Positions 1-64,000 of a stretch of DNA of 64,000 nt are shown here, piece by piece. Origin of the DNA: a virus (lineage: Duplodnaviria > Heunggongvirae > Uroviricota > Caudoviricetes); IMG/VR virus record IMGVR_UViG_3300032038_000042; one strand, given 5' to 3'. The notes beneath the pieces are model-generated. The model saw only the letters and a program-made list of their open reading frames with translations. It ran no database searches and was not told where the DNA came from. The position numbers and the translations under genes were made by a program. How positions within the stretch are numbered: the stretch's first letter is position 1; every line of letters starts with the position of its first letter.

Positions 1-9
1 TACAGAAAA

Positions 10-43
10 GAAAAAGCTGCTCGAAATTGAACAGCTTTTTTTA
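10..43. terminator. Hairpin terminator (stem AAGCTGCTC / GAACAGCTT) with flanking A/T runs, downstream of the minus-strand gene ending at 63
   Basis: 8/9-bp inverted repeat at 14-22/29-37 followed by TTTTTTT, with an A-run upstream so it works on both strands. The same stem sequence recurs at 11.7 kb and 50.05 kb. Confidence 0.5.
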
Positions 44-62
44 AGAAAAAATCGGAAAGTTT

Positions 63-1127
63 TTAATACATTAAAGTTTCGTTTTTATACCTAATTTGAG
101 CACCACCATATTTTTTTGCAATTTGAAGTTGTTTTAAAGCTCCTAAAGCTACATCTAAATCGTTGTCTATTTTTGTATCTAAGCATCCAATAGATACGCA
201 AATTGGTTGATCTGCTAAACCAAATCTATAATTTATACCTGTCCAAATTCTCTGTAAATTGTCAAAAAATACAGTTTCTTCAACTTCGCTTTTAGCTACC
301 AAAAAGAATTGATCTCTTGCATATCTGTATAAGCAGATATCGTCATTTGTATATTCAGATACAATGTTTGTTAAATTCTTTAATATCGTATCTCCTGCAA
401 CTTCCCCGTACTCTTTTACATAAGATTTAAAATTATCTATATCTAATACAGCAACGAAAGATATTGAATTTTTATGTTGTATTAAATCCTCGAATTTTGA
501 TCTGTTAAAACAACCTGTAAGCGGATCTTTCAAAGTCGTATCTAAGAGTAACTCATTTGTATTTGTAAACTTTGTTAAAGCAAAAGTGACTGCTAATAAA
601 GAAAATAAATAACTACTTATAATTCCACCGAAAAGCTCTCTGTAATGTTTAATTAACCAATCGTTCGTAGGATATACAAGATCCGCTAGAAATTGTCCTT
701 GAATTACAATGCGAGGTATCCAACGATTTACTTTCATTGAAATAATGATTAAATAAAATACAAGAACTATAATTGCTGAAATTATATGCTTTTTGTTTTT
801 ATAAGATATTAAACCAAATGCTGTACCGAGGATTGTCAAGTATGTAATGAAAACCAAAGATCTGTTTGTAAAAAGTGTAGCTGGGAAATTTATAAAGGCT
901 GTTGCATATACTGCACAGATGTTAAAGACGTGATACTGTTTTATTGGAAGGAAACTTATAGCAATTGCTATAAGAAAGGTTAAACTAAAAATGATTACTC
1001 TAGTATTAACAATTGACATGAATGCACTAGAAGCTAGACTTAACCTTGTAATTACACCTATTCCGTTTGAAAGTACACCAGCAAAAAATAATGCGTACGC
1101 TATAAATTTCTCTACTTTAGAATCCAT
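63..1127 (-). CDS. Multi-pass membrane protein with a C-terminal degenerate GGDEF (diguanylate-cyclase-like) domain
   Basis: About 6 hydrophobic N-terminal segments. The C-terminus carries DPLTGCFNR...VLDIDNFKSYVKEYGEVAGDTIL...RYARDQFF. This matches the GGDEF fold, but the GG(D/E)EF signature is replaced by ARDQF. Confidence 0.6.
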   Translation of the reverse strand: MDSKVEKFIAYALFFAGVLSNGIGVITRLSLASSAFMSIVNTRVIIFSLTFLIAIAISFLPIKQYHVFNICAVYATAFINFPATLFTNRSLVFITYLTILGTAFGLISYKNKKHIISAIIVLVFYLIIISMKVNRWIPRIVIQGQFLADLVYPTNDWLIKHYRELFGGIISSYLFSLLAVTFALTKFTNTNELLLDTTLKDPLTGCFNRSKFEDLIQHKNSISFVAVLDIDNFKSYVKEYGEVAGDTILKNLTNIVSEYTNDDICLYRYARDQFFLVAKSEVEETVFFDNLQRIWTGINYRFGLADQPICVSIGCLDTKIDNDLDVALGALKQLQIAKKYGGAQIRYKNETLMY

Positions 1128-1195
1128 ACAGGTTTCCTCTTAATTATTTTCAGTTAGTTCTCTAGAATTTTCAAAGAAAACTAAATGTAGTTGTT

Positions 1196-2818
1196 ATGGC
1201 TACAACTACTAATAATACAACAGTTACTGACGAAGAAGCTAAAAAAACAGCTGAAGAAGAATCTACATCAACAAAAGACGCTGAAGCTGCATCAACCAGT
1301 CTTGTCGGTAAATATATAAATAGTACTTATCTAATAGATCAAAGTAAGAAAGCTTTATTAGGTTACAGTTTTTTTCCTAAAAGTGCACCACAAAGCTTAC
1401 GCGGTATGAATGTATCTTTAGCAGGAAACATGTCTCCAAAAGTATTAAGTAAAATAACTATAGGTTTTAAAGAGAATTTTGAAGAAGGAGAAGATGTTGT
1501 AAAAAAAGACTTTGATAAGTTGATGAAACCAGTTAACACTTTATTAACTGGTTTAGTTGCTAGAATACCTGTTTTAAATAAATTAAATCTAAACATTGGT
1601 GGAAACAGTGGTCTGCGAGAAACAGGTATAATGGCATATGCTTTGTTTGGCGGATTAATGAAGATGGCAGGATTTAACAATATTGAGACGAATATTGGAG
1701 ACTTTGACAAAGTTTACTATTACAATGTACCTATTAGAAAAGCTCCTCCTGCTTTATCTATGGGTTTAGGTAGTGATTTTGAAATTGAATTTCGATACGG
1801 ATCTTGTAATGTGTTTGATGCATATTGGGAAGTCTATTACCCGTTAATGCAGTTAAAAGGTAATTTATTCCCAATTTTAAATCATTCTGGAGGTGGGCTT
1901 GGTACCATGTCAGGAGTTAAAGCTCCTTATCCACAGGAAGCTTTCGTTGCTTTATTGAAAAATGTTTTTACTCTCGGATCAAATCCAACTGGTATTTTAG
2001 GAGCTACAGAAGAATTAGGAAAAATTCAAGCTATGTTTGACGCTGACGATTCTCTAGAAGAAAAAGCACAAAAACAAATTGATAGATATAAAGGAAAAGG
2101 AAAACAATATTCAAAAGAAAAGAAAAAGCCTGAGAAGCTCAAGAAAGAGCTTGACAAATTTAAAAGCAAGTATCCAGCATTTATGTCGTTACCTGGTGCA
2201 AGCGAGGTAATAGCAGAATATGAAGATCAAATAGATTTTTCTGAAAGCGAAGGTGATCTACACTGCGAGGATATGCTTGCAGACATCTTACAAAATTATT
2301 ACGATATAAAAACTAAAGATACAGAATTATCTAAGTTTGAAATAAACAGAGTTACAAAAGCAGATCCTGACTTTTTAAAACCTAAAGATAAGCAAGCTAC
2401 TGTCGCTGTTGAAGAAGCACAAAAGAATTATGCCGAAATTATCAAATCTATAATTAATTTTGAACCAACTATGATTGGCCAAACTTTAGCTGACTTGTAC
2501 AGTAAATATATAAGTAATTCTTGTAAACAAATATATTTTGCATTTCCAAGTAAGTATGTAACTAGTTTGGTAGATTTGCACGAAATTAACTCTACAACAG
2601 AAGCTGGTAAGAAAGCTTATCTATCGCTACAAAACATAATTTTTGAAGATGTGGATGTTAGTTTCGATTTTAGCAATGTAGATGAAAGAGGTTATCCGAT
2701 GGCAGGTTCTTTACACATAAAAGCTATGTGGCCAGTAACAGGTCCATCAAGTGCTTTATCCTTTAGAAATCCAAGTAATACGACAGATAACATGAAAGAG
2801 AATATATCGGAGTTCTAA
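1196..2818 (+). CDS. Hypothetical protein (540 aa), possibly virion-associated
   Basis: Long ORF with an acidic/Thr-rich N-terminus and a Lys-rich central segment. No recognisable catalytic motif. An SD-like AAAGAAAACTAAATG lies upstream. Confidence 0.5.
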   Translation: MATTTNNTTVTDEEAKKTAEEESTSTKDAEAASTSLVGKYINSTYLIDQSKKALLGYSFFPKSAPQSLRGMNVSLAGNMSPKVLSKITIGFKENFEEGEDVVKKDFDKLMKPVNTLLTGLVARIPVLNKLNLNIGGNSGLRETGIMAYALFGGLMKMAGFNNIETNIGDFDKVYYYNVPIRKAPPALSMGLGSDFEIEFRYGSCNVFDAYWEVYYPLMQLKGNLFPILNHSGGGLGTMSGVKAPYPQEAFVALLKNVFTLGSNPTGILGATEELGKIQAMFDADDSLEEKAQKQIDRYKGKGKQYSKEKKKPEKLKKELDKFKSKYPAFMSLPGASEVIAEYEDQIDFSESEGDLHCEDMLADILQNYYDIKTKDTELSKFEINRVTKADPDFLKPKDKQATVAVEEAQKNYAEIIKSIINFEPTMIGQTLADLYSKYISNSCKQIYFAFPSKYVTSLVDLHEINSTTEAGKKAYLSLQNIIFEDVDVSFDFSNVDERGYPMAGSLHIKAMWPVTGPSSALSFRNPSNTTDNMKENISEF

Positions 2819-2823
2819 AGAAA

Positions 2824-3273
2824 ATGATATTAAAAGTTCAAAAAGCAAATAGTACATATATAAGTAACCCTTTTTCAGAGAAGAAAAAAATTCTAGTACA
2901 AAATACTGGTAAAAAAATAAAAGCAAAAGCACTTAAAATTGGGGACTTTTTACACGGTGGTTATATAGTGCTAGATATTATTCCAAGTGAAAAGACTAAA
3001 AATGAAAATATAATTTTAACAAACTTCGATCAGCTTTTTTCTGAACTATCAAAGGAGTTTCTTAAAGAAGCAGTTTGGGATTTTGAAAACAAAGAAGCCC
3101 AAGATATCCTTAAGAAATACAATGTAGAACAAATAGATAGTTTGTATAATGGACTTAACTTTAAAACTAAAACTGGAGCTGAACAATTTTTACCAGAAAC
3201 TTTTATGAAACAAGATACTTTTACACTTAACATTTCGAACTTAAACCAAGCAACCCTACAACGTTTGGACTAA
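2824..3273 (+). CDS. Hypothetical protein (149 aa)
   Basis: ORF tightly following the previous gene on the same strand. Confidence 0.4.
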   Translation: MILKVQKANSTYISNPFSEKKKILVQNTGKKIKAKALKIGDFLHGGYIVLDIIPSEKTKNENIILTNFDQLFSELSKEFLKEAVWDFENKEAQDILKKYNVEQIDSLYNGLNFKTKTGAEQFLPETFMKQDTFTLNISNLNQATLQRLD

Positions 3274-3284
3274 ATTAAAATTAT

Positions 3285-4070
3285 ATGCAATCAGAAGAGC
3301 TTAAAAATTACATTAGCAGAAACACTCAACTCTTTTTCAGAAGAGCAGTTATATACGACAACATGAAAATAGGGTCTGACATGATCAGAGTTAGACCTTT
3401 GCCAGATTTCATGGGTTTTGCTGAACAGGATTTGCCGTATTTTGCTCCTTTTAATCCTTCTCAAGTTATAAAAGGTGTATCTGAAAAGCAAACTGGTGAC
3501 ATTAAAAAAGCAACTCAAGTTTGGTTACTTTGTACAGATGATTATAAAGTCGGTTGGATTTTTAGCGAAGCAAGCCAGCAGTATGCTACTAGTCAAACAA
3601 AAGTAGATGCTGCATGGGCTTTTAATGCGTTTAAAACACACATATTACGTCAACACTTAAAAACAAAAGGTGTAAACTACGACGAGATAAAAATACTTTT
3701 TAGTAATCAAAAGTTTGTTCAAAATTACATGGAAGCTGGTATTAAAACAGATGGTACAAATACCAGAACTGCAGTATCTATAGATGCAATAAACGTAAGA
3801 ACCGGAGAAAGGTGGATAATATTACAATCCGGTACATCTATATCTATCATGCAAGATGCGATTGAATTTCGCGTAGGATCTCCAAACAAGGATACTTCTT
3901 GGATTAAAATTACGGCTGGTATGATAGAATTAACAGCAAACAATATTGTAATTTACGGACGAAACGCGACATCTTTAGGAAAACACGGAATGAAAGTTTG
4001 CGGTATTTTAGGAGCTCCATCAGGTTTGGATGGTTCGCCAGTTACTCCAATTCCAGATGTAACTGTTTAA
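3285..4070 (+). CDS. Hypothetical protein, possible baseplate spike-like protein (weak)
   Basis: The C-terminal half (…ISIMQDAIEFRVGSPNKDTSWIKITAGMIELTANNIVIYG…) resembles the repetitive beta-strand segments of phage spike/gpV-like proteins. The assignment is tentative. Confidence 0.4.
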   Translation: MQSEELKNYISRNTQLFFRRAVIYDNMKIGSDMIRVRPLPDFMGFAEQDLPYFAPFNPSQVIKGVSEKQTGDIKKATQVWLLCTDDYKVGWIFSEASQQYATSQTKVDAAWAFNAFKTHILRQHLKTKGVNYDEIKILFSNQKFVQNYMEAGIKTDGTNTRTAVSIDAINVRTGERWIILQSGTSISIMQDAIEFRVGSPNKDTSWIKITAGMIELTANNIVIYGRNATSLGKHGMKVCGILGAPSGLDGSPVTPIPDVTV

Positions 4071-4831
4071 ATCCAACTTTTAGTTTGCTTTATCCAAGTT
4101 TCAATTTTTTGATTACTTAACTCATCCTTAAAAGTGTTTTTATACTTTTCAAGTATAGGTAATGAATTCCTAAATCTATTTTTTGAATTTTGTTTAGTTA
4201 AACTTCCGGGTCTATGAAAGTGTACATGGAATGCAGTAGGTAAAACTACAATTTGATTACTAACAACGTTAAAATACTTTAAGCAAAAAAGCTCTCCTTC
4301 AAAGTTTCTTAAATCAACATCAAAGTTAATTTGCGGATTTTGCTTTACAATATTTGTTGAAAAAATCAATCTATTTATGTCTGTCGGAGTCCAAGACTTT
4401 TCAAAAGCTGGACTTTTATTTGTTTGTATACAATCTTCACTTTGTAAAGTTTGAAAAATATCTTTAGTGTGTATTGTAGATGCATAAACAGCTTTTTCTG
4501 GAAAAAGTTGTAAAGCAGAGTTTACACTATCTATGTAATTTGCACTAATAGCATCATCTGGGTCTAAAAAAGAAAAGTAAGGAGTCTCTACGAATTGTAT
4601 ACCTGTATTACGAGCTGCGGCTGGCCCAGAATTAACAGCTGTACTAGTTACAACTACGTTTTTATTTTCTGCAAAAAGCTTTTTTAGAAAAAGAGGTGTA
4701 CCATCGATAGAGCAATCATCAACAAAAACAATATTAAAGTCTTTATTTTGTTGCCTTATTAAACTTAATAAGCAATAATTTAAAAATTGCATAGCGTTAT
4801 AAGTCGGTATAATTAAAGTTACTTTACTCAC
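4067..4831 (-). CDS. Family-2 glycosyltransferase (GT-A fold)
   Basis: N-terminal IIPTYNAMQFL...FNIVFVDDCSIDGT, which is the typical GT2 signature with a DxD-type motif. Confidence 0.7.
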   Translation of the reverse strand: MSKVTLIIPTYNAMQFLNYCLLSLIRQQNKDFNIVFVDDCSIDGTPLFLKKLFAENKNVVVTSTAVNSGPAAARNTGIQFVETPYFSFLDPDDAISANYIDSVNSALQLFPEKAVYASTIHTKDIFQTLQSEDCIQTNKSPAFEKSWTPTDINRLIFSTNIVKQNPQINFDVDLRNFEGELFCLKYFNVVSNQIVVLPTAFHVHFHRPGSLTKQNSKNRFRNSLPILEKYKNTFKDELSNQKIETWIKQTKSWI

Positions 4832-5681
4832 TAGTTAATCCTTTTAATGCTCTTTCTAAACGTAAAATATCTGTATCTTTTACATCTCCAGTTTTTAGAA
4901 TGTTTTTTCTAAAAAGTAAACCTTGTAATTGCTGAGTCTCTAAACTCGTGTGAAAAGTTGAAGGTATTTTTTCTCCTCTACTTTTTTCCGATGCAGAACC
5001 TTCCCCGATTTTTATATTTGAATCGTCAAATATTTTTACTTTGTTATTCAAATAACTTTTTAATAAAGCTGTCCTTTCTTGAATGAGTTTTGCTTGCTTA
5101 ATTCCCCAGTAATCTTTTGGATATCTATAATATTTATTATCTAAACCTTTATAAAAATCTGGTGCTTTATAATTATATAAAATTACTTTATTTAAATTCC
5201 AATTTAACTTTAAGTACTCTGCTAGCTCTTTTAAAGCTCGGGATTTGTCTGTGTTTGTAGGAAAGACTTGTTCGATATCCAAATCAATTACACTTTTTAA
5301 GTTTTCGTAACAAAGTGGACTATACGCATTACAAGAAAAAACAGTTTTTCCTCTATAGGTAATTTTATATGTCCGCATCTCTAATGTACTTAAATCAATT
5401 ACGAGATAGTCAGGATTTATAGACTCTATTGTAGATAATGCAGTTTTATTTAAATCAAACTGCATCGTCTTTTTTGTAAATGGAGCTGTCTCTTCTTTAC
5501 CTTTTATAAAAGGGGCTTCGTAAAAACTCTTGTAAGGAATATTCAAACCACTTTTAGTTGTAATTCCTAAAAAACAAGGTTGAAAAACATACGGTTCTAT
5601 CTCGATGTCTGTACCAGTAACAGCCTCTTTTAAAGTGTTCATACTGTTGCATACGCCAAGTAAAGCTATCTTTTTACTCAT
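4824..5681 (-). CDS. Hypothetical protein co-transcribed with the glycosyltransferases
   Basis: 285-aa ORF overlapping its neighbours by 8 and 4 nt (operon arrangement). No recognised motif. Confidence 0.5.
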   Translation of the reverse strand: MSKKIALLGVCNSMNTLKEAVTGTDIEIEPYVFQPCFLGITTKSGLNIPYKSFYEAPFIKGKEETAPFTKKTMQFDLNKTALSTIESINPDYLVIDLSTLEMRTYKITYRGKTVFSCNAYSPLCYENLKSVIDLDIEQVFPTNTDKSRALKELAEYLKLNWNLNKVILYNYKAPDFYKGLDNKYYRYPKDYWGIKQAKLIQERTALLKSYLNNKVKIFDDSNIKIGEGSASEKSRGEKIPSTFHTSLETQQLQGLLFRKNILKTGDVKDTDILRLERALKGLTSE

Positions 5682-5685
5682 CTTT

Positions 5686-7425
5686 TTAAACCTCGTAAAT
5701 GCATTTATCTGGATACAGTCTCTTAAAGGCCTCTTCTATAAGTCTATAATCCTCGTCTGTAGCTCTATCTGAATCGTTACAACAAATTGCACGAGGCCTT
5801 TCAACTGTAGTTTTCAAAGCTTCAAGAATTTTTTTCGTATCTATTCCAACTTGGAAATATTTGAATCTGAATGTTTCAAAAACACCATGTCCGTGAAAAA
5901 GTGCATACTCTGTAAATATGTACTGATTGTAATTTTTAGCTTCTCTAAAACGTGTAATCGAAGCCTCAATTAAACTTTTGTATCGTTTGAAAACCTCTAC
6001 ATTAATGGATTTTAACATTGGTTTTCCGATATGCTGTAGTTCGTATAAATGTTCTCCGTCTACGTATTTTGATAAATACTCTGGTACATCTCTAGCAGCT
6101 AACTTTAAGCAGTTAATTGGAATTTGAGCCCAAACTTGATTTATATCTCCATCGTGCCAAAGTTTTCTAATATGTAAATCTGCTTTTAATTTACCTTCTT
6201 CTGGGAAATAAAATTTCGGTTTTAAGATATCGTTTGGATACATATCATCATTTGCATATATAAACTTTTCTGACAACCCTGGGATTCTATGCAAAAACAT
6301 TTCAATAGCACAACTGTTAAACGTTGGTAAGTACTCCGCAGGAATAAAATCTTTATGTAATACAATGTGTACTTTTGTTTGATCTATCCAATCTGGTACT
6401 TGATCTGGATCAGAAACTATCATATGTATTACACTTATCCAAGGCATCCACTTTTCTATAGCTCTGAATTTATACTTAAGTAACTCTTCGTGCGCGTTAA
6501 ATCTCTGGAAGTCTATAACGTTGTTGTACTGTTTATATTGATTCTGCCATTGAGCTTTTGTACAGTCGACATACGGGAAGACATAATCGATTTGACTTGG
6601 TCGTGTAATTACACCTTCAAAATGTTTCTTAACGTTAGATTCTATATACTTAAAATTCTCAATTTTCTCTAAATCGAGTAGCATAGAACTAAAGCTTTGC
6701 AAGAACTTTATTTTTCTAGCATCTTTTAAATTACTATGTGATAACGAATTTTGCTGCAGGACGTAATTATATGTAGGTTTATCTAGAGATAATATTTTAC
6801 CAGATTTACAAACAGCCTTAATGTTAAAGATTGTATCCTCGCACATATCACAATCTGCAAACTTTATTTGATTTTCTTTTATTAAAGAGCTTTTATAGAT
6901 TTTATCCCAACAGTGCCCGATATCGTATAAAGGAGTTGATAATATTTTTCCATCCGAAATTTCGTAAATACCGGGTTCACCTAAATGCCATCTTTTTGAA
7001 ACTAATCCTTCTTTAAAAACGTTTACAGCTGTTTGTGCTATATCTACGTTTGCTTCAATTGCGCTGTTTATTAAATAACTAAAATGATTTGGCTCGATCC
7101 AGTCATCGGCATCTACAAAACCAATCCATTCTCCTTTTGAAAGGTATATACCTAAATTACGAGTTGCACCAGGACCTTCGTTAAATTTGTGAATTACTTT
7201 GAATCTAGAATCTTTAACTGCAAAATAATCGCAAATTGTACTCGAGCAATCTGTACTGCAGTCGTCTATTAAAAAGCATTCCCAGTCTGAAATATCCTGA
7301 GCTAAGATAGATTTTAGACACTTCTCTAAAAATCTTTCTGCATTGTATATTGGAATAATAATCGAAAGCTTCATACAAAATAAAATTAGTTTTTTGTAGA
7401 AAAAAGCTTCGGGATTTTTTTTCAA
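5686..7425 (-). CDS. Two-domain glycosyltransferase: N-terminal GT2 domain plus a C-terminal Stealth-like (hexose-phosphate transferase-like) domain
   Basis: The N-terminus carries LSIIIPIYNAERFL...CFLIDDCSTDCS (GT2). The C-terminal roughly 300 aa contain ...FIYANDDMYP..., reminiscent of Stealth/capsule phosphotransferase conserved regions. The Stealth call is tentative. Confidence 0.6.
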   Translation of the reverse strand: MKKNPEAFFYKKLILFCMKLSIIIPIYNAERFLEKCLKSILAQDISDWECFLIDDCSTDCSSTICDYFAVKDSRFKVIHKFNEGPGATRNLGIYLSKGEWIGFVDADDWIEPNHFSYLINSAIEANVDIAQTAVNVFKEGLVSKRWHLGEPGIYEISDGKILSTPLYDIGHCWDKIYKSSLIKENQIKFADCDMCEDTIFNIKAVCKSGKILSLDKPTYNYVLQQNSLSHSNLKDARKIKFLQSFSSMLLDLEKIENFKYIESNVKKHFEGVITRPSQIDYVFPYVDCTKAQWQNQYKQYNNVIDFQRFNAHEELLKYKFRAIEKWMPWISVIHMIVSDPDQVPDWIDQTKVHIVLHKDFIPAEYLPTFNSCAIEMFLHRIPGLSEKFIYANDDMYPNDILKPKFYFPEEGKLKADLHIRKLWHDGDINQVWAQIPINCLKLAARDVPEYLSKYVDGEHLYELQHIGKPMLKSINVEVFKRYKSLIEASITRFREAKNYNQYIFTEYALFHGHGVFETFRFKYFQVGIDTKKILEALKTTVERPRAICCNDSDRATDEDYRLIEEAFKRLYPDKCIYEV

Positions 7426-7835
7426 AATTTATCGGAAATTCCCAAGGATCTTCTTACCTTTAAGATTTTTGGAAACATTTTTGCATTCCAGTCGATCATC
7501 GTTTCGTTTCGAGGCCAAGCTTCATCTTCTGGAAGCATCGCACTTGAGTCTAAACCACTTTCGTAATAGAACGCGTGGTAAAGCTCATGTGTTAAATCTT
7601 GATCGATTGCAGGATTGTTACTTGGCATTTGTTGAGTACAATACTCGGATATGTAATCGTTTTTGCTTATCCATATCTCTTTTCTGTAAAGTTGTGTTAA
7701 CATCGAAGCTTCTTGCTTTTTTAAAGTCTCCGGAATAATACCTTTTTCTTCGAGGTTAACAACTCTTAATGTCCATTCTTCACCTAAAATGAGTATCTTT
7801 TTACCATCTAACTTGCTAAGTTTTTCGATTGTCAT
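7422..7835 (-). CDS. Hypothetical protein (137 aa)
   Basis: ORF overlapping the upstream GT gene by 4 nt. Confidence 0.45.
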   Translation of the reverse strand: MTIEKLSKLDGKKILILGEEWTLRVVNLEEKGIIPETLKKQEASMLTQLYRKEIWISKNDYISEYCTQQMPSNNPAIDQDLTHELYHAFYYESGLDSSAMLPEDEAWPRNETMIDWNAKMFPKILKVRRSLGISDKF

Positions 7836-7895
7836 TTTTCTCTACAAAAGCTCCCAACTGCAATATAAGTTTTTACCATTGTTTGCTACAAATAG

Positions 7896-7923
7896 AATTC
7901 CAGGTAGAAACTTACCTGGAATT
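7896..7923. terminator. Hairpin (11-bp perfect inverted repeat GAATTCCAGGTA / TACCTGGAATT)
   Basis: Inverted repeat with a 6-nt loop in the intergenic gap between two minus-strand genes. The flanking T-runs are weak. Confidence 0.35.
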
Positions 7924-7952
7924 TTCTGATATTTAAAAAATAACGTAAAAAA

Positions 7953-8867
7953 CTACAATTGCCAATCAGCTACAATACGATTTTTAATACTTGGATTCTG
8001 CTTCAAGAAATCGTTGAATTGCTCGGGATTGGTGAACTCGTACTCGACTTTTGCTGTAGAAAGCTTATAATGAGGCTCTTGAGCACAACCTGTAGGAGCT
8101 CTTTTTGTTACCCAAGCATTGCGAGCGTTAATCTGTTTAGCAGCTTCTTTTTTACTGAATGCTTGAGTTGTAAAATAGGATTTTTCATTATCGTAAGTTG
8201 CTCTTGCGGAGATTAAATAAATATTCATATACTTTGTTTCTGGAGCAGCCTCAATTGGAGGAAGAGCTGGTTCGAGCATTGCTTCTTCCAAGTCTTTAAT
8301 GTACCTTGTCCAACCGTTAATTTGCTTTTGGAAATTTTTTCTACTCCAATCGTCTAAAGTGTATCCCGGGTCTTTTGTACCGTTTAAATAATCCGTTCTA
8401 GTTTGAATGTCCTCTTTAACTTTCTGAATTTGACTTTCAGCTTCTACCATAAGTTCGTCAAAATAAGCTTCGTAGTCTTCATCTGTAATTACTTCTTTAA
8501 GACCTTCGATAATTACATCTGCAAGCTCTGCTCTTGTAACTCCTTCTCTTTTAAAACCATTTTTTGACTCGAACTTCTTAACTGTCCAAGTTGGGCCCTG
8601 ATAAACTAAAGAATCATCACCTTCTGCAATAATATCAAGTCCTTCACCAGCTCCGTGATATTTCCAAATCCAAGCTGACTCTCCATTGCAATGTTCGAAA
8701 ATTGGACAATCATCTCTATGACCTAAAACGTATGCAAGTGTACGATACACTTTCTTATCTTTTTTATCTCCACACTTAAAAGCAAATCGCTTTGCTGTAA
8801 GCTCTCTTGCAATGTCGCTTTTAAACTTGCTATATGGATTTTCTGGTGCTTTGTATTTAACTGCCAT
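7953..8867 (-). CDS. Hypothetical protein (304 aa)
   Basis: Long ORF with no recognisable motif. Confidence 0.5.
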   Translation of the reverse strand: MAVKYKAPENPYSKFKSDIARELTAKRFAFKCGDKKDKKVYRTLAYVLGHRDDCPIFEHCNGESAWIWKYHGAGEGLDIIAEGDDSLVYQGPTWTVKKFESKNGFKREGVTRAELADVIIEGLKEVITDEDYEAYFDELMVEAESQIQKVKEDIQTRTDYLNGTKDPGYTLDDWSRKNFQKQINGWTRYIKDLEEAMLEPALPPIEAAPETKYMNIYLISARATYDNEKSYFTTQAFSKKEAAKQINARNAWVTKRAPTGCAQEPHYKLSTAKVEYEFTNPEQFNDFLKQNPSIKNRIVADWQL

Positions 8868-8924
8868 ATAAAAAATACTCCTTTATTCACTTAAACAATA
8901 AGTACTACACATAATATAGGTTTC

Positions 8925-8972
8925 TAAAAAGAAAAAAGTCAAAAGAAAAACCTCTCAAGAAAAGAGAGGTTT
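8925..8972 (-). terminator. Intrinsic terminator (AAACCTCTC / GAGAGGTTT) with a long U-run on the minus strand
   Basis: 9-bp stem at 8948-8972. On the minus strand it is followed by TTCTTTTGACTTTTTTC. Confidence 0.55.
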
Positions 8973-8988
8973 CTAGCAAATTGTTAAT

Positions 8989-9435
8989 TTAAATCTCTTC
9001 TTTTATGTAGTCATAAAGTCTTCCATAATCTGAAAGGTCATAAGTCTTTTCAGGATTTTCTCCAATTGAAATGCTTCCACCCCAATCCATTTCCCATATA
9101 AAGTAATCTGCTAAATCTTCAAGCTCGTTAACTTTTTCTTCTTCTGATAATTTACTTATAGATATTCCAAGCTCTTCTGCAATTTCTTCCAAAGATTTTC
9201 CTGGAGAATTTTCTTTATAAGTATCTAATCTTGTTTTATAAAAAGCTTTTTCATTTACAGCTGCAAAGAGAGTAACAACATGCTCAAAGACAAGGTCGGT
9301 AAGCCACTTTGGCATTACTCCACTTCCATCTTCTACAAAAGGATTCTGCTCTACCATTAAATCATGCTTCTTGTTTAACTTTTCATATTGCTCTTTAATC
9401 CTTTTCAATCTTGCAATAAAAGTTTCTTTAGTCAT
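8989..9435 (-). CDS. Hypothetical protein (148 aa)
   Basis: ORF with a 4-nt overlap to the upstream gene. Confidence 0.45.
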   Translation of the reverse strand: MTKETFIARLKRIKEQYEKLNKKHDLMVEQNPFVEDGSGVMPKWLTDLVFEHVVTLFAAVNEKAFYKTRLDTYKENSPGKSLEEIAEELGISISKLSEEEKVNELEDLADYFIWEMDWGGSISIGENPEKTYDLSDYGRLYDYIKEEI

Positions 9436-9913
9436 TTTTCTTTATCCTTGTTTCGTTATTAGTTATTAAAAACTCCGCAGTATTTCTCAAAAGATCTTTT
9501 ACATCATCGGAGTAGCCAAAACGCTTTTGATTCATTTCAATAGACTTAAAAATGTCACCATCGTCGTGTCTTTCTGAGGAAGCTTTCCAATCGCAAATCA
9601 ATTCAATCATGTCGATGAGATTCATATCTCTCATTCCATTCTTGAAATGTTCTGGATGATGCCTATTATTTGCATAATGTCTATCGAGTGCAGGTTTCAA
9701 ACCATCTAAGAATGATTTATATTCATCACTACCGTAAGTACAATTTGCTAGCTTTGGAGTATATTCATCGAATAACTCCTTCTCTACAGGATCTTCAATT
9801 TTATCCCAATCGTGCAATTCACCTCTTTCGTACAAAGTATCCGCGCAAGCATAAACATACTGCTTTACTTTTGCAATATGCTTTTTGGTATCTTTTGTTG
9901 AATCGTAACTCAT
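9428..9913 (-). CDS. Hypothetical protein, His-rich (possible metal-dependent hydrolase fold)
   Basis: Contains ...ELHDWDK...DRHYANNRHHPEHF... The HD-like or His-cluster assignment is only suggestive. Confidence 0.4.
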   Translation of the reverse strand: MSYDSTKDTKKHIAKVKQYVYACADTLYERGELHDWDKIEDPVEKELFDEYTPKLANCTYGSDEYKSFLDGLKPALDRHYANNRHHPEHFKNGMRDMNLIDMIELICDWKASSERHDDGDIFKSIEMNQKRFGYSDDVKDLLRNTAEFLITNNETRIKKND

Positions 9914-10740
9914 TATTTTTTCTCCTTTCCAAAATCGTTGTATCTTCCGGAGCTAAAAAACTCTTCATAGAAGTTATCTCGAAGAGTATCCCAAGCAACT
10001 ATAGAATCTATATCCTCATTGCTACAAGCTTTCGATTGCTCTTCCATAAAGTTCAAAACCTTTTGCATAGCGTCTCGGATAACTTTATTTTCTTTAGTCA
10101 AACAAATCTCTACTGCTTGTGTATCTTCAAAATCCTCTAAGCTACCGGACTTAGATTGCTTACCAAAATCAATTCCGTGATCAAAGCAAAGATTATTTTT
10201 AGCCTTTTCTCTTTCTGCATTATACTTTCTTTCGTAATATTCGGAAATTTTGGCTTCTAACTTCAACCACTCGCCAGTTCTTTTATGCAGCAATACACAA
10301 TCTTTTTCAGCAACGTTGTTTGGAACTTTGTAGCAATCGATCCTAAAAGTTTCAGTACCAAAACAACCAAACTTGTAAATGCCAGCTGGTTCAATTCCAT
10401 TTACATGTTTATAGAATGGTGAAAGCTTCATAAAAGCAGCTACCTCAGGACATGCATAAATTGCATCATAATCGTTTGAAATTATCATAGTTAATGTATT
10501 TCCAAAAAGGCGAGCTGCATCAAGTAACTTCTTTGTATCGTCAATCTCTACATTACTTAAATCAGCAACCTTTTGATCAAGTCGGGCTGTTGCAAAAGCT
10601 TTTTTTATTCTTTTGTAGTCTGCTTCAACCTTTACTTGAAACTCATAAAACTTTTTGAAATAGTCTCCTCCTAAAGATTCGAACATGTTAGGATCTGCTT
10701 TTCTGGTTTCTTTTATAAACACATAGTAGGGTTTAATCAT
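9913..10740 (-). CDS. Hypothetical protein
   Basis: The ORF is trimmed to an internal ATG (MIKPYYVF) preceded by GAGGAG, forming an ATGA overlap with the upstream gene. Confidence 0.45.
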   Translation of the reverse strand: MIKPYYVFIKETRKADPNMFESLGGDYFKKFYEFQVKVEADYKRIKKAFATARLDQKVADLSNVEIDDTKKLLDAARLFGNTLTMIISNDYDAIYACPEVAAFMKLSPFYKHVNGIEPAGIYKFGCFGTETFRIDCYKVPNNVAEKDCVLLHKRTGEWLKLEAKISEYYERKYNAEREKAKNNLCFDHGIDFGKQSKSGSLEDFEDTQAVEICLTKENKVIRDAMQKVLNFMEEQSKACSNEDIDSIVAWDTLRDNFYEEFFSSGRYNDFGKEKK

Positions 10741-11615
10741 TTTGTCTCCTCGTTTACTTGTTTTGCAATCTCTTCCCAATCTAAGTCAAGTGACTTTATA
10801 GCATCGACAATGTCGTGTAATAGCGGAGTTGGTATTTTAGAAACTTTGCTGACATTTATGATTCCTAACTTTTCGCATTCGTCAAAAAGCTCTTCTCTTT
10901 CTTTTGAATCATCTTTTATTCGATATTCCCAATCTTTTCCAAACTTTATACTTTCACCAAATTCTTTATCATCAGGACCAATTGCAAACTCTACATCAAA
11001 CCACTCGTTTTCACTTTCCGGAAGTCCCGGAATACAAATTCTTGCTTCAACTCTTTTACCATCTATAAGAGCTTTCATTGCTTCTTTCCAATTAAGCAAT
11101 GTCGGATCTTCAACTTCTGAAAGAAGTACCGGTTGTAAGTTATCGAAGTTTGGAGCTTCTGGAACTAGGGTTTCTGCAATTTTTTCAACTAAGTTTTTTT
11201 CAGCTTGCTCTTTACGAAACTCTCTTATATGTTTATTATGATCTTCTATAAAGTATCTCGCGTCTTGCTTGTTGCGATATGCTCTTATAAACTTCCAATC
11301 CTCTTCGCTAAATTGCTGACCAAGTTCAAAATAGTTGTAAAAACCGTCAGAAATAAATTCACAAACAATAAAATTAAACTCTGCTGAACTTCTCCTGAAA
11401 GGAACCCATAAAACTTCAAGATTCTTTTTTGCAAAGTCTATATAAAAAGTAAGCCATGTATCAAAAGGAAAAAGCGTGTTTATATGACAAGGTTTAATTA
11501 TTTGTTTAAGCCATTTTTCGAATTCGTCTCTCCAGCCTACTTGAGATACTGTATAGAATTCTTTTAAAGGAATTGGTTTAAAGTCTACAGTTTTCTGCAA
11601 AGAACTTTTTTCCAT
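10737..11615 (-). CDS. Hypothetical protein (292 aa)
   Basis: Long ORF in a co-directional early-gene-like block. Confidence 0.5.
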   Translation of the reverse strand: MEKSSLQKTVDFKPIPLKEFYTVSQVGWRDEFEKWLKQIIKPCHINTLFPFDTWLTFYIDFAKKNLEVLWVPFRRSSAEFNFIVCEFISDGFYNYFELGQQFSEEDWKFIRAYRNKQDARYFIEDHNKHIREFRKEQAEKNLVEKIAETLVPEAPNFDNLQPVLLSEVEDPTLLNWKEAMKALIDGKRVEARICIPGLPESENEWFDVEFAIGPDDKEFGESIKFGKDWEYRIKDDSKEREELFDECEKLGIINVSKVSKIPTPLLHDIVDAIKSLDLDWEEIAKQVNEETK

Positions 11616-11716
11616 ATAGTATAACTCCTCCTTTTGTATTTTGTTCCTATAGAGGACTTTTTTTAGCTAAAAATATTCTTGCACTTATACATTTTAATAT
11701 AGGTAAGACTTACAAA

Positions 11717-11749
11717 GAAAAAGCTGCTCTTTTTTTGAGCAGCTTTTTG
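11717..11749. terminator. Intrinsic terminator (AAAAGCTGCTC / GAGCAGCTTTT), bidirectional
   Basis: Perfect 10-11-bp stem with a TTTTTTT loop and flanking T/A runs. Same stem as at 10-43 and 50052-50086. Confidence 0.6.
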
Positions 11750-11762
11750 AAAGTTGCTTTAA

Positions 11763-12218
11763 TTACTTTGCTGTTGCAGAGCTTGTATCGGTAGCTATAA
11801 GCGAAACATCTGTTCCGTTAATTACAAGTTCGTAAAGTTTATCAGGAACACCAGATCTCCTATAAATAATGTATCTGTAGTAGAATTTAGTACGTATGTT
11901 ATTTTTTAGGTTTTCAAAATCTACAAAACGGTTAAAATCTAGGTTATTTGAAGCTTTATTTATTGTATTTTCGTATGTAGTTTCATACCAAGATTCAACC
12001 TCTTCAACAGTAGCACAATCTGGAACCGATATAAATTTTACAGTATCTCCATTATCGCGCTGTGCTGTAATTTCATTGTTTGAATTACCAGTACCGGAAT
12101 TTTCTGGAGTTTTAAAATCAAAACCACCTGAAGCCGAATTAGTACAAGCAACAAGGCTGCTACCAAACAAGGCTGCTACCAAAACTAACAGAACCAAATT
12201 AAACTTCTTCATTTTCAT
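11763..12218 (-). CDS. Lipoprotein
   Basis: N-terminus MKMKKFNLVLLVLVAALFGSSLVAC is a signal peptide with a lipobox L-V-A-C. Confidence 0.6.
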   Translation of the reverse strand: MKMKKFNLVLLVLVAALFGSSLVACTNSASGGFDFKTPENSGTGNSNNEITAQRDNGDTVKFISVPDCATVEEVESWYETTYENTINKASNNLDFNRFVDFENLKNNIRTKFYYRYIIYRRSGVPDKLYELVINGTDVSLIATDTSSATAK

Positions 12219-12361
12219 ACCTCTTTAAAAGAAAATTTTTGCTATTTTTCTACCTTTCTAGCAGAAAACCAATTCGTTACTACCTATTTGTAACGTTTTT
12301 ACAGTAATATTATAGGCAGAGTTTCCTGAGAATTTCCAAAAAATTTTAAAAAAATGATTTT

Positions 12362-12733
12362 TTACACGGATTTTCTACATTGGTCTAAAAAACCTTTTCC
12401 ATATGTTTTTTCTGCATATTGTAAAAAAGGTTTTATATCATTTCCTGTAATGACATCTATCCCTAATTTATCTATCAACTCTATTTTAGCGACTTCTTTT
12501 TCGTTTAATCCTTCCGCGAGGTGCGTACCTTTAATTTCGATTAACTTATCGTGTACTTTAAAATCTGGATGAAAAATGTGGAACTTTTCATCATCTTCTT
12601 CCAGTTTATACGGTATTTCAATATCAGGATGATACTCAAACGGAATACCATAATCACGTAAATAGATGTAGTAAGCTAGCTCCCAAGAAGAGTCGAAAAC
12701 AATATTATCTAATATATACTGAACCTTTCGCAT
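12362..12733 (-). CDS. Small PD-(D/E)xK-like nuclease-fold protein
   Basis: ...DSSWE...HPDFKV...LIEIKGT shows D/E ... PD ... E-I-K spacing typical of restriction-endonuclease-like folds. Confidence 0.4.
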   Translation of the reverse strand: MRKVQYILDNIVFDSSWELAYYIYLRDYGIPFEYHPDIEIPYKLEEDDEKFHIFHPDFKVHDKLIEIKGTHLAEGLNEKEVAKIELIDKLGIDVITGNDIKPFLQYAEKTYGKGFLDQCRKSV

Positions 12734-12739
12734 GCAAAA

Positions 12740-12943
12740 TTAAGCTTCTTCTGTTAAGCTTTTTGCAACTGCGAGTAACTGCTCTATTTCTGTTTTTTGC
12801 TCTTCCGTAAGCAGTAGTTGGTTATTGTTAGTTGCTATTTGATTTTTCAAATCGGTATTTTCGTTTTTCAATACCTTAAGTTTTGCAATTAAATCTTTTA
12901 TAAGCTGTAAAAGAGCTTGATTTGCTTCAAAAATATTATTCAT
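12740..12943 (-). CDS. Small coiled-coil protein (67 aa)
   Basis: Heptad-like Leu/Gln/Glu pattern. Confidence 0.35.
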   Translation of the reverse strand: MNNIFEANQALLQLIKDLIAKLKVLKNENTDLKNQIATNNNQLLLTEEQKTEIEQLLAVAKSLTEEA

Positions 12944-12958
12944 AATGACAATTATAGT

Positions 12959-14752
12959 TTAGCTCACAGCAGCTGAATTAAACACAACTTTAGACGCTTT
13001 TAATATTCGAATAAAAACCGGAGACGTATATACGACTTTTCCAAAAGTAAAATAACCTTCGTTTACAGCACAGGGTGCATCTTCTTTAACTGGTATAACA
13101 AAAGGTTTAGCGAGATTTTGACAATCTAACCAATCTGTATTTCCTTCTGATTTTATATACATTTCTCCGTCATGCTCTATATCAATATTAATGTGACTGT
13201 AGCAATCCTCTGCATCAACTTTAAAACACAATGCAGATTCGCTCGGGTCATCTATTGTATAAACTCCATGATAAAGTTTTGGTTCCCAACTTTCAAGTGC
13301 TTTTTTAGAATCCCAAGCTTCTCCATAATCTCTAAGTGGTGCATGTACACTTGCAGATGGAGTTGTAACTCTATTAGACTCATCACTGTAATCGGAATCT
13401 ATATCAAGTTTAACCTCGTAAGTAAATACATTTTCTTTTTTAATGTTAAAAGCTTTTAGCAATAAAAATCTTGAAGAGGCTTTTATTTCGATATCTTTAT
13501 CGATCTGGAACTCTCCGGAAGTCGGTTGATGTGTATCTACTTCAATATCGTAAGTAAATTGAACATTTCTATTTGCATCTAAAACGGTTAATGTAAAAGG
13601 ATGCTGCGGTCTGAAATACTGTAAGAAATTATTTTTTACAATAAAAGTAAAAGGTAAAGAGTAAATAGTATCAAATTCGTGAGGAAAATAAGCAAAACCG
13701 GATGTCCATTTTGTTTTATACTCCTGTAAAGTTTCTTTTACATAAGTATTTTCTGCTTGAGCTTGGGCTTTAGAGATGTACTCATCAACTCCAATTCTAA
13801 TCGGTTTGGATAATTTTGAGTTACCATTATCATCTGCAATTCTTACTCTTAACTCTACAAAAGGATTTAAAGGGTCGATTGTTGTAAACAAATCCAATAA
13901 ATTAAAAGTTAATGCATACTTATTTCTCCAGTAAAAAGGATTTACATCATCGACTGTATAGACATTTTCTGTTTCAAGAAGTTTCCAATAACTTCCTTTT
14001 CCTTCAAGTATATCTGCTATAGAAGCTACATGACTTGTTTTACTATCATGTACTAAAGCTATACTTGTTGCTTCTGTAAAATTGTTTGCAATACAGAATG
14101 GCTCTACAATCAATTGACAATTCTCGCAACCTGCGTAAGATTTGTAAAACTTTAAACGTAAAACATCGTACTCTTCGTTGTTTTGGTAGCAAATAGCTTT
14201 AAGAGGTTTTTCTCCATCTTGAGTAATACTTAAATTTCGTAACGGAAAGTTTGCAGCTGTAAAATCCTCGATCATGTCATCTGCATACTCTTTGGTTACA
14301 ACATCCGTCGGTTTTACTGGAATGTAACCAGGCTCCATAGTCGAGCTACCATCTTTTAAAAATACTTTTTCCTCGGTTTGGGCTGTATAAATGACTACAG
14401 AGATAGATGTAATTGGATCTATTGGTTCTACCTGACAAACAATAGATGCATAGTCTTGTTTTAAAGTCGGCAAAAATTGAAGTTCGTTTACTTGCTTACC
14501 ATTACAGTAATATTTAATACCTGTATATTTATTTTTAGGTGTTATTGCTAATTTAAGTTTTTCATTAAAAAATTGAGTTCTATACTCCGAATCTTGCGTT
14601 AAGTAAACAGTCTGACGCTTAGCAATAATTTTTCCGTTTTCATCTGCAAAGTAACCGTTTACATCCGGTACAGTATCGTAAACTTTAGCTTCGTATAATT
14701 TTATTGGTACTCCAACTCCGGAGTTTCTATCAAGTCTACCTGTCAATTCCAT
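12959..14752 (-). CDS. Hypothetical large protein (597 aa), possibly virion/tail-associated
   Basis: Long ORF divergent from the giant tail-fibre gene. No catalytic motif recognised. Confidence 0.5.
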   Translation of the reverse strand: MELTGRLDRNSGVGVPIKLYEAKVYDTVPDVNGYFADENGKIIAKRQTVYLTQDSEYRTQFFNEKLKLAITPKNKYTGIKYYCNGKQVNELQFLPTLKQDYASIVCQVEPIDPITSISVVIYTAQTEEKVFLKDGSSTMEPGYIPVKPTDVVTKEYADDMIEDFTAANFPLRNLSITQDGEKPLKAICYQNNEEYDVLRLKFYKSYAGCENCQLIVEPFCIANNFTEATSIALVHDSKTSHVASIADILEGKGSYWKLLETENVYTVDDVNPFYWRNKYALTFNLLDLFTTIDPLNPFVELRVRIADDNGNSKLSKPIRIGVDEYISKAQAQAENTYVKETLQEYKTKWTSGFAYFPHEFDTIYSLPFTFIVKNNFLQYFRPQHPFTLTVLDANRNVQFTYDIEVDTHQPTSGEFQIDKDIEIKASSRFLLLKAFNIKKENVFTYEVKLDIDSDYSDESNRVTTPSASVHAPLRDYGEAWDSKKALESWEPKLYHGVYTIDDPSESALCFKVDAEDCYSHINIDIEHDGEMYIKSEGNTDWLDCQNLAKPFVIPVKEDAPCAVNEGYFTFGKVVYTSPVFIRILKASKVVFNSAAVS

Positions 14753-15017
14753 TTGTAATTTCCTCTACTTCGATGTTGGAGAATTTTCCAGTTGCATAAA
14801 ACTCAATAAAATTAAAAAGATCTTTTGCAGCTTTTACATCTCGTTTATCCAAGCTATCTGGTCCATCTTTTAAGGCTTGTTTAATAAATTTATGTTCACC
14901 TGGAAAATCGTCTACTTTTGCTAAAACTTTATCCGGATTAGTTGCTAAATCGTTTATAAAAATATTCAACCAATTTGATGTAACTTGTGTAAACTGTTCG
15001 CTGTTTTCTACATTCAT
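14736..15017 (-). CDS. Hypothetical protein (93 aa)
   Basis: ORF overlapping the downstream gene by 17 nt. Confidence 0.4.
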   Translation of the reverse strand: MNVENSEQFTQVTSNWLNIFINDLATNPDKVLAKVDDFPGEHKFIKQALKDGPDSLDKRDVKAAKDLFNFIEFYATGKFSNIEVEEITNGIDR

Positions 15018-15046
15018 AATAGCAATTAGTTAATAGCTTAACTAAT

Positions 15047-18000
15047 TTGAATATTATGTTAACAGCTGAAACTAAAACAAGCACACTTTGGAAAGCCCAC
15101 AAAGGTTGGGGTTCTACACATACAGAAAGAGAAACATTTGAAGAGTTATATAGATCTTTTAAAGAAATTTCTAGTAACTCGATTTTAGCTTACGGAGATT
15201 TACTTCCAAGAAAACCTACAGACCAGTTTTTTGAGGATGTAAAAGCGCTCGATGCTACAAACGATACTGTTTACTATAAAGAGTCTTCTTTTAGAACTAT
15301 TCCTTTAATCAAAAAACATGTTAATGTAAGACTTACACCTGTTTCGCAGAATTGTGATCATGCATTCGTTATTGCAGATGTAAAAGGTAATCAGATTAAA
15401 AATATCATTCCGTACGATTTTAGTGATAGTGGAATTTACAACTACAAGCTTACGGACTTTTATGGTAATGAAATTCCATGGGGTATTTGCGACTGGGTTA
15501 TAGATACCAACTCTAGTTTGTTAACATTTAACAATGGAATACCAGACACTGTTAGTGCAGCTTATCCTCCAAAATTAACTTTTTATCAGTACATCGGACC
15601 TGTTGGAGAAAGACATTATATAGATGCTGTATTGTTTGATATTACAGAAGCTGTTTACGAACCATATAAACCGGTTTTGGATATTACAGATCTTGTATCA
15701 ACTCAACTTGATCAAATTGAAAAGGACTTTTTTAACAAAACAAAATTCTCCGGAGATGATACAAACCCTGGTATTGGTTTACAATATAACGTCTTATCTA
15801 ATGTAATTAAAACTGCGACTCAAGATCCAATAAAAGGTTACGACGATAATAGTAAAGCTCAAGTTGTAAGTTTAATTTCTCATTTAAAAGGTTCTACAAC
15901 AGATGCAGAAGTTCTATTTGTAAGTGAAGGAATTGATACTTCAAAAACATATAATATTCAAATAGAAGAAGGTGCAGCCGAAAAAGATAATATTGCTAAA
16001 ATAGAAACTGAAGATGGTTTTTTCATCATCCGAGGTTTGCCAGGAAATTATCAAGTAACAGTAGAGGAAGATCAAAGAGCATATGCAGCTCTTTTAGTTA
16101 AGGATAACGATACTCAAGAATACGAGGTTTTTTATCCAAGAGAAGAGTTAAATGTTACTTTAAAACTTCCAGTATTTGTAGATTTAATTAATTTCCCTCC
16201 ACATTTAAAGTTAACTACATTAACATCTTACTCGGATCACATTACACCACAATTTTACGGTCCACGTGTTGCGGACTTTGTAATTGCAGCAGGTAACTCT
16301 ACAGTTAATTGGCGTTCTGCAGATTATGTAGTTTACAATTATGAGGGTTTTTTCTTAAGAGATGCAATCGCAGCAAGAGAAGGTAATCACATTTTCTTAA
16401 GAAACGGTATTTACGAAAATGATAATAAAGAATTGCTCATTCCAAACAACATTTATCTGCACGGTGAATCTCGAGAAGAAGCAATCATTAAAAATGCAAA
16501 AATTAGATTAGGTAAAGATGCAAGCTTAGATACTCTCAGTTTTCAAGACTGCGAAGTAATAGTTGATAGTTATGCAGCAATAAAGAATTGTAATTTTACA
16601 AATACTCCAGTTTATGTAAGAAATGGACAAAAAACAGCTGTAATGCATGGTTGTTCTTTTGAAGATTTGGAAATAGATGGAAACGATCACATTGCAGATT
16701 CTCAGGTTTTACGATTAAAGATAACAGGTTCTGCAAACTTGTTCGGTACAGCTGTTGTTGAAACTTTAGATGTAAATAACGGAACTTTTGAAGCATTCGG
16801 GTCTTACATAAAGAGTTTTAAGCACACAGATGGAACATTTTACATAAACTCATGTAACATCGGAACATTAAATGTAATAAATAGTAGCAAAAATTCTGTA
16901 TTAAATACAACTGCAATCGGTTATGTTGAAAATCTTCCAGACTTTATCAAAATCGATACGAGTTATGTAACAAAGTTTTCTGACAAAATTACAAGAAGAG
17001 TTTATCCAGATGAAGCTACAATTCCGTATTACTCAAGTTTCGAAAGAAGAGTTTACGCAAAGTTACCAGATCCATTCTTATATGATGAAGAAACAAATAA
17101 ATTAAATATAAAAATCGATACAATTGAGCATACGATTTTTATTAACAAAAACGGTGAACTTCAATGTAGATTCTTCTCTGCAGATGAGATTTGGATTAAA
17201 GATCCCGATATTTTTAAAACTCAAATTGAAGATGTTTACAGTGAACATGCAGATACAAAATTAGATCATCCAAAGCCAATTCATGTAGAAGAGGCTTTAG
17301 TTGATATATACTGGTCTAAAGCAGATTTAAAAAATGGTAAAGTTCCAATCAGTCAACTTCCAGATTCTGTTGCTTACGGTGGTTTAAGTTTAGTTGGAAT
17401 GTGGTCTTTTGAAGACAGCGAAGGTAAATATCCAACTTTTGCAGATGTAGATACTCAATTTGGATCTGATGACGAATATACAGGGTTACAAAACGGTTGG
17501 TTCTTTATTGTAAGTGCATCTCATGCAGAAGATGATCCAGTTAAACCTCAATATTCAGAAGATGGTGTTGAATGGACTGCGGGTGACTGGATTATTTATA
17601 CAGGTGGAAAAAAGCATCTTATAGACTACTTAAAACCAATTCGTTTCTTGTATAAAGGTCAAAATGCAAGCTTACTAGAGAGTTCAAACGAAACTGTTAC
17701 GTATGAAATTCCATTAGAAAAGATAAAGCATGAAGTTTCTGGGGATGGAAGTTTTGAAGGCTCTTACGAAGGTAGCTATGAAGGTTCTTACGAGGGTAGT
17801 TACGAGGGAAGCTCAGAATCGAGTGGTGGAGGTGTTACTGTAATTGATTATGGTACAGTAACAATTGATAAAGAAGGAAAAATTGTAAAGACTTATAACT
17901 TACCTCGTACTTTTACAATTGGTAAGCTATTAAAAGATGTTCCTGGACTTTATATTCGAGAGTATCAATACTCAATGGTATCAGATGGAGATAGCTGGTC

Positions 18001-19771
18001 AAAATTAGATAGAGCTTATCTCGACCCTGTATACTCAAGATTACCAAACTTAGCAACTGCTGCAGGTGCAGACAATCCACAATGGTCTATTGAAGATGGA
18101 GGAACAGGTCTTTTAAGACTTTCTTATAAGTCCCTTGCAGAAGCAATTCGCTTAATTAACGAAACTCTTTTAAAGCTTTCTCCGGATAGACCTACATCTA
18201 TTCAAAACATCGATGTAATTTTTGATGAAGAAAAAACTACAGCTAAGCTTATAGATGTATATCCTATCAGTACAGGTTTGCAATTAAATCAAGTTATTAA
18301 AGAAAACGAACCTTTACATTATTATGATTCTGATTCCGGAAAAATATGCTTTAAGCAAAAAGGTGATCATGATTATTTACCTCTTGAGAATTGTTTTTAC
18401 TGCGGTACTTCATCAACAATAAAAGTTTTAGACTACGAAGGAGACAAAACAGAGGATGTTACCGATAAATATGCAACAATCGAAAGGTTTGATCCTTATC
18501 AAAAATACAGATTAGGTTTTAGAGCACCAACTGTAATGGATGCTGCAGAGGTATCTGGTACAATAAATCTCGGAGAAGGTGATTTTAGAGTTGCTCATAA
18601 GGTAAGGTTTGTACAAGAGGATTTAGTATGCACACCACAAGTAACAGACTTAAAAGAGACTTTAGAAGGTGAAACACGTTCATTTATAAGCTTTGTAGAA
18701 AGTAAAATTTATAAATTCGAATCGATAAAAGTTCAACCGTGTACAGCTCAAACAGTTAACTTGCGTGTCTTGAATACTTTCTTAAACTCTTGTAGGACAG
18801 GTGGATACGGATACGTACCAAACGGACAAAAAATTACCGGTACATTCTTAATTAAAAACTTTACAAAATACGGAGTTGTAGGTAAGGATGCTAATATCGA
18901 ATTAGCAGCTACATTTGCAGGTATTGATTTACCAATTACAATTGAATCTCAAACATTACTTGAAACAGATACAACGTACGAAACTTTTGATTTGGAAGTT
19001 GCATTTACTACTACTTTGCCAGCAGAAAAGGATTATTACGATAGTCAATTGTTGGTAACTGTAAGCGCAAGAAACTTCGATCAAGAAATTAAAAATGAGC
19101 AAGTTTTACTTATAAAAGATTTAATTACAATCAATCCCGATTCAATTCAAAAAATTGTTGAGCCAAGTGGTGCACTACTTTATCCGACTCTTGGAAGAGG
19201 TTCAAATACTTTCGGAGATGAGTATTTAGGTAAAACAGTTCTAAATGTAATCAATAGTCCAGAGCTTGTTTGGGAAGAAAACGGTTATGGTTGGCCAAAA
19301 AGGAGTAAGTTTGTAGATAGATTTAACTTACCAGAAAACGATTATGCAATTCCGGAGCAGAATGGTATAATTGTAGGTGACAATACCTATAGGTTTGTTT
19401 GCTATAAGTTTAGTTTTGACAAAATTCAGGATTTGTGCGGCTTTAATGTAAATTTTGAATGGGCTGAAAACGAACCTAAGTTAAAATCTATAGATGGTAC
19501 TTACGAAAACATAATGCTTCAAGTTTGTGTAGATTCTTTAGAAGCAAAACATAAATATTTGTTAAACGGAAATAAAGCAGTTCCAGTTTTCTTTGAAGCT
19601 ACTTTTGAACAAGATGAAACTTGCAACCACCCAGGAAAAAGTAATTTAACAAAACGAAGAATTACATTTGGTAGAAAACCTATTCCTATACAAGATATTT
19701 ATATAAGAGTTGGTGTTGCAAAAGATTCAGGTGTTAGAATTAAAAAATGCTATGTGACAACAGAGGAGTAA
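15047..19771 (+). CDS. Giant tail-fibre / tailspike-like protein with a parallel beta-helix (pectate-lyase-like depolymerase) region and a (GSYE)n repeat
   Basis: 1574-aa ORF with a TTG start at 15047 (the first ATG is at 15056). Residues about 430-620 show repeated NxxIxG / N-rich beta-helix rungs (…NAKIRLGKDASLDTLSFQDCEVIVD…NCNFTNTPVYVRNG…). GSYEGSYEGSYEGSYEGS lies at nt about 17758-17810. Confidence 0.6.
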   Translation: MNIMLTAETKTSTLWKAHKGWGSTHTERETFEELYRSFKEISSNSILAYGDLLPRKPTDQFFEDVKALDATNDTVYYKESSFRTIPLIKKHVNVRLTPVSQNCDHAFVIADVKGNQIKNIIPYDFSDSGIYNYKLTDFYGNEIPWGICDWVIDTNSSLLTFNNGIPDTVSAAYPPKLTFYQYIGPVGERHYIDAVLFDITEAVYEPYKPVLDITDLVSTQLDQIEKDFFNKTKFSGDDTNPGIGLQYNVLSNVIKTATQDPIKGYDDNSKAQVVSLISHLKGSTTDAEVLFVSEGIDTSKTYNIQIEEGAAEKDNIAKIETEDGFFIIRGLPGNYQVTVEEDQRAYAALLVKDNDTQEYEVFYPREELNVTLKLPVFVDLINFPPHLKLTTLTSYSDHITPQFYGPRVADFVIAAGNSTVNWRSADYVVYNYEGFFLRDAIAAREGNHIFLRNGIYENDNKELLIPNNIYLHGESREEAIIKNAKIRLGKDASLDTLSFQDCEVIVDSYAAIKNCNFTNTPVYVRNGQKTAVMHGCSFEDLEIDGNDHIADSQVLRLKITGSANLFGTAVVETLDVNNGTFEAFGSYIKSFKHTDGTFYINSCNIGTLNVINSSKNSVLNTTAIGYVENLPDFIKIDTSYVTKFSDKITRRVYPDEATIPYYSSFERRVYAKLPDPFLYDEETNKLNIKIDTIEHTIFINKNGELQCRFFSADEIWIKDPDIFKTQIEDVYSEHADTKLDHPKPIHVEEALVDIYWSKADLKNGKVPISQLPDSVAYGGLSLVGMWSFEDSEGKYPTFADVDTQFGSDDEYTGLQNGWFFIVSASHAEDDPVKPQYSEDGVEWTAGDWIIYTGGKKHLIDYLKPIRFLYKGQNASLLESSNETVTYEIPLEKIKHEVSGDGSFEGSYEGSYEGSYEGSYEGSSESSGGGVTVIDYGTVTIDKEGKIVKTYNLPRTFTIGKLLKDVPGLYIREYQYSMVSDGDSWSKLDRAYLDPVYSRLPNLATAAGADNPQWSIEDGGTGLLRLSYKSLAEAIRLINETLLKLSPDRPTSIQNIDVIFDEEKTTAKLIDVYPISTGLQLNQVIKENEPLHYYDSDSGKICFKQKGDHDYLPLENCFYCGTSSTIKVLDYEGDKTEDVTDKYATIERFDPYQKYRLGFRAPTVMDAAEVSGTINLGEGDFRVAHKVRFVQEDLVCTPQVTDLKETLEGETRSFISFVESKIYKFESIKVQPCTAQTVNLRVLNTFLNSCRTGGYGYVPNGQKITGTFLIKNFTKYGVVGKDANIELAATFAGIDLPITIESQTLLETDTTYETFDLEVAFTTTLPAEKDYYDSQLLVTVSARNFDQEIKNEQVLLIKDLITINPDSIQKIVEPSGALLYPTLGRGSNTFGDEYLGKTVLNVINSPELVWEENGYGWPKRSKFVDRFNLPENDYAIPEQNGIIVGDNTYRFVCYKFSFDKIQDLCGFNVNFEWAENEPKLKSIDGTYENIMLQVCVDSLEAKHKYLLNGNKAVPVFFEATFEQDETCNHPGKSNLTKRRITFGRKPIPIQDIYIRVGVAKDSGVRIKKCYVTTEE

Positions 19772-19775
19772 ACTT

Positions 19776-20906
19776 TTGAGTAATACATTTGATTTAAAAT
19801 CTGCTAAATTATATAAACCGGGCGCATATGAAACTTTTGATGATAATTTAGCAGATATACTAGTCGATGTTTTAAACGGAGATGAAAAATTATTAGAGAT
19901 GCCAGAAATACAATCTCTTGGTGCTCGTAACATAAAAGCAGCTTTAGAGTGGCTTGCAACAGCGGATGTAAATGGCGATTATAAAGATTTGTTAGCAAAA
20001 GAAGGTTGGCGTTTGATGTATCGTCGACGTCCTCCAACACCAGAAGAATACTTAACTTGGGATTGGATCGGGGCTCAGTCAGAAGGTTTGTGGCCAAATG
20101 TTAGGCATGCGTTTGTTGAATTTATGAATTTAAGTCCACTAAATCCAAAACGCGGATTAGCTCTATCAACCAGTATAGGTTGGGGAAAATCGCTCTTAAC
20201 CAACTTGTGCATGAGTTACATTATTACACTTTTCTGTTTAATGCGAGAACCTTTCAAAGTTTTAGGCCACAGCCCGATGACCTCATATTGCGTTTCACTT
20301 TGTAGTTATTCGCTCGGGAAAGCATGGGACTTGTTAGGTACTCCTTTTGAGCAATTCATTGAACAAAGTCCGATGTTTGAAAAGGTTGGTCGACGTGACG
20401 ATGTTGTAAATGCAAATAAACTAGATCCAAACTGTACAAAGATTTACTACTCAACAGCTGGTCGTGGATCTGCTCGTATGATTTATAGAAACAACCTTCA
20501 ATTAAAAATGATGTCTACAGAAGGTCACTTGTTAGGAAATGCACAACCGATGTATTCTAAAATCATGAAAGCAGACGGTAGCTACTACGAAATGAAGGAT
20601 GTAAAAGTCGGAGATAAAATTGCTTCTCCAACAGAAGGTGTTACAGAAGTAATTGGAGTGTTTCCTCAACCTAAAAAAAGACCAATTTACGAAATTGAAT
20701 TAGAGAATGGAAAAAAAGTAAGAGCTGCAGATAACCATCTTTGGAAAGTAGCAATAGATAAAGATGAGACTGGTAATTGGAATTGGCAAATTGTTAATAC
20801 CATGCAACTTAAAGATTGGTTAGAAAAAGGTATAGATGTAGAAATTTACGGAGAGGATAATGCTCCAGAATGTAAAATTCCAAAAAACAAAACAAGTGAA
20901 CTTTAA
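19776..20906 (+). CDS. Terminase large-subunit-like ATPase fragment ending in a Hint/intein-like segment; probably truncated or degenerate
   Basis: TTG start preceded by GAGGAG. Walker A ...RGLALSTSIGWGKSLL... and ...STAGRGSARMIY... align with T4 gp17 ...NLSRQLGKT... and ...RGNSFAMIYIDE..., but the Walker B DE is replaced by RNN. Residues about 258-376 match intein blocks A/B (…KADGSYYEMKDVKVGDKI…PIYEIELENGKKVRAADNHLWKV) and a block-F-like IDVEIY. The ORF then stops, with no HN-C/S/T junction and no nuclease domain. Confidence 0.5.
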   Translation: MSNTFDLKSAKLYKPGAYETFDDNLADILVDVLNGDEKLLEMPEIQSLGARNIKAALEWLATADVNGDYKDLLAKEGWRLMYRRRPPTPEEYLTWDWIGAQSEGLWPNVRHAFVEFMNLSPLNPKRGLALSTSIGWGKSLLTNLCMSYIITLFCLMREPFKVLGHSPMTSYCVSLCSYSLGKAWDLLGTPFEQFIEQSPMFEKVGRRDDVVNANKLDPNCTKIYYSTAGRGSARMIYRNNLQLKMMSTEGHLLGNAQPMYSKIMKADGSYYEMKDVKVGDKIASPTEGVTEVIGVFPQPKKRPIYEIELENGKKVRAADNHLWKVAIDKDETGNWNWQIVNTMQLKDWLEKGIDVEIYGEDNAPECKIPKNKTSEL

Positions 20907-20911
20907 AAATT

Positions 20912-20956
20912 GGTAGCTTTCTTGCTAAGTTTCTTTAAAAAGTGCAGAAAGCTACC
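20912..20956. terminator. Bidirectional hairpin between convergent genes (GGTAGCTTTCT ... AGAAAGCTACC)
   Basis: Perfect 11-bp inverted repeat with a 23-nt loop, flanked by A- and T-rich runs. It lies between the + ORF ending at 20906 and the minus-strand ORF ending at 20965. Confidence 0.5.
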
Positions 20957-20964
20957 AATCCTTT

Positions 20965-21711
20965 TCACTCGTTATCGTTACCAGTTTCAAATGAACTGTC
21001 TCCGAAAATCCAATCAAGAGCATCTTCATAATCCTGGGAAGCCAAAGTTCTACAATCTGGATTTTCCCTTGGATCTGACTGATGATCGATGTAACCACCA
21101 AAATCAATCCAATTGGAAATATCTGGATGTGCTTTCCATTCATTCAATGGAGCTTCTTTCAAGTGCTCCAAAGATTTAATGAAGCAACTCTCTCCGTAGT
21201 CACCCTCTGTCTCCCAAAAGGTGTCTCGATCATCTCCAATGAATTTGTGTTCTTCGTTCATGTAGTGGAAGTAACTGAATTTGCAACCCTTTTCTTTAAG
21301 GAAATCAAAAAGACCTTTTACTTTATCGTAAGCAAGATTGCGGATGTAATTGACATTTTCTTCATCAATTTCCTTGTAGTGCTTAATCCAATATTCATCG
21401 TTCTTTTCTTTTGCTCTTGCAATGTCCGTTAGCGAGCCAAAACAAAATGAATACTCTCCCCAGGACTTTTCAAGGTTGTGACGTTCTCCATACTCATTTT
21501 TCTGCATAAGGGAAAGCCAATCGCATAAAGCAACCAGGTAGTAAGAAAACTTTGACTGTGAATCAGAGTAACTTTCGAACTCCCATCCGAACTCATCACC
21601 TTTCCAATTTAAAGTACCATTTTTACCTGCACCGCTTCCTTTTGAAGCGAATGTAAGTGAATGTGCTGAACTTGAATTTGTTTCAAACGTATTTATACGA
21701 ATCGATTTCAT
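20965..21711 (-). CDS. Member 1 of the MKSIR-xx-TFETNSSS-xHS N-terminal family (acidic, 248 aa)
   Basis: N-terminus MKSIRINTFETNSSSAHSLTF. It shares its first ~18 residues with the ORFs at 32513, 40449 and 46999, which otherwise have unrelated bodies. Confidence 0.55.
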   Translation of the reverse strand: MKSIRINTFETNSSSAHSLTFASKGSGAGKNGTLNWKGDEFGWEFESYSDSQSKFSYYLVALCDWLSLMQKNEYGERHNLEKSWGEYSFCFGSLTDIARAKEKNDEYWIKHYKEIDEENVNYIRNLAYDKVKGLFDFLKEKGCKFSYFHYMNEEHKFIGDDRDTFWETEGDYGESCFIKSLEHLKEAPLNEWKAHPDISNWIDFGGYIDHQSDPRENPDCRTLASQDYEDALDWIFGDSSFETGNDNE

Positions 21712-23429
21712 GCTTCCTCCAAAAACTGGCTAAATTGTTTAATCTGACTTGCTGTATAAACCTTTTCAATTGGCATATCAATCTTTCTACACCAGTCGGA
21801 AACGATTGAAGGATCGATATACGAATTTTTTGCTGTTCCTGACGTAAAATTCTGGTTACGTTCTTTTGACTCAAGGTTAAGCTCAGCTTGATCGATTTTA
21901 GCTTTTGATTTTTCAATCTGCTCTTTCAAAGCTTTAATCTTATCCTTGTAACCATCCTTTTTAGCAGCTTTCAAAGCCTTGATCTTTTCTTCACGCTTTT
22001 TATTCTGCTCTACAACTTTTGCTTTACGCTCGTCGAGTTTTTCTTCAGAAGCTTTGAAGCTTGCTTTACGCTTTTCTTCAGCAACCTTATTTACACCACG
22101 CTGATGATTCAAACGACGTGCAACCTGCATTGTAGCTTCATCAAATGCAATCTTTTTAAGTGCAATTGGCGAATCTTTTGTTACTTTGAACTTTGCAGTC
22201 ATCTCTTCAAGTGCTTTAGTAGCTGTATAAGCTGCAACTGCAGTACGTGCAAGTTTTGGAGTAAAGATTCCGTCAAGCTCTGGAACGACCTGAGAAATGT
22301 ATTGCTTAATCTGAAGCTTATCTGTCTTGAGCTTTTTGTCCTTTGCCCAAGTTTCTTCAATAACATCTGCATATTCAGTTTCAATTACGCTTGTATCTCT
22401 TACAGAATCTTTTCCGTAAAAGTCAAACTTAATTTTATTTCCTGAACGCTTAACTTCTTTTCCCCATTCAAGTGCAAGAAGCCCTTTTGTACCATTTATA
22501 GTTTCGCTTGCAGAACCAATTCGAATACCTTTTTCGAAAAGCATGAAAACTGCAACTGCTGTACTCAAGTCCTTTTTTGCTTTAAAATCGCTTGCTATTT
22601 TTGCAAGTACTTTTTCGTAAGATTTTCCAAGTGTTGCTCCTGCAGCGTACTTTTTTGTCTGGCCTTCCTTCTTTACGGAAGAAGCAGCAGCAAACTGAAT
22701 CATCTTGTATTTTGTTGACTTAAGTGTTTTGATAGAACCATCTGCATTTGGAATTCCAACATTAATGTTGTACTGAGCAGCAAAATGTGATTCTGGATTC
22801 CAATCAACGTTCCAAGCAAAACCACTTGTAATTAGCATTTCACCATCTTCGCCATAATAAAGCACTTCTGGAAGCTTTTTGCTGTTTGTGTTAAGTTTAA
22901 CATCTGCAGCTGTATTTTCGAATTTCCAATATCCGTTAAGGGGTGAATCTCCTCGTCCGAAGAAAATTCCTTCTGGTTCAATTGTCCAGCTTGCAAGCGG
23001 TTCGTCGTTACCGTTAATCTTTACAATACCGTATTTTGCTTTAAGTTCTTCATTCTGCTTTTTGATTTCGGCTGCATTAGCCTTTTTCCAAGCAGCTTTG
23101 CATTCTTTTGCTTCCGCGTACCATTTACGCCATTTTGCAATTTCTTTATCGTTTGCTACAAAATTAACCAAATCTGGATACTTTGTAAAGTCTTTTCCAC
23201 CTGCAGAAGCAATGCAGGTAAAAACACGCTTAATAAACTTTGTATCCTGCATGCAAGGAAGTTCCGGATTAATACGACAAAAAGCTCCAAAAATGCGGTC
23301 TGAAAGTTTATTTTTATCTGCAAAAGGGGGAACTGGGATTCTTGCTGGAATACCAATTCCTTTTATTTCTACTGATGTTAAATCCTGTAACTTCATTTCG
23401 TAACCTCGCCGTATAATATAGTGATACAC
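21708..23429 (-). CDS. Type IB DNA topoisomerase (573 aa) with an N-terminal extension and a coiled-coil linker between the catalytic His and Tyr
   Basis: ...FYGKDSVRD... (Arg), ...TPKLARTAVAAYTATK... (Arg), ...ARRLNHQRG... (His) and ...GTAKNSYIDPSIVSDWCRK... align with poxvirus/bacterial TopIB motifs (...GTSKLNYLDPRITVAWCKK...). About 95 residues of K/E-rich heptad sequence separate the His and Tyr. Confidence 0.7.
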   Translation of the reverse strand: MYHYIIRRGYEMKLQDLTSVEIKGIGIPARIPVPPFADKNKLSDRIFGAFCRINPELPCMQDTKFIKRVFTCIASAGGKDFTKYPDLVNFVANDKEIAKWRKWYAEAKECKAAWKKANAAEIKKQNEELKAKYGIVKINGNDEPLASWTIEPEGIFFGRGDSPLNGYWKFENTAADVKLNTNSKKLPEVLYYGEDGEMLITSGFAWNVDWNPESHFAAQYNINVGIPNADGSIKTLKSTKYKMIQFAAASSVKKEGQTKKYAAGATLGKSYEKVLAKIASDFKAKKDLSTAVAVFMLFEKGIRIGSASETINGTKGLLALEWGKEVKRSGNKIKFDFYGKDSVRDTSVIETEYADVIEETWAKDKKLKTDKLQIKQYISQVVPELDGIFTPKLARTAVAAYTATKALEEMTAKFKVTKDSPIALKKIAFDEATMQVARRLNHQRGVNKVAEEKRKASFKASEEKLDERKAKVVEQNKKREEKIKALKAAKKDGYKDKIKALKEQIEKSKAKIDQAELNLESKERNQNFTSGTAKNSYIDPSIVSDWCRKIDMPIEKVYTASQIKQFSQFLEEA

Positions 23430-23459
23430 CTTTAAGGATTTTCCGAAAATTTCACAGAA

Positions 23460-24110
23460 TTACCTTGGGTAAATGTCGCTTTCGTCGACGACATCTACAG
23501 AATCGTTGTAGTCCACATTTATAAAAGGTGCGCTTCGATGCAAATCTTCAGAATAAACTGCAATTTTTGCAGCTGCAGCTTCGTAGTCTGCATAAGCTTC
23601 AACTTCAAGTGAAAAGTTATAATCCTTTAACAAAGCTTTAAAATCTCTTAAAAACTTTTTAGCTTTTTCGCAAAATCTTTCATCATCGCGAACTTTCTGA
23701 AAGTGCTCCTTGATTGCATTTATATTGAAACTTTCTGCAGAGTAGCTATCAATACCTAAAATATTGTTAACCCAATCTGCAACCTCTTTAGCATCTGTAT
23801 GCTGGAAGTTTTTATTTCCAATTTTATCTACAACTTTGTAGCTCTTATAGATTTCTACAAACTCGTTTTCAATAAAGATAAACTGCACAAAGTACTCAAC
23901 ATCGAGGCGCTTACCATTACCTAGACAAGGTTGTACATAGCGATAATCTGTATCAAGATTTGATATGCAGAATTTGTTGTAATCGCTTTTATACTTTTCA
24001 ATAATCTCTTCTCTTGAGCAATTGTATATCCGGGTAGTACCTGGGTCTGTAACCTTTACTCTTTTATCAATTACAAGTATTTCCTGATTTTTCATTTCTT
24101 TGTACCTCAC
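23460..24110 (-). CDS. Hypothetical protein (216 aa)
   Basis: ORF at the head of the leftward topoisomerase operon. Confidence 0.45.
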   Translation of the reverse strand: MRYKEMKNQEILVIDKRVKVTDPGTTRIYNCSREEIIEKYKSDYNKFCISNLDTDYRYVQPCLGNGKRLDVEYFVQFIFIENEFVEIYKSYKVVDKIGNKNFQHTDAKEVADWVNNILGIDSYSAESFNINAIKEHFQKVRDDERFCEKAKKFLRDFKALLKDYNFSLEVEAYADYEAAAAKIAVYSEDLHRSAPFINVDYNDSVDVVDESDIYPR

Positions 24111-24235
24111 GCCATATAATATAGCAAGACATCTTTAAAAACTTTCTAAAAAAATTTTACTTTTTAGCCTATATTATGAATGCAGTTACAAACTTAAGTG
24201 TGTAATAATTTTTTTTAAACCAAGGAGTCAAAAGT

Positions 24236-24637
24236 ATGAGAGTTGAAGAAGCTTGCGGTTTCGGAATAGGTGCTAAACCTGAAATTGGAATGCCTTGTAC
24301 TTTACACATGTACAGCGATAGCCACGCATGTGAAGTTGTAAAGATTTCTAAAAGTGGTAAAACATGCTGGATTCGAAGAAATGTTGTAACTGTAGATCCT
24401 TCTTCGGAGGGTGGAATAGGACATCAGGATTGGGTAATTCATAAAGGTGAATTTGTAAAAATACACTCTAATCCAAAAACGTTTGAAGATTACCCAGAAC
24501 CTCGGCTTGCAGATGTTCCAGATTATTTTACTTACTATAAAGTAACTTTGAGAAAGAACGGAGCATGGAGAACTTCAAAGACAAACGAGTATGTTCAGCT
24601 TGGAGTTGCACACGAGTATTACGATTGGTCGTTTTGA
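24236..24637 (+). CDS. Hypothetical protein (133 aa)
   Basis: AAGGAG SD 7 nt upstream of the ATG. Confidence 0.5.
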   Translation: MRVEEACGFGIGAKPEIGMPCTLHMYSDSHACEVVKISKSGKTCWIRRNVVTVDPSSEGGIGHQDWVIHKGEFVKIHSNPKTFEDYPEPRLADVPDYFTYYKVTLRKNGAWRTSKTNEYVQLGVAHEYYDWSF

Positions 24638-24753
24638 AGAACTAAAATTCAACAGTCTATATTAATAACTAATTATCGTATCAAAAGGAGATTAAATGAG
24701 AGTAACAAAATATGCAGTCTTTTAAGTAAACTTATAATGCTTAGGAGACTTAA

Positions 24754-25791
24754 ATGAGTAGAAGTTACAGAAAAGGTTACTCAGGACACTGCTCCACTTA
24801 TGGAGATAAATGGTGTCGCTTTCAGTATCACAAAAGCTTAAGAGCAAAGGATCATCGTATCCTAAAAGAGTGTGAGCAATTTTACAGAGATTGCAAACTT
24901 TTTGAACCATATGAAGAATGCTGTGGTTTGAATGGTGAAGTTTGTGATGTAGATGTAGATTGGTATTATCTCGAATTGGATGATCCACACGATAAAGCAA
25001 TCTATGATAACAATCTTATCAACCCAGAAGAAATTCTTTGCAATGTTCATTCTAAAAGAATAAACAAATGCATAGGTTGCTACTATTCAGAAAATTGCTG
25101 GAAAGATGGAGAATTCTTCGATGCTTGGGAAGCAAGTCCAGATGAAAAATTCTGCAACAACAGAATCGATCATTCAATCAGATATTCTGATAAATGGAGT
25201 TGGGCATCAGATGGAGGTGTTTACTATCAAGAAAGTGTTGCTAGCTTAAGAATCGATTTCGACAAGGAGATGTTTGGAGAGGAAAATAATAGATACTCTC
25301 ATACAAATGCTTGGGATGATTATTGTAAATTCAAACAAGCAAAGTACAACACAACACCACGTAAATGGTACCTGGTATACGAAATTCCTACAAAAGAAAC
25401 AATTCGTATTAACTGGGTAAGTTATTATACACGAAATGCACTTCCAAAGTCAACAAAAAATGTTTGGTACAAAATAGAGTCTTTTTGGGGAGATGAAAAA
25501 CCATCTATTTACAAATATGAAAGGTGTTGGGAAACAGCAAAAGATAAAATACTTTTAGACCATAAACCTATGCTTTCAGATCTTCCAAAAAATGCTAAAT
25601 TTTTATACTCTTGCAAATCCCGCAAACATACTTATACTCAAGCAAAAAGTGACTGGGATCTAATGGAGTTTTTATTTTACAGAAACATTATACCGACTCA
25701 CTTTACTAGTAGAGAGGATTTAAATAAATGGCTTTATGCGAACGAAGAGAAGATAGTTCGCAAATGGTACAAAATTAAAAATCGAAAATAA
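24754..25791 (+). CDS. Cys/Trp/Tyr-rich hypothetical protein (345 aa)
   Basis: Many CxxC / CxC pairs (…CEQFYRDCKLFEPYEECCGLNGEVCDVD…CIGCYYSENC…). SD-like GGAGA upstream. Confidence 0.5.
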   Translation: MSRSYRKGYSGHCSTYGDKWCRFQYHKSLRAKDHRILKECEQFYRDCKLFEPYEECCGLNGEVCDVDVDWYYLELDDPHDKAIYDNNLINPEEILCNVHSKRINKCIGCYYSENCWKDGEFFDAWEASPDEKFCNNRIDHSIRYSDKWSWASDGGVYYQESVASLRIDFDKEMFGEENNRYSHTNAWDDYCKFKQAKYNTTPRKWYLVYEIPTKETIRINWVSYYTRNALPKSTKNVWYKIESFWGDEKPSIYKYERCWETAKDKILLDHKPMLSDLPKNAKFLYSCKSRKHTYTQAKSDWDLMEFLFYRNIIPTHFTSREDLNKWLYANEEKIVRKWYKIKNRK

Positions 25792-25801
25792 GGGGTTTTA
25801 C

Positions 25802-26695
25802 ATGAAGAGAAAAGTTTACCGGGTTGGAGATTTAGATAAATATCAAAGAAAAGCAGATACAATGTATCAAATGTTTGGTAGAAGTACTGGTTATTTTGGA
25901 ACAGGTTATTACTTTTGTACAAAACCTGAATATTGCTGTACGATAACAAGAGAAAATGACCCTTTGTACGAACTTACATTGAAAGATGATATTAAGCTTT
26001 TTAGAGGTGATCGAACTGCACATGAATTTCTTAAAAAGTTTAATAATTATATGATCAATTATCCTTTAATTTGTAATAATAAGGATTTGGTAGATAAAGA
26101 AAAAGACTTTGCAAGAGCTGCAGAATCTTTTTACACAGAACACTTTTTAATTGGATCTTCTATAAAAGCTATGTTTGAAGCTTGGGGAGATGATTACGAT
26201 GGTTGGGAAGATTATTTTCAAAGAGATTGGAGTATAAAAAATCTTGCTAAAAAGGCAAAAGAGATTCCAGACTTGGAAGAGTTTGCAAATATACTTGAAA
26301 GTAAAAATCCCAATTTTGAAAGACTCGATGAAATCCAAAAAGAAAATTCAGACCTTTTTGATTATAAATACATTTCTAGTATGAAATCCTTAGTGTACGA
26401 TGTTTTGGAACTTTTACCAATTCATCTTAATACCGATACAGAAACTATAAAAATGGCGGCAGACCATATTTACGAGACTTATCAAAGTTTTTATGAAAAT
26501 GGAAGGTTAAGGCAGGATCCAAAACTTGCACAAGACGATTCCTTTCCTACAATGCTTTTAAAGATTTTAGGTTATGATGGTGTATGGCCTTCGATAGATT
26601 GTGACAATACAGCTTACGGTGGAGTTATTTTCGATTTAGAAAACTTTACTTATAAAAGACTTGCAGACCATGCAAAAGATTACGTAAAGGACTAG
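25802..26695 (+). CDS. Hypothetical protein (297 aa)
   Basis: The ORF starts 10 nt after the previous stop. GGGG SD-like sequence upstream. Confidence 0.5.
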   Translation: MKRKVYRVGDLDKYQRKADTMYQMFGRSTGYFGTGYYFCTKPEYCCTITRENDPLYELTLKDDIKLFRGDRTAHEFLKKFNNYMINYPLICNNKDLVDKEKDFARAAESFYTEHFLIGSSIKAMFEAWGDDYDGWEDYFQRDWSIKNLAKKAKEIPDLEEFANILESKNPNFERLDEIQKENSDLFDYKYISSMKSLVYDVLELLPIHLNTDTETIKMAADHIYETYQSFYENGRLRQDPKLAQDDSFPTMLLKILGYDGVWPSIDCDNTAYGGVIFDLENFTYKRLADHAKDYVKD

Positions 26696-26700
26696 TAAAT

Positions 26701-27009
26701 ATGAAAAAATTGAGAGATTTAGCTGACTTTATAACACACAATAAAAAGTTTATTACTCAGGTACACGGTGCTTTCGGTAACTATAAAATACCGGTTTCTG
26801 ACTTTGGGTACGATTCAAGAGGTTATACAATGTACCTTTTTTGCGACGAGGATGCTAATCCGATAGCTGTAAAAGATTTGTTAGCTGCTTCGCATAGGTA
26901 TCCAAATGTACCAATCGTTATTGTGAATGAAACTTTAGCAGAAATAAATAATGTAAAAGATTTTCACACCGAATATGATTACGAGGACAATTACGTAATT
27001 TGTGATTGA
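26701..27009 (+). CDS. Hypothetical protein (102 aa)
   Basis: Short co-directional ORF. Confidence 0.4.
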   Translation: MKKLRDLADFITHNKKFITQVHGAFGNYKIPVSDFGYDSRGYTMYLFCDEDANPIAVKDLLAASHRYPNVPIVIVNETLAEINNVKDFHTEYDYEDNYVICD

Positions 27010-27196
27010 ATTTTTTTTAAAAATTTAAACTTTTTTCAAAATCTTCAGCTGAAAAAGATGTAAGAGCTAATACAGAAAAAATCAATTCAATTGAATTCTT
27101 TTTCAGAGATACAATCATAAACGAAAAAATAGGAGAGGAAAAATAAGAAGATATCTTTTTTAAGAATCTATCAAAAGCAACTAACTATATTAAATA

Positions 27197-27243
27197 TTTG
27201 ATAGAAGATACATTCAGTATTGACTGTCAAATCTTATATTATT
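27197..27243 (+). promoter_or_regulatory. Sigma70-like promoter upstream of the NAD salvage operon
   Basis: TTGACT - 17 nt - TTATAA, followed by the AAGGAG SD and the ATG at 27261. Confidence 0.4.
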
Positions 27244-27260
27244 TATAAGGAGAAAACATC

Positions 27261-28550
27261 ATGTGGAAAATTCACGGAGAAATGGTCTCTAACGAAAGAG
27301 ACGTAATGGAACATTTTGGTCTAAAATACCCACCTATTGTAAAATCACTTTTGGATACCGACTTATATAAGTATAGCATGGGCCAAACGTATCATCATCA
27401 ATTTGGAAATCTAAAGACAACTTGGGATTTTAAAGCTCGCAATGTTGGCGAAAACACAACTCACACTTCTATCTATACAGAAGAGGACAAAAAAGAGATA
27501 AACAATCAGCTTTGCGCTTACGCAGCACTTCGTTTTGATGAAGATGAATTGCAATATCTCAATGCAAAATGTCCTTGGATTAAGCAAGATTACATCAACT
27601 TCTTGCGCTTTTGGCATCCACGCCTAGAAGACTTTCAATGCACAACTAACAACAAGTTCGGTAATGGAATTATGTTTTTTGGTGTTCAAGAGTATATTGA
27701 ATACTACGAGATTCCAGTCCTCGAAATTTTTGCCGAAGTCTATTACAGAAACCACTACAATTATGATGAGCTTCTTGCAGGTTTCAAAGAAAAGACTAAC
27801 GAAAAAATCGCTGAAATGAAGAGCAACAAAGACCTTCATTTTGGAACTTGGTCAGAGTTTGGAGCACGTCGTCGCCTTTCATTTGAAGCTCAAGACTGGT
27901 TGATTGGTCGTCTTACAGAAGAAAAGCTTCCAGGTTTTATTGGAACTTCAAACGTTCTTTTGGCAAAAAAGTATAAAGTCACACCTGTTGGAACTTGTGC
28001 TCATGAATTTATTGAATGCGTTGGCCAGGGAAATCCAATGTACAATCCAGCTTACAGCAATAAGATTGCAATGGAAGCTTGGATAAAAGAATATGGTGTT
28101 TGGAACGGAATTTGGTTGACTGACACTATTGGTGATGAACTTTGCCGTAGAGACATGCAAAAAACTTATGCAACACTTTTCAGTGGAGTTCGTAACGATT
28201 CCGGAGATCCATTTAAGTGGGCAGATGATTGGATAAATCATTATACCAATCTTGGAATTGATCCAAAAACCAAAACTTTGCTTTTCAGTAACAGTATAAA
28301 TTCTCTTGAGCTTTGGTCAAAGTTGTGCTTTTATGTCGAAGGTCGTGCTAAACCTGCTTTCGGAATTGGAACGTATTGGTCTGGCCCGCAAACTATTGAT
28401 CCTCTTAACATTGTTGCAAAAGTCGTTCTTGTAAATGGAAAAGATGTTGCAAAACTTTCTGATGATAGCGGAAAGACAATGAGTCGTAGTCAAGAGTATG
28501 TTGATTACCTTCGCAGAACTCTCGATTGGCGTTTAAAATCTGAGGAGTAA
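27261..28550 (+). CDS. pncB: Nicotinate phosphoribosyltransferase
   Basis: ...SLLDTDLYKYSMGQTYHHQFGN... matches the PncB N-terminal signature (E. coli ...[20 protein letters not shown]...). The 429-aa length is typical. Strong SD. Confidence 0.8.
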   Translation: MWKIHGEMVSNERDVMEHFGLKYPPIVKSLLDTDLYKYSMGQTYHHQFGNLKTTWDFKARNVGENTTHTSIYTEEDKKEINNQLCAYAALRFDEDELQYLNAKCPWIKQDYINFLRFWHPRLEDFQCTTNNKFGNGIMFFGVQEYIEYYEIPVLEIFAEVYYRNHYNYDELLAGFKEKTNEKIAEMKSNKDLHFGTWSEFGARRRLSFEAQDWLIGRLTEEKLPGFIGTSNVLLAKKYKVTPVGTCAHEFIECVGQGNPMYNPAYSNKIAMEAWIKEYGVWNGIWLTDTIGDELCRRDMQKTYATLFSGVRNDSGDPFKWADDWINHYTNLGIDPKTKTLLFSNSINSLELWSKLCFYVEGRAKPAFGIGTYWSGPQTIDPLNIVAKVVLVNGKDVAKLSDDSGKTMSRSQEYVDYLRRTLDWRLKSEE

Positions 28551-28553
28551 AAA

Positions 28554-29135
28554 ATGATTACACCAAAACTTTTGAATAAAACAAAAGAAGTAGACCTTAT
28601 CAAAACTCCAGTCTTTACTGTTGTTGAAAAAGAATACGAAAATCTGGAATTCAAACCAGTAGGATTGAATTGCAAAGATTGGGTAATGGTTATTGCTAAA
28701 GACTCAATTTCAGATCCAGTCTGTGTTTTTGTAAAGCAAACAAGATGGGGTTGTGAGCATTCCACAATTGAATTTCCTTGCGGTACAGTAGACTTAAATG
28801 AAAGTCCTGTAGAAGCTGCAGTAAGAGAATTTCGAGAAGAAACAGGTATTGAGGTTGCACAATCTTCGTTAAAAGAGATTGCAACATTCAATCCAAATCC
28901 AGCTTACTTTAACAATCTTATGCACATTTTTGAATTTGTAGACAGAGGTTTGTTGAGCAAGTTCTTAAATAAGAAAAAGCAAAAGCTGGATAAAAACGAG
29001 GATTGCGAAGTCTTTGTTGATAGACTTGAAAATCAAGCAACACTCTTAAAGAAAGGTGGAATGAGTTTAATTGGATATGTATATGCTTCAAAAGTAAATA
29101 CATCTGCAAAGTACGAATTGAAGGAGATTAAATAA
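28554..29135 (+). CDS. Nudix hydrolase
   Basis: Perfect Nudix box GTVDLNESPVEAAVREFREETGI (Gx5Ex7REUxEExGU). Confidence 0.75.
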   Translation: MITPKLLNKTKEVDLIKTPVFTVVEKEYENLEFKPVGLNCKDWVMVIAKDSISDPVCVFVKQTRWGCEHSTIEFPCGTVDLNESPVEAAVREFREETGIEVAQSSLKEIATFNPNPAYFNNLMHIFEFVDRGLLSKFLNKKKQKLDKNEDCEVFVDRLENQATLLKKGGMSLIGYVYASKVNTSAKYELKEIK

Positions 29136-29136
29136 C

Positions 29137-29712
29137 ATGAAAAATAAATTTTTAGTTGTAATTGATATGCAGAATGATTTCTGTACAGGTGCTTTGAAAA
29201 ACGATGATGCAGTAGCTGTAATTCCTTTTATTAAAAAGCAGATTGAGGAAGCTCGTAAGAATGGTACTCGAATTGTTTATACTCGCGATACTCACGGAAG
29301 CGATTATATGGAAACACTCGAAGGAAAGCATCTTCCATTTCCTCACTGCTTGAATGAATCCTTTGGTTGGGAAATCGTAGATGAACTTAAACCAGTTAAT
29401 CCGATAGTATTTGCTCCCTTTGGAGTTATTTGTAAGATGATTGAGAATGATCCAAAAGCCGATATTGTTGTAAACAAAAATCATTTCGGTTTTGATGGAT
29501 GGAAACATCTCATTCCAGAAGATTCAGAAGTAACAATGGTTGGAACTTGTACAGATATCTGCGTGGTTTCAAACGCATTAGCTATTAAGACTATTGAAGG
29601 TGTTGAAGTAACAATTCTTGCAAATGGTTGCGCTGGTTTGACAAAAGAAAAGCACGAACATGCTCTTGATGTAATGGAAAGTTGTCAGTGTAAAGTTGTT
29701 AGAGGAGAGTAA
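29137..29712 (+). CDS. pncA: Nicotinamidase (isochorismatase-family cysteine hydrolase)
   Basis: FLVVIDMQNDFCTGAL aligns with E. coli PncA LLLVDLQNDFCAGGAL. Catalytic Cys context ...VGTCTDICVVSNA. Confidence 0.75.
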   Translation: MKNKFLVVIDMQNDFCTGALKNDDAVAVIPFIKKQIEEARKNGTRIVYTRDTHGSDYMETLEGKHLPFPHCLNESFGWEIVDELKPVNPIVFAPFGVICKMIENDPKADIVVNKNHFGFDGWKHLIPEDSEVTMVGTCTDICVVSNALAIKTIEGVEVTILANGCAGLTKEKHEHALDVMESCQCKVVRGE

Positions 29713-29714
29713 AA

Positions 29715-30524
29715 ATGGGTCCAAAAAAGTTCGATGTAAAAGAAGTTCACGACGAGATTATTGAGTTTATTAAAGACTTCTTTAAGGATAAAAATGGTCC
29801 TGCTACATTAGGAATTTCCGGGGGAAAGGACAGTACCATTTGTGCAGCTTTGTTAGCAGAAGCTTTAGGTCCAAAAAGAGTTGTTGGCGTAATGATGCCA
29901 AACGGTGTCCAGATGGACCTTAACGACTCTGTCAAAGTTTGTGAACTTTTGGGAATTCAGGCAATGAAAGTAAACATTGGTCCAGTTTACGATGCTTTGA
30001 GAGATCAGATTGATACATCTGATATTAAAGAGTCTCCTGATCAGTGGACACCTCTTTTCACAACAAATACTCCTGCACGACTTCGAATGGTAACACTTTA
30101 CGGTATTGCTGCTCAACTTGGCGGCTTTGTTTGCAACACTTGCAACTATTCAGAAGACTTTGTCGGTTACTCTACAAAGTATGGAGATTGTTGCGGAGAC
30201 TTTTCTTTATTGAATCAGCTTACAAAAACTGAAGTTGTTGCTTTAGGTGACTATATGAAACTTCCAAAAGAGTTAGTTCATAAAACACCTTCGGATGGAA
30301 TGTGCGGAAAGAGTGATGAAGATAATATGGGCTTTACATATGACTCTTTGGATACTTTTATCAGAACTGGATTAGCTCCAAAATCATTTGAAGTTTATAA
30401 CAAAATCAAAAAGATGCATCTCAATCCAAATACAAAACTAAAGTTGCTGCCAATGTCTTATCCGGAATTGCATTTGGAAGAAAATTGGAAGTTTGAAGAC
30501 CCAATTGGAGAAGTTTTAGCTTAA
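29715..30524 (+). CDS. nadE: NH3-dependent NAD+ synthetase
   Basis: PP-loop GISGGKDSTICAALL (SGGxDS). The 269-aa length matches NadE. Confidence 0.75.
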   Translation: MGPKKFDVKEVHDEIIEFIKDFFKDKNGPATLGISGGKDSTICAALLAEALGPKRVVGVMMPNGVQMDLNDSVKVCELLGIQAMKVNIGPVYDALRDQIDTSDIKESPDQWTPLFTTNTPARLRMVTLYGIAAQLGGFVCNTCNYSEDFVGYSTKYGDCCGDFSLLNQLTKTEVVALGDYMKLPKELVHKTPSDGMCGKSDEDNMGFTYDSLDTFIRTGLAPKSFEVYNKIKKMHLNPNTKLKLLPMSYPELHLEENWKFEDPIGEVLA

Positions 30525-30554
30525 AATTAAAGTACGTAAAATTTTAAACAGTAA

Positions 30555-30590
30555 AAAAGCCTAGGAACGAATCCTAGGCTTTGCTTTTTT
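30555..30590. terminator. Bidirectional intrinsic terminator (AAAGCCTAGGA / TCCTAGGCTTT + TTTTTT)
   Basis: Perfect 11-bp stem with a 5-nt loop and a T-run, between convergent genes. Confidence 0.65.
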
Positions 30591-30903
30591 AATCTTTCAA
30601 GATTTCAATTCCGTATCTTTCACAGACTTCGTGTTCAATAAAACAACCATTAAAGTTTTGCCAATTGTCACCGAAAATTACAGCATCTGCTTCTGAAAGC
30701 TTCATAAGTGATTTACCCAACCACCAAACAGGTTCTGTAACAATGTTGTCTTTGTTTTTTGGTGCATCTGTGAAGAAAGAATCGATAACTTCTAGATCCT
30801 CTCCTGCGATCTTTTCTGCTGCAGCAATCAAAGCATTTCTTTCTTTTAGAATTTCTTCATCTGTCTTACCTCTCATAGGTTGGCTAATAAATAATTTCTT
30901 CAT
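30589..30903 (-). CDS. DUF4406 / nucleoside 2-deoxyribosyltransferase-like small protein
   Basis: MKKLFISQPMRGKT... resembles the second copy at 43231 (MKKKVYLSGPITAD...), the M-K-K-h-Y/F-h-S-G/Q-P-M pattern of this fold. Confidence 0.4.
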   Translation of the reverse strand: MKKLFISQPMRGKTDEEILKERNALIAAAEKIAGEDLEVIDSFFTDAPKNKDNIVTEPVWWLGKSLMKLSEADAVIFGDNWQNFNGCFIEHEVCERYGIEILKD

Positions 30904-30957
30904 TAATTACTCCTTATAGAAGAAGTATAGTAAACTAACTGTAGATTTTAGTCTTTT

Positions 30958-31272
30958 TTAACTCGCATTAAGCTGCCAATCTAAAACACTTAACTTTTTA
31001 ACTTCATCTTCTAATTTCTCAATACGAATTCTATTTTCGGCTATTTGCTTATCGTACTGATAAATGACAATTGAGCAAATATCTTCGACAGTTCTTTTTA
31101 ATTTTTCGTCTAAAGTAGCTTGTGCATACGATAAAATTGCAGCAATTAGTTCTTTATTTACATCTGGAAATTGCTTAAAAAGTTCTTTTTCAAAAGTCTC
31201 TTTTTTGATCATCAGAATTGTCCTTTTAACGTGCTTATTAGAAAGTTCCGACATTTCTTGCTGTATATACAC
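30958..31272 (-). CDS. Hypothetical protein (104 aa)
   Basis: ORF only. Confidence 0.35.
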   Translation of the reverse strand: MYIQQEMSELSNKHVKRTILMIKKETFEKELFKQFPDVNKELIAAILSYAQATLDEKLKRTVEDICSIVIYQYDKQIAENRIRIEKLEDEVKKLSVLDWQLNAS

Positions 31273-31344
31273 TATATTAGTTGAAAAATTGAAATGTTTT
31301 TAGTCTGACTTACTATATTATATAAGGCCTACAGGAGGGAGCTT

Positions 31345-31716
31345 ATGAATCAACTAAAAAAATTAAATGCAATACACAAAGGAATAATGGTCTTTGTTGC
31401 AAGTGAGGTTGTTGAAAAAGCAAGAGAACTTTCTGAAGGTTGGAACAAAGGAGAACATATTCAACACAATTCGGACTCTTTACAGGGGCAAATAAACATT
31501 TTTCAAAGACAATTACCTAATACATTAAATGCTATCGAAAATGAAGATAAAGATTTGATCAAAAAATCTTTAGATATGTACAAGAAAGATAGAGAAAAGC
31601 TAAAATTCGATATTCAAAAAGATAAAATCAAGAGAGAGCTTTTTGACTCTTTAAACGATTATGTTGAATCATTGAATGATTGGATTACTGTTTTAGAGGA
31701 TGCTCTTGAAAGTTAA
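31345..31716 (+). CDS. Hypothetical protein (123 aa)
   Basis: GGAGGGAG SD 6 nt upstream. A promoter-like TTGAAA ... TATATTAT lies upstream. Confidence 0.45.
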   Translation: MNQLKKLNAIHKGIMVFVASEVVEKARELSEGWNKGEHIQHNSDSLQGQINIFQRQLPNTLNAIENEDKDLIKKSLDMYKKDREKLKFDIQKDKIKRELFDSLNDYVESLNDWITVLEDALES

Positions 31717-31776
31717 CATAGCTAGAAAAACTTTTTATTTAAAAAAAGCATTCTAGAGAATAATTCTGATTAGTTT

Positions 31777-32427
31777 TCAGTAAAAGGTAAAAAACAAACC
31801 TGTTAACTTTTCTATTTCAGTAACAGTAGTTTCTCTGCATTCGTTTTCCTGAGTAAAAATAAAGCATTGAAGCACTTTATACTTTTTGTTATAAAAGATT
31901 TTAAAGAACATTTCAGGTACAACTATATAACCATTTTTGCTTGGAATCTTTTTAGTATTTTTACCAAAAATTGGTCCACAACAAACATCTATCCAACCTA
32001 AATCCTGGGCATAAGCGTGAGCAGCTTCCTCGTAATCTTTCCAAACTCCTGCGTTTAGTTTATGAGTTTGAGGACAGATATTACACATCCTAAAAGTATC
32101 CTTTGAATGTTCTAAATCCCAGTCTCTATCATTGCATGGACACATGTGACCCCTATCGTACTTTGTATTTGTATAAGAATTGTGCTTTTGAGTATTTTTA
32201 CATTCTACAAAATTACTTGGTCTTTTTATTTTCGAAGCTTCCGATGCTGCAGCTTCTTTGTCTGTAAGTCTCCAAATAACAAAATCGGGGTTTTGTTTTT
32301 GTACATTATAACTTACGATATATGTTTTATGCTCATGTACAGGGTATTTACCTTTTACAGAAATATCTTGAGCGTTTAAGTATAAAACTGAAAAAAGAAG
32401 AGTTGTAAATAAAATAAATCGTTTCAT
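31777..32427 (-). CDS. Secreted DNA/RNA non-specific endonuclease (Serratia NucA family)
   Basis: DRGHMCPCNDRD... (the DRGH active-site motif) and a classic signal peptide MKRFILFTTLLFSVLYLNAQ. Start trimmed to the internal ATG at 32427. The upstream part of the 286-aa ORF is unlikely to be coding. Confidence 0.65.
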   Translation of the reverse strand: MKRFILFTTLLFSVLYLNAQDISVKGKYPVHEHKTYIVSYNVQKQNPDFVIWRLTDKEAAASEASKIKRPSNFVECKNTQKHNSYTNTKYDRGHMCPCNDRDWDLEHSKDTFRMCNICPQTHKLNAGVWKDYEEAAHAYAQDLGWIDVCCGPIFGKNTKKIPSKNGYIVVPEMFFKIFYNKKYKVLQCFIFTQENECRETTVTEIEKLTGLFFTFY

Positions 32428-32512
32428 ATTTAAAATTAGTTTGAAAACTGCGTACCGGAAAAGCCTATATTGTATATGTATTGTATTTTTGGGAATCCAA
32501 AGGAGATAAAAA

Positions 32513-33169
32513 ATGAAAAGTATTAGACAAGGAACATTTGAAACAAACAGTTCAAGTGCACACTCAATGGTAGTACCAAATATTAAAAAAATTGAAATTG
32601 ATAATTTCAATGCAGGTAAAACTTGGTATTGCTGCATTGATCACAATCGTAATAAACCTTTCTGGACGACAGCTGAACTTGTAGAAGAGTTGAAAAAATC
32701 GACTAAAACAGAAGAATTCGAGCGTTTGTCTGTAGGTTATGTTGACTTGAAATTCTCTCCTGTATATAATCCTTTTGAAGGTATTTGGAATACTTGGAAC
32801 TTGACTAAAGATGAAGAGCAAAATGTAATTGAGGATTTTGAAAACTTCAAAAGTTATTTTGCAGAAAACATTTCAGAGGATATGTTTGAATGGGCATTCA
32901 GCGATTCAAAAGAGAAAAAGTATTTTTCAAAGTATTTGATTAGAGCTTTCATTAGATTTTGGATTGAGGAAGTTTGGTATTCTCCTTTGTTGAAGATTGA
33001 CGATTTAAGTAAAGAAAACTGGGGAAACGATATTTCAATTCAGTTAAACGGTGGAGATTACGATTACGATAGAGGAAGTTTCAAATTAAAAGATGGTAAA
33101 TTGGTTCCATTTAATGAGAAGTGGGAAGATGGTTGTGATTACGAGTTTGCAATTAATTTGAGGAATTAA
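32513..33169 (+). CDS. Member 2 of the MKSIR-xx-TFETNSSS-xHS family (218 aa)
   Basis: N-terminus MKSIRQGTFETNSSSAHSMVV. GGAG SD upstream. Confidence 0.55.
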   Translation: MKSIRQGTFETNSSSAHSMVVPNIKKIEIDNFNAGKTWYCCIDHNRNKPFWTTAELVEELKKSTKTEEFERLSVGYVDLKFSPVYNPFEGIWNTWNLTKDEEQNVIEDFENFKSYFAENISEDMFEWAFSDSKEKKYFSKYLIRAFIRFWIEEVWYSPLLKIDDLSKENWGNDISIQLNGGDYDYDRGSFKLKDGKLVPFNEKWEDGCDYEFAINLRN

Positions 33170-33173
33170 AAAA

Positions 33174-33407
33174 ATGGCAAATAAAAAACCTTTGGAACTT
33201 GGAATTGGAATTACAAACAACGTTTACGCAGGTCATACCCGTGAACTTAAAAACGGTGAAAAAGTCTGGACGTCTAAAGAAGATGTAACTTCCGAGTTCT
33301 ATAAAGCAATGTTAGATTTGCTTATTGAAAACGGTAATACGTTGCAAGTCTCCGGAAAGAATGATCCGAACTTGTATACAATAAAGTTGGAGATAACTAA
33401 AAAGTGA
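33174..33407 (+). CDS. Hypothetical small protein (77 aa)
   Basis: ORF only. ATGA overlap with the next gene. Confidence 0.4.
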   Translation: MANKKPLELGIGITNNVYAGHTRELKNGEKVWTSKEDVTSEFYKAMLDLLIENGNTLQVSGKNDPNLYTIKLEITKK

Positions 33408-33913
33408 AAGATTGGGATAAAACCTTTATCGAAATAGCTGAAAAGTTTGCTGAACATTCTACCTGCGTAAAAAGACAGGTAGGAGCCGTACTTGTAAAAG
33501 ATTTAAGAATTCTTTCTACTGGCTACAACGGTACTCCATCCGGTTTTTGCAATTGTAAAGATGTTTTTGAAAACGGTCCAAAAGAGATAGCTACTAAAGC
33601 GATTTTTTACAAAAACGATTTTCCAACCTCATTAAACAGTAAGAAATCTTCTAAGGGTTATTACTTTACTCATCACGAATTTGCAGAGAGGTTTGAAATT
33701 CATGCTGAACAGAACTGTATAGCTTTTGCTGCTAAAAACGGAGTAAGTACAGAAGGTTGTACAATTTATGTAACTACTGCTCCTTGCGTACACTGCGCAA
33801 AAATAATTATTGCAAGCGGAATAAAAAAAGTTGTATACAAAGAGATCTATAAAGATGACTTCGGTATACAACTTTTGGAAGAAGCTAATGTTGAAGTATT
33901 AGCTATAACTTAA
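33404..33913 (+). CDS. dCMP / cytidine deaminase-family zinc enzyme (dCMP deaminase-like)
   Basis: ...HAEQNCIAF... and ...TTAPCVHCAKIIIASGIKKVVY... form the H(A)E ... PCxxC zinc-binding signature. Confidence 0.7.
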   Translation: MKDWDKTFIEIAEKFAEHSTCVKRQVGAVLVKDLRILSTGYNGTPSGFCNCKDVFENGPKEIATKAIFYKNDFPTSLNSKKSSKGYYFTHHEFAERFEIHAEQNCIAFAAKNGVSTEGCTIYVTTAPCVHCAKIIIASGIKKVVYKEIYKDDFGIQLLEEANVEVLAIT

Positions 33914-34605
33914 AAATTAATTGTAAATGCAAATGTAAAACCACCTGCAGCAGTAGCAGCCCCACCAATACCTAATAAAAGGTTTTTAATATTTTGTTGC
34001 TCATCGGTCCAAATTGGTAAGCATCCTATAACAAGACAGGGTACACCAACAGCGAGTTCCACATATGCGGTTGTACGAAGTCTTTTTTTCATTTTTTCAT
34101 AAGAAACAACAAGCTCATTTAACTTTTTTATTTTTTCATAAAGCTCTCCAAGTTCCGCAACTACGACTGAAGTGTCTTCCTTATTGCTCAGAAGAGCTTG
34201 TTTTAACTCTTTTAAGGTTTTCTTCGAGTTCTCCAATTCTATTTTCGTATTGAGTAAACCTTCTTCGAAGCTCAATGATGATTTGGCTGCTTCCTCGTAA
34301 TTCTTCTGTGCCTTGTCTAATTTCATCTCTAATAGATCTAGCAGTTCGAATGGATTCATCGATTCCAATTCCGACTGAGTCAAGTTGTCCTTCGAGCTGT
34401 TCACACTGCTCAATTCTGGCTTGTAGCTCTGATTCAAGTTCTCCGACTTTTTCTGTGAGTTGTTCGACTTGTTGCTCAGTTCTAATGCTGTCCTCTGAAA
34501 CTCTTCCAAATCTGATGAATCTTCCTGCGCAAAAGCAGGCGATACCAAACACAATAATACACCCAAGCTTAATAAAAAACTTTTTATCGATCTTAATCTC
34601 CACAT
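33910..34605 (-). CDS. Secreted/membrane coiled-coil protein (231 aa)
   Basis: ATG at 34605 with AAAGGAG 6 nt upstream. Signal peptide MWRLRSIKSFLLSLGVLLCLVSPAFAQ. Hydrophobic Gly/Ala-rich C-terminus ending in F. A second coiled-coil ORF in another frame (34181-34603, GTG start) overlaps. Confidence 0.45.
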   Translation of the reverse strand: MWRLRSIKSFLLSLGVLLCLVSPAFAQEDSSDLEEFQRTALELSNKSNNSQKKSENLNQSYKPELSSVNSSKDNLTQSELESMNPFELLDLLEMKLDKAQKNYEEAAKSSLSFEEGLLNTKIELENSKKTLKELKQALLSNKEDTSVVVAELGELYEKIKKLNELVVSYEKMKKRLRTTAYVELAVGVPCLVIGCLPIWTDEQQNIKNLLLGIGGAATAAGGFTFAFTINF

Positions 34606-34728
34606 TGCTACTCCTTTTTCTTACTTAAATTTAGTTTGCTGGAAAAATGAAGTCTTTTTAGACTATAATTACTGTTAATTACTACTATTACTGCAACCGG
34701 TTTTTCGTAGTTGCAAAAGGAGTAAAGA

Positions 34729-35445
34729 ATGTCTAAATTCACAGGAAAATGCGATCTATACGATTCAGCTTTTATGCTTCAAGATGATCCTGAGGACTTT
34801 GTAAAAAACTCAGTTTTTTATCTTGAAGGAGGTAAGTTAGATGTTAAGACTGCAAAGGATCTAATTCCTTATTGTACACATTTAACAGCAGTTGCAGCTT
34901 ACTCAAAAGACTCAGGTAATACAATTCATCTTTCAAGAGATTCTTTTATCGATTCAGAAGAAAGAAATTTTTTAAGCTGGAAAATAATTGATGCAATTAA
35001 AGCTGCTCGTAAAGCAAAAAAAGAAAAGAAAACTTTTGATTTTGAGTATCTAAAAAATTTTTGTAAAGAGGTTAATTCGTTTTACCCTTGGATACCAATT
35101 ATTGAGACTATCAACAAAAACCCAGATTTATTGAAGACTCATATTCCAGCAGATTACAGAAGAGCTTATCACTTTTTTGAGAGTTGGATAATTCCAGAAT
35201 ACTTTAGCACTTTGCACGATGCAATGCACAATCGATTTAGAGAAGATTTTTTGAAGTTTGCAAAAGAAAACGGGTATGCTGTTGCAGATTGGAAAGGTAA
35301 TTACGAGTACAATAAGTTTACAGACGGAATTTACCATCCAATAATTTCTCATATGTGCTTGAGTGTTGCAGAATATTATAAAACAATTGATAAAATTAAA
35401 AAAGATTATAAAGCTTCGGAAGAGGCTTATAACATCGGAGGATGA
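34729..35445 (+). CDS. Hypothetical protein (238 aa)
   Basis: AAAGGAG SD. Confidence 0.5.
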   Translation: MSKFTGKCDLYDSAFMLQDDPEDFVKNSVFYLEGGKLDVKTAKDLIPYCTHLTAVAAYSKDSGNTIHLSRDSFIDSEERNFLSWKIIDAIKAARKAKKEKKTFDFEYLKNFCKEVNSFYPWIPIIETINKNPDLLKTHIPADYRRAYHFFESWIIPEYFSTLHDAMHNRFREDFLKFAKENGYAVADWKGNYEYNKFTDGIYHPIISHMCLSVAEYYKTIDKIKKDYKASEEAYNIGG

Positions 35446-35449
35446 AAAA

Positions 35450-35668
35450 ATGCCAAAAGTTCAAGAATGGGAGTTGAATGGGCTATATAAGAGAGTATCA
35501 ATTGCAATGAGCAGATTTCCAAACTTAAGATACGGACAAGCAATTTTTAACGAAGCATATTCCTTATGGCCTGACTTCGTAAACACTATTAGAGGTACGG
35601 ATGATGATTGTTTTTACGACGATGAAAAGGTTAAGGATTTTCTGAAACACTTTGAGGTTGAAGGATGA
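35450..35668 (+). CDS. Hypothetical small protein
   Basis: Trimmed to the ATG preceded by GGAGGA. The longer ORF would overlap the previous gene. Confidence 0.4.
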   Translation: MPKVQEWELNGLYKRVSIAMSRFPNLRYGQAIFNEAYSLWPDFVNTIRGTDDDCFYDDEKVKDFLKHFEVEG

Positions 35669-35853
35669 TAAAGAGTTTGCACAGTGCACTGTTTAATGAA
35701 ACAGAATTGAAAGATATTGAAGATTGTATCACAGCTTACTTGCTCTGCGACTTTGGGCCCCAAGATATGGAATTAATGACTCAAGCAGCTGCTCAAAGAG
35801 AAAGAGTACTTGAGTTGCAAAAAGGTATTAAAGAGATATTAAAGGAGGAGTAA
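35665..35853 (+). CDS. Hypothetical small protein (62 aa)
   Basis: ATGA overlap. Confidence 0.35.
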   Translation: MIKSLHSALFNETELKDIEDCITAYLLCDFGPQDMELMTQAAAQRERVLELQKGIKEILKEE

Positions 35854-35854
35854 C

Positions 35855-36448
35855 ATGTATTATCCAAACGGTAATTATAGACTTACACAATTAATTAAGG
35901 ATTTCGAAAGTGGCGATTTCGACATTTATCTTGAAAAAAATGAAGATCCTCCAAAGGATTGGGATTGGAAAAAGCAAGGTTTTTACAGAGGTCCTTCTAA
36001 GCTTATAGAATCAATTGAAGAACTAAAAGATGCAGTTGTAAAAGATATGGGTACAGAATACACAATTTGCATTGAAGCTCGTCCATCTTATTACGCTAAG
36101 CATCCATACGAAGGAGAGAGCAAATCCTATACAAAAGAAGTTTTTTATTGGGAATACGCATCACATTACGGAAGAAAACTATATTATGCAATAAGAGACT
36201 GTACATACCTTAAAGGTTACGAACCAAAGTATAAATCTCTTGGACTTGATTGCTACGAAAATGGTTTTAACGGAACATGTTTTCAAATTGGTTCGTGGGA
36301 AAGAGGTAAAGAAGGTTACGAGTTTAAGTCTTGCGGTAGCAGACTTTTTGAGTATATCGAACCTGAGGATTTGGAAGTAATTTTTAATGCAGTAAAAGCT
36401 GCAGATAAATACTTAAATGAAAGGTTTCATAATGAGGAGGAAAATTAG
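35855..36448 (+). CDS. Hypothetical protein (197 aa)
   Basis: GGAGGAG SD. Confidence 0.5.
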   Translation: MYYPNGNYRLTQLIKDFESGDFDIYLEKNEDPPKDWDWKKQGFYRGPSKLIESIEELKDAVVKDMGTEYTICIEARPSYYAKHPYEGESKSYTKEVFYWEYASHYGRKLYYAIRDCTYLKGYEPKYKSLGLDCYENGFNGTCFQIGSWERGKEGYEFKSCGSRLFEYIEPEDLEVIFNAVKAADKYLNERFHNEEEN

Positions 36449-36450
36449 TA

Positions 36451-37359
36451 ATGAATCCAAAAACACTTAAAAAGCTGATCGTTTCAGCTGTAATTCTACT
36501 TATCGTATTGCTTATTGGTATCAATTCATGCTCGGTTATTGATCCTACAGAAAGAGGAGTTGTAGTAACTCTTGGACAGGTAAAAGATGTACTTGAACCA
36601 GGTATTCATTTTAAGACCCCGTTTGTGTCAAAGGTTAAGAAATATGACATAACGCCAATTCCTTATAAGAAGTCACTTGGTATAAATACTGATGCTGCAG
36701 TTACAGCTGATAAGCAGTCTATTGGTATTGATTACGAATTGTATTGGAAGTATAAAGAGGATTCTGTGAAGGAGATTGCACAGAGATATTCTAATAAAGA
36801 TGCAATTTATGATCCAATTTCTACAGCACTTAAAGAAATTATCAAGGACGAAGCAGGTCGTATTTCAATCGCACAGTTCATTAACGATCAGTCAGCAGTA
36901 TCTGCAAGAGTATCGCAAAGACTTAAAGAACGCATTTCATACATTCCTGTAGAAATTACTCAGTTTAGTATTACTAACCTTGATTGGTCTGATGATTATG
37001 ACAAGGCTATTAAGGAGACTGCTCGTATTGCACAGGAAATTGAACGCGCAAAGAATGAAGCAGAAGTTGCTGCACAGCAAGCTCAGAAGAAAGTAAAAGA
37101 AGCAGAAGCTGAAGCTCAAGCAGCAGAGTTTAATAAGAAAGCTGCTATTGCAAAAGCAGAAGGTGAAGCTGAGTCAGCAAAGATCGAGGCTGATGCAACA
37201 GCATATAAGAATCTTAAAGTTGCACAGAATCTTTCTGTAATGCAAGCTCAGTGGAAACACGAAGAGGAAATGGCTCGTCTTCAGAGATGGGATGGTGTTC
37301 AAGTTTCTTCACAGAGTGTTTATGTACCAAATACATACGATTTGAAGTCAGGTAAGTAG
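36451..37359 (+). CDS. SPFH / band-7 (prohibitin/stomatin-like) membrane protein
   Basis: N-terminal TM segment, then ...DPTERGVVVTLGQV...GIHFKTPF..., a typical band-7 core, followed by an Ala/Glu-rich coiled coil. Confidence 0.7.
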   Translation: MNPKTLKKLIVSAVILLIVLLIGINSCSVIDPTERGVVVTLGQVKDVLEPGIHFKTPFVSKVKKYDITPIPYKKSLGINTDAAVTADKQSIGIDYELYWKYKEDSVKEIAQRYSNKDAIYDPISTALKEIIKDEAGRISIAQFINDQSAVSARVSQRLKERISYIPVEITQFSITNLDWSDDYDKAIKETARIAQEIERAKNEAEVAAQQAQKKVKEAEAEAQAAEFNKKAAIAKAEGEAESAKIEADATAYKNLKVAQNLSVMQAQWKHEEEMARLQRWDGVQVSSQSVYVPNTYDLKSGK

Positions 37360-37383
37360 TTTTTTAAGCGTTTAAGCTTTACA

Positions 37384-37415
37384 ATCCTCTGGAAATTTCC
37401 AGAGGATTTTTTTTG
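37384..37415 (+). terminator. Intrinsic terminator (ATCCTCTGGAAA / TTTCCAGAGGAT + TTTTTTTT)
   Basis: Perfect 12-bp palindrome immediately followed by a T-run. Confidence 0.7.
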
Positions 37416-37479
37416 AAAATTGCTAATGGTGTTTTACCTATATTATATAGAACTTATTGGTTGTAGGAGATTAAAAAAA

Positions 37480-38013
37480 ATGGAATTTTACATCTTAAAT
37501 AAGAAAGGAAAATCGTACTTTCAAATAGATGAGATAAACTCTACTGTAGATGTTTTAGATATCGATTACTCTAATCCTGCAAAAGCAATTGAAAAGTTAA
37601 TGCAAATTCACTCGGTATGGAAAGCTGCTCCCGATTCTGAAGATTTTAAGAAATTTATAACAACAGATACTTTCGTTGACTACAATGACTTAATGAATCT
37701 ATCAAAATTCTTTAAAAGGATTGGAAGCGTACTCGAAGCTAGAAGAGCTTTAGAAGAAGCAATTGAAAGTGCAATAGAGAATGAGAATATTGAATGCTGT
37801 AATCCATCTGTCAACTTGGGAGATTTAATACTTTTAGATGCACAAGGAAATACAGTAAAAGTGAACGAACGTCACTTTTCAAGCTTCGAAGCTTATTTAG
37901 CTTTTATTTACGATCATACTTGGTATTTTGATAAATTCTGCGAAAAGCTTGGTGACATGTACGAAGAAATGGCTTACAAGTATGACGAATATTTGGATAA
38001 CCAAGAAAACTAA
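37480..38013 (+). CDS. Hypothetical protein
   Basis: Trimmed to the ATG (MEFYILNK) preceded by AGGAGA. Confidence 0.45.
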   Translation: MEFYILNKKGKSYFQIDEINSTVDVLDIDYSNPAKAIEKLMQIHSVWKAAPDSEDFKKFITTDTFVDYNDLMNLSKFFKRIGSVLEARRALEEAIESAIENENIECCNPSVNLGDLILLDAQGNTVKVNERHFSSFEAYLAFIYDHTWYFDKFCEKLGDMYEEMAYKYDEYLDNQEN

Positions 38014-38039
38014 ATAAATATAAAGGAGAAACTTTTAAT

Positions 38040-38915
38040 ATGGGAAATCCACTTACAAATAATCTACCTGCTGATCTTGACCAATTTTTAATGGATATGG
38101 CACAAACGGTAGGACCATTTGATTACAGCGATGTAATGAAGTTTGCAAATAAAATTTCAGATGTAAAAACAGATAAAAATGTTGCAATTATTCGCAGGTT
38201 GTATGCAGCCGCTAAAAACGCAACTGAATGTGACGACGATGACGAGTTTTTTGCAGTCGGCGAAGATTTAAATGATATTGTTACCGGTGTTAAGGACTTC
38301 AACCAACCTGGAGCAATTTTTGCAGATACAAGAACATTTAAGTATGAAGATTCTCAGACTTCTGAATACAACGATTTAGGAACCGATATAAGAACTGGAG
38401 AAAAATTTCCAGAACCTTTAAACGAAAGCGAGAATACTCTTACAGATACGCAGAAAGACCTTATAAAGGAAATTGCTTTAGCAGACTTTGAATGTGGTCA
38501 GTTTACAACTGCGGAATTCTTTATTGAGGATGAGGAAGGAGATTTTACAGGTGTAGAGCAAGCTGCTGCAGATTATTATCAAGAACTTGTTGACATGGGT
38601 CCTGCAGGTTTTTATGAAGAATTTGCAGGTGAACTTGATTTTGATCCAGACTTCGTAGCTGAGTATGGAGATTCCGAAGAAGATGATTTAGACGAGTCTT
38701 CAAAAAAGAATAATTTAAAAGAGGATTCAGATTTAGATAGCTTGGTAGGAAAAAAGGTAAAGTGCATAAAAGGTGCTTCTCATCCAAACATGGGTAAACT
38801 TTTCGACAAGGGTAGATCATATAAAGTTTCTAAATCAGATGATGGTAGAATTTGCGTAGGAAAAGTTTATGTAGGAAAAGAATTCTTCGATAGTCATTTT
38901 GAAGTTGAAAATTAA
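38040..38915 (+). CDS. Highly acidic hypothetical protein (291 aa)
   Basis: GGAG SD. Asp/Glu-rich throughout. Confidence 0.5.
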   Translation: MGNPLTNNLPADLDQFLMDMAQTVGPFDYSDVMKFANKISDVKTDKNVAIIRRLYAAAKNATECDDDDEFFAVGEDLNDIVTGVKDFNQPGAIFADTRTFKYEDSQTSEYNDLGTDIRTGEKFPEPLNESENTLTDTQKDLIKEIALADFECGQFTTAEFFIEDEEGDFTGVEQAAADYYQELVDMGPAGFYEEFAGELDFDPDFVAEYGDSEEDDLDESSKKNNLKEDSDLDSLVGKKVKCIKGASHPNMGKLFDKGRSYKVSKSDDGRICVGKVYVGKEFFDSHFEVEN

Positions 38916-38933
38916 GTTTGAATTTAAACGTTT

Positions 38934-38965
38934 AAAGGTCCTTCTTTTTGAAGGACCTTTTTTAA
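38934..38965. terminator. Bidirectional intrinsic terminator (AAAGGTCCTTC / GAAGGACCTTT)
   Basis: Perfect 11-bp stem with a TTTTT loop and T-run, between convergent genes. Confidence 0.7.
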
Positions 38966-38968
38966 TTT

Positions 38969-40177
38969 TTAAATTTTAATTTTTGTATTTAATTCTGGAA
39001 TTGATAAGTATGCTCCATCCCTTTCCCCGAAAGTAAATTGAATTTGATAATCTAGAATTAATTTTCTAACAACCTGTAAAGCTCCTAAAGCATCTTTAAC
39101 TTCAATAGTTGTTTTATATGGATTTGGAATTGGTTCTCCCAAAACTTCGTTTACAAATCTTTTTGGATCCTCGAGGGCTAAAGTAAGCAAATCATTCTCT
39201 GTTACAAAAGCTTTTTTAGCATTTGTAGTAAAAGTTTGCTGCACACTAGCAGGAAATTCCCGAATGTCGCTATTTGGATGTTTTTCTATGTAGGCTTTTA
39301 CATTTTCTATATCACCTACCGCTCCATTTGATACATCTATAAAATGTGTATTCCTTGGAAGTTGAGCGACATCTTTGCAACTCTTTACATGACTTAAATA
39401 AATTGGAACAAAATGCTCTACCAGGTAATCGCAATTCTTTTCAATTTCATTAATGTGTTGATCTAACAAATCGTTATAAAGGTTGTTTGGGGACTTTTCT
39501 ACTAAAAAGCAAGAAAATAAAGCTTTTGAAGAGCTAAATCTCGCTGCTATTCTGTATTTAAGGTTTTCATAAAATCTCATAGCTGTCGCAGTTTCATAAC
39601 CATCTGCATCATAATCAACTATAAGCGGATTTGTACCAAGTACTTCTGCATTGCTTTTTATAGCTCGAAACGCAATTTTGTTACCTTTATAGTAAGCAAA
39701 ATATCTTTTATCTTCATCTTTGTAAATAATGATTTGATCATCCGAAACGTTAAAGTTTTCTGCATCTTCTAAAAATACAAAAAGTGGATTTTCTTTATCT
39801 TGAATACCTCGTAAAAAACCAACAAAGCGTGCTAACTTCTCATCGCAACGCATTCCTGCAAAAACGCAAGAAAGATCTGCTGTAGGAGCAAACTTAAAAA
39901 TTTCTTCTTTTGGATTTTTAAGTAACATTCCTAAGTACAATCTGTATGCAACAATTAAAGATGCATAAACTCCTTTACCTATTCCGATTGCTCCGGATGC
40001 GTAAACTTCAGATGTTTTTGTTAGATTTTTATCGAACTCTTTATCGTATGTTTTTAGAGCAAGTTCGATACAACCGAAGAGTTGTTTAAGATTAGTTTGC
40101 TTTTCAACAAACTCCCAAAATGTGAGAGGTTTTTTAACGTAATAAGACTCCCACAAAACCTTAATTTGGTTTTGCAT
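38969..40177 (-). CDS. Hypothetical protein (about 402 aa) with a P-loop-like GIGKG and acidic clusters
   Basis: Trimmed to the ATG (MQNQIKV) preceded by AAGGAGAAAAAT. Contains ...ASGAIGIGKGVYAS... and ...FVFLEDAE...IVDYDADGYE... Function not assignable. Confidence 0.45.
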   Translation of the reverse strand: MQNQIKVLWESYYVKKPLTFWEFVEKQTNLKQLFGCIELALKTYDKEFDKNLTKTSEVYASGAIGIGKGVYASLIVAYRLYLGMLLKNPKEEIFKFAPTADLSCVFAGMRCDEKLARFVGFLRGIQDKENPLFVFLEDAENFNVSDDQIIIYKDEDKRYFAYYKGNKIAFRAIKSNAEVLGTNPLIVDYDADGYETATAMRFYENLKYRIAARFSSSKALFSCFLVEKSPNNLYNDLLDQHINEIEKNCDYLVEHFVPIYLSHVKSCKDVAQLPRNTHFIDVSNGAVGDIENVKAYIEKHPNSDIREFPASVQQTFTTNAKKAFVTENDLLTLALEDPKRFVNEVLGEPIPNPYKTTIEVKDALGALQVVRKLILDYQIQFTFGERDGAYLSIPELNTKIKI

Positions 40178-40448
40178 ATTTTTCTCCTTATCAAAAAGAA
40201 AACAAATCAATCGCAGCAATATCGGATTGACGGGTTTTTAAATGATACTTTAGTTAGTCGTTTGCCTATATTTTTATATATGAAGTGTGAAGTTATATCT
40301 TCGGAAGAAGATAAACGGAAAAAGATTTTTAGAATTCAAGTCACTCCGGAAAATTGGGAAGAGAACGAACAAATAGCAAAAGCTATGGGAGTTAAGTTGC
40401 TCGCGGAGCACGTTGAATTGAATTTTGAGTTGAAAAGGAGAATAAATA

Positions 40449-40943
40449 ATGAAGAGTATTAGACAGTCAACTTTTGAAACAAATTCGAGCTCTGCTCACT
40501 CGCTCACTTTAGTTATGAAATCTCTTAGGGAAAAGTTACAGAATAGAGATTTGTTTTATGTAGGTCCTTTTGAAAAGGATTCCGATTCTGATGAAACTTC
40601 AGTAAACAAAATCGAAGAAAAAAATTGTATTACTGTTGAAGAAGCAATTAAAAGAGTAAAGGATTATCTTACCGCAAATCCAGATTTTGGTCTTCCGGAT
40701 AATTTTAATTTGGATATGCTTACTCCAGAATTTGTAAAAGAGAATTATTGGAATAATGATTACGATCTTTATAATATGTTTTACGATATTTTGGATCCTT
40801 GCGAAAGAGGTGAGCATTACATTCCTGCTGAAGACCTTTTTGCATCCGAAGAATCAGATTCCTGTTTAATCGGAGATGTGCTAACTTACGACTTAAAAGA
40901 TGGAGACAGTCTTGAAATTTACAACGTAAGCATAGCTTGTTAG
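40449..40943 (+). CDS. Member 3 of the MKSIR-xx-TFETNSSS-xHS family (164 aa, acidic)
   Basis: N-terminus MKSIRQSTFETNSSSAHSLTL. AAAAGGAG SD. Confidence 0.55.
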   Translation: MKSIRQSTFETNSSSAHSLTLVMKSLREKLQNRDLFYVGPFEKDSDSDETSVNKIEEKNCITVEEAIKRVKDYLTANPDFGLPDNFNLDMLTPEFVKENYWNNDYDLYNMFYDILDPCERGEHYIPAEDLFASEESDSCLIGDVLTYDLKDGDSLEIYNVSIAC

Positions 40944-41018
40944 TAATATCAGTTCTTAGTGAAAAAGTTGTAAGTTTCTTTTTTAAGTGCTTACAGCTAT
41001 TTCTATTAATGTTTTTCA

Positions 41019-41624
41019 TTATCTTGTAAATTTTATAAAGAACTTTTTAAAATCTTCAATCGAGTCTAAAAATTTCGGCTCAGGAATGTTTTCTAAAGTT
41101 TCCAATTTATAGTTTGGGAATTTTTTGTTATAATGAATAATTGCTGTATTAATTGCTCTTGTAAGAGCCAAATAAGCAAAGTATTTATCTTTTACGCATT
41201 TTACATCGTCAAACTTTTCAGAATCTTCTGTAGAAACTATATCGTTAAAATTATCTACAGTCACCTTTATATTTGCATCAAGTTTGTAAATAAAAGTTTT
41301 CTTTTTACTGCTTTTGGTTGTAATAGGCTTATTGCAGTCGATAAACGCTTTACAAAACATTAATGTTTGTTTATAGTGAATTTTAAATTTTCTAAGATTT
41401 TCCTCGAAATCTTTTCTCTCTTCTCCTTCACAAATATATGCTGATTCATTTACTGAAAAGAGGCTTAATGGAATGATAAGTTCGTTAAGGTTATCCGTCA
41501 ATTTTTCGAAGGCTAAAGCAAAATCCTCTAAGGTAACATCCGCTTCTTTTTCTTCAACCCTTTCTCCTAACTTATCTATTTCTTGAAATTGCATTTTGTA
41601 TAATTTTTCGGTTAATCTATCCAT
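41019..41624 (-). CDS. Hypothetical protein (about 201 aa)
   Basis: Trimmed to the ATG preceded by GAGGTG. Confidence 0.45.
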   Translation of the reverse strand: MDRLTEKLYKMQFQEIDKLGERVEEKEADVTLEDFALAFEKLTDNLNELIIPLSLFSVNESAYICEGEERKDFEENLRKFKIHYKQTLMFCKAFIDCNKPITTKSSKKKTFIYKLDANIKVTVDNFNDIVSTEDSEKFDDVKCVKDKYFAYLALTRAINTAIIHYNKKFPNYKLETLENIPEPKFLDSIEDFKKFFIKFTR

Positions 41625-41743
41625 AATGCACACCTCACACAAAATATAGGTATTTTTCGTCGGAATTTTTCAAATAAATTGGAAAAATCATCTAAAATAA
41701 AGCCTATATTTTATGTGTAAAATAGCACATAAGAGGTACAAGA

Positions 41744-42316
41744 ATGGGTGCAGAATTTATTTCAAATACAGTAGAAGCTCCAAAAGATTCAATTACAGGA
41801 TCAGTAATCAATAGTTGGTCAGAAAGACACGATTCTTATAGTGGAGATTGGAATACCTGCAGCACAGTTGGTAAAAGAATTAAATTCCAGGACAAGTATT
41901 ACGGTGTGCTTAAGCCTGCAGACAGAAAGAGACTTGACAAGATTGTTGACGAAGAAACAAATAAATGGAAATCAACAGTAATCGACATGGGTATTGTTGG
42001 TTACGATGTCATTCGTGTAAAGAAGGCTGCAAAAAAGTCAACTGCAAAGTTTGAAAGAAAATATGTTGTAAAGAATGAAAGCTCAAACAATGTAAAGGAT
42101 TTCAAGTCAGCAAAGGATGCTAAGCTTTTTGCAGAAAAAGAAAGTATCAGAACGGGGCTTTCACATTGGATTTCAATTGAATATGTAAAATCAGGAAGCA
42201 GTGTTGTTTGTGAATGCACCGTAACCAAGAAAAGAGTTACAAGAAAGCCGACAAGAGCAAACGTACATTTCCAGGAAATTCACAAATACTATGTAACAGC
42301 TTTTGCTTCGACTTAA
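41744..42316 (+). CDS. Hypothetical protein (190 aa)
   Basis: AGAGG SD. Lys-rich. Confidence 0.5.
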   Translation: MGAEFISNTVEAPKDSITGSVINSWSERHDSYSGDWNTCSTVGKRIKFQDKYYGVLKPADRKRLDKIVDEETNKWKSTVIDMGIVGYDVIRVKKAAKKSTAKFERKYVVKNESSNNVKDFKSAKDAKLFAEKESIRTGLSHWISIEYVKSGSSVVCECTVTKKRVTRKPTRANVHFQEIHKYYVTAFAST

Positions 42317-42328
42317 GGAGAAAAGAAA

Positions 42329-42604
42329 ATGACAAAGAATCTTGAGAATATTATTACAAAAATTGTTGCAGACGAAATGATTGAAAATCAAAGCACTGCA
42401 ATCGAAGTTGTTTATGCAGCAATTGACGCTCAGGTTGAAGCTTGCCTTGATAATATTCGAAACACAGAGCAGTGCTTGGCTCATGCAGGTAAAGATTCTT
42501 CAGATTATCAAACAGCATTAAAGAACGAAAAAGCACTTCGTTCAGCTCTTCGAACCGATATTCTTTTAGCTGTATATGCTGAATTGGAGAGTCAGATAAA
42601 CTGA
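42329..42604 (+). CDS. Hypothetical protein (91 aa)
   Basis: AAGGAGAAAAGAAAATG. Confidence 0.45.
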   Translation: MTKNLENIITKIVADEMIENQSTAIEVVYAAIDAQVEACLDNIRNTEQCLAHAGKDSSDYQTALKNEKALRSALRTDILLAVYAELESQIN

Positions 42605-42620
42605 AAAAAGGAGTTGTAAA

Positions 42621-43040
42621 ATGATGCATTATTTGGTAACACTTCCAATGTCCCCAAAGCCAGATGAGTTTCATATTTGGGGACAGAACGAATTGGACAC
42701 TTGCTGCGGAGATGTAAAGGTAATTTATAAAAACGAATCTGCAGATGTTTGTTATCAATTTGCAAAAGAAGAATCTTGGAAGGATTTTTACTCAAACGGT
42801 TTCTTTTCTAAAATCTTCCCTTCAATTAATAAAACCAATATGCGTTATATCCAAACAGCTTTTTATGATGGTTTTGAAGAGTCTAGCACAGAAGCTTCTT
42901 TCGAAAAGTATTCACACGACACTCGCAAGTTTGGTAAGGGTAAGAACGGATTTGGAGATGAAGATTACGTACTTTTAATAAATTGTTACGTTGCAGGAAT
43001 GAATTACAGAAGTGAAGGTATACCAGGAGGCTTGAAATGA
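42621..43040 (+). CDS. Hypothetical protein (139 aa)
   Basis: AAAGGAG SD. Confidence 0.45.
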   Translation: MMHYLVTLPMSPKPDEFHIWGQNELDTCCGDVKVIYKNESADVCYQFAKEESWKDFYSNGFFSKIFPSINKTNMRYIQTAFYDGFEESSTEASFEKYSHDTRKFGKGKNGFGDEDYVLLINCYVAGMNYRSEGIPGGLK

Positions 43041-43225
43041 GCTTTTGTTGTGGATTTCTTGTTGCGCTTATTTTTGTCGAAGTAGCCCATGCGGTTGTAA
43101 AGCAAAAGAAATACGATAGATGGACAATTGACGAATTTAAACTTTTTCAGGAAGCAGAATTAAAAGAATTTCTTCTCTATAAAGAAGAGCAGGAAAAAGA
43201 AGAAACGAAAGACCTATATTCTTAA
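43037..43225 (+). CDS. Small membrane protein (62 aa)
   Basis: Hydrophobic N-terminal segment. ATGA overlap. Confidence 0.35.
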   Translation: MSFCCGFLVALIFVEVAHAVVKQKKYDRWTIDEFKLFQEAELKEFLLYKEEQEKEETKDLYS

Positions 43226-43230
43226 ATCAT

Positions 43231-43665
43231 ATGAAGAAGAAAGTATACCTAAGTGGTCCTATAACTGCTGATAAAGAGCATTATAAGGAGCATTTCGCAA
43301 AAATCGAAGAGTATCTCACAAACTTGGGATTTGATGTAACAAATCCATCTAAAGATGAGTACGATGATGAAATCGCAAAAGATCACGAAGATAAGTGGAC
43401 AAAAGAAGCTTGGCTCGATTACATAAAAAGAGATATTGAGCTTGTTTCTAAACACGACATTGTTTGTGTTTTAAAAGGTTGGCAGAAGAGTTTAGGTGCT
43501 CTTATGGAGCTTGCTGTAGCAAAGCGTTACGGAATACCAATCATGATTGAAGGTGAAAATAAGATTTACACAAAATGGGATTTTCAGTTCTGCGGTTTGG
43601 GAGTAGACCCTCTCGAAGGATATTCAATTCAAAAGGAGATAGATGATGCTAAATCAGGAAGTTGA
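43231..43665 (+). CDS. DUF4406 / nucleoside 2-deoxyribosyltransferase-like protein
   Basis: MKKKVYLSGPITAD... Second copy of the fold seen at 30589. Confidence 0.45.
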   Translation: MKKKVYLSGPITADKEHYKEHFAKIEEYLTNLGFDVTNPSKDEYDDEIAKDHEDKWTKEAWLDYIKRDIELVSKHDIVCVLKGWQKSLGALMELAVAKRYGIPIMIEGENKIYTKWDFQFCGLGVDPLEGYSIQKEIDDAKSGS

Positions 43666-43963
43666 TGATACAAAAGAACCAAAAGTTTTCAGAAAAAAGC
43701 CAGTTGAAATCTGTGCTATGAAATGGACTGGAAAGAACATAAAAGAGATCGAAGCTTTTTCAAAAGGTAATGCTTTTGTGGAAGATGACGAATTGGTTAT
43801 CAAAACATTGGAAGATGGTAAAACAGGAAAAGCAAAGCACGTAGCTTCTATAGGAGATTATATCATAGAAGGAGTGCAGGGAGAATTTTACTTCTGTAAA
43901 CCTGATATTTTCGACCAAACGTATGAAGTTGTTGTAGAGAAGAGAAATGAGAGAAAGATTTAA
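43643..43963 (+). CDS. Hypothetical protein (106 aa)
   Basis: AAAGGAGATAG ATG. Confidence 0.4.
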   Translation: MMLNQEVDDTKEPKVFRKKPVEICAMKWTGKNIKEIEAFSKGNAFVEDDELVIKTLEDGKTGKAKHVASIGDYIIEGVQGEFYFCKPDIFDQTYEVVVEKRNERKI

Positions 43964-44660
43964 ACAACTTTTTATGAGTAAAGAGCAGATTATATATTTA
44001 CTCTTTTTGTTTTTTAATTGCGTAGTATGCGGAATGTTTACCGCAACTTTTACGTACTATCAAATTGGACTTGGTACAAGATTTTATTCTTTAATTATTT
44101 GTACCGGTTGCATTGTTGGAGTAATACACGCTTTTGTTTCAGCGGATGTAAAAAAGAAAAGATGGGTTTTTTGTCACTACAAAGCAATTGATTTAGGTGA
44201 AAGTATTTTTTATACTTGCACTGAATTAAGTTTTGCAATTTATTACTTTGCAAATAATCTAAATCCCTTGTCAGATGAAGCACCTGTACTAAACTTATTT
44301 TTCTTTTGGTCAATCTTTTACAGAATTGTAAACGGAATTGTTTCGATTGTAATACCTTCGATTGGAGATGTATTTGAGCAAAGTCTTTACAAAAATCAAA
44401 TTGATTATCAAAATCACTCTAATGCAGAAAATCTGATGTGTTGTTTTGGTGCGGCTTTGGGAGCAGGCGCTTGCTTCCTTGTAGGAGACTTCTTTAAAAA
44501 TCGTCCGTACTTCATTTTCTTTTTGGTTATTTTTGACTGGATTGGATTGTGGAGTAGGTGGCAATTTTATTTTAAACCTTCAAACTATTCAATAATAAAA
44601 AGAAATTTTGCAAAAGATAGTGGAGAAAAATTAAGAAAACTTCGTAGAGGAGAATTGTAA
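43947..44660 (+). CDS. Multi-pass membrane protein (237 aa)
   Basis: At least 5 hydrophobic segments. Confidence 0.45.
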   Translation: MRERFKQLFMSKEQIIYLLFLFFNCVVCGMFTATFTYYQIGLGTRFYSLIICTGCIVGVIHAFVSADVKKKRWVFCHYKAIDLGESIFYTCTELSFAIYYFANNLNPLSDEAPVLNLFFFWSIFYRIVNGIVSIVIPSIGDVFEQSLYKNQIDYQNHSNAENLMCCFGAALGAGACFLVGDFFKNRPYFIFFLVIFDWIGLWSRWQFYFKPSNYSIIKRNFAKDSGEKLRKLRRGEL

Positions 44661-45353
44661 ATGGATGTAAAAGAGAATTGTGATGATACTTTACCTACTG
44701 AATTGTGTGGAATAAAATTTCAAAGAGGTTGGTATTACCTTGTTGACAAAAAGGTATTGGAACCCTACATTCTTGAAGATGAAAAAGACACAGATTACAA
44801 GTCAATTGTAATTTATTTGGACTGCGAAGAGTATCCTCATATAGGTGATGTAGTTTATGAAGCTATCTTTTTTACAGATATTAAGCATGTTGGAATTTCC
44901 GGTCGCATTTGTACAGTAAGGAAGGATTTAAAGGACAAGGCAGCCGCGAGAGAAGAATTTTTGAAAAAGCTCCAGGAAACTCTTCCGAAGTTGAATTTAA
45001 AAGTTGATACAGATATGTTAATCAAACAGCGAGATGCACTTTTGAACGCAATTAAAGACATTTCGATTGAGTTGGATGAAATTAACTCTGAACTTAAAAA
45101 GGAACAAAAAATGAAAAGATTTGTACTTGTTTATTACGATGTTACATACCGTTTTAGAGGTTGCGCTGTAAAAGATCTCTTCAAGCTTTCAAGAAGAGAA
45201 GTAAAAGAAATTCCAGAGTCCTTTGAAAGCGAAAATGAAGTAAAAGAGTGGCTTGATGAATTGGAAATTGAATTAGCAAAAGAATTTATCGAAAAAGATA
45301 TTGATTTTTACAACGACGTCAACGCTTATATCACAAACATTGTGAGGTTGTAA
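44661..45353 (+). CDS. Hypothetical protein (230 aa)
   Basis: AGAGGAGAA SD. Confidence 0.45.
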   Translation: MDVKENCDDTLPTELCGIKFQRGWYYLVDKKVLEPYILEDEKDTDYKSIVIYLDCEEYPHIGDVVYEAIFFTDIKHVGISGRICTVRKDLKDKAAAREEFLKKLQETLPKLNLKVDTDMLIKQRDALLNAIKDISIELDEINSELKKEQKMKRFVLVYYDVTYRFRGCAVKDLFKLSRREVKEIPESFESENEVKEWLDELEIELAKEFIEKDIDFYNDVNAYITNIVRL

Positions 45354-45355
45354 AA

Positions 45356-45889
45356 ATGGAAAAAGAAGAAATGAAAAAGCTTCTCGAGAAGTATCCATTT
45401 CTCATTCATAAGAATATTTTCTCTCAGGAAGTTTGTTGTCAAACAGAAGAAGAGAATTTAGAATACAATTGGTATACTGAGTGGGACGGATACGGTTGGG
45501 AAAAGATTTGGAAGCAATTTATGCAAGAACTCTTTAAAGAGTACGATAAACTTCCTGACGAAGCAAAAGAAAAGTTTGCTATTTACGATACAAAAGATAA
45601 GTACGGTACACTAAGAGTTTCTCTTTCTGGTTATACAGATGGTATGAGAAAAGCAGAATCTACATTACGCTTCCTTTCTTCTGTAACGTGTCAATATTGT
45701 GGAAAGCAACCCCGGGATTCAAAAGGTAATCATATCATTTGGACAACAGAGGGTTGGATTACCAATCTTTGTAAAGATTGCTTTAAGAAAGAAGTGTTAA
45801 AGAATAAATCCATTAAACAGCTTTCTAAAGGAGAGTTTAAAGAGTACGTAATAATGTGCAGACAAAAAAAATCCCAAAAGTTTGTTTGA
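45356..45889 (+). CDS. Zinc-ribbon-containing hypothetical protein
   Basis: C-terminal CQYCGK...(24 aa)...CKDC. Confidence 0.45.
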   Translation: MEKEEMKKLLEKYPFLIHKNIFSQEVCCQTEEENLEYNWYTEWDGYGWEKIWKQFMQELFKEYDKLPDEAKEKFAIYDTKDKYGTLRVSLSGYTDGMRKAESTLRFLSSVTCQYCGKQPRDSKGNHIIWTTEGWITNLCKDCFKKEVLKNKSIKQLSKGEFKEYVIMCRQKKSQKFV

Positions 45890-45952
45890 CTGAAACTCTT
45901 GAAAATTCCAAGAGGTAAACTCCTATATTTGTTATTAAAGAGGTATAAAAGA

Positions 45953-46537
45953 GTGGCATATTTTTACAAAAGAGACATTCTGATAACAAACTATTTCATT
46001 ACAAAGGAAAACGCAGAACTCGAATTTATTAAATTAACGCATGATGGAGATTATTTTCTTACCCATCAAAAGAAGCAATCCGAAGGTAAAACTTTTATTT
46101 GGAAAGGTGAACTTTCCGAAGAAACTAGAATAAAGCTTGTTGACAACCTTACCAGAACCGTTGTTAACATTCCTTTATCCGATGAGTCTGCAAAACGCAT
46201 TTACAGAGTTAGTATTGAAGGTTATCAGCTAGAGGATATTGCTACTCCAGATGCTCAAAACCCTAATCAGTTTAATGTCGATCCTGCGAAAATTAATTTC
46301 GAAGACTTTGAAATACCTTTTAAAGTTTGTAAGCATTGTGGTAACATTTATCTGCCAGATTACGACTTCATTGAAGATGAAGTTATGTGCGAGCATTTGA
46401 ATAGTATGTTTGGAGGTACTTACGAGTATCCTGCAGACTGGCCTGATTACTGTGCAAAGTGCTTAGAAGAGCTTTATGAATTGGATACAGCAAGAAGTGT
46501 TTATAAATGCTTTAAAGAAAGGGACATCATAAAATGA
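45953..46537 (+). CDS. Zinc-ribbon-containing hypothetical protein
   Basis: A GTG start with AAAGAGG upstream is preferred over the upstream TTG. Contains CKHCGN...CEHL...CAKC. Confidence 0.4.
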   Translation: MAYFYKRDILITNYFITKENAELEFIKLTHDGDYFLTHQKKQSEGKTFIWKGELSEETRIKLVDNLTRTVVNIPLSDESAKRIYRVSIEGYQLEDIATPDAQNPNQFNVDPAKINFEDFEIPFKVCKHCGNIYLPDYDFIEDEVMCEHLNSMFGGTYEYPADWPDYCAKCLEELYELDTARSVYKCFKERDIIK

Positions 46538-46809
46538 GAGATACCGGAGAAGCAACAGCTGATTATATTTTAAGAAAAACATTTTTTGAAAGTTATCAAA
46601 AACAGAATATAGCGAATGTAGCTTTTGATACAGATACAGAAAAGCACGAGTTGACCGTTTACATAAAACTTTACAATTACACGGATTCAATTCCTTTAAA
46701 AATTGATTTGAAACCTTTTGCATCGAAGTCAGAAAAAGAAGATTGTAAAAGTTTTTATAGAGACGATTCAAATAAAGGAATGAGTTGGTTTGAAGGAATA
46801 CCGCAATGA
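46534..46809 (+). CDS. Hypothetical protein (91 aa)
   Basis: ATGA overlap. Confidence 0.4.
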   Translation: MRDTGEATADYILRKTFFESYQKQNIANVAFDTDTEKHELTVYIKLYNYTDSIPLKIDLKPFASKSEKEDCKSFYRDDSNKGMSWFEGIPQ

Positions 46810-47012
46810 AACATATTCAGTTTAGAAATACAAGACTTTGTGTAGTATGCATGCCGACGTACACCTCTTTTACAGGAGTAAGAATTTCAAAAGAGGAGTA
46901 TGAATGTATTGAAAGCCAGAGTTGTAACTGCGAAGTTTGCAGTATTATAAAAGATAAACTAAACGATTATTTTTTGGAATTAAAAGAAGGAGGAAATAAT
47001 GAAGAGTATTAG
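46806..47012 (+). CDS. Cys-rich small protein (68 aa)
   Basis: CVVCMP...CNCEVC. Confidence 0.4.
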   Translation: MKHIQFRNTRLCVVCMPTYTSFTGVRISKEEYECIESQSCNCEVCSIIKDKLNDYFLELKEGGNNEEY

Positions 47013-47595
47013 GTCAAATACTTTTGAGACAAATTCGAGTTCTGTGCATTCACTCACTTTGACTTCAGCCTCAAACTACAAAGCGTGGGAAGATGGTGAA
47101 GCAATCTTAGTTGGAGAAGGAAATATTGTTCCTTTTACAGATCTGTATAGCACTATCGAAAAGTATACAAAAGATCGTATAGCAAGATATGAAAAAGAGA
47201 TTGCTGAAGAAAAGGATGAAAAGTCGAAAGAGTATAAAAAGAAATGGCTTGAAGAGGAAAGAGAAACACTTGCTAAGATCGAATCGATTGAGAAGGATCA
47301 GTTCTTGGCTCTTTCAAAAGAAATTATCGTCAAGGATGCAGAAGGTAGATTTGACGAGACTTATTACGATGATTATTACTACTTAGATGATGATGGTAAA
47401 GTACCGGAACTTTCAGAAGAAATTACAGATTGGGGAATCAAAAAGAAAGTTGCAGACATTTTGATCGACTATTGCGAGGAAGGTTATTTCACGGAAGATA
47501 GGTACTACGATAACGACTACTACGAAACATTCCAGCATGAACAAACTATCGACGGTGTTAAAGTTGTAGCTTTTGGTTATTACGGACACGACTGA
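46999..47595 (+). CDS. Member 4 of the MKSIR-xx-TFETNSSS-xHS family (198 aa, very acidic with a Tyr/Asp-rich tail)
   Basis: N-terminus MKSIRSNTFETNSSSVHSLTL. GGAGGAAATAATG. Confidence 0.55.
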   Translation: MKSIRSNTFETNSSSVHSLTLTSASNYKAWEDGEAILVGEGNIVPFTDLYSTIEKYTKDRIARYEKEIAEEKDEKSKEYKKKWLEEERETLAKIESIEKDQFLALSKEIIVKDAEGRFDETYYDDYYYLDDDGKVPELSEEITDWGIKKKVADILIDYCEEGYFTEDRYYDNDYYETFQHEQTIDGVKVVAFGYYGHD

Positions 47596-47612
47596 GATTA
47601 ATTTTTACATTA

Positions 47613-47650
47613 AAAAGGGTTCCAACTTTGGAACCCTTTTTTCTTTTTTA
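47613..47650. terminator. Bidirectional intrinsic terminator (AAGGGTTCCAA / TTGGAACCCTT + T-run)
   Basis: Perfect 11-bp stem with a 3-nt loop, between convergent genes. Confidence 0.7.
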
Positions 47651-48748
47651 ACGAACTTCATCTACTTTAGGAGGTTCTCTAAGTTTAACGTTTTTCCTTT
47701 CTTCCTCTTCTTTGTAGTAGTCAAAAACATTTTGATCTAAATCAGGTTGGAAATCTCCAAGTACACCATCTTTGCAAGCCCACCAAGATTCATCTACATC
47801 AATTAAAGTACCATCGCAAGGTGCTCTAACTTCTCCTTCAAGACTTTGGTCTATCGGATTTTCAATAAATGCAATTTGTTCACCTTTTTTATAATGTCCT
47901 AGAGGATTTCCTCTTAAATATCTGTAAATACCATCTCCGTAAGTTGTAAGTTGGAAAGACTTCTTATCGTAAAGATTTGGAAGATAAGTAAGGTTGTAGT
48001 TATTTCCTTTTTTCCAGAAAGTGTGTTTAGGAAATTTTACAGCACTATTTCTTTCATCATACTGCCACTCTCTATCAAACACTTTATCAAAAGTCCAAAG
48101 TTGACCAATTGCCGTTAAGAATTTTTCAAAATCATTTACTTCCCATTCTACCCAATTTGGATCTCTTCTTTGATCATAACCCATCCCTGAAAATTCATAA
48201 GTAAATGCAATTTTATTAAAATCAATATCTACATGTCTTTTAATAGTCGGAGTATCATCTGTTAAAATAAATTGTGTTTTACTTCTTATGGCCCAATCAA
48301 TGTATGTAGGTGCATTCTTATTTAATGCAATCGAAATGCACGAAAGGACGTTTGGACTATTATGTACATCTACAACAACGTCAACATTTCTAATAATTGA
48401 TTCTAACTCATCCATTACAGCTTCTTTTGTAGTTTGAGTAGTTGTATTAAAATACCTATTTAAATCGTTTGTTTCTGTTTCTTCTTCCTGAATAAATTCC
48501 CTTTCGTTATACTTTAATCCATTTTGATTGAGTGCATTTACTACAGTCACTCGGTTAAAGTACGTGTTCTTCCACCAACCCTCTGTACTGTTAGGATTTA
48601 TTTTTCTTAAAAACTCTGAAACCATTTTTACAGCATTAGATTCATTTCCGTGAGTTCCACCAATTACTAAAAGATGTAGAGCGTCATTTTCCCTGTCTGC
48701 ATCTTTTTTAAACCATTCGTTTTCTAATTTTATTGTTTGCTTATACAC
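47648..48748 (-). CDS. Zinc-dependent hydrolase of the succinylglutamate desuccinylase/aspartoacylase (AstE/AspA, M14-like) family
   Basis: ...LLVIGGTHGNESNAV... (the GG.HGNE metal-binding motif of the family). Confidence 0.55.
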   Translation of the reverse strand: MYKQTIKLENEWFKKDADRENDALHLLVIGGTHGNESNAVKMVSEFLRKINPNSTEGWWKNTYFNRVTVVNALNQNGLKYNEREFIQEEETETNDLNRYFNTTTQTTKEAVMDELESIIRNVDVVVDVHNSPNVLSCISIALNKNAPTYIDWAIRSKTQFILTDDTPTIKRHVDIDFNKIAFTYEFSGMGYDQRRDPNWVEWEVNDFEKFLTAIGQLWTFDKVFDREWQYDERNSAVKFPKHTFWKKGNNYNLTYLPNLYDKKSFQLTTYGDGIYRYLRGNPLGHYKKGEQIAFIENPIDQSLEGEVRAPCDGTLIDVDESWWACKDGVLGDFQPDLDQNVFDYYKEEEERKNVKLREPPKVDEVR

Positions 48749-48763
48749 TTATAAACCTCCTTT

Positions 48764-49075
48764 TTACAGAAAAATATATCCAAACTTTTCTAGCTCTTTA
48801 AATCCGTTTTCCCCTTTTCCAAAAATAATTTCTTCGCCCGAAGGAAGAATTACTGAATATGTAGGTTCATTTTCTCTTCTTTTCATTACTGATCTGTACT
48901 TGTAACAGACACCACTTTCCAACAAAATTGAGTAAAGAGTATAATTGTTTCCTTCTTTCTTTTGGTATACATGCCATTTGCTTATACTTCTCAAGTCTAT
49001 TAATCTATCTTTACCAAAAACTTTAAGCATAATAGGTTTACCATTGTACTCGTCCAGAGTAATATCCTCACTCAT
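48764..49075 (-). CDS. Hypothetical protein
   Basis: Trimmed to the ATG (MSEDITL) preceded by GGGGAAAACA. The longer ORF would overlap tdk by 113 nt. Confidence 0.4.
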   Translation of the reverse strand: MSEDITLDEYNGKPIMLKVFGKDRLIDLRSISKWHVYQKKEGNNYTLYSILLESGVCYKYRSVMKRRENEPTYSVILPSGEEIIFGKGENGFKELEKFGYIFL

Positions 49076-49643
49076 TGTTTTCCCCTTTCTCATTACATCT
49101 TCTATTGTAGCATTTTGCACAAAGACATAAATATTTCGAATCACCAACTTCAATTGCGGATGTTTTGTTAAAGTTAGCATAAGAGTAATTAGCTATTTCG
49201 CTTCCGCAATCTTGACATACAGAATTTAATTTTTTGATTTTTTCGCAGAAAGGAAGGATTTGAATTGTTTCAGGGAAAAGGTTACAATCTGAATCTGCTA
49301 ACAATCCTCCAAAATAAACATCATAATCGTTTTGATAACATAGTTGATGAGCACCAGGAATCATAAAGTACTCATCTACAAAAACTGCTTCAAACTTTTC
49401 GTAAACAATCCAATCTAGAAAACCTTTTTTAATATCTTCGACTTCTTCAATAAAGAAAAGATCTTTAAAGTTTTCTTCAAGCTTTTTTAAATCAACTCCG
49501 CCAGAGTGTGTAAAATAACCTCTGTCATCTTTCTTTGGGCGTATCAAAAGGACTTTCTTTTTAGCAAATAAGCATCTTTCCAACCGCTGAAAAAGTGCAG
49601 TTGATTTGCCAGAATACATTGGTCCGCAAATTAATGTTTTCAT
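49068..49643 (-). CDS. tdk: Thymidine kinase
   Basis: P-loop ICGPMYSGKST and ...VDEYFMI..., plus a C-terminal zinc ribbon CQDCGS...CAKC. The 191-aa length is typical of type II TK. Confidence 0.8.
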   Translation of the reverse strand: MKTLICGPMYSGKSTALFQRLERCLFAKKKVLLIRPKKDDRGYFTHSGGVDLKKLEENFKDLFFIEEVEDIKKGFLDWIVYEKFEAVFVDEYFMIPGAHQLCYQNDYDVYFGGLLADSDCNLFPETIQILPFCEKIKKLNSVCQDCGSEIANYSYANFNKTSAIEVGDSKYLCLCAKCYNRRCNEKGENNE

Positions 49644-49684
49644 ATGAACTCCTAATCGAAAATATAGATTAGGAGGTTTTAAAG

Positions 49685-50050
49685 CTAGCAGTAACAGTCA
49701 AAATCGCTACAATCTAATTTTGCTTCTTTAAGTATCTTTTTAATTTCTTCAGGTTTAAGTTTTTCAAAATTTTCAAGCTCTTTAAGGTAACCTTCCATAC
49801 TATCTCTAAAGTATCTTGCTTCATCTTTAAGGTCTTCGTAGGAACTTTCAAGCTCGTCGTAATCTTCCTGTGGAACTGTTTCTTCCTCTTCACAGTCTTC
49901 TCCGTAAAAGATGTCTGCAAGCTTATCGATGACTTCTGAAATCTCGTTGTAGTTATATGGATACTCTTTCTCTTTAAGCATGCTTAAATGATCAATCAAA
50001 TAAAGTTGAGCTTTTCCTTTTACATCACCAATGTTCATTTTTACCTCCAT
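49685..50050 (-). CDS. Acidic hypothetical protein (121 aa)
   Basis: Asp/Glu-rich ORF between tdk and dut. Confidence 0.45.
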   Translation of the reverse strand: MEVKMNIGDVKGKAQLYLIDHLSMLKEKEYPYNYNEISEVIDKLADIFYGEDCEEEETVPQEDYDELESSYEDLKDEARYFRDSMEGYLKELENFEKLKPEEIKKILKEAKLDCSDFDCYC

Positions 50051-50051
50051 A

Positions 50052-50086
50052 GCGAAAGCTGCTCAAGAAAACGAGCAGCTTTTTTC
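50052..50086. terminator. Hairpin GAAAGCTGCTC / GAGCAGCTTTT (third copy of the same stem)
   Basis: Perfect 11-bp stem with an 8-nt loop. The T-run is on the plus strand only. Confidence 0.5.
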
Positions 50087-50089
50087 CTT

Positions 50090-50608
50090 TTACTTTCCGC
50101 TAGAACCGAATCCACCTTCTCCACGATTTGTAGAATCGAGTTCGTCAACTTCTTTTACCCAAACGTACTGGCTCTGATTAACCATATCTGTATTAAAGAT
50201 TGGATGACAAATCATCTGGCAAACTCTTTCACCTTTTTTAATCTCAAAAGGCTTCGTAGTTGTATTTACCAAAATAGCTCCAACTTCTCCACGGTAGTTT
50301 GAGTCAATCGTTCCCGGAGTATTCAAAACAGTAATACCATTTTTAAGTGCTAAACCGCTTCTTGGACGAATGTCACCAACCCAACCCTTTGGAATAGCAA
50401 CTTTAAATCCGAGAGGAACTAAAACTCTTCCTAAGCCTTCTTCCAATGTAAAAGGAGGAACAGTTACATCTGCATTTGCGTAACAATCCATTGCTGCATC
50501 ACCTGCTCTCGAGTATTCAGGAAGATGAGCATCTTCAGTTACCTTCTGAAAATTGATTCTTGCAAAAATCGCTGAATCGTCTTCTTTTTTAAGATCTTCG
50601 TATGTCAT
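50090..50608 (-). CDS. dut: dUTP pyrophosphatase
   Basis: ...RSGLALKNGITVLNTPGTIDSNYRGEV... and ...GERVCQMI... are the conserved dUTPase motifs (172 aa). Confidence 0.8.
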   Translation of the reverse strand: MTYEDLKKEDDSAIFARINFQKVTEDAHLPEYSRAGDAAMDCYANADVTVPPFTLEEGLGRVLVPLGFKVAIPKGWVGDIRPRSGLALKNGITVLNTPGTIDSNYRGEVGAILVNTTTKPFEIKKGERVCQMICHPIFNTDMVNQSQYVWVKEVDELDSTNRGEGGFGSSGK

Positions 50609-50647
50609 GTCTTAAATTATAGAGCGATTTGAATGTTTTGTTCCTTT

Positions 50648-51232
50648 TTAACGCTTTCGAGTTAACGTAAATTTCTTTTTAATGTCTGTAGTCACTTTAT
50701 CTTTTATTGGATCATATCTGTAACTTTCTACAAAAAAGTCTTTATTGAGACAATCTGCGTTCAAAGCATTTCCTAAATGCAAATGATACTTCCAAAAGTC
50801 TTTGTCATACTCTTTCAATCCGTGAGTTTCGCAGTAATGAGTAAAACGCTTTCTGCACAATTCAAGCGGTTTTAAACTTAACTCGTTTCCAAAAACATTT
50901 TTAGGGTAATCTTTATTTATAGAAATACCTGCAATTAAAGCGGCCATTATTAAATTACCACTTCCGCAGGTTGGATCTAAAATTGTTTTTGTTGCAAATT
51001 CTTCTAAAGTACAATCGTACATCTCCAGCATATCCGCGCAAAGGATTGGGGGCGTGTAAAAGGCTCCCAATTCATCCCTTTCTTCTTTTGTAAGACCACC
51101 GTATTGGTCTGTACCTGATTTTATTTCGTTGAGATATTCTTCCGATTCTCTTTTTATCTCTTCTTTAATTTCTTCTGAAAGTTTCATAATAATAATTATA
51201 GTGAGCTTTAATGAAAAGTTTTCAATATTCAT
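50648..51232 (-). CDS. N-terminal half of a gamma-class amino-methyltransferase (motifs X and I only), truncated
   Basis: ...GAFYTPPILCADML... (motif X) and ...ILDPTCGSGNLIMAALIAG... (motif I, SAM binding). No NPPY motif in the 194-aa ORF. Confidence 0.5.
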   Translation of the reverse strand: MNIENFSLKLTIIIIMKLSEEIKEEIKRESEEYLNEIKSGTDQYGGLTKEERDELGAFYTPPILCADMLEMYDCTLEEFATKTILDPTCGSGNLIMAALIAGISINKDYPKNVFGNELSLKPLELCRKRFTHYCETHGLKEYDKDFWKYHLHLGNALNADCLNKDFFVESYRYDPIKDKVTTDIKKKFTLTRKR

Positions 51233-51236
51233 AACC

Positions 51237-52067
51237 TTATAGTTTCAAATAGTTTACGGAAAACAGACGATATTTTTCTTTCAACCTCAACTTTTCTTTT
51301 TCAAAATTATTTTTGAAATTTTCGTAGTTGAATTTTCTGTACAACTCCTCAATCTCTTTTCCCGTTAAAAAGTTCCAAACCATTACATTCTTCAATGAGT
51401 CTTCTACGAAAAGGTTTAAATTGTTTTTATACCTCTCCCAATTTTCAAAAAGATTTTTCAATACTTCATTTTTCGCGGAGTTGATTTCCAATTGTACTTC
51501 AAACTCTTTTTTAATTTCATTCCAACCCTGCAAAGTCCTCACTTCCATTAAATTGTTGAAGTCAAAAACCCCAATTCCGTCGAATCCGTATAAATCACTC
51601 TTTACAGAAACATCCAAGGTGTAAAAAGCATTACGCAAAATCTTTCCACTATTTCCTTCAATGTTTACAAAACCCTCAAAGCCCAATTCTTTTAAGATTT
51701 CAATTAAGCACTCTCTTTCTTCAATCTCAAAAACATCTAACCAATTGTTATCTGCTAACAAAGGTAAAGCGCCTAGCCAACCGTACATTTTGTTCTTTCT
51801 AAAAAAATCTTCAAGTATTCTACAATCCTTTTGAGATCTTGCATTGAAAAGATTTAAAGGTTTTTTAATTACAAATTGAGAAAGGTAATTAGCATTTTCT
51901 ACAATAGGTTTATCAAAATCTTTTGAGAAATTCAAAGCATACAATACTTGGGTAGAAACATAAGGACAACAAAATGCTCCTGATTTCCACTCCTTGTATT
52001 TTGAACCTCTCCAAAGTATTCTACCTTTGTTTTTTAAGAATTGTTCTTTTAAAATCATATTAATCAA
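51237..52067 (-). CDS. Hypothetical protein, paralog of 52962..53726
   Basis: Shares WRGSKY/YRGSLY, NLFNARS/NLFNANS, LGFEGFVN/LGFDGFVN and IGVFD/IGLFD with the ORF at 52962. Confidence 0.5.
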   Translation of the reverse strand: MINMILKEQFLKNKGRILWRGSKYKEWKSGAFCCPYVSTQVLYALNFSKDFDKPIVENANYLSQFVIKKPLNLFNARSQKDCRILEDFFRKNKMYGWLGALPLLADNNWLDVFEIEERECLIEILKELGFEGFVNIEGNSGKILRNAFYTLDVSVKSDLYGFDGIGVFDFNNLMEVRTLQGWNEIKKEFEVQLEINSAKNEVLKNLFENWERYKNNLNLFVEDSLKNVMVWNFLTGKEIEELYRKFNYENFKNNFEKEKLRLKEKYRLFSVNYLKL

Positions 52068-52156
52068 AAAATACCTTCAATAACATCCTTTCTAAATCCT
52101 TCACAATCAAAGTAAGTATATCTCCTGAAAACTCTTGATCTAAGTTAGATTAGCTT

Positions 52157-52954
52157 CTAATCCTCCCTTTCGTAAAGGTATTCGAACAACGTTCCAAAAA
52201 AGTCAAGTTTCACATTTTTACTGATTCTAGGGTCCCAATAAACATTCATTACTTTTTTAATTTCTTCAGCATCTACGATTTTATTATTCTTTGGTAGTTT
52301 GTCATTTTTAATATCTTCAAAAATATCCATAACAGTTTTGTGAATCACTTTTTCACTCTTTTCACCATTCAGGTTGTAAAGAATTTTTAATTTCTCTCCT
52401 ACTTCCCTAGCCAAAGCATCTACTTCATACTGATTCGAAAAATACTTTACATTTCTTTCAATACCTAAATCGTATGGTAAATCAGGATCGTATTGAATGT
52501 AATTCCTATTTATTTTTAAGGGTTTTAGACCTTTCTTACTCATTGATTTATCAATTTTATTTTGTTGCTGAAAATGTGTGTCCTCGTGTACAAAAGCTGT
52601 CCAAACATAATCTGCTATTTCATATAATTCCTCTTCATCTAACAGCTTTATTAAATCTAAAGTAGTTTTATCTAAAAGAAAAACGATCTTGTTTTCTGTA
52701 ATATCATAGTATCCACTTAAACCGGATTCTATCTGAAATAATCCAAAATGATTTCTAGTATTAAAATTATCAAAATCCTTTTTAGTTTTTTTATCTAAAA
52801 GATAATCTCTTAAATTTCTAAAAAAACTTAAAAATAAAGACTTGTCGGATTTTTTGTACACCTCTGTTAGAATTTGGTTGCATAAACCCTCTTTTAAGGA
52901 GATTGTTTTTATCTGATAATTTTTAAAGTTTATTGTTTTCATTTTCTTCACCAT
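52157..52954 (-). CDS. Hypothetical protein with an HExxH (zincin-like) motif
   Basis: ...YVWTAFVHEDTHFQQQNKID... Confidence 0.45.
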   Translation of the reverse strand: MVKKMKTINFKNYQIKTISLKEGLCNQILTEVYKKSDKSLFLSFFRNLRDYLLDKKTKKDFDNFNTRNHFGLFQIESGLSGYYDITENKIVFLLDKTTLDLIKLLDEEELYEIADYVWTAFVHEDTHFQQQNKIDKSMSKKGLKPLKINRNYIQYDPDLPYDLGIERNVKYFSNQYEVDALAREVGEKLKILYNLNGEKSEKVIHKTVMDIFEDIKNDKLPKNNKIVDAEEIKKVMNVYWDPRISKNVKLDFFGTLFEYLYERED

Positions 52955-52961
52955 AGTTTAG

Positions 52962-53726
52962 TTAGGAGAGCCTGAAGGTCTTCCTATGGCTTTCTAATTT
53001 GAATCGCTCTTGTAATTTCTCTGGATTTATATTATTCACTATACTTTCAATATCATCTAAACTAATAAGGTGTTTGTTTACATCGGATAACAGAATCAGT
53101 TTGATCAAGTCTTTTTTATTGGATACAAGATCAAATTTATCCTCCGCAAACATTCTTACATACTTTAGTTCATTTTCTATATCAGCTTTTACTTTTGGAA
53201 TTTTAGAGATTTCTGAAAAGCCTTTATACTGTTTTCCTTGCTTGAAAAACTTCAAATGGTCAAATAATCCAATACCTGAAAAGGATCTTGTGCTTCCGAA
53301 GTTTCGTCTTAGGTAAAAACCTTTTACATGTTCAAAATTCACAAATCCATCAAAACCAAGATCCTTTAGAAACTTTATCAACTCTTCCTTTTTATCTGGG
53401 CTTAACAAAAGCCAATCCTCTGTACGCAAAGTTTTCAAATCCTGTAAGGATATCGAACTTTCTTTTTTTGTTAAGTATGTTTTAAGTATCTGAAAATCCC
53501 TGTCAGAGTTTGCATTAAAAAGATTACAAGATTTGTTTAAGTAAAATTCAGTTACATATCCTACTTCGTGAGAACCCTCATCCGTAGCATAATACAGAGC
53601 ATAAGAAGGTTCTGAAGTTACATAAAAGCACTTAAAAAGAGATAGACTTTCGTTCCAAAATGGATATAAAGAGCCTCTGTAAAATAGTCCTCCGAGTCTT
53701 TTTAGTTTTTGTTCTGTAATTAGCAT
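52962..53726 (-). CDS. Hypothetical protein, paralog of 51237..52067
   Basis: See the shared motifs listed at 51237..52067. Confidence 0.5.
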   Translation of the reverse strand: MLITEQKLKRLGGLFYRGSLYPFWNESLSLFKCFYVTSEPSYALYYATDEGSHEVGYVTEFYLNKSCNLFNANSDRDFQILKTYLTKKESSISLQDLKTLRTEDWLLLSPDKKEELIKFLKDLGFDGFVNFEHVKGFYLRRNFGSTRSFSGIGLFDHLKFFKQGKQYKGFSEISKIPKVKADIENELKYVRMFAEDKFDLVSNKKDLIKLILLSDVNKHLISLDDIESIVNNINPEKLQERFKLESHRKTFRLS

Positions 53727-53756
53727 TTTCTTTCTTCTCCTTTAAGTGTCGTTTTT

Positions 53757-54380
53757 CTAACCTCTGTACTTTACCAAATTACTCCAATCCTTTTCTTTTA
53801 CAATTCCAAATCCATAAATATGGATAGTTTCAGCGATTTGAGACTCTTCAAAAGGTTGTAAAAGTTTGTAAGGATAATAATCATTGAAGTCAACAATTAT
53901 AGCATTCAAGGAATTCATAGATTCTGTTAAATGTTTCATTGGCTCGGATAAACTTTTACTTGGAAGGGTAATATCAAATTCGTGTAAAAACTTACTATAC
54001 CTTGCGACTGTAATTTCATAGTTTGTAAACATGTCTAGAAAGGACTGATTTGTACCTTTTACAAAGTTTTGAGAAAGTTGTGGTTTTTTATCCAAAAGTT
54101 CCTTTATTCTTTTGATATTATTCTGTATTCTCTTATCGACATTCTGAATGTTGTAATACAGCTCTTTAAGTTCGTTTACCGCGTTTTGTTTTGTTTTTGC
54201 TTCAAAAAGCTCTCTATTATCTTCGGAGAACTCTTTTACTTGGGAGATGTATTTTTGAAACAAATAGATGTTATGACGTAAATCCTCGATTTCAACAGTA
54301 AGTTCATCTGTTTCTTCTGTAAAATCAATTTCCATTTCATTCAAGATGTCTTCTGCTTCTTTTTCTGTTAATTCGCTCAT
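53757..54380 (-). CDS. Hypothetical protein (207 aa)
   Basis: ORF in the leftward operon. Confidence 0.45.
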   Translation of the reverse strand: MSELTEKEAEDILNEMEIDFTEETDELTVEIEDLRHNIYLFQKYISQVKEFSEDNRELFEAKTKQNAVNELKELYYNIQNVDKRIQNNIKRIKELLDKKPQLSQNFVKGTNQSFLDMFTNYEITVARYSKFLHEFDITLPSKSLSEPMKHLTESMNSLNAIIVDFNDYYPYKLLQPFEESQIAETIHIYGFGIVKEKDWSNLVKYRG

Positions 54381-54398
54381 AACAATAATATAGGTTTT

Positions 54399-54917
54399 TT
54401 AATTGTCGTAATTCTTGAGAGTTTCTTCCTTGATCATGGCACGCATTTCGTCGTACTTTTTGTGAGCTTCTTCAGGAGAGATAATCTTAAATCCAAAACT
54501 CTGAACAACCTCGGAATTGTTGTACACTTTTATATTATTTTCCATTACATTAAACCTTGCAATAAGTCTTTTATGTAAATCGATTACTTCTGTATATTTT
54601 TGTAAAGCAGGTAATTTCAAAGAGAATTGAATATTGTCAAGCCTGTTTATTGACTCTATGTACTCACTGTTTATTTCTTCAATTTCATCCTTTGAAAGAG
54701 TCTTATAAAAAAGTCTTAATTCATCACTGTAACAAGTTTCAATTCTCTCAATTACATCCTCAATTAAAGTTAAAGCTTCCTGCATCTGCTCAATTGCAGC
54801 TTTTTTCCTTGATTCAACATCCTCTTTGAGAGCTTGTGTTCTGAACTCTGTATAAGCATGGGAGTATATTTGTAAGTAATTGTTTAGTTCTTCAAACAGT
54901 TTTAATAGTTTTTGCAT
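54399..54917 (-). CDS. Hypothetical protein, tandem paralog of 54935..55483
   Basis: Both begin MQKLLKLF(E/D)(E/K)L and end ...FGFKIISPEEA(H/A)K(K/L)Y... Confidence 0.5.
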   Translation of the reverse strand: MQKLLKLFEELNNYLQIYSHAYTEFRTQALKEDVESRKKAAIEQMQEALTLIEDVIERIETCYSDELRLFYKTLSKDEIEEINSEYIESINRLDNIQFSLKLPALQKYTEVIDLHKRLIARFNVMENNIKVYNNSEVVQSFGFKIISPEEAHKKYDEMRAMIKEETLKNYDN

Positions 54918-54934
54918 ATATCACTCTTCTAGTC

Positions 54935-55483
54935 TTATCTTATAAGAGTTCTTCCGTTTAGTTTGCTGTTTTCTTTTAATTCCTGTTGAAGTATCTTATA
55001 CCTTTCTCCGTATAATTTTGCGGCTTCCTCTGGGGAAATTATTTTAAAACCAAATTTTACAACCTCTAGCTGCTTGTTGTAAAACTTGATATTGTTGTTT
55101 AAAATCTCAAATTGCTTAGTTACTTGAGAATGCATTTCTATAAGTTCTGAGAACTTCTGAACCCCTGGTAAAGTCATTTCTACTTTAATGTAGGTAACTT
55201 CATTAAACAATTCCTGATATCTATCTGAAATTTCCTCTGCAGCTTCTTTTGTAAGAGTTTCTAATAACCCTACATAACCTTCTTTTGTAAAACATTTTGA
55301 AATTTTTTCTCTAAGATACTTTATTTCTGCTAGCGCATACTCCATTCTACTTTTTGCATCTTCAGCTGTTTCATGAGTAAATGATTCTTGTTTACGTAAG
55401 CAGAGTTTGTAATTGCGATAAGCATCCTCATATTCTAAAATCCAGTGCTGTAATTTATCAAAAAGTTTTAATAGTTTTTGCAC
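54935..55483 (-). CDS. Hypothetical protein, tandem paralog of 54399..54917
   Basis: See previous entry. Confidence 0.5.
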   Translation of the reverse strand: MQKLLKLFDKLQHWILEYEDAYRNYKLCLRKQESFTHETAEDAKSRMEYALAEIKYLREKISKCFTKEGYVGLLETLTKEAAEEISDRYQELFNEVTYIKVEMTLPGVQKFSELIEMHSQVTKQFEILNNNIKFYNKQLEVVKFGFKIISPEEAAKLYGERYKILQQELKENSKLNGRTLIR

Positions 55484-55634
55484 AAGCTACCTCTTTTTAC
55501 CTTCTCTATATCTTTTACTCCTTCTCCAAGAAATCCTCTTCTTGTAAGTCGTTAAAAGTAATAACCTCTTCTTTAATTTCTTCTGAAAGCTTCATAAACG
55601 TATATATTATAGGTCGCTGTTTTGCACTTTTTAA

Positions 55635-56588
55635 CTAAAGCTTCCCTGCGTAGGAGGAAGACCATCTTAGCATATTATAATCCAAGACAGTAGCAATGCC
55701 ATAAACGAGAGTGTCATCGGATTCTATAAGCACTCTCTCTTGCTCTTCGTCAAAAAAGAAACAACATTCGTCCTCAACTATGTTAATGTTTACAGAACCA
55801 AAGAAAGGGTTTTCTTCTTTAAAGTGCCTCCAGCTAAAATAATGAAATGTTACATTACCTATTTCACCTTGAATATCTGTCAAGAAGCGATACTTTTGAA
55901 GCATCATTTTAATGTATTTAAGTATTTCTAAACTAGAATGATTCCAAGTCCTACGCAAGTACTCTATATGGGACTTCCTGGCGTCCAACTTATTATCAGT
56001 ATACAAAATGTCCTTATAACCATACATAAATGGTTTTTCATAAAGGATGTTTAAGGCCTTAAAGTTTTCTTCGATGTAATTTCTTAAAGAATCTTTAACA
56101 CCTACGCCAATAATAACACCCTTGATAGCTTCTTTAAAAGACTTTACGTATTCTACTGGCCCACAGATTGACCTTTTGCAGAGTCTTACTTCTTTTTCAT
56201 GTTTCCAATCTAGTGATTTTTTATACTGTAGAAAATCTTCGCTATCACGATAAATAACATCATGAATCTCAATACTGTTATCCTTTGCTATGCTTTCTAC
56301 TTTTACTCTATCAAAAATTAAACAAAGACCTTTGTGATTGCAATAGTATGACCACATTAAATTATTTTTATATGCGTTTTTTGATAAGGAAGCTATTTTT
56401 AAATAAAATTTTAAGTTTTCTATTTCCTGAAGCATCTCAGATGTATTGTTAACACTAAAAAACTCTTTTGGGTCGTTAAGATAAGATGCTTGGCTAAATT
56501 TAAGACTACTTAAACATCCATTTATATCCTTTTTATTACTAACGTTAACAATTTTATACAAAAAATCTTTTTCATTAAGTTGTAACAT
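55635..56588 (-). CDS. Hypothetical protein (317 aa), possibly DUF2971-like
   Basis: ...ASYLNDPKEF... and ...WSYYCNHKGLCLIF... weakly resemble the NDPxE/aromatic core of DUF2971. Tentative. Confidence 0.4.
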   Translation of the reverse strand: MLQLNEKDFLYKIVNVSNKKDINGCLSSLKFSQASYLNDPKEFFSVNNTSEMLQEIENLKFYLKIASLSKNAYKNNLMWSYYCNHKGLCLIFDRVKVESIAKDNSIEIHDVIYRDSEDFLQYKKSLDWKHEKEVRLCKRSICGPVEYVKSFKEAIKGVIIGVGVKDSLRNYIEENFKALNILYEKPFMYGYKDILYTDNKLDARKSHIEYLRRTWNHSSLEILKYIKMMLQKYRFLTDIQGEIGNVTFHYFSWRHFKEENPFFGSVNINIVEDECCFFFDEEQERVLIESDDTLVYGIATVLDYNMLRWSSSYAGKL

Positions 56589-56590
56589 TT

Positions 56591-57784
56591 TTACTCCTTC
56601 TCCAAGAAATCTTCCGGTAATCCAATCTCTTTTAATATTTCTTTATCTGTCCATGGATGAGACCAATCTACATGCGGAAGATAATCGTAAAAACTATTTA
56701 CTCCTGCTGATGTACTTACAGCCTCACAAAGCATTCCTAAAATGTAGTTGGTTAAACCTTTTCTTTCTTTACCGTAAAGTTCCTTGCAAGAATACCACCA
56801 TTTATTGAAGTTCTCTCTAGAGATTCTATCTTTAAATACAAAAAGATCACCACCGCGTCCTTTAAACCAACCCTCTTTTACTTTTTCATCAAAAACGTTG
56901 TTAAGGTTGTAACGAATATCGTGACTCTCGGTTGTATGGACTCCATTAGATGGAGTCCATATAGTTTTGAAAAAGCATTGAAAGTTTTTTACAAGCTCTG
57001 CAAGCCTTTTATCTGCAATACATTTTAGATTTACAGAAAGCTGTATTTGGAAGTTTGTATCCTTTAACTGCAAATCCCACTTTTTTGGGAAACAGTTACC
57101 ATCAACGACGTGAAAGTATGCATCATGTTGACTGTTGTAGTTTCTTATTGCAGAGAGTAACTCTGTCTGTTTTTTATTCAAAGAAATGTTTTCATAAGTG
57201 TACTTGTTTATTACATCAGAAACGATTCTAGTAATCGCTAGACGATCTATTGCAGCATCTGTAAAGCAGTTTTTTATATCTTGATATGTAGATACATGAG
57301 CAAGTATTTTAGAATCTTTGTAAGTATTTCTTGGAGAAAGATATATTATTTCTTTTGCTACTTTACTCTCGAGCATTTTGTTAACAATCTTTTTACTCAA
57401 ACTACTTGACTTTCCGTACGGTGGATTTGCTATGACCAAATCAAACATTCTTTTTTCTTCTCCTAGTTCCTGTGAAGCTTCCTGCATTTCCACTTCAACA
57501 AACTTCAAGAATTCTTCTTCACTCTCCCAATCATACTTTAGTGGAATAGCCTTAAAGAGATTTGCTGGTTTTGCAAACTCTAAAAAGTTGATCAAAGCTG
57601 GATAATCAAAAACAACGAATTGCGTATTCTTATACTTATCCAGGATAAGTTCAACAGTGCGAGCATCTCCAATTGTAAACAAACAAGCTGTTTTGGGTTC
57701 TTCTTTTATTTGTGAAGTGAAAAGATCCGCGTATTCATCTTTCGACTTTGGATCCTTTTTCATGTTTTCTAATGTCCAAGACAC
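56591..57784 (-). CDS. Amino-methyltransferase with an NPPY catalytic motif (probable N6-adenine DNA MTase)
   Basis: ...FDLVIANPPYGKSSS... (motif IV). Confidence 0.55.
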   Translation of the reverse strand: MSWTLENMKKDPKSKDEYADLFTSQIKEEPKTACLFTIGDARTVELILDKYKNTQFVVFDYPALINFLEFAKPANLFKAIPLKYDWESEEEFLKFVEVEMQEASQELGEEKRMFDLVIANPPYGKSSSLSKKIVNKMLESKVAKEIIYLSPRNTYKDSKILAHVSTYQDIKNCFTDAAIDRLAITRIVSDVINKYTYENISLNKKQTELLSAIRNYNSQHDAYFHVVDGNCFPKKWDLQLKDTNFQIQLSVNLKCIADKRLAELVKNFQCFFKTIWTPSNGVHTTESHDIRYNLNNVFDEKVKEGWFKGRGGDLFVFKDRISRENFNKWWYSCKELYGKERKGLTNYILGMLCEAVSTSAGVNSFYDYLPHVDWSHPWTDKEILKEIGLPEDFLEKE

Positions 57785-57871
57785 CTTTTTGTACCTCTTT
57801 ATACAACATATAATATAGGGTTGTTTTCAGTAAATTTTCAATTTCTTTTGAAAATTCTCAAAATCCTCTTT

Positions 57872-58663
57872 TTACTGTACATTTTCCAAATTCTCCAAAA
57901 TACAATCGCAAGCGTCAATCCAAGCATCGTAATCTTTATTTGAAAAGAAGCTGTCGATTTCAGATGGTCCAATTACATTTACCGGAAGTCTATAGTCAGC
58001 CTCGTTTTTTGAAAAAACAGTGTTTGTAAAAGTAAGCAAAATCTGACGAGGCCTTTTCAGGAACTTTTCTGCTTTATCTGGATTTTTATAAAGGTAAACA
58101 AGACCTTCAATTCCAAGTTTGTAAAAAGCCAAATAATCCAATTCACCTGAAAAGTTTTTTATCTGAATGTTTACATCAACTCCATCTTTTGATTGAGCAA
58201 AAGCATCAACAAAACGCTCATTTGAAGGATCAACCGGATCGTAAGTCGACTTATCAATATAACTTCCAAATTCTGTCAAAATGTACTCTGCAAGAATTTC
58301 TCCAACATTTCCTCGGAATTTGTTTGCAATTTTAGTTGCTTGCTCTTCTGTGCACTCTTTTTCCTTTTTAAGAGACTTGTAAAAAATATTCCAATACTTG
58401 TCACAATACTGAACCCACGCTTTGCAAAAACTTACCAAATCCTTGCTTGAGACTTTTATCTTGAAACCATCCCAAAAGCTCTTGTAATGTTGCAGGATGT
58501 AGCTTTCGAGGTTTTCGGTCTTAAAAATGTTTTGCATATTTCTATTCTGTTCCCAAGCGTAAAGTTTAGATTGTGTAATGGTCTTTAACTCTTTCATCCT
58601 TTTACCTACCTTTTTAGCACTGAATGTTTCTTTTTGCGAAAACCTTTGTAAGAAGGTTTGCAA
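57872..58663 (-). CDS. Hypothetical protein (263 aa)
   Basis: The ORF overlaps the helicase gene by 50 nt. Confidence 0.45.
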   Translation of the reverse strand: MQTFLQRFSQKETFSAKKVGKRMKELKTITQSKLYAWEQNRNMQNIFKTENLESYILQHYKSFWDGFKIKVSSKDLVSFCKAWVQYCDKYWNIFYKSLKKEKECTEEQATKIANKFRGNVGEILAEYILTEFGSYIDKSTYDPVDPSNERFVDAFAQSKDGVDVNIQIKNFSGELDYLAFYKLGIEGLVYLYKNPDKAEKFLKRPRQILLTFTNTVFSKNEADYRLPVNVIGPSEIDSFFSNKDYDAWIDACDCILENLENVQ

Positions 58664-60575
58664 TCTTCTTATTCTCTACAATGAGGTTTATAAAACCTGC
58701 TCTATCTTCATTGTAGTACCTGTTAAGGTTTTCGCTTACGCGATTTTTCTGAACTTGCTTGATGTAGTAAGTAATCATCTCCTTAAAAGATTGCTTGTTT
58801 GTTTTCTCCTCTTTTTCTACATCTTTTGATTCTTCCGTTTTTGTAGCAGCATCTTTTGTTGATTTTTCTTCATTCGAATCCTCTACATCTTCGGTAGCTT
58901 CTAATTCTTCTTTTTCTGAAGAAGATTTTGCTTTTTTATCGTCAATTTGTTTCTTAATTGAGGTTGCTGAAAAGCCTGCACTACAAGCATGAGACTTTGA
59001 ACTGTAGAAATCCCAGAGCTCCTGCAAATCAGTTAACTCTTCTTCTGAAAGATCAACTTTGTCGAAGTTTTTGAAAACTTTGTTATTGTTGAATTCCATC
59101 TTAAAGAGAGTTTCAATATCAATTTGGGCTTCTATTGCGTGTGTTTTCTTAAATTCTGGTGGTTCGTCACTGTTTACAGCTCCACTAGACTCGTAAATGT
59201 CTCCAAGCTTCAACCAACTTGTCCATGGTGTTTCGTCTCCGAGGCTGTACTCCTGCAAAGCAAGCATCAAAGATGCAATTTCGTAAGCATTATCGACTCC
59301 AACATAAACTTGAGCAAGATCATTTTGGTTTTTGTTTACAGGGTAGTTGGAATTTCTCAAAACGCGACCGATTTGCTGAACCTGTTTTTGTCCGGAATGT
59401 GTCGAAATGTAAACCGCAGAAAAGCTTTTTACATTTACACCTTCAGATATTGTATCAACCTGAAATACAACTAAGGGTTTATCCAAAAAGTCTTTTGCTA
59501 CAAAAACTCGTTTTTTATCCTCTATCTCAAAATCCAAATCGTTGTTATCCAAAGCATCAAGCATACTAAGGATTGTACTCTTTTCAACTTCTTTTCCGTT
59601 AATTGTAGATGTTGCATCTACAAACCTGTTCTTTTCGTTACCTTGCTTGTAACTATGAATTGCAAAAACGTGCACTCCTTCGATTTTGTTTTTGATATCT
59701 GTAATTGGGTCAATTCCATTACTGCAAATCAAAATTCGAGGATACTTTCCTTCATACTGCTCAAAACGTTTTATTTCGTTTTTGATAATCATTTCAACTT
59801 CAGATTTGAAAAGCTGAATTTCTTTTGTAGCTAAATCTGGTTCTTTATCGTAAACAAGGTTCAAAGTAGGTTTACAAATCCAGTTATTTGCACCTGCAGT
59901 TGCAACCGAGCAGAGAGCCTTATTTGTAGTTTTCTTAAAAATGTCGAACTGATACTGTGCAGGAGTACCACTCATGAAAAGCGAAATCTTAAAAAGTTTT
60001 GAGAATTTGTCGATTTCACTCTTGAGTGCATCTCCGTTACCTTTGTAATTATGGGCTTCGTCGTAAGCTATAACTCCAATTGAACGTCCAAGTTTCTTTT
60101 CATTTTCAAGGAATTTCTTGAAACGGTTGAATCTGATTTTAGCTTCAACTTTTTTACCGCCCCAAATAGATGCATCACAAGCTACAACAAAAACGTGCTT
60201 ATTTTCAGGTGAAAGAGGATTCAAGTTTCCGTCTTTTACCGAAAGGTGCTCAAAACTCTCGTTACAATTACTAGAATTGAGAAGAACAAAATTACCTTCA
60301 ATACCTGCAGTTGTAATGTATTCTTTCATTTCTGAAAGTTGCTGGTCACAAAGACTCAATCTTGGACAAATAAATACCTGTACTGATTTTTCTGGGTTGA
60401 ACTTTTCAATAAACGAAATCATTGCTTCAAAAGCGACATTTGTTTTACCAGAACCTACACAAGCGTTAATAGCAAAAAGTTTCTGATCTTCTTCAAGAGC
60501 TCTATCAATTGCTTCTTTAGCTTCCCACTGCCACGTACGCTCTTTCAACCTAGTTATTTGCTCACTTCTTAGCAT
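58614..60575 (-). CDS. Superfamily-2 DEAH-box helicase
   Basis: Walker A ...CVGSGKTNVA..., DEAH box ...IAYDEAHNY..., motif III ...FMSGTPA..., motif VI ...QQIGRVLR... Confidence 0.7.
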   Translation of the reverse strand: MLRSEQITRLKERTWQWEAKEAIDRALEEDQKLFAINACVGSGKTNVAFEAMISFIEKFNPEKSVQVFICPRLSLCDQQLSEMKEYITTAGIEGNFVLLNSSNCNESFEHLSVKDGNLNPLSPENKHVFVVACDASIWGGKKVEAKIRFNRFKKFLENEKKLGRSIGVIAYDEAHNYKGNGDALKSEIDKFSKLFKISLFMSGTPAQYQFDIFKKTTNKALCSVATAGANNWICKPTLNLVYDKEPDLATKEIQLFKSEVEMIIKNEIKRFEQYEGKYPRILICSNGIDPITDIKNKIEGVHVFAIHSYKQGNEKNRFVDATSTINGKEVEKSTILSMLDALDNNDLDFEIEDKKRVFVAKDFLDKPLVVFQVDTISEGVNVKSFSAVYISTHSGQKQVQQIGRVLRNSNYPVNKNQNDLAQVYVGVDNAYEIASLMLALQEYSLGDETPWTSWLKLGDIYESSGAVNSDEPPEFKKTHAIEAQIDIETLFKMEFNNNKVFKNFDKVDLSEEELTDLQELWDFYSSKSHACSAGFSATSIKKQIDDKKAKSSSEKEELEATEDVEDSNEEKSTKDAATKTEESKDVEKEEKTNKQSFKEMITYYIKQVQKNRVSENLNRYYNEDRAGFINLIVENKKIANLLTKVFAKRNIQC

Positions 60576-60744
60576 TTTATGTACCTTCTTAGTTTTAAGT
60601 CGTGTAGTAATAAAACTTTAGCAAAAAATATAGTTTACGACCTTTAAAAATATTCAAAAATTTAAGTGCTATTTAAAAAATACCTTTTATAGGAACTTTT
60701 ATTCAAAATAAAACCTATATTATAAGCACGAGGTAACGAAAAAA

Positions 60745-61065
60745 ATGACATTACTTGATCATCAGTTTCTTTTAAGTCTTCCAAAACGGAGAGGTTTTAC
60801 AAAGTGTACAATAAATAACAATGTATACGCAAATATCTACACACTTGGAATTCCGAACAGAGCTTCTAAGTCAGGTTATTCATATTTCTGCGGAACAGAT
60901 AAAGGTAATCCGTGGAAAGGAAGAGAGAATGCGATAGACGAGATTTACCACGATTTGAAGGATTACGTCGATCGCAGAATTGGTACAGAATTTGAAAAAA
61001 ATGTAAAGGATTTAATTCCTTACGTAAAGCGTTTTGAAAGAGCATTTCCAGGAGTATTGAAGTGA
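60745..61065 (+). CDS. Hypothetical protein (106 aa) preceding rtcB
   Basis: ORF with an ATGA overlap into rtcB. Confidence 0.45.
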   Translation: MTLLDHQFLLSLPKRRGFTKCTINNNVYANIYTLGIPNRASKSGYSYFCGTDKGNPWKGRENAIDEIYHDLKDYVDRRIGTEFEKNVKDLIPYVKRFERAFPGVLK

Positions 61066-62291
61066 TTGAAATTACAGGAAAGTATAATACAGCAAAAGTT
61101 TTGGTTTCTGATTGGACAAAGTTGGAAGAAGCTTGTCACAAGCAGATTTTGAATTTGCTTAACCAGAAGTTTGCAGAAGGATCAAAGATTGCTATCATGC
61201 CCGATTGTCACAGCGGAGCTGGCTGCGTAATTGGTTTTACTCAGACTATTGTTGACAGAGTCGTTCCAAATCTTGTCGGAGTTGATATTGGATGCGGAAT
61301 GCTTGTTTTGAAAATCGACAAAAAGTATGGCAAAGAACTCTTTAACAAACCAAATCTTGAAAAGCTTGACAAAGTAATCCGTCAGCATATTCCAATGGGA
61401 ATGAATCACAGAAATAAAAAACATGCTTTTTGTGATAAAGTTCACATTAATGAAATTAAGGCTCCAATTAACGCAGAAAAGCTTATGTTGAGTATTGGAA
61501 CAATAGGTGGTGGAAATCACTTTATCGAAGTTGATAAGGACAGCAATGGAGATTATTACATCGTAATTCACTCCGGATCTCGTCACCTCGGAATTGAAGT
61601 CTGTAAATACTATCAGAATTTGGCTATCAAATATCACTCTTCAAATACAAAAGAAAGAGATGAATTGGTTGCAAAATTGAAAGCTGAAGGAAGAGAAAAA
61701 GACATTCAAGCTGAACTTGCAAAGATCAAAAAGGAACCAATTCCAAACGAACTTGCATATTTGGAAGGAAACGATCTTAAAGATTATCTTCACGATATGA
61801 AACTTGCTCAGGAGTATGCAATTTGGAATCGCGAAGCAATGCTTGATGAAATTATGGAACACATGGGAATCAAAAAGAAGATGATTCTTGATAAGTTCTG
61901 TACAATTCACAACTACATCGATGTTGAAAACAGAATTCTTCGTAAGGGATCAATTTCTCTTCAGAAAGATGAAACAGCTATTATTCCAATAAATATGAGC
62001 TACGGCAGCTTGATTGTAAAGGGAAAAGGAAACGCAGAATACAACTTTTCAGGTCCTCACGGAGCAGGAAGGTTAATGTCGCGTTCAGCAGCAAAAGAAT
62101 CTCTTAAAATGGAGGATTTCAAAGCTTCTATGAAAGATGTTTTTACAACTTCAGTTTCAACTGCAACAATTGACGAAGCCCCAATGGCTTACAAACCTGC
62201 TGAAGATATTTTGGAAAACATTAAAGATCTTTGCGATGTAGTAGAAGTTATTAAACCAATCTACAACGTAAAAGCAGGTGACGAGGAATAA
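61062..62291 (+). CDS. rtcB: RNA 3'-phosphate ligase RtcB
   Basis: ...MPDCHSGAGCVIGF..., ...IGGGNHFIEV..., ...CTIHNYID... and ...GPHGAGR... are the RtcB metal-binding and guanylylation motifs. 409 aa. Confidence 0.8.
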   Translation: MIEITGKYNTAKVLVSDWTKLEEACHKQILNLLNQKFAEGSKIAIMPDCHSGAGCVIGFTQTIVDRVVPNLVGVDIGCGMLVLKIDKKYGKELFNKPNLEKLDKVIRQHIPMGMNHRNKKHAFCDKVHINEIKAPINAEKLMLSIGTIGGGNHFIEVDKDSNGDYYIVIHSGSRHLGIEVCKYYQNLAIKYHSSNTKERDELVAKLKAEGREKDIQAELAKIKKEPIPNELAYLEGNDLKDYLHDMKLAQEYAIWNREAMLDEIMEHMGIKKKMILDKFCTIHNYIDVENRILRKGSISLQKDETAIIPINMSYGSLIVKGKGNAEYNFSGPHGAGRLMSRSAAKESLKMEDFKASMKDVFTTSVSTATIDEAPMAYKPAEDILENIKDLCDVVEVIKPIYNVKAGDEE

Positions 62292-62309
62292 AGTTTTTCT
62301 AAAACTTTT

Positions 62310-62370
62310 TTAGTCAAGATCGACTATATTCATTCTTGAACAGTTGAAAAAATTAGTCGATCTTGACTAA
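62310..62370. repeat. Perfect 17-bp inverted repeat (TTAGTCAAGATCGACTA ... TAGTCGATCTTGACTAA) with a 27-nt spacer
   Basis: Read directly: 62310-62326 is the reverse complement of 62354-62370. It could be the rtcB terminator or a protein-binding/recombination site. Confidence 0.6.
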
Positions 62371-62384
62371 CTAAAAATTAGCAC

Positions 62385-62409
62385 TGCATAGGATGTTCCT
62401 ATTTTTATT
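62385..62409. repeat. Copy 1 of the 25-bp direct repeat TGCATAGG(A/T)TGTTCCTATTTTTATT (internal palindrome ATAGGA..TCCTAT)
   Basis: 24/25 identical to 63755-63779. The two copies bracket the non-coding RNA cassette. Confidence 0.6.
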
Positions 62410-62427
62410 TTTTTACAAAAAAAGTTA

Positions 62428-62449
62428 GATCGCTCTTCGGAAGAGCGAT
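62428..62449. promoter_or_regulatory. GC-rich palindrome ATCGCTCTTCGGAAGAGCGAT abutting the -35 element (operator-like or attenuator hairpin)
   Basis: Near-perfect 21-bp palindrome ending exactly where TTGAAA begins. Confidence 0.4.
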
Positions 62450-62477
62450 TGAAATACATCTCGCAGTTTAATATATA
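62449..62477 (+). promoter_or_regulatory. Sigma70-type promoter TTGAAA - 17 nt - TATATA driving the tRNA/tmRNA cassette
   Basis: -35 at 62449-62454 and -10 at 62472-62477 with a 17-nt spacer. Predicted start near 62485. Confidence 0.5.
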
Positions 62478-62697
62478 TATGCTAAAATGAGGTGAAATAA
62501 ATTCACAAGCAAGAGCTGCTCCTCATTGCTGAAGGCTCTTATAAAAATTGTGTGAATGTGTATGACAGTTTCTAGATCTTGTCACGTGACTTAAGGGGCT
62601 AAGGCCCTTCAGTGAAGTAAGAGTCTTCCGAGTTATAGGATTAGAAATTGTAACGAAACAGCACCCTTTTGACAGAGGTTGTGATAGGACGTTTTTT

Positions 62698-62770
62698 GGC
62701 CCTATTCGTTAACTGGATAAACGACCAGACTTCTAATCTGATAATCCCCGTTCGAGTCGGGGTAGGGTCA
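62698..62770 (+). tRNA. tRNA-Arg (anticodon TCT)
   Basis: Hand-folded cloverleaf. Acceptor GGCCCTA/TAGGGTC (7 bp, one G-U). D-arm CGTT-aactggata-AACG with G18G19. Anticodon arm CAGA-cTTCTAa-TCTG with U33 and A37. 4-nt variable loop. T-arm CCCCG-TTCGAGT-CGGGG. Discriminator A, no encoded CCA. Confidence 0.6.
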
Positions 62771-62902
62771 ATTTACCCATTGTGGATGGAAACGGTTTTA
62801 TGGTAGTTAGGTATAACAAAGGTCTTAAAACCTAGTTCTACAAGTGACTTGCGAAAGACAATCTAACAGTCAGCTACTTTTGCAAGTTGCGAAACTTTCT
62901 AC

Positions 62903-63280
62903 GGGGGTGAAAGGATTCGACTTGCAGGTAAGTAACAAAATTATCAGGTACATAAGTTATTGCACTTTAAAAGCAAACGTAACAAACGACGAAGAACAGT
63001 TTGAAGACATGAGAATGGCTGCTTAACCGCAACCTTCAAATGTTCCTAGTCCAAAGAGATTAGGTGCTTTGCGGAGAGGTTCCTATAGTATCCAAAAAAG
63101 TATCGCTACAATAGGATAAGGATTAGTAGAGAGGAGTCTGAAACCTGTAACTGATCACGAAAACAAACTGGTGGTAGAATCCGGTAGTCATTCCGAACAG
63201 AAAACTGACTTAAACCTGTATAGAAGTAGTTTTGTAAAAACCTGTTACAAGGACCCGGCTATCATATGCCGGCATCTCCA
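62903..63280 (+). ncRNA. ssrA: tmRNA (ssrA); predicted tag peptide ANVTNDEEQFEDMRMAA
   Basis: 5' end GGGGGTGAAAGGATTCGACTTGCAGG matches the tmRNA consensus (E. coli GGGGCUGAUUCUGGAUUCGACGGG). An A-rich stretch precedes the resume codon GCA at 62973, and the frame ends GCT GCT TAA at 63026. The 3' end has GGAC + T-arm CCGGC/GCCGG + acceptor CATCTCC pairing with GGGGGTG (two G-U) + A. The T-loop appears 8 nt long, which is atypical. Confidence 0.6.
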
Positions 63281-63745
63281 TTAAGGTATTTGTTTCCAAG
63301 TTTTTTGAAGCTTCCTTATAACTTCGGTTTGAAACATTAATGAAACTTGGTGGTGGATGAATGGTTGCCAAATCGGTGACATTCCCTAATACCTTTTAGC
63401 CTCAAAAGCTATTAGGTGTTTTAAGCTTTTGCTTCGAGTAAAGAACGCTAGAGTGAGTGACCGTAGCTACATAGTAGGATGAGTTACTTCAGAAAAAGAG
63501 AGTGGTGCGTATCTGAAAGCTCTCGTTTAGGTGTTATGTACAAGCACCTGTATAAGTATGATGTAGCAAGAGTGTTCCTCGCGGAGCTTTAAAAAGGGTA
63601 AATTGCTAGCTATACCTGGATTGGGGTTTGAGTAGTCTGTAAGCAACTTTACTGAACTGCAGAAAACAATTCTGAATAACCTTAAAGGTGGTATTGAAAG
63701 AGGAACGAAGCGTCCGAAAGGAAAGAGTAGGGATCTTTTTTTTGA
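63281..63745 (+). ncRNA. Unassigned GC-enriched non-coding RNA segment downstream of tmRNA, ending at an intrinsic terminator
   Basis: About 465 nt with no ORF of protein-like composition, visibly higher GC than the genome, and many local stems (e.g. TCCGAAAGGA). It ends with ...GTAGGGATCTTTTTTTTG at 63730-63745. No match to RNase P, SRP, 6S or tRNA consensus could be made by eye. Confidence 0.3.
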
Positions 63746-63754
63746 AAATTAAAT

Positions 63755-63779
63755 TGCATAGGTTGTTCCTATTTTTATT
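63755..63779. repeat. Copy 2 of the 25-bp direct repeat TGCATAGGTTGTTCCTATTTTTATT
   Basis: See copy 1. It lies immediately after the cassette terminator and upstream of the next + gene. Confidence 0.6.
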
Positions 63780-64000
63780 CTTAAGCAAAGATTTATACAA
63801 TCCGCAATTTTTTCTATATAAGATATGAAAATTAAATTCAGAAACTTTTGGATTTGGTTTAAGGATCAAATTATGTGAAGGAATTAACTTAACACCGTGC
63901 GGAAAAATAAAACTGTAAAGAAAGCAAAGAAACAAACTGCTGCAGCAAAAATGAAAGAAGAGTTTCGCTTGACACCTGAATGGTGGGCAATGCGAAAAGA

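Follow-up and report, generated by a model that had tools for sequence, protein, structure and literature searches.

A candidate fibre or spike protein on the virion surface of an uncultivated huge phage, with a lineage-variable insertion in a conserved fibre-type domain

Introduction

Several known kinds of protein resemble the one described here in part. Tail-fibre and minor-tail proteins carrying the motif KADLxxGK(V/I)PxSQLP (PHROGs 13892, 31460, 35419, 2952 and 2824, some with the Pfam family PF12789, 'Phage tail repeat like') usually repeat it 3-15 times, over 350-3500 aa of repeats. Right-handed beta-helix tailspikes and depolymerases, such as P22 gp9, CBA120 TSP3 (PDB 6nw9/5w6f) and the 'Pectate lyase superfamily' proteins of uncultured Caudovirales, form another group; the Ig-like or beta-sandwich stalks of the Gram-positive surface adhesins PrgB and antigen I/II and the Ig-like decorations of phages form a third, and some surface proteins bear contingency-type repeats. 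Classical receptor-binding proteins are usually most variable at the C-terminus.

Here we describe a gene from a 64-kb stretch of phage DNA (henceforth the window) whose 1571-aa product combines such parts. Our reading, to which we give a probability of about 0.5, is that an uncultivated huge phage carries it on the virion surface as a fibre or spike, where it probably serves as an adhesin, and not as a conserved enzyme, when the phage adsorbs to the host envelope.

Results

An earlier note on this DNA had singled out 15047..19771 (+) as the largest ORF of the window, and the ORF list and translation bear this out. The TTG start and 1574-aa product given there have to be revised: 40+ aligned homologues all begin at the fourth codon of the query (MLT..KTSTLWK), and we therefore place the true start at ATG 15056, which gives a product of 1571 aa. 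TTG 15047 is merely the first possible start after a stop. Residue numbers nevertheless count from TTG 15047, so that the ATG is aa 4. The protein as a whole has no Pfam, PHROG, PDB-sequence or GenBank-phage match, and its translation shows no N-terminal hydrophobic signal sequence or membrane segment.

15056..19771 (stop codon included), + strand: coding sequence of the 1571-aa protein (ORF list, translation, homologue alignment)
15056..16321, + strand: N-terminal conserved region, aa 4-425 (conservation, pLDDT pattern)

We found ~170 homologues on metagenomic contigs of up to 403 kb, the family being confined to large phage-like contigs within that limit. All clade members found keep the full length, and conservation extends along the whole protein, the extreme C-terminus included. 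Among 83 near-identical variants the N-terminus is almost invariant and microdiversity lies late in the helix and in the C-terminal half. The most conserved region, aa 4-425 (family conservation 0.5-0.78), comprises beta-rich domains (aa ~60-380) and two segments, aa ~12-44 and ~389-425, that are unstructured in the monomer model despite their high conservation; this region may be the virion-attachment or oligomerisation part. Within it, the sub-domain spanning aa 84-181 has a match in phage LR756504 (636 kb), to an ORF of 455 aa.

~16379..16936, + strand: short parallel beta-helix, right-handed, spanning aa ~445-630 with ~9 rungs of 16-21 aa (AF2, Foldseek, conservation)

The earlier note had placed a beta-helix at nt ~16330-16910 and proposed structure modelling as a check. 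AlphaFold2 gives a confident helix over essentially that span: in the model of aa 4-790 (36-sequence alignment, mean pLDDT 75.6), strands of 3-7 residues run through aa ~445-630 at intervals of ~6-7 residues, mostly with pLDDT >90. Modelling was done on monomers, in two separate pieces (pTM 0.39 and 0.56), and so bears on the single domains, not on how they are arranged. Foldseek against the PDB returned only right-handed parallel beta-helix proteins at E<=0.001, including a GH87 glucanase (4e-6) and the CBA120 tailspike TSP3 (8e-4); PL6 alginate lyase, pectin methylesterase and the P22 tailspike matched more weakly than E 0.001, and adenovirus LH3, a non-enzymatic viral capsid-cementing beta-helix, was also among the PDB matches. 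In BFVD the best matches were to a protein of uncultured Caudovirales annotated as 'Pectate lyase superfamily protein' (2e-7), to tailspikes and to tail fibres. Identities for the helix are 8-16%, with poor global superposition.

These structural matches, the best of them glycan-degrading enzymes and enzymatic tailspikes, fit the earlier proposal of a polysaccharide depolymerase, in which the helix, as a lyase or hydrolase, would open a way to the cell surface by degrading the capsule or exopolysaccharide of the host. The conservation pattern lends that assignment no support, and we hold it to be rather unlikely. The helix has a conserved N-terminal cap (NHIFLRNGIY...GES) and a poorly conserved body, with no residue at least 90% conserved between aa ~474 and ~617. 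E474, in the first rung, is ~97% conserved and could be read as catalytic support, but it is the sole well-conserved charged residue of the helix; lineage-specific enzyme specificity could erase family-wide conservation, yet even among the 17 closest relatives no D, E, K, R, H, Y or W other than E474 reaches 80%. Furthermore, the ~9 rungs are short, two whole rungs are missing in three lineages, and Pfam Beta_helix or Pectate_lyase matches are absent both from the query, even at E<=1, and from 29 distant family members.

16937..17281, + strand: conserved connector, aa 631-745, in which short strands lead into a partly helical segment of low confidence (model, conservation)
17282..17608, + strand: fibre-type small domain, first part, aa 746-854, ...YWSKADLKNGKVPISQLPDSVAYGG...GWFFIV...GDWIIYTGG (conservation, profile matches, hhalign)
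17996..18016, + strand: fibre-type small domain, closing strand WSKLDRA, aa 984-990 (homologue comparison, hhalign)

The one sequence link to known proteins lies beyond a connector that follows the helix. Residues 746-854 are the best-conserved stretch of the protein (conservation peak 0.9) and belong to a ~100-aa domain, KADLxxGKVPxSQLP...GDWxIYxG..WxKxDR, that also occurs in tail-fibre and minor-tail proteins of phages (hhalign, 99.7% probability, E 8e-26, 95 columns). In an exhaustive HMMER search with a profile of aa 640-1574 against 1.84 billion representatives, ~15-20 significant matches fell outside the family, nearly all to the KADL..GKVP.SQLP region only. Fourteen of the 18 that we scanned fall in PHROGs annotated as tail fibre, minor tail, tail protein or virion structural (the other four had no match), one matching Pfam 'Phage tail repeat like' and one BppL_N. 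The query itself matches no PHROG or Pfam tail family, reaching neither the PHROGs listed above nor PF12789. At the sequence level, this domain homology supports a virion fibre identity.

17609..17995, + strand: insertion that varies between lineages, aa 855-983, within the final beta-hairpin of the fibre-type domain (homologue comparison, census, AF2)
17726..17836, + strand: disordered acidic Ser/Gly/Tyr/Glu-rich loop, aa ~894-930 (pLDDT ~31-34, relatives)
17747..17818, + strand: six GSxE units, GSFE, 4 x GSYE and GSSE (translation, repeat search)

The two parts of this domain are separated by an insertion. Across 195 relatives the last hairpin holds 4-417 aa, drawn from at least 12 unrelated insert classes, a turnover that we would expect of an exposed, host-facing site. 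Here the hairpin holds a small beta module broken by an acidic disordered loop, and relatives have S/D/E-rich low complexity at the position of the loop. The perfect (GSYE)4 noted before at ~17758-17810 lies at nt 17759-17806 (aa 905-920), and the 12-nt DNA repeats behind it are imperfect, as had been seen (Tandem Repeats Finder, period 12, 3.5 copies, 70% matches). The two 24-nt halves of the repeat DNA differ solely at synonymous third positions; thus the peptide repeat is perfect and the DNA repeat imperfect.

The earlier note read this repeat as a hinge or linker and as a slippage hot-spot for length variation, and each idea holds in part. The loop is flexible, as its low pLDDT indicates, and might conceivably act as a spacer, but it sits in a lineage-specific insertion and not between two halves of the protein. 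The repeat DNA in this window is only ~70-79% self-identical and therefore a poor slippage substrate. Comparing copy number among relatives, as the note had suggested, revealed variation in a sister lineage, as distinct from this phage's own population: in alleles of 97-98% identity an xSYE repeat differs in length by 0, 24 or 36 nt, each time a whole number of 12-nt units. Repeat-length variation is therefore real in the sister lineage.

18017..18196, + strand: linker YLDPVYSRLP...GGTGLLRL and alpha-helix LSYKSLAEAIRLINETLLKL (aa 1025-1044) (conservation 0.8, model)
18197..19768, + strand: beta-sandwich / Ig-like domain array, aa 1051-1574 (AF2, Foldseek, conservation)

The linker is highly conserved and unstructured in the monomer model; together with the alpha-helix it may form a neck or oligomerisation element. 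The C-terminal ~520 aa are modelled by AlphaFold2 as stacked beta-sandwich or Ig-like domains, mostly with pLDDT >90, and conservation is good in the final ~45 aa (RRITFGRKPxPxxDIYxRxG). Foldseek matched the array to PrgB Ig-like domains (8e-6), antigen I/II C-terminal domains, a sialidase with a galactose-binding module and Ig Fc.

12959..15017, - strand: divergent neighbours of 597 aa and 93 aa (synteny in L005, L006/L007)
15024..15049, no strand assigned: perfect palindrome AATTAGTTAA-TAGC-TTAACTAATT, within the 38-nt spacer between the divergent start codons (sequence)
19776..20906, + strand: downstream gene, P-loop NTPase with a Hint-like C-terminus (PHROG matches, synteny)

The right arm of the palindrome carries AACTAATTT(G/T), conserved 5-10 nt upstream of the gene's ATG in relatives L001, L004, L005 and L007-L010, and this 9-mer also directly precedes two other long ORFs in the window. 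The palindrome is a candidate promoter or operator. The divergent genes adjoin the fibre-type gene in L005 and L006/L007 at 44-59% identity. A divergent structural-like gene had been reported upstream; the 597-aa gene is indeed divergent and syntenic, but neither it nor the 93-aa gene has a Pfam, PHROG or PDB match to speak for a structural role. The downstream product weakly resembles a terminase, primase or helicase loader (PHROG, 1.5e-8 to 2e-3) and has sub-threshold Intein_splicing and Hint matches; its gene is syntenic in L005/L007 (76-82% identity) and split by a 410-aa ORF in L007. The neighbourhood is rich in DNA-metabolism genes. Adjacent to the gene we recognised no tail or baseplate genes, the neighbours being the P-loop NTPase, a topoisomerase IB and unknowns.

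Discussion

How would such a protein be used? The beta-helix fold, the adhesin-like C-terminal sandwiches, the tail-fibre domain homology, the nearly invariant N-terminus with microdiversity further on, the insertion turnover, the lack of a visible signal sequence and the confinement of the family to large phage-like contigs speak for a virion fibre; the dependence of the link on one ~100-aa domain, whose motif PHROGs also take in head-decoration and generic structural proteins, the whole-length conservation and the absence of recognisable tail genes next door speak against it. A tail-fibre-like receptor-binding protein, as first proposed, stands as far as fibre or spike is the best reading, while conservation from end to end is unlike a typical mosaic receptor-binding protein.

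Other placements on the particle must be weighed against the same features. The protein could be a Hoc-like, non-essential decoration or 'whisker' of capsid or tail, whose Ig-like domains would bind mucus or glycans or stabilise the particle, and which would not be the primary receptor-binding protein. Its Ig-like arrays, the capsid-cementing LH3 among the structural matches, the terminase-like gene next door in place of tail genes, and the head-decoration and generic virion structural proteins that share the PHROGs of the KADL motif would all agree with this, but strict full-length retention argues for an essential role, and a nearly invariant N-terminus with cassette-like insertion turnover fits a host-range element better; we regard a decoration as unlikely. 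Burial of both ends in a baseplate or tail structure (wedge- or hub-associated), exposing only the central insertion and helix, would account for a variable middle and for termini and several linkers that are highly conserved yet unstructured as monomers, which suggests partner-dependent folding. With no similarity to any known baseplate family and no recognisable tail genes nearby, such a component seems quite improbable.

We infer the presence of the protein in the virion, as we do its oligomeric state and its host-binding part. The DNA-metabolism genes around it would suit a large non-virion protein acting at the surface or inside the cell, for instance in superinfection exclusion or host manipulation. 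That is very unlikely for a protein with no visible signal peptide or membrane segment, whose only homologues beyond its own family are fibre and tail proteins of phages and whose folds are those of viral spikes and adhesins.

For the virion-surface fibre or spike that we favour, we propose that the nearly invariant N-terminal ~425 aa would dock to the particle and help with oligomerisation, and that the short, fast-evolving beta-helix of ~9 rungs would be a rigid shaft or binding face. The ~100-aa fibre-type domain (KADLxxGKVPxSQLP...GDWxIYxG|WxKxDR) follows, then the conserved helix, which would be a neck, and four or five beta-sandwich domains, which would form the distal part. An insertion hot-spot for modules unrelated between lineages lies in the last hairpin of the fibre-type domain; here it holds a small beta module with a disordered acidic GSxE loop whose unit number can change in 12-nt steps.

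Like the KADL-motif PHROG proteins, the query has a motif copy and the complete ~100-aa domain (G.W...G.YY/FFIV...GDWxIYxG..WxKxD); unlike them, it has the motif once, in a multi-domain protein of 1571 aa, and a 129-aa insertion in the last hairpin. It resembles the beta-helix tailspikes in fold class at aa ~445-630 and in having domains before and after the helix, but its helix is about half as long, falls into none of the sequence families, lacks conserved catalytic residues, varies in rung number and is followed by ~940 residues. The likeness of aa ~1051-1574 to the PrgB and antigen I/II stalks and to phage Ig-like decorations is one of generic fold (8-11% identity, E 1e-5 to 1e-3), with no evidence of common descent or isopeptide bonds. 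As in contingency-type repeats, near-identical alleles differ in repeat number; unlike repeats that switch expression, the units are in frame, so that they would tune length, and their DNA is imperfect in the window. The protein appears to be of a familiar kind, and what distinguishes it is a single loop at which unrelated modules are exchanged between related phages.

The largest ORF encodes an unannotated protein of uncultivated huge phages

The ORF at 15047..19771 (+) is real and is the largest of the window. The earlier note had it begin at a TTG, a start that we reject: the full-length homologues all begin at the fourth codon of the query, MLT..KTSTLWK (BLASTP and MAFFT), placing the start at ATG 15056 and giving a product of 1571 aa. 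Residue numbers used here still count from the TTG at 15047. A word-indexed search of 5.8 billion proteins returned 170 homologues with 39-61% identity, all without names, encoded on metagenomic contigs of up to 403 kb and on two IMG/VR viral contigs; the exact protein was absent from the collection searched. The family amounts to about 170 clusters, one of them with 378 member sequences. When a profile of aa 640-1574 was run exhaustively with HMMER against 1.84 billion representatives, no more than 73 proteins matched, and about 50 of these are members of the full-length type, 1400-1980 aa long. These search results confine the family to a clade of uncultivated huge phages. One homologue lies on a 65-kb contig binned into a 'Treponema' MAG, but this contig is mis-binned and too weak a basis for naming a host.

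Annotation resources gave little for the protein as a whole. It matched no Pfam family at E<=1 and no PHROGs profile at E<=0.01, so that no annotated tail-fibre family was reached directly, and it had no match in 50,697 GenBank phage records (megablast and tblastn) and no relative in a PDB sequence search. When 29 distant family members were scanned, none matched a Pfam family at E<=0.001, and PHROGs yielded only phrog_8578 (unknown function, 3 members) and, weakly, phrog_9417 (2 members). A literature search on the clade returned nothing specific. No link between the window and Lak megaphages was seen; the Lak preprint (10.1101/356790) was not decisive, and the phage collection may lack Lak genomes. 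The best-supported reading, to which we assign a probability of about one half, is a virion-surface fibre or spike-like adhesin, its virion location and host binding both being inferred.

Predicted architecture and an anchored N-terminus

The protein was modelled with AlphaFold2 in two parts using 36-sequence alignments, aa 4-790 (pLDDT 75.6) and aa 740-1574 (pLDDT 79.7), which yielded the following layout.

aa ~60-380: beta-rich domains, confidently predicted (AlphaFold2)
aa ~445-630: beta-helix of short strands, pLDDT above 90 (AlphaFold2)
aa 746-854 plus 984-990: fibre-type small domain
aa 855-983: insertion, with a pLDDT of about 31-34 at its centre (aa ~894-930, where the GSYE units lie)
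aa 991-1050: conserved linker, then a single helix
aa 1051-1574: stacked beta-sandwiches, pLDDT above 90 (AlphaFold2)

Two parts, the beta-helix and the Ig-like array, dominated the Foldseek matches, and the fold comparisons speak for these. The stacked sandwiches of aa 1051-1574 matched the Ig-like domains of PrgB (8e-6), antigen I/II C-terminal domains, a sialidase with a galactose-binding module, and Ig Fc. Two other candidates were rejected: a tape-measure protein, because the product is almost all beta, and a virion RNA polymerase or other enzyme, because conserved catalytic motifs and matching folds are lacking.

Conservation over 33 diverse homologues is high in aa 1-450 (0.65-0.78 for the most part, falling to 0.49-0.56 near aa 211-240 and 301-330), reaches its lowest values outside the insertion in the helix body (0.37-0.50, aa 451-600), peaks at 0.90 in aa 751-780 and is intermediate in the C-terminal half. 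Among 83 close variants of the homologue P0037 (94-100% identical), the N-terminal 420 aa are almost invariant, and substitutions cluster in the late helix and the C-terminal half. This microdiversity would fit an anchored N-terminus with exposed distal parts. A buried baseplate or tail component is an improbable alternative.

Within the conserved N-terminal part, the ~100-aa sub-domain at aa 84-181 (15296-15589), with the pattern NIIPYDF..YNY.L...G..IPWG..DW.VDT.S.LLTF...P..TFYQY.G, has a counterpart in the uncultured 636-kb phage LR756504, within an ORF of 455 aa (contig L011, 6734-8101; pairwise BLASTP 2e-10). A tblastn search with the distant member P0187 matched only a ~125-aa N-terminal sub-domain, in the unannotated LR756504. 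The aa 84-181 unit seems to be a second small module common to huge-phage proteins.

The beta-helix is borne out as a fold and is unlikely to be an enzyme

A right-handed beta-helix had been proposed from the sequence, and at the level of fold this holds: the model exceeds pLDDT 90, and all PDB matches of aa ~445-630 at E<=0.001 are right-handed beta-helices, among them a GH87 glucanase (4e-6) and the CBA120 tailspike TSP3 (8e-4), from which the handedness was read. Weaker PDB matches include PL6 lyases, pectin methylesterases, the P22 tailspike and the adenovirus cement protein LH3, and in BFVD the helix matched, at 2e-7, a 'Pectate lyase superfamily protein' from uncultured Caudovirales, along with tailspikes and tail fibres. 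The top PDB and BFVD matches have identities of 8-16%, probabilities of up to 1.00 and E values of 2e-7 to 1e-3. No Pfam profile of the pectate-lyase/right-handed parallel beta-helix superfamily (the clan of PF12708, PF13229 and others) matched the protein.

These folds would suit the enzymatic depolymerase that had also been proposed, but the conserved acidic or basic residues expected on a catalytic helix face were not found. No residue between aa ~474 and ~617 is at least 90% conserved, and E474 is the only D, E, K, R, H, Y or W in aa 470-620 that is at least 80% conserved, even among the 17 closest relatives. The helix consists of about 9 short rungs of 16-21 aa, as read from sequence and strand pattern, and two whole rungs are missing in three homologues (P0032, P0037 and P0089). 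The scarcity of conserved residues, the rung losses and the short rungs together make a family-wide catalytic site unlikely; lineage-specific active sites may still occur. A depolymerase is accordingly an unlikely reading of the protein as a whole, and we caution against the common step from a beta-helix prediction straight to such an enzyme: taken alone, the fold is no evidence that a phage protein is a depolymerase.

A small fibre-type domain links the family to tail-fibre proteins

The sequence-level evidence on function comes only from the small domain that follows the helix. Nearly all significant HMMER matches outside the family (E values between 1e-7 and 8e-4 against 1.84e9 proteins) cover only profile positions ~106-220, DLYWSKADLKNGKVPIxQLPDSVAYGG...GWFFIV...GDWxIYxG..WxKxDR; in our protein the KADL-GKxP-SQLP motif lies at aa 758-772. 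Several extra-family proteins hold the entire ~100-aa domain beyond the motif, and a profile-profile comparison with hhalign gave 99.7% probability over 95 columns, the comparison set having been drawn from the family profile's own matches. With both motif and full domain present, the protein can be grouped with the tail-fibre proteins that carry this domain. Of 18 extra-family proteins scanned against PHROGs, 14 fall in families annotated as tail fibre, minor tail protein, tail protein, virion structural protein or head decoration and four had no match; in Pfam, one contains 'Phage tail repeat like' and one BppL_N. The domain itself matches no Pfam model, and a PDB sequence search with its profile gave only chance-level matches, without a solved structure. 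A TbpB match (E 0.01) confined to a short GK.P..QLP..G...Y.G.W string was treated as chance. The domain points to a virion fibre. A decoration protein, for which the head decoration annotation could speak, is an unlikely alternative.

Genomic context

Other annotated genes of the window (G+C 30-37%) include the following.

63-1127 (-): multi-pass membrane protein (segments judged by eye) that ends in a GGDEF domain, a diguanylate cyclase type (Pfam 4e-12)
4067-7425 (-): two glycosyltransferase genes, one GT2 and one GT2 fused to Stealth CR2 (capsule-type hexose-1-phosphoryltransferase family)
5686-7425 (-): the GT2+Stealth gene of this pair, with the upstream AACTAATTT in common with the fibre-like gene
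19776-20906 (+): P-loop NTPase; weak PHROG matches to primase, helicase loader and terminase large subunit (1.5e-8 to 2e-3)
21708-23429 (-): eukaryotic-type DNA topoisomerase IB (Pfam Topoisom_I 8e-19, Topoisom_I_N 3e-14, Topo_C_assoc 2e-13)
27261-30524 (+): four consecutive genes of NAD salvage/synthesis (NAPRTase-family phosphoribosyltransferase, NUDIX hydrolase, isochorismatase-family nicotinamidase-like protein, NAD synthase)
61062-62771 (+): RtcB RNA ligase (Pfam 3e-63)

The only tRNA gene of the window, tRNA-Arg(TCT), lies about 400 nt downstream of RtcB.

Relatives retain, at ~60% identity, a block made up of a 597-aa gene (-), a ~90-aa gene (-), the fibre-like gene (+) and the P-loop gene (+); further out in the family, topoisomerase IB is the only one that remains near the fibre-like gene. 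The topoisomerase is 64% identical in the relative's contig L001 and found no tblastn match in the 50,697 GenBank phage records. The divergent upstream gene had been described as structural-like, yet no neighbour is recognisably structural or tail-type, and a PDB sequence search with the 597-aa protein gave only chance-level matches. A non-virion protein is a very improbable alternative.

The last ~110 aa of the P-loop NTPase resemble the N-half of a Hint/intein domain (Pfam Intein_splicing 0.003, Hint 0.004, both below threshold); the ORF stops after this part, and the next genes lie on the other strand. In the relative's contig L007 (14720-17707), the P-loop gene is cut in two by a 410-aa ORF with a weak DUF7487 match. 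The last ~120 aa of this ORF are similar to a 123-aa ORF of the window (12362-12733), itself with weak PHROG endonuclease matches. The ATPase may carry a split intein or have been invaded by a homing element.

A perfect 10+10 palindrome, AATTAGTTAA TAGC TTAACTAATT (15024-15049), lies in the 38 nt that separate the divergent start codons. Distant relatives (L001, L004, L005, L007-L010) retain the 9-mer AACTAATTT 5-10 nt upstream of the ATG of the fibre-like gene, and further copies in the window lie at 7383-7391 (-) and 32433-32441 (-). Each of the window's three copies precedes the ATG of a long ORF by 5-8 nt, namely the fibre-like gene, the GT2+Stealth glycosyltransferase and a secreted nuclease; their number is not above chance (3 found, 3.6 expected). 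We take the motif to resemble the Bacteroidota -7 promoter box TAnnTTTG. Promoter and terminator scans remained at background level.

The last hairpin of the fibre-type domain is a probable cassette site

The insertion splits the last hairpin of the fibre-type domain. Across 195 family sequences the segment from GDWxIY to WxKxDR is between 4 aa, no more than a hairpin turn, and 417 aa long and falls into at least 12 insert classes without BLASTP similarity to one another; PDB sequence searches with two of the foreign modules gave only chance-level matches. The query's class has 38 members of 105-151 aa, always with a low-complexity stretch rich in S, D and E, such as GSYEDSYEGSYEDDD in the homologue P0004 or GSYEGSYENSYESSYESSSE... 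in P0003. The GSYE units lie in the part of the insertion (aa ~894-930) predicted, from its low pLDDT, to be disordered.

GSFE-(GSYE)4-GSSE is encoded by nt 17747-17818, with the perfect (GSYE)4 at 17759-17806. The earlier note saw here a potential for length variation by slippage. In a sister lineage, the P0003 cluster (90% identity), proteins of 1572, 1580 and 1584 aa have 2, 4 and 5 xSYE units (P0149, P0150 and P0155), and their genes, 97.4-98.0% identical, have no gap other than one at the repeat, which measures 0, 24 or 36 nt and so always a whole number of 12-nt units; length variation is thereby borne out there. In the window, near-perfect DNA units are absent: Tandem Repeats Finder reports a period of 12, 3.5 copies and 70% matches, TCT alternates with AGC or AGT among the serine codons (TCT/AGC/TCT/AGT), and the two 24-nt halves are the same except at synonymous third positions, so the peptide has been conserved while the DNA drifted. 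On its sequence, the repeat is too degenerate for efficient slippage.

Taking the protein as a fibre or spike-like adhesin, its N-terminus would be a conserved anchor and the beta-helix a short non-catalytic shaft; the fibre-type domain would offer its last hairpin as the cassette site, followed by a helical neck and a distal beta-sandwich array, and the GSYE units would form a disordered acidic loop inside the cassette. We tentatively raise the possibility that this hairpin, part of a small domain widespread in phage fibres, is a plug-in site at which unrelated modules (0 to ~420 aa), and not the C-terminus, switch the host specificity of one conserved fibre protein of ~1500 aa in this huge-phage clade, with acidic 4-aa GSYE-type units, gained or lost, tuning reach or charge in one sub-lineage. 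The window's glycosyltransferases could modify the host surface or virion proteins. More speculatively, the Ser-rich acidic loop might be a substrate of the GT2/Stealth glycosyl- or phosphoglycosyl-transferases that the phage itself encodes 8-11 kb upstream.

If the protein is a true adsorption fibre, it would offer an entry point to the host range of widespread uncultivated huge phages, whose proteins are almost all unannotated, and its cassette site, one loop of a domain that is compact and easily recognised, would lend itself to fibre engineering as a natural template. Set beside known proteins, this is an unannotated, new version of a familiar kind, and the cassette site is its one feature beyond the ordinary.

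Follow-up and report, generated by a model that had tools for sequence, protein, structure and literature searches.

Why does a gene that begins like a terminase ATPase end in a piece of an intein? The question is raised by an open reading frame (ORF) starting at position 19776 of a 64,000-nt stretch of viral DNA (IMG/VR record IMGVR_UViG_3300032038_000042, Caudoviricetes; hereafter the window). A sequence-only reading of the locus had proposed a decayed terminase gene, a terminase that an intein has split, with the C-terminal half encoded elsewhere, or a domesticated ATPase-Hint fusion. Our analysis indicates that the ORF is very probably the N-terminal half of a terminase large subunit gene (terL) that a naturally split class 3 intein interrupts, with a partner gene 56.4 kb away and the two products joined by protein trans-splicing.

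The terL N-half gene and its 3' end

The features of the locus are listed in Table 1. The feature had originally been delimited as 19776-20956; the 376-aa ORF is real, but it ends at 20906, and the longer interval takes in the hairpin that follows. The same TTG start was chosen by independent gene calls in other assemblies (MSNTFDLKSAKLY...), and the identical 376-aa protein is encoded on 17 contigs (contigs read; independent assemblies). The 17 contigs read also agree in what lies at the 3' end, with one and the same arrangement at all six places shown; moreover, the junction of stop codon and hairpin is also found in the relative L036, an independent assembly. The strong terminator that had been noticed just after the ORF corresponds to a hairpin whose first base lies 2 nt past the TAA stop codon, with a 14-bp stem and a folding energy of −24.9 kcal/mol (z −5.2; 0/200 shuffled sequences folded as well). 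This hairpin is probably a bidirectional intrinsic terminator; a simple consensus terminator scan made no call at 20909-20960, because the loop is long. Synteny is conserved as well, with ORFs of 597, 93, and 1571/1574 aa followed by terL.

Table 1. Coordinates of features at the terL N-half locus (window positions)
Feature	Position	Strand	Remarks
RBS GGAG	19764..19767	+	8 nt 5' of the TTG start; read directly from the sequence
terL N-half gene	19776..20906	+	376 aa; TAA at 20904-20906; N-extein plus IntN
N-extein, TerL residues 1-255	19776..20540	+	N-terminal helical region and first part of the ATPase; ends ...EGHLLGN
Walker A P-loop GWGKS, residues 135-139	20178..20192	+	G137 and K138 invariant in 18 diverse N-halves
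RMIYRNN, residues 234-240	20475..20495	+	beta-hairpin preceding Walker B; matches P0102 model strands E229-233 and E237-242
IntN, 121 aa, residues 256-376	20541..20903	+	predicted N-fragment of a split class 3 intein; starts at Ala1 (AQPMYSKIMK...)
Segment with HLW (...DNHLWK)	20730..20744	+	no variation among 40 IntN cluster representatives or among 18 N-halves, the most distant at 35% identity
IDVEIY	20832..20849	+	final IntN beta-strand before the split site, based on the gp41-1 IntN/IntC boundary and on block F in the partner IntC
Intergenic hairpin	20909..20960	.	between convergent terL N-half (+) and 248-aa ORF (−); A/T runs flank both sides

The N-extein is co-linear with the N-terminal third of uninterrupted TerL proteins, at 79% identity, and its Walker A motif is intact, as had been read from the letters. 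The residues RNN (238-240), which had been taken for a substituted Walker B, instead sit in a beta-hairpin ahead of the real Walker B. In the structural model of the uninterrupted homologue P0102, the Walker B strand comprises residues 252-259 and is followed by the invariant E260. In the family this strand reads TIIYAAM[T/S]E; its first residue is that of the C-extein, and its aligned counterpart in the phiXF1 TerL is TFAATLDE. TIIYAAMTE is missing from the N-half ORF and is encoded in the partner, and its Glu is invariant (E260, alignment A2). The family motif is noncanonical, since the usual Walker B Asp is replaced by Thr or Ser throughout. Altogether, the N-extein is the N-terminal part of a divergent TerL and stops at the strand just before Walker B.

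Profile searches gave little help with the terminase part. No Pfam terminase model matched the N-half ORF or the full-length homologues, the PHROG terL match was weak (E 0.0026), and a profile search against PDB sequences found no TerL; the family has diverged too far for sequence profiles, and no significant match to a curated terminase profile was obtained. Its membership in TerL rests on fold and on hhalign comparison to an annotated TerL. A TerL-type ATPase fold was found, and the RNase-H-like nuclease that forms the C-terminal domain of TerL is carried by the C-extein of the partner. The ORF itself has neither a nuclease domain nor a C-terminal splice junction, in agreement with the sequence-only reading.

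The partner gene and the split intein

To locate a C-terminal half, the window was searched by tblastn with uninterrupted and C-half homologues, with short IntC peptides under permissive settings, and with IntN and IntC hidden Markov models (HMMs) on six frames; none of these searches detected it in the 64-kb window, and no partner was found on the window's own 94-kb contig. The family HMMs found a single IntN in all six frames of the window. A 41-nt stretch from the end of the window had no exact occurrence in IMG/VR, and a look-up of RtcB gave a 3.8-kb contig. Outside the window, the partner is P0260, a 491-aa protein consisting of a 36-aa IntC (..CQCIKV..THN) followed by TIIYAAMTE... and the remainder of TerL, including the nuclease (455 residues). 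Block F (CQCIKV) and block G (THN/T, the slash marking the junction) are present in the IntC of P0260 and of 22 cluster representatives. These partner proteins are about 490 aa long, with IntC first and the C-extein after it, and the P0260-type start is MKIKSIKY....

Both halves lie within one ENA record, contig k141_2087336 of ERZ27256903 (394,539 bp), which is 100.000% identical to window positions 9776-30906 (21,131 bp). On this contig, P0260 is encoded at 94824-96299 (+) and the N-half at 37308-38438 (−), so that the halves are 56,386 bp apart and on opposite strands. The same-genome link rests on this independent contig, identical over the 21 kb that can be compared; P0220, on the N-half side, and P0260, on the C-half side, are the cluster members that led to it. 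IntN and IntC are encoded in separate ORFs, with TAA closing the former and the partner opening with its own start, and both occur in one genome by way of k141_2087336, as is required of a naturally split intein. Thus, of the three original proposals, the terminase split by an intein with its C-terminal half elsewhere was the one borne out.

Comparison with homologues defined the junction. The uninterrupted homologues P0020, P0102, and P0128 read ...HLLGN/TIIYAAMTE..., whereas N-halves continue from LLGN into AQP... and C-halves pass from ...THN into TIIYAAMTE.... Removal of the element restores the host sequence exactly, with LLGN plus TIIYAAM as in the uninterrupted proteins. The TerL spliced in silico is 710 aa long, is 81% identical to P0102, and retains 55/55 invariant and 60/61 near-invariant family columns.

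The relatives differ in how the halves are placed. In L003, L031, and L032, the halves are adjacent with a Vsr-like or DUF7487 ORF in between, which is the classic fractured-gene arrangement. L036, a relative in which TerL comes in three pieces, also has a Vsr-like or DUF7487 endonuclease-type ORF, and no partner gene was found within 10 kb downstream of its N-half. No Vsr-like or DUF7487 homologue adjoins either half in the window's genome. There, the C-half keeps its right-hand neighbors (ORFs of 255 and 398 aa) and the N-half its left-hand neighbors; a 585-aa ORF that flanks the block in relatives adjoins the C-half and lies about 46 kb from the N-half block. This neighbor pattern does not support a single inversion as the cause of the dispersal; with the 585-aa ORF so placed, it takes at least two rearrangements.

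The C-terminal ~120 residues of the ORF had been described as Hint/intein-like, with blocks A and B on their N-terminal side, and this description held. Block A (AQPMYSKIMKADG...) and block B (...DNHLWK) are present, and His B:10 (H321) is invariant. With the ORF alone, Pfam matches were weak (Intein_splicing, E 0.02; Hint, E 0.04), and Intein_splicing scores stayed below the gathering threshold both for the ORF (15.1 bits) and for IntN fused to IntC (22.1 bits; cut-off, 35.8). PHROG matches were to families that contain inteins and covered the intein portions of these (1.5e-8 to 2e-3). An intein half-domain is not expected to fold alone. In the AF2 model of the ORF alone, IntN had a pLDDT of about 70-83, and the top 25 Foldseek PDB matches were inteins, though weak (E ≥0.014, large rmsd), the best of them cis-splicing class 3 inteins. 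When IntN and a partner IntC were fused in silico, the gp41-1 split intein (PDB 6RIZ) was matched with an E value of 2.5e-10. The hexapeptide IDVEIY, earlier assigned to block F, corresponds to the end of the gp41-1 IntN, and the real block F, CQCIKV, is in the partner.

We compared the intein with the definition of class 3 (PMC2807308), setting the triplet positions by alignment to gp41-1 and 6RIZ. Position 1 is not Cys, Ser, or Thr: intein residue 1 is Ala256, invariant in 40 IntN representatives and 18 N-halves. The Trp-Cys-Thr (WCT) triplet is composed of Trp B:12 (W323) in the ORF and of Cys F:4 (Cys16) and Thr G:5 (Thr34) in the partner IntC; the HLW segment aligns with HLW of 6RIZ, a class-3-converted gp41-1 structure. 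Furthermore, the +1 residue is Thr in 22/22 IntC-bearing partners and in P0260. Ala1, HLW, CQCIKV, and THN/T are conserved across the 40 IntN and 22 IntC cluster representatives. dN/dS was 0.04-0.23 for the extein and IntN alike and 0.043 against the closest relative, L036, values that point to purifying selection on IntN. Judged by its sequence, the intein at the terL N-half carries a class 3 signature and is naturally split.

Trans-splicing and its alternatives

In the proposed pathway, IntN and IntC would bring both polypeptides together and fold into a Hint domain. Cys16 of IntC (block F:4) would attack the Asn255-Ala256 peptide bond to form a thioester branch, from which the N-extein would pass to Thr+1, the first C-extein residue; cyclisation of Asn36 at the end of IntC and an O-to-N shift would then create the LLGN-TIIY peptide bond. 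The product would be a contiguous 710-aa TerL with the junction ...EGHLLGN-TIIYAAMTELAWW.... As neither half has a complete ATPase active site, we infer that packaging would depend on protein trans-splicing; the active site of the packaging ATPase would be complete only once the protein was ligated, and the two parts of the motor are most likely joined post-translationally. With Thr+1, and with Asp in place of His in block F, splicing could be slow.

The halves might also join non-covalently, the intein fragments serving as dimerisation modules only. Splicing is inferred here rather than demonstrated, Thr+1 is a weak nucleophile, and the intein fragments would bind one another regardless; a precedent is offered by the fragmented NrdA, a phage enzyme put together by way of interaction domains (PMC3045599). 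However, residues needed for the chemistry only are invariant, both in IntN (Ala1, His B:10, and Trp B:12) and in the partner (Cys F:4, Thr G:5, the penultimate His, the terminal Asn, and Thr+1), and a 157-aa Hint domain that stayed in place where the Walker B strand begins would lie within the ATPase core. We consider such assembly without splicing improbable.

Decay of a terminase gene, whether in a defective element or in a genome with its functional terL elsewhere, would account for the missing Walker B and nuclease, for a Hint piece left as a relic, and for the lack of a partner in the 64-kb window. Yet both extein and IntN are under purifying selection by the dN/dS values above, the catalytic residues are invariant in 40 representatives, the identical ORF recurs on the 17 contigs read, the same genome encodes a partner with intact IntC, and the invariant family residues are all kept; decay is very unlikely in the face of these data. 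Selection, invariant catalytic residues, and the fully retained columns likewise speak against an ATPase-Hint fusion domesticated for some new role other than packaging. Nothing specific favors this fusion, although stand-alone Hint fusions exist in other systems, and we find it scarcely credible given an extein co-linear with uninterrupted TerLs, an ORF within conserved terL synteny, and a matching C-half. An apparent truncation near 20900 caused by a misjoin, a frameshift, or an RNA-level event has some appeal, as group I introns have been held responsible for terL fragmentation in 360-402-kb gut phages (PMC12880540). On the other hand, many independent assemblies have the same stop codon, hairpin, and downstream genes; what follows LLGN is a conserved, selected IntN; the C-half, 56 kb distant and on the other strand, opens with IntC; and an Rfam scan of the window and of the relatives' terL loci gave no intron at the gathering threshold. 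Such an origin of the truncation is thus exceedingly improbable.

Relation to known split inteins and fragmented terminases

The layout of the terL halves has a parallel among cellular split inteins. In the cyanobacterial DnaE split intein, the halves of an essential gene lie at distant loci on opposite strands, have no endonuclease, and are trans-spliced; that intein is cellular, is of class 1, and resides in DNA polymerase III alpha. The terL halves share the distance, the opposite strands, and the lack of an endonuclease but belong to a phage packaging ATPase, and their intein bears the class 3 signature. The IntN of gp41-1 is 88 aa long, and the terL IntN, with its 121 aa, is longer. The IntC of 36 aa compares with 37 aa in gp41-1, which is the closest solved sequence relative (PDB 6QAZ and 6RIZ) and has the same split position and the same C terminus, ILTHN. 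Unlike the terL intein, which has Ala1, Cys F:4, and Trp B:12, gp41-1 is a class 1 intein with Cys1, Asp F:4, and Phe B:12 in a helicase; the substitutions engineered in 6RIZ (C1A, F65W, and D107C) are the residues that are natural in the terL intein. A match to Salicola phage SCTP-2 (H2) was discarded; it is an intein in another gene and no terL relative.

Fractured phage genes with split inteins, including one phage terminase locus, were described by Dassa et al. in 2009 (PMC2677866). As in those cases, an essential phage gene is cut here at the endonuclease-insertion point of an intein, giving an N-extein-IntN ORF and an IntC-C-extein ORF, and L003, L031, L032, and L036 have a free-standing Vsr-like or DUF7487 endonuclease-type ORF. 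In contrast to those cases, and to the adjacent halves with an endonuclease gene seen in L003, L031, and L032, the halves in the window's genome are unlinked and have no endonuclease gene beside either. Naturally split inteins are also known from phage TerL proteins: AceL-TerL and GOS-TerL, as summarised in PMC11766414, are class 1 inteins with an atypical split (IntN, 25-37 aa; IntC, 104-115 aa), whereas the terL intein is class 3-type with a canonical split (121 plus 36 aa).

In a 2020 survey of class 3 inteins (Hoffmann et al. 2020, PMC7891396), none of 1701 was naturally split, and a single deviant case was presented, AceL NrdHF, reported there as the first naturally split member of the class. 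AceL NrdHF resembles the terL intein in its natural split, Ala1, internal Cys nucleophile in IntC, and phage-like metagenomic origin. It differs in its deviant MCT triplet, its lack of the penultimate His, its location in ribonucleotide reductase, and its adjacent GIY-YIG gene, whereas the terL intein has the canonical W-C-T triplet, a penultimate His, TerL as host, and unlinked halves. The cis-splicing class 3 inteins (MP-Be DnaB, PMC2807308; Msm/Mch DnaB1, PDB 6BS8/6RIX) share with it the WCT triplet, the lack of an N-terminal nucleophile, Thr or Ser at +1, and P-loop ATPase hosts, terminase large subunits included; they are contiguous, usually have a LAGLIDADG domain, and lie mostly in the P-loop, while the terL intein is split and interrupts TerL where the Walker B strand begins. 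Phage terminases with split inteins and a single natural split intein of class 3 are thus on record already; what is unusual here is the canonical WCT triplet together with unlinked halves without an adjacent homing endonuclease.

These comparisons bear on how such genes are read. A huge-phage terminase that looks truncated or "Walker-B-less" can be half of a working gene, and completeness checks, TerL phylogenies, and "defective prophage" calls go wrong if split inteins are ignored. For intein engineering, split pairs with a canonical WCT triplet offer a cysteine-free N-junction and Thr/Ser at +1, with up to three apparently orthogonal pairs in one host protein. Tentatively, and with less confidence than we place in the trans-splicing of the window's terL, we suggest a wider picture, in which split class 3 inteins with the canonical WCT triplet occupy up to three sites of one TerL (P-loop, LGH/S, and LLGN/T) in a lineage with contigs of up to about 400 kb. 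Trans-splicing reactions running in parallel, each specific to its own pair, would then assemble the motor from two to four pieces encoded by separate genes; with the endonuclease lost and the halves dispersed in the window's genome, splicing may have become fixed and domesticated, and motor assembly could hinge on two transcription units being expressed together. Going by the searchable literature, only one natural split class 3 family would precede it, and none with a canonical triplet.

The phage genome is at least 394.5 kb in size, and the carrier samples appear to be gut or rumen, judging from assembly names and from the literature on "Jug" phages, which have 360-402-kb genomes, come from the gut, and have terL in two or three fragments attributed to group I introns (PMC12880540). 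The phage studied here is likewise huge and apparently gut-associated, of similar genome size, and with a fragmented terL. Unlike in the intron account, the break here is at the protein level, between IntN and IntC, and some terL fragmentation in huge gut phages may similarly resolve at the protein level rather than by introns.

The intein halves and the partner locus

The last ~120 residues of the terL N-half open reading frame (ORF) are intein-like, matching Pfam Intein_splicing (E 0.02) and Hint (E 0.04), both below threshold, and the PHROG matches of the ORF (1.5e-8 to 2e-3) fall on intein segments within primase, helicase-loader, and terminase families that carry inteins. Among 5.8 billion proteins searched, 101 relatives were found, and their lengths vary strikingly. 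The uninterrupted proteins P0020, P0102, and P0128 read ...STEGHLLGN followed directly by TIIYAAMTELAWW..., whereas the window protein and ~40 cluster representatives pass from HLLGN into AQPMYSKIMK... and end ~110 to 120 residues on. Thus, the N-extein comprises residues 1 to 255, and the inserted element (IntN) begins with Ala (see the table).

A second search, with the C-terminal portion of one of the uninterrupted proteins as query, yielded 314 proteins. At least 22 cluster representatives, ~490 aa in length, start with a 36-aa peptide, MKIKSIKYVGKEECQCIKVSAKDEMYVTDEKILTHN, and continue directly with TIIYAAMTE... and the remaining protein. Judged by its sequence, this peptide is a textbook IntC, with block F, block G, a terminal His-Asn, and a +1 Thr. 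Neither the C-extein nor IntC was detected in the 64-kb window by tblastn, short-peptide tblastn, or family HMMs run on six frames. P0220, a protein in the cluster of the window protein and identical to it except for the annotated first residue (M versus L), is present on at least 17 contigs, among them ENA ERZ27256903 k141_2087336 (394,539 bp), from which the 21,131 bp compared are 100.000% identical to window positions 9776 to 30906. The same contig carries a C-half, P0260, 56,386 bp from the N-half on the opposite strand, the two being divergently transcribed. In window coordinates, P0260 would lie ~36.6 kb before position 1, which explains its absence from the window and from the window's own 94-kb contig. 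A terminase split by an intein, with the C-half and C-extein encoded elsewhere, was one alternative of the sequence-only reading, and P0260, with its IntC and nuclease, is the kind of ORF that it proposed to look for. Joined in silico, residues 1 to 255 and P0260 residues 37 to 491 give a 710-aa protein that is 81% identical to P0102 and retains all 55 invariant family positions and 60 of the 61 near-invariant ones. By coordinate mapping, window positions 58,214 to 64,000 run past the end of the ENA contig; therefore, either the genome is larger than 394.5 kb or the ENA assembly breaks there. Consistent with this mapping, the RtcB gene of this part lies, in the same sample, on a different contig of 3.8 kb.

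Features of the window and of ENA contig k141_2087336
Feature	Sequence	Coordinates	Strand	Remarks
1574-aa ORF	window	15047-19771	+	directly upstream of terL, 4-nt gap
terL N-half ORF	window	19776-20906	+	376 aa, TTG start, TAA stop
N-extein	window	19776-20540	+	residues 1-255
Inserted element (IntN)	window	20541-20903	+	residues 256-376, first residue Ala
Hairpin	window	20909-20960		14-bp stem, begins 2 nt after TAA
Topoisomerase IB, eukaryote-type	window	21708-23429	-	573 aa; Pfam Topoisom_I_N 3e-14, catalytic core 8e-19, Topo_C_assoc 2e-13
NAD salvage/synthesis block	window	27261-30524	+	four genes: NAPRTase, NUDIX hydrolase, isochorismatase-family (nicotinamidase-like) protein, NAD synthase
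RtcB RNA ligase gene	window	61062-62291	+	
tRNA-Arg(TCT)	window	62697-62771	+	after RtcB gene
N-half	k141_2087336	37308-38438	-	
C-half, P0260	k141_2087336	94824-96299	+	491 aa, member of a C-half cluster

An in silico fusion of IntN and IntC matched the naturally split gp41-1 intein (PDB 6RIZ and 6QAZ; E 2.5e-10), with both segments aligned and the C-terminal ILTHN included. The Pfam Intein_splicing match improved to E 1.4e-4 and reached the profile end, still below the gathering score. The top 25 Foldseek matches of an AF2 model of the window ORF against PDB were all inteins, the best being class 3 DnaB inteins and the class-3-converted gp41-1; the E values were weak (≥0.014), as half a domain would lead one to expect. 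The PHROG and gp41-1 matches bear out the Hint/intein-like region noticed earlier, except that IDVEIY, taken for block F, is the last strand of IntN.

A decayed terminase gene and a misjoin near position 20900 had also been considered. IntN evolves with a dN/dS of 0.04 to 0.23 against five relatives, comparable to the adjacent extein (0.04 to 0.15), and of 0.043 (dN 0.007, dS 0.16) against the closest relative, L036, in which the terL piece ending in the window's IntN is followed, as in the window, by the 248-aa ORF and the topoisomerase gene, not by the C-half. The N-half is not decaying. Since the stop codon, hairpin, and downstream gene are kept in L036, an independent assembly, and all six P0220 places inspected share the arrangement at the 3' end, a misjoin is excluded. 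The hairpin, located between the ORF and the convergent 248-aa ORF, has a ΔG of -24.9 kcal/mol and a z score of -5.2, with 0 of 200 shuffles folding equally well; a simple terminator scan missed it owing to its long loop. Upstream of the TTG start, GGAG lies 8 nt away and the stop codon of the preceding ORF 4 nt away.

The host protein and its Walker B strand

Terminase profile searches, suggested by the sequence-only reading, gave little: the host protein family had no Pfam match, its profile search of PDB sequences returned no TerL, and its PHROG terL match was weak (E 0.0026). For the nuclease domains, values were 14.1 with G20c, 13.2 with P74-26, 12.6 with RB49, 11.8 with P22, and 11.6 with Sf6. 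The family profile aligned with the annotated TerL of Xanthomonas phage phiXF1 over 506 columns (hhalign probability 99.8%, E 6.5e-29).

Walker A, reported as intact, is GWGKS at residues 135 to 139. The supposed substituted Walker B, RNN (residues 238 to 240), instead lies in the preceding beta-hairpin. TFAATLDE of phiXF1 TerL pairs with TIIYAAMTE in the hhalign alignment, and residues 252 to 259 of P0102 are modeled as a beta-strand followed by the family-invariant E260; thus, Walker B corresponds to the first C-extein strand, and the alignment and model place the intein exactly at its start. Throughout the family (P0102 residues 252 to 260, P0260), this strand has the form hhhhh[T/S]E instead of hhhhDE, with an invariant Glu and with Thr or Ser standing in for the Asp; in the TerL of phiXF1, which is related, the canonical DE is kept. 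On sequence comparison, the replacement characterizes the whole family and does not mark the window's gene as defective.

Class 3 signature and predicted trans-splicing

With motif positions fixed by alignment to gp41-1, H321 and W323 of the window ORF occupy B:10 and B:12 of block B, the second Cys of CQCIKV in IntC occupies F:4, opposite an Asp in gp41-1 and an engineered Cys in 6RIZ, and the Thr of THN in IntC occupies G:5. Together with Ala1 and Thr+1, these residues match the signature by which Tori et al. (PMC2807308) define class 3. All 40 IntN representatives share Ala1-Gln-Pro and DNHLWK without change, and Ala1 and HLWK stay invariant even among N-halves whose identity to the window protein is as low as 35%.

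We infer class 3 trans-splicing of the TerL halves. The two polypeptides would associate via IntN and IntC, IntC Cys16 would attack the Asn255-Ala256 bond, and the N-extein would be handed to Thr+1; Asn36 would then cyclize, and an O-to-N shift would complete the peptide bond. Experiments have established this pathway for MP-Be DnaB (PMC2807308), for AceL NrdHF, a naturally split intein (PMC7891396), and for an artificially split DnaB1 (PMC10559147). The main rival is that the halves assemble noncovalently without splicing, which leaves the invariance of residues needed only for the chemistry unexplained.

Split inteins in phage genes, terminases included, have been described (PMC2677866), AceL-TerL and GOS-TerL among them (summarized in PMC11766414), and class 3 inteins occur in terminases (PMC2807308; bioRxiv 10.1101/2025.01.02.630785). 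AceL NrdHF, with a deviant MCT triplet, is one natural split class 3 intein, and the same study counted 0 split forms among 1701 class 3 inteins (PMC7891396); we found no other natural one described in the literature searched. We consider the present system of moderate interest for its predicted canonical-WCT split class 3 chemistry, the multisite fragmentation in relatives, and the unlinked halves without an endonuclease.

Relatives, dispersal of the halves, and neighboring genes

The halves are adjacent in the relatives L003, L031, and L032, 1.3 to 1.8 kb apart, which is the arrangement that Dassa et al. 2009 (PMC2677866), listing a phage terminase among the hosts, called a "fractured gene." The intervening ORFs are mostly mutually related, with Vsr-like or DUF7487 signatures; that of L032 is broken in two. 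On other contigs the halves are unlinked: the N-half of L035 is not followed by a C-half in the next 10 kb, and L007 has a C-half preceded by an endonuclease-type ORF and no N-half. In the window's genome, no Vsr-like or DUF7487-type ORF lies beside either half. The C-half retains its ancestral right-hand neighbors and the N-half its left-hand ones; therefore, the gene was pulled apart at the split site. A single simple inversion was rejected as the cause, since the gene order needs more. A 123-aa ORF of the window at 12362 to 12733 (minus strand) resembles the C-terminal part of the L031 DUF7487 ORF (tblastn E 1.4e-14); it may represent a piece of a mobile endonuclease-type gene or a relative of one.

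Two further terL intein sites occur in the lineage, in the P-loop (GWGK/.../SLL) and at LGH/S, each in contiguous and split forms. L036 (8131 to 12110), which shares 92 to 96% of its nucleotides with the window, has a terL broken into no fewer than three pieces. The first carries, within the P-loop, a contiguous Ala1 intein of ~240 aa and terminates with an IntN at LGH/S; next comes a Vsr-like ORF of 555 aa encoded on the other strand; and the second piece consists of IntC, middle extein, and the same IntN as the window's. Thus, intein content differs sharply between near-identical phages. Jug phages (gut, 360 to 402 kb; PMC12880540, 2026) likewise have terL in 2 to 3 fragments, ascribed to group I introns; Rfam at the gathering threshold found no intron in the window, the terL loci of L003, L031, and L036, or the partner locus L045. 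In more distant clades (P0074, P0075, P0081, P0086 to P0088, and P0092), members of this IntN family (AQPLD...HLWK) follow WTTAxxT, an insertion point ~25 residues farther upstream; the family thus occupies two neighboring sites in different lineages. For 17 IMG/VR viral contigs, the match to the IntC-bearing query is confined to the N-terminal portion of the query, which is mostly IntC, 16 at 47 to 67% identity over ~35 to 47 aa and one (L029) at only 25% over residues 3 to 203; if these are related intein C termini, they may sit in other phage genes.

The 1574-aa ORF has no PHROG match and contains an internal GSYEGSYEGSYEGSYEGS repeat; close relatives of the window, as well as L001, L004, and L031, keep it in this position upstream of terL, and L003, L006, and L032 do not. 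The topoisomerase IB gene is conserved in L036 and L039 to L043, and to our knowledge such a complete eukaryotic domain set seems uncommon among phages. Gene labels of the NAD block are Pfam assignments from the identical locus L039, and PHROG also matches a nicotinamide phosphoribosyl transferase family. L003 carries a 7-tRNA cluster ~6 kb downstream of terL.

Follow-up and report, generated by a model that had tools for sequence, protein, structure and literature searches.

Four genes scattered in the genome of a ~395-kb phage encode proteins that begin with almost the same 18 residues, and genes with this N-terminal module, or tag, elsewhere almost always adjoin one radical-SAM gene. Therefore, the tag would most likely be a handle of that enzyme, i.e., its recognition site and probably also the site that it modifies. 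We put this explanation forward tentatively.

Four genes with a common N-terminal module

The window, i.e., the whole stretch of 64,000 nucleotides that was analysed, contains exactly four sites of the type FETNSSSxHS in a six-frame scan allowing up to three substitutions, and each of them is the start of an open reading frame (ORF; Table 1), in agreement with an earlier note on this DNA. All four are real genes. AGGAG-type ribosome-binding sites (GGAGG or AAGGAG) are located 4-8 nt 5' of the starts, and the start of p1 overlaps the stop of a topoisomerase IB gene by 4 nt. A longer minus-strand ORF (31777-32637) overlaps p2; since it represents an over-extended gene for a secreted endonuclease with its true end near 32430, the two are not in conflict. 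The p2 orthologue in related contigs consists of two pieces of 57 and 108 amino acids (aa). Purifying selection acts on both p1 and p3, as judged from their orthologues, with a dN/dS of 0.10 for p1 relative to its L088 orthologue (58% identical) and of 0.07 for p3 relative to its L092 orthologue (88% identical, with conserved neighbours).

Table 1. Tag-bearing genes of the window, their N-terminal modules and ribosome-binding sites (RBS).
Feature	Position	Strand	Description	RBS
p1	20965..21711	-	translated ORF, 248 aa, pI 4.7, p1-type body	GGAGG, 21716-21720
p2	32513..33169	+	translated ORF, 218 aa, pI 4.8, p2-type body	AAGGAG, 32500-32505
p3	40449..40943	+	translated ORF, 164 aa, pI 4.2, p3-type body	AAGGAG, 40435-40440
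p4	46999..47595	+	translated ORF, 198 aa, pI 4.5, p4-type body	AAGGAGG, 46987-46993
p1 N-terminal module	21658..21711	-	MKSIRINTFETNSSSAHS
p2 N-terminal module	32513..32566	+	MKSIRQGTFETNSSSAHS
p3 N-terminal module	40449..40502	+	MKSIRQSTFETNSSSAHS
p4 N-terminal module	46999..47052	+	MKSIRSNTFETNSSSVHS

The common start of the four proteins reads MKSIRxxTFETNSSSxHS. Over the first 18 codons, pairs of paralogues show 5-10 synonymous and 1-3 non-synonymous codon differences, and their DNA is only 59-76% identical. Thus, as the note had argued, the likeness is kept by selection at the protein level and does not stem from recent duplication, gene conversion or another recent homogenization of the DNA. 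Its description of the proteins as acidic (pI 4.2-4.8), with bodies that are unrelated past about residue 22, was likewise borne out: no significant BLAST similarity was found among the four bodies, which constitute four separate components in a comparison of 651 unique tag-bearing proteins.

A phage protein family linked to a radical-SAM gene

The tag defines a very large family of phage proteins. A profile of the 40 N-terminal residues retrieved 3,208 representative protein clusters at E≤1e-3. In nearly all of the 150 matches listed, the match begins at residue 1-11, and a few longer proteins among these 150 contain an internal module; two representative proteins, P0034 and P0133, carry two copies per chain. 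The family-wide pattern is M-x(2-3)-[IV]-R-x-x-[VT]-F-E-T-N-S-S-S-x-H-S. In a set of 367 unique proteins encoded in the fetched loci, conservation is 100% for R(-4), E(+1), N(+3), S(+4), S(+5) and H(+8), and the start Met is located 8 or 9 residues ahead of the Phe in 98%. Nearly all members come from phage contigs; the genomes of 185,579 species yielded no more than 32 loci.

The motif, which the author of the note did not recognize, is without description in the libraries searched: no match was found in Pfam, NCBIfam, PADLOC, PDB sequences or the full-text literature. Only the p1 type falls in PHROG family phrog_28997 (function unknown), which its small relatives P0021 and P0023 match over their full length (E about 1e-11). 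Also 33 of 74 p4-type members match this entry, and p1-p4 do so weakly, via their N-terminus (E=0.14 for p1 itself). The entry thus covers the p1-type core only, carries no annotation, and misses the other body types as well as the radical-SAM linkage.

In the sampled phage and genome collections, a radical-SAM gene was found beside tag-bearing genes in 216 of 238 loci, a number that overstates the independent observations since the loci of the four differently seeded scans partly overlap and many of the phages are related (79/80, 33/48, 73/78 and 31/32 loci per scan, counting a radical-SAM gene within the fetched stretch). These loci encode 135 distinct radical-SAM sequences. A search seeded with the radical-SAM protein yielded at least one tag gene in 80 of 80 loci. 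The gap to the nearest tag gene had a median of 32 nt in one sample, and in 79 of 80 IMG/VR loci the radical-SAM gene directly follows a p4-type gene. The arrays consist of 2-10 tag genes with differing bodies amid replication and nucleotide-metabolism genes. In many of them, p1-type and p4-type genes recur together, as would also be expected of genes for the fixed subunits of a complex; to that extent, the pairing counts against interchangeable substrates of one enzyme. The radical-SAM gene is the only gene consistently linked to tag genes; head, portal, protease and secretion genes are not, and no leader peptidase, exporter, secretion-system or immunity gene recurs among the array neighbours.

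In the linked protein of ~295 residues, which Pfam Radical_SAM matches at 5e-8, a CxxxCxxC motif precedes H/Y-E. Its best NCBIfam match, NrdG2, is weak (E=4.5e-6, far below the cut-off), and neither auxiliary-cluster cysteines nor a SPASM or peptide-recognition domain were detected in it. Most known protein- or peptide-modifying radical-SAM maturases do have auxiliary clusters or a recognition domain, and the residues that such maturases usually target, Gly and Cys, are absent from the module; both observations argue against the tag as a handle.

Lak-A1, one of the Lak megaphages, combines the radical-SAM gene with five tag genes. In two megaphage contigs from IMG/VR (419 and 422 kb), a radical-SAM array is accompanied by a solitary tag gene >200 kb away, which sets a precedent for dispersal of the copies; with the window, these contigs have NAPRTase, NAD synthase and RtcB in common (40-50% identity). 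No homologue of the radical-SAM gene was found in the 64-kb window or in the 8.8 kb past its left end, which tells against a handle in this phage. In the cultured cyanophage Ma-LMM01, the only tag gene is gp130, of the p1 type, and gp128 encodes the radical-SAM protein (52% identical to an IMG/VR homologue). The genes gp130-gp129-gp128 are all assigned to class B5 of the middle genes, and of the three only gp130 is preceded by a predicted middle promoter (PMC5780444 Table S3). They are thus co-transcribed in the middle phase and grouped with the replication genes, not with late transcripts such as those of the head genes gp086 and gp087 (PMC5780444).

Bodies and extreme N-terminus

The bodies are not arbitrary cargo, each belonging to a conserved family of its own with its own conserved C-terminus. 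They fall into 48 BLAST components, and when the profiles of the p4 and p1 families are compared with each other, the alignment is limited to the first 28 columns. Full-length homologues of p1, down to E=1e-163, have the invariant motifs GxEFGWE, GYIDHQS and ETGNDN in common, present in p1 itself, at the C-terminus, as GDEFGWE, GGYIDHQS and ETGNDNE. The p4 type is the largest subfamily, with 379 homologues, some of them compact (117-125 aa). W31, E100 and AFGxYG are invariant in its alignment (A4), and its C-terminus, AFGYYGHD, reads VVAFGYYGHD in p4. The p3-type body has KSLxEKLxN and DGD, and its final residue is an invariant Cys (family alignment A6), and Cys-ending bodies are also present in the radical-SAM arrays L093, L109 and Lak-A1. 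Relatives of p2 include P0031, P0055 and, in an IMG/VR contig of 386 kb (L093), the product of the gene that directly follows the radical-SAM gene.

AlphaFold predicted the two tested bodies, i.e., those of p1 and of the compact p4 homologue P0246, with confidence (mean pLDDT 86-88) and the module with low confidence. In the p1 model (mean 88), which was built without Met1, pLDDT is <50 for residues 4-11. In the P0246 model, it averages 59-64 for residues 1-20, with E-T-N <50, and 84-96 by block for residues 21-120. This low confidence is indirect evidence for a handle, as it would also be seen in a module that depends on a metal, a ligand or an oligomeric partner.

The length of the extreme N-terminus is equal among different-bodied paralogues of a genome and tracks the clades of the radical-SAM tree, in both of which p1, p3 and p4 body types are present. 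Two tag proteins of one locus agree in prefix length in 95% of pairs, compared with 50% for random pairs. This coherence is limited to positions -8 to -6, and common descent confounds it: the prefix state switches only a handful of times on the tree.

Possible roles of the module

If the module is a common handle for one dedicated radical-SAM enzyme, this enzyme would bind or modify it and thereby mature a set of proteins with differing bodies. The radical-SAM gene is absent from the window, and the four genes would be dispersed copies, served in trans by an enzyme that is presumably encoded elsewhere in this phage genome. The bodies would carry the actual functions; as a guess, these may lie in host takeover or in nucleic-acid metabolism during the replication phase.

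The genetic logic would resemble that of leader-guided peptide maturases, whose many precursor genes are partly clustered and partly dispersed. In such systems, one promiscuous enzyme serves many precursors, as in the prochlorosins (ProcA/ProcM) and in radical-SAM maturases that act on NHLP or Nif11-leader precursors. They resemble the tag proteins in having a conserved N-terminal recognition segment, hypervariable C-terminal parts and many paralogous genes per genome, of which some are located beside a single modifying enzyme. However, the conserved segment measures only about 20 residues here, and the "cores", at 100-250 residues, are folded proteins from conserved families of their own. The enzyme shows one cluster motif, and neither a SPASM nor a peptide-recognition domain was detected in it; recurrent genes for a leader peptidase or an exporter are missing near the arrays, and the modification is putative. 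Glycyl-radical enzymes and their activases (PFL/PFL-AE, NrdD/NrdG, GrcA) also involve a small radical-SAM enzyme with CxxxCxxC and then His, acting on a protein, which is the putative substrate here, and the weak match to NrdG2 points in the same direction. In contrast to these systems, the tag is N-terminal rather than near the C-terminus and has no glycine, the RVxG[FWY] fingerprint is missing in the tag proteins, and the G-Y of the p4-type C-terminus is not common to the other body types. Anaerobic sulfatase-maturating enzymes oxidize a Ser of a folded protein, located close to its N-terminus within a short conserved motif, and the tag offers three invariant serines, but (C/S)-x-(P/A)-x-R is missing here, and the linked enzyme has no sequence relationship with these enzymes and lacks the extra conserved cysteines of their two auxiliary clusters.

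Alternatively, though this is rather unlikely, the module may take part in catalysis or in the binding of a ligand (metal or nucleotide) within small enzymes or subunits, with the bodies as highly diverged versions of one ancient fold; the proteins and the radical-SAM enzyme would then work side by side in a small-molecule, nucleotide or DNA-modification pathway. Chemically active residues (Arg, Glu, Thr, Asn, three Ser, His) make up the invariant set, the p1 type has additional, active-site-like invariant polar motifs (W, K..Y, IDHQS, T.NDN), and the conserved extreme C-terminus of each body type, with His/Asp or Cys, could meet the N-terminus. The genomic surroundings, the middle-class transcription and the recurrent pairing of p1-type and p4-type genes fit as well. 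Against it, no enzyme fold or sequence match was found for the tag proteins, including a well-known enzyme domain continuing through all four, the bodies form 48 BLAST components with profile-level alignment confined to the module, and AlphaFold does not pack the module into either predicted body. Moreover, up to 10 paralogues in variable composition look like diversification rather than a fixed pathway, and a near-constant N-terminal location would be unusual for an active-site motif. It is less probable still that the N-terminal strands of the paralogues zip into a hetero-oligomeric machine, possibly around the radical-SAM enzyme. Several different-bodied paralogues occur together in almost every genome, with a coherent extreme N-terminus, and an interface would be expected to score low in monomer models, but Ma-LMM01 has a single tag gene, and 100% invariant polar residues over thousands of clusters are rare for interface peptides. 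The two-copy chains of P0034 and P0133 would suit such assembly; they may be read-through artefacts, because each second copy starts with its own Met.

The earlier note had likened the module to capsid-targeting leaders and to secretion or trafficking domains. Its outline of a short, selected, strictly N-terminal module on different acidic bodies holds; neither mechanism is supported. As a packaging leader, the tag would be cleaved by the prohead protease and its cargo carried in the virion and ejected, like the T4 internal proteins. The T4 targeting peptide is 10 residues long, starts with MK and ends in Glu, which MKSIRxxTFE resembles in length and at both ends, and T4 internal proteins are likewise otherwise unrelated small proteins of one phage with a short N-terminal peptide in common; several copies per genome on diverse acidic bodies would also fit. 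This reading is nevertheless very improbable: the linkage is to the radical-SAM gene and not to head genes, no PHROG structural annotation was found, and the strongest invariance (T-N-S-S-S-x-H) lies C-terminal of the Glu where a T4-type prohead protease would cut and extends across very different phages, unlike in capsid-targeting sequences. Furthermore, the Ma-LMM01 homologue is a middle transcript, in contrast to the late gp086 and gp087 (PMC5780444). Delivery of polymorphic toxins or effectors outside the infected cell by a secretion or trafficking domain is the least credible explanation. The arrangement is formally similar, with a conserved N-terminus on variable C-terminal bodies in several copies per genome, but a hydrophobic signal segment is missing, Pfam shows no match to known trafficking or toxin domains, secretion-system and immunity genes do not recur nearby, and the family is almost confined to phage contigs.

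Four dispersed genes with a common N-terminus

The open reading frames p1 to p4 all start with the 18-residue sequence MKSIRxxTFETNSSSxHS, hereafter called the module, at the positions given for them in the earlier note, and the remainder of each protein is referred to as its body (see table). The genes lie dispersed at 21, 32, 40, and 47 kb. A six-frame scan allowing up to three substitutions found module sites in the window at these four ORF starts only. All are preceded by GGAGG or AAGGAG at a distance of 4-8 nt, and in all four the prefix from Met to Phe is 8 residues long. Over the first 18 codons, pairs of these paralogues show 5-10 synonymous vs. 1-3 non-synonymous codon differences and a nucleotide identity of 59-76%, and the serine codons of the module alternate between the TCN and AGY families. 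Thus, the proposal in the earlier note that the module is selected at the protein level and does not stem from a recent duplication is borne out. Its description of the bodies as acidic and unrelated also holds, with pI values of 4.2-4.8 and no significant pairwise BLAST similarity past the module. The tandem paralogues at 54-55 kb, which share the start MQKLLKLF and have 37% identity from end to end, represent an ordinary duplication; by contrast, the likeness of p1-p4 in the N-terminus only is unusual. Three more genes of like size nearby may be a second paralogue set.

Coordinates of features in the window
Coordinates	Strand	Feature	Remarks
63-1127	-	GGDEF diguanylate-cyclase protein	354 residues; hydrophobic N-terminal region
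20965-21711	-	p1	248 aa; starts MKSIRINTFETNSSSAHS
21708-23429	-	Topoisomerase IB	Eukaryote-type, phage-encoded; three Pfam domains
27261-30524	+	NAD+ salvage/synthesis block	Contiguous; NAPRTase-family, NUDIX hydrolase, isochorismatase-type (nicotinamidase-like), NAD synthase
ca. 31777-32430	-	DNA/RNA non-specific endonuclease	Signal-like N-terminal segment MKRFILFTTLLFSVLYLNAQ
32513-33169	+	p2	218 aa; starts MKSIRQGTFETNSSSAHS
38969-40219	-	Protein of 416 residues	Divergent upstream of p3
40449-40943	+	p3	164 aa; starts MKSIRQSTFETNSSSAHS
46999-47595	+	p4	198 aa; starts MKSIRSNTFETNSSSVHS
51237-53726	-	Three genes	Possible second paralogue set
54399-54917	-	Tandem paralogue	
54935-55483	-	Tandem paralogue	
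62300-64000		No convincing ORFs	Apart from the tRNA gene
62697-62771	+	tRNA-Arg(TCT)	Only tRNA of the window

Judged by their homologues, the synteny of orthologues, and dN/dS, p1-p4 are real genes. The homologues of p1 range over its full length from 96% down to 27% identity, and 379 homologues were found for p4. The orthologue of p3 is 88% identical and has conserved neighbors, and dN/dS vs. orthologues amounts to 0.07 in p3 and 0.10 in p1. In locus L092 of another phage, the 416-residue protein is conserved together with p3 (66% identity); a Pfam search with this protein gave no match. The stop of the topoisomerase IB gene overlaps the start codon of p1 by 4 nt, and, because of this overlap, the two genes are probably co-transcribed.

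At least nine related contigs, L001-L003 among them, have the orthologue of p2 (80% identical; 5435-5931 in L001) split into two ORFs of 57 and 108 residues. The shorter ORF retains the module, and the longer one is in a different frame. This represents either gene decay or an N-terminal peptide that is made separately. Another variant, P0028, ends at residue 50. The broken orthologue in these contigs suggests that individual copies of module genes are dispensable.

A conserved module on diverse bodies

A profile built from residues 1-40 of p1-p4 was compared with 1.84 billion representative proteins and matched 3,208 clusters at E≤1e-3. Among the 150 hits listed, the match started at residue 1-11 in nearly all and was internal in a few longer proteins; most hits have a length of 90-200 residues. 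The earlier note did not recognize the motif as a described family; consistent with this, searches of p1-p4 and their relatives against Pfam, NCBIfam, and PADLOC and of the p1-family profile against PDB sequences gave no match. The motif was also not found in the searchable literature, the coverage of which is incomplete, so that a recent description is possible. Small p1-type members match the unannotated family phrog_28997 over their full length. With the HMM of this family, p1-p4 give E values of 0.003-0.25 in the N-terminus only, and p1 is tied to the full-length members P0021-P0025 via the p1-family alignment, in which they have invariant motifs in common.

As far as their sequences tell, the bodies are diverse, yet non-random. 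When trimmed of the module, 651 unique bodies fell into 48 BLAST components, with p1-p4 in four separate ones, after which the body types are named here. The p4 type is the biggest group and has K/S-x-x-Y-x-K-W-x-x-G-E after the module, a variable acidic middle, and Y-E-x-F...G-E-x-V-V-A-F-G-Y-Y-G-H-D at the C-terminus. The p1 type is marked by GxEFGWE, K..Y, GYIDHQS, and ETGNDN, and the p3 type by an invariant cysteine as the last residue; members of the p2 type are rare (P0031, P0055, and L093). An hhalign comparison of the p4 and p1 family alignments matched the first 28 columns only (97.6% probability), and homology of 'FGGYIDHQS' in p1 and 'AFGYYGHD' in p4 found no support in it. A BLAST match that seemed to connect p1-type with p4-type bodies was an artefact of a second, internal module in P0133 and of an untrimmed N-terminal extension in P0274. 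P0133 (395 aa) and P0034 (288 aa) contain two module copies, at residue 1 and at about residue 168 or 250. Since each second copy has its own Met at the start, these proteins probably result from read-through of adjacent genes, e.g., in recoded phages; alternatively, they may be real fusion proteins.

In a set of 367 unique proteins with the module, six residues, numbered relative to the Phe, never vary: R(-4), E(+1), N(+3), S(+4), S(+5), and H(+8). The conservation of F(0), T(+2), and S(+6) is 98% or higher. The invariance of R(-4) is independent of the search pattern, which left this position out. The Met is located 8 or 9 residues ahead of the Phe in 98% of these proteins. This prefix has the same length in 95% of the paralogue pairs within a locus vs. 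50% of random pairs, a statistic that is inflated by shared ancestry. In pairs with clearly different bodies, an excess of identity is found at positions -8 to -6 only and none past the motif. On a neighbor-joining tree of the linked radical-SAM proteins discussed below, the two prefix lengths, 8 and 9 residues, are distributed in large blocks with a few switches, and the paralogues in an array all change state jointly. The p1, p4, and C-terminal-Cys body types are found under both states. This pattern fits co-adaptation of the N-termini within one genome to a single partner.

AlphaFold2 models were made of p1 (19-sequence alignment; mean pLDDT 88, pTM 0.86) and of the compact p4-type protein P0246 (74-sequence alignment; mean pLDDT 86, pTM 0.75), the latter of which had no match among plasmids. 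In both, the best-conserved segment is the one modeled with the lowest confidence: residues 4-11 of p1 have a pLDDT below 50, whilst residues 1-20 of P0246 average 59-64, with E-T-N below 50, as compared with 84-96 for the next ten 10-residue blocks. Thus, in these models, the module is not packed confidently onto the body, although a low pLDDT is evidence of an indirect kind.

A linked radical-SAM gene and the possible role of the module

Of 80 IMG/VR loci collected with a p4-type seed, 76 have one or two p1-type module genes immediately before the p4-type gene, and 79 have a gene for a CxxxCxxC protein of ~298 residues immediately after it. The latter protein matches Pfam Radical_SAM (5e-8), and its best NCBIfam match is a weak one to NrdG2. 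The Radical_SAM core was the only domain detected, no further cysteines are conserved, and the family profile found no relative among PDB sequences. The gene is also present in 33/48 of the more diverse IMG/VR loci obtained with a p3-type alignment, in 73/78 obtained with a p4-orthologue alignment (median gap 32 nt), and in 31/32 obtained with a p4-type alignment from 185,579 species genomes. The total of 216/238 does not count independent events, as the four samples partly overlap, include related phages, and are skewed by the seeds and by abundant related gut phages; 135 distinct radical-SAM sequences were found over 188 loci. Conversely, at least one module gene was present in all 80 loci seeded with the radical-SAM gene, which are closely related to each other. 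As the species genomes yielded only 32 loci, mainly on gut MAG contigs, the family is essentially phage-borne.

The arrays contain up to 7-10 module genes (L093 and L102), and in Lak-A1, the radical-SAM gene is followed by five of them with p1-like, p4-like, and C-terminal-Cys bodies. All body types of the window recur in such arrays of other phages: p1 and p4 types, the p2 type in L093, and p3-like C-terminal-Cys bodies in L093, L109, and Lak-A1. The window (tblastn), the adjoining 8.8 kb to its left, and a small contig with its right end and RtcB yielded no homologue of the linked enzyme. Dispersed module genes away from an array have a precedent in IMG/VR, on two megaphage contigs with lengths of 419,423 and 422,150 bp. 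Each carries one radical-SAM array with three or four module genes and a solitary module gene over 200 kb off, with no radical-SAM gene within 10 kb. With the window, they have NAPRTase, NAD synthase, and RtcB in common (40-50% identity). A 454-residue radical-SAM-like gene near a p1 orthologue (L088) is unrelated to the linked family and has no counterpart in the window.

A cultured example is Microcystis phage Ma-LMM01 (locus L332, NC_008562.1 126542-136607). Its gp130 is a p1-type module protein (MLSIQVRQGVFETNSSSTHS...GYMDH...TGNDND), and gp128, annotated as 'Fe-S oxidoreductase', is a radical-SAM homologue that is 52% identical to an IMG/VR member. The intervening gp129 (112 residues) has no module. 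According to the infection transcriptome (PMC5780444, Table S3), all three genes belong to middle subclass B5, show no expression at the first two time points and high expression at the last two, and have a predicted middle promoter upstream of gp130 only; thus, the module gene and its radical-SAM neighbor are co-transcribed, and their middle-class expression places them with replication and not with head genes. The early genes in this published transcriptome are gp054-gp063, and the late ones include those for head proteins gp086 and gp087. Adjacent gp131 (266 residues) is annotated as 'histidyl tRNA synthetase'; this protein or gp129 could belong to the system as an additional component in this phage. 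Literature searches of incomplete coverage for the Ma-LMM01 Fe-S oxidoreductase or radical SAM and for phage radical SAM gave no relevant result.

Our preferred reading, considered plausible rather than probable, is that the module is a common handle by which the radical-SAM enzyme would recognize, and probably modify, small acidic proteins of a polymorphic set. The four genes of the window would then be dispersed copies served in trans by an enzyme encoded elsewhere in the genome; we infer this presence of the enzyme, as well as the roles of the bodies. Possible, if doubtful, is the wider proposal of a new class of radical-SAM-matured proteins, in which a universal N-terminal tag of ~20 residues would direct a small, single-cluster enzyme, the modification would probably be within the Ser/Thr/Asn/His cluster, and the targets would be diverse small acidic effectors, encoded in part beside the enzyme and in part scattered in megaphage genomes. 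Such a system, a protein-scale analogue of leader-guided peptide maturation, would operate in the replication phase of infection. In the main rival, which we regard as unlikely, the module would serve catalysis or ligand binding in small enzymes or subunits working together with the radical-SAM enzyme. Improbable is a role as an assembly element of hetero-oligomers. The earlier note had compared the module with capsid-targeting leaders and with secretion or trafficking domains, which likewise join a conserved N-terminus to variable cargo. Capsid targeting is very improbable, as no association with head morphogenesis genes was found: the recurrent neighbor is the radical-SAM gene, and gp128-gp130 of Ma-LMM01 are of the middle class, whereas head genes are late. 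A secretion function is hardly to be expected of a polar N-terminus that lacks a hydrophobic signal segment and matches no Pfam or NCBIfam domain.

Among known systems, leader-guided maturation is closest in genetic logic, with one enzyme serving many precursor genes. The conserved leader and variable core beside a maturase, as in RiPPs, are seen in the relatives' loci, not within the window. However, RiPPs are short peptide products, whereas module proteins are predicted folded proteins of 100-250 residues, and RiPP maturases have SPASM/twitch clusters or a peptide-recognition element, neither of which was detected in the linked enzyme. The system is therefore outside this class as defined. 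The RVxG[FWY] C-terminal loop of glycyl-radical enzymes is missing from the module and from p1-p3, and A-F-G-Y-Y-G in p4 lacks the Arg; a glycyl-radical reading of the p4-type C-terminus was rejected as a general explanation, since the G-Y motif is missing from the other body types. The (C/S)-x-(P/A)-x-R motif of sulfatase/formylglycine targets is absent in and near the module, and a likeness to T4-type capsid-targeting proteins found no support. What remains is a radical-SAM enzyme with a dedicated family of protein partners, and there is a substantial chance that its chemistry and biology are new.

If the preferred reading is true, a widespread phage system, spanning thousands of protein clusters from gut Lak megaphages to a cultured Microcystis phage, would perform new radical-SAM chemistry on proteins. 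It would account for the 'hypothetical' genes that recur as a block in large phages, the 'Fe-S oxidoreductase' of Ma-LMM01 would gain a testable function, and the module could be a compact, portable tag for enzyme-directed protein modification. Whatever the mechanism, a motif of 18 residues, six of them 100% invariant, that is tied to one enzyme family is a well-defined experimental target.

Genomic surroundings

In about 25 of 80 loci (L008-L087), a PurA-like adenylosuccinate-synthetase homologue (GGSFGDEGKG) is present ~3 kb past the radical-SAM gene, and in about 18, a second, unrelated radical-SAM-like gene (FGCDCHCKYC) is nearby. These genes hint at a nucleotide or DNA-modification neighborhood for the module in those phages of 100-200 kb.

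The window has a G+C content of 33%. The p4 gene occurs verbatim on an ENA metagenome contig of 394,539 bp (k141_2087336 in ERZ27256903), so that the genome is megaphage-sized. Two contigs from one ENA assembly cover the window, namely this one, the end of which falls near window position 58,200, and one of 3,791 bp with RtcB; thus, the window stems from another assembly of the same phage or from a scaffolded one. No close p4 orthologues were found in IMG/VR, and the window segments tried had no DNA or protein match among INPHARED phages.

Besides the genes in the table, the window encodes RtcB, a helicase, an AstE/AspA-like protein, dCMP deaminase, thymidine kinase, and an SPFH protein. A 286-residue ORF at 31777-32637(-) is an over-extended reading of the gene for the secreted endonuclease, which does not overlap p2. 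The NAD+ block shows synteny with related contigs (L001), and part of it occurs in a 419-kb IMG/VR megaphage (L105); it may be an NAD-replenishing counter-defence module.
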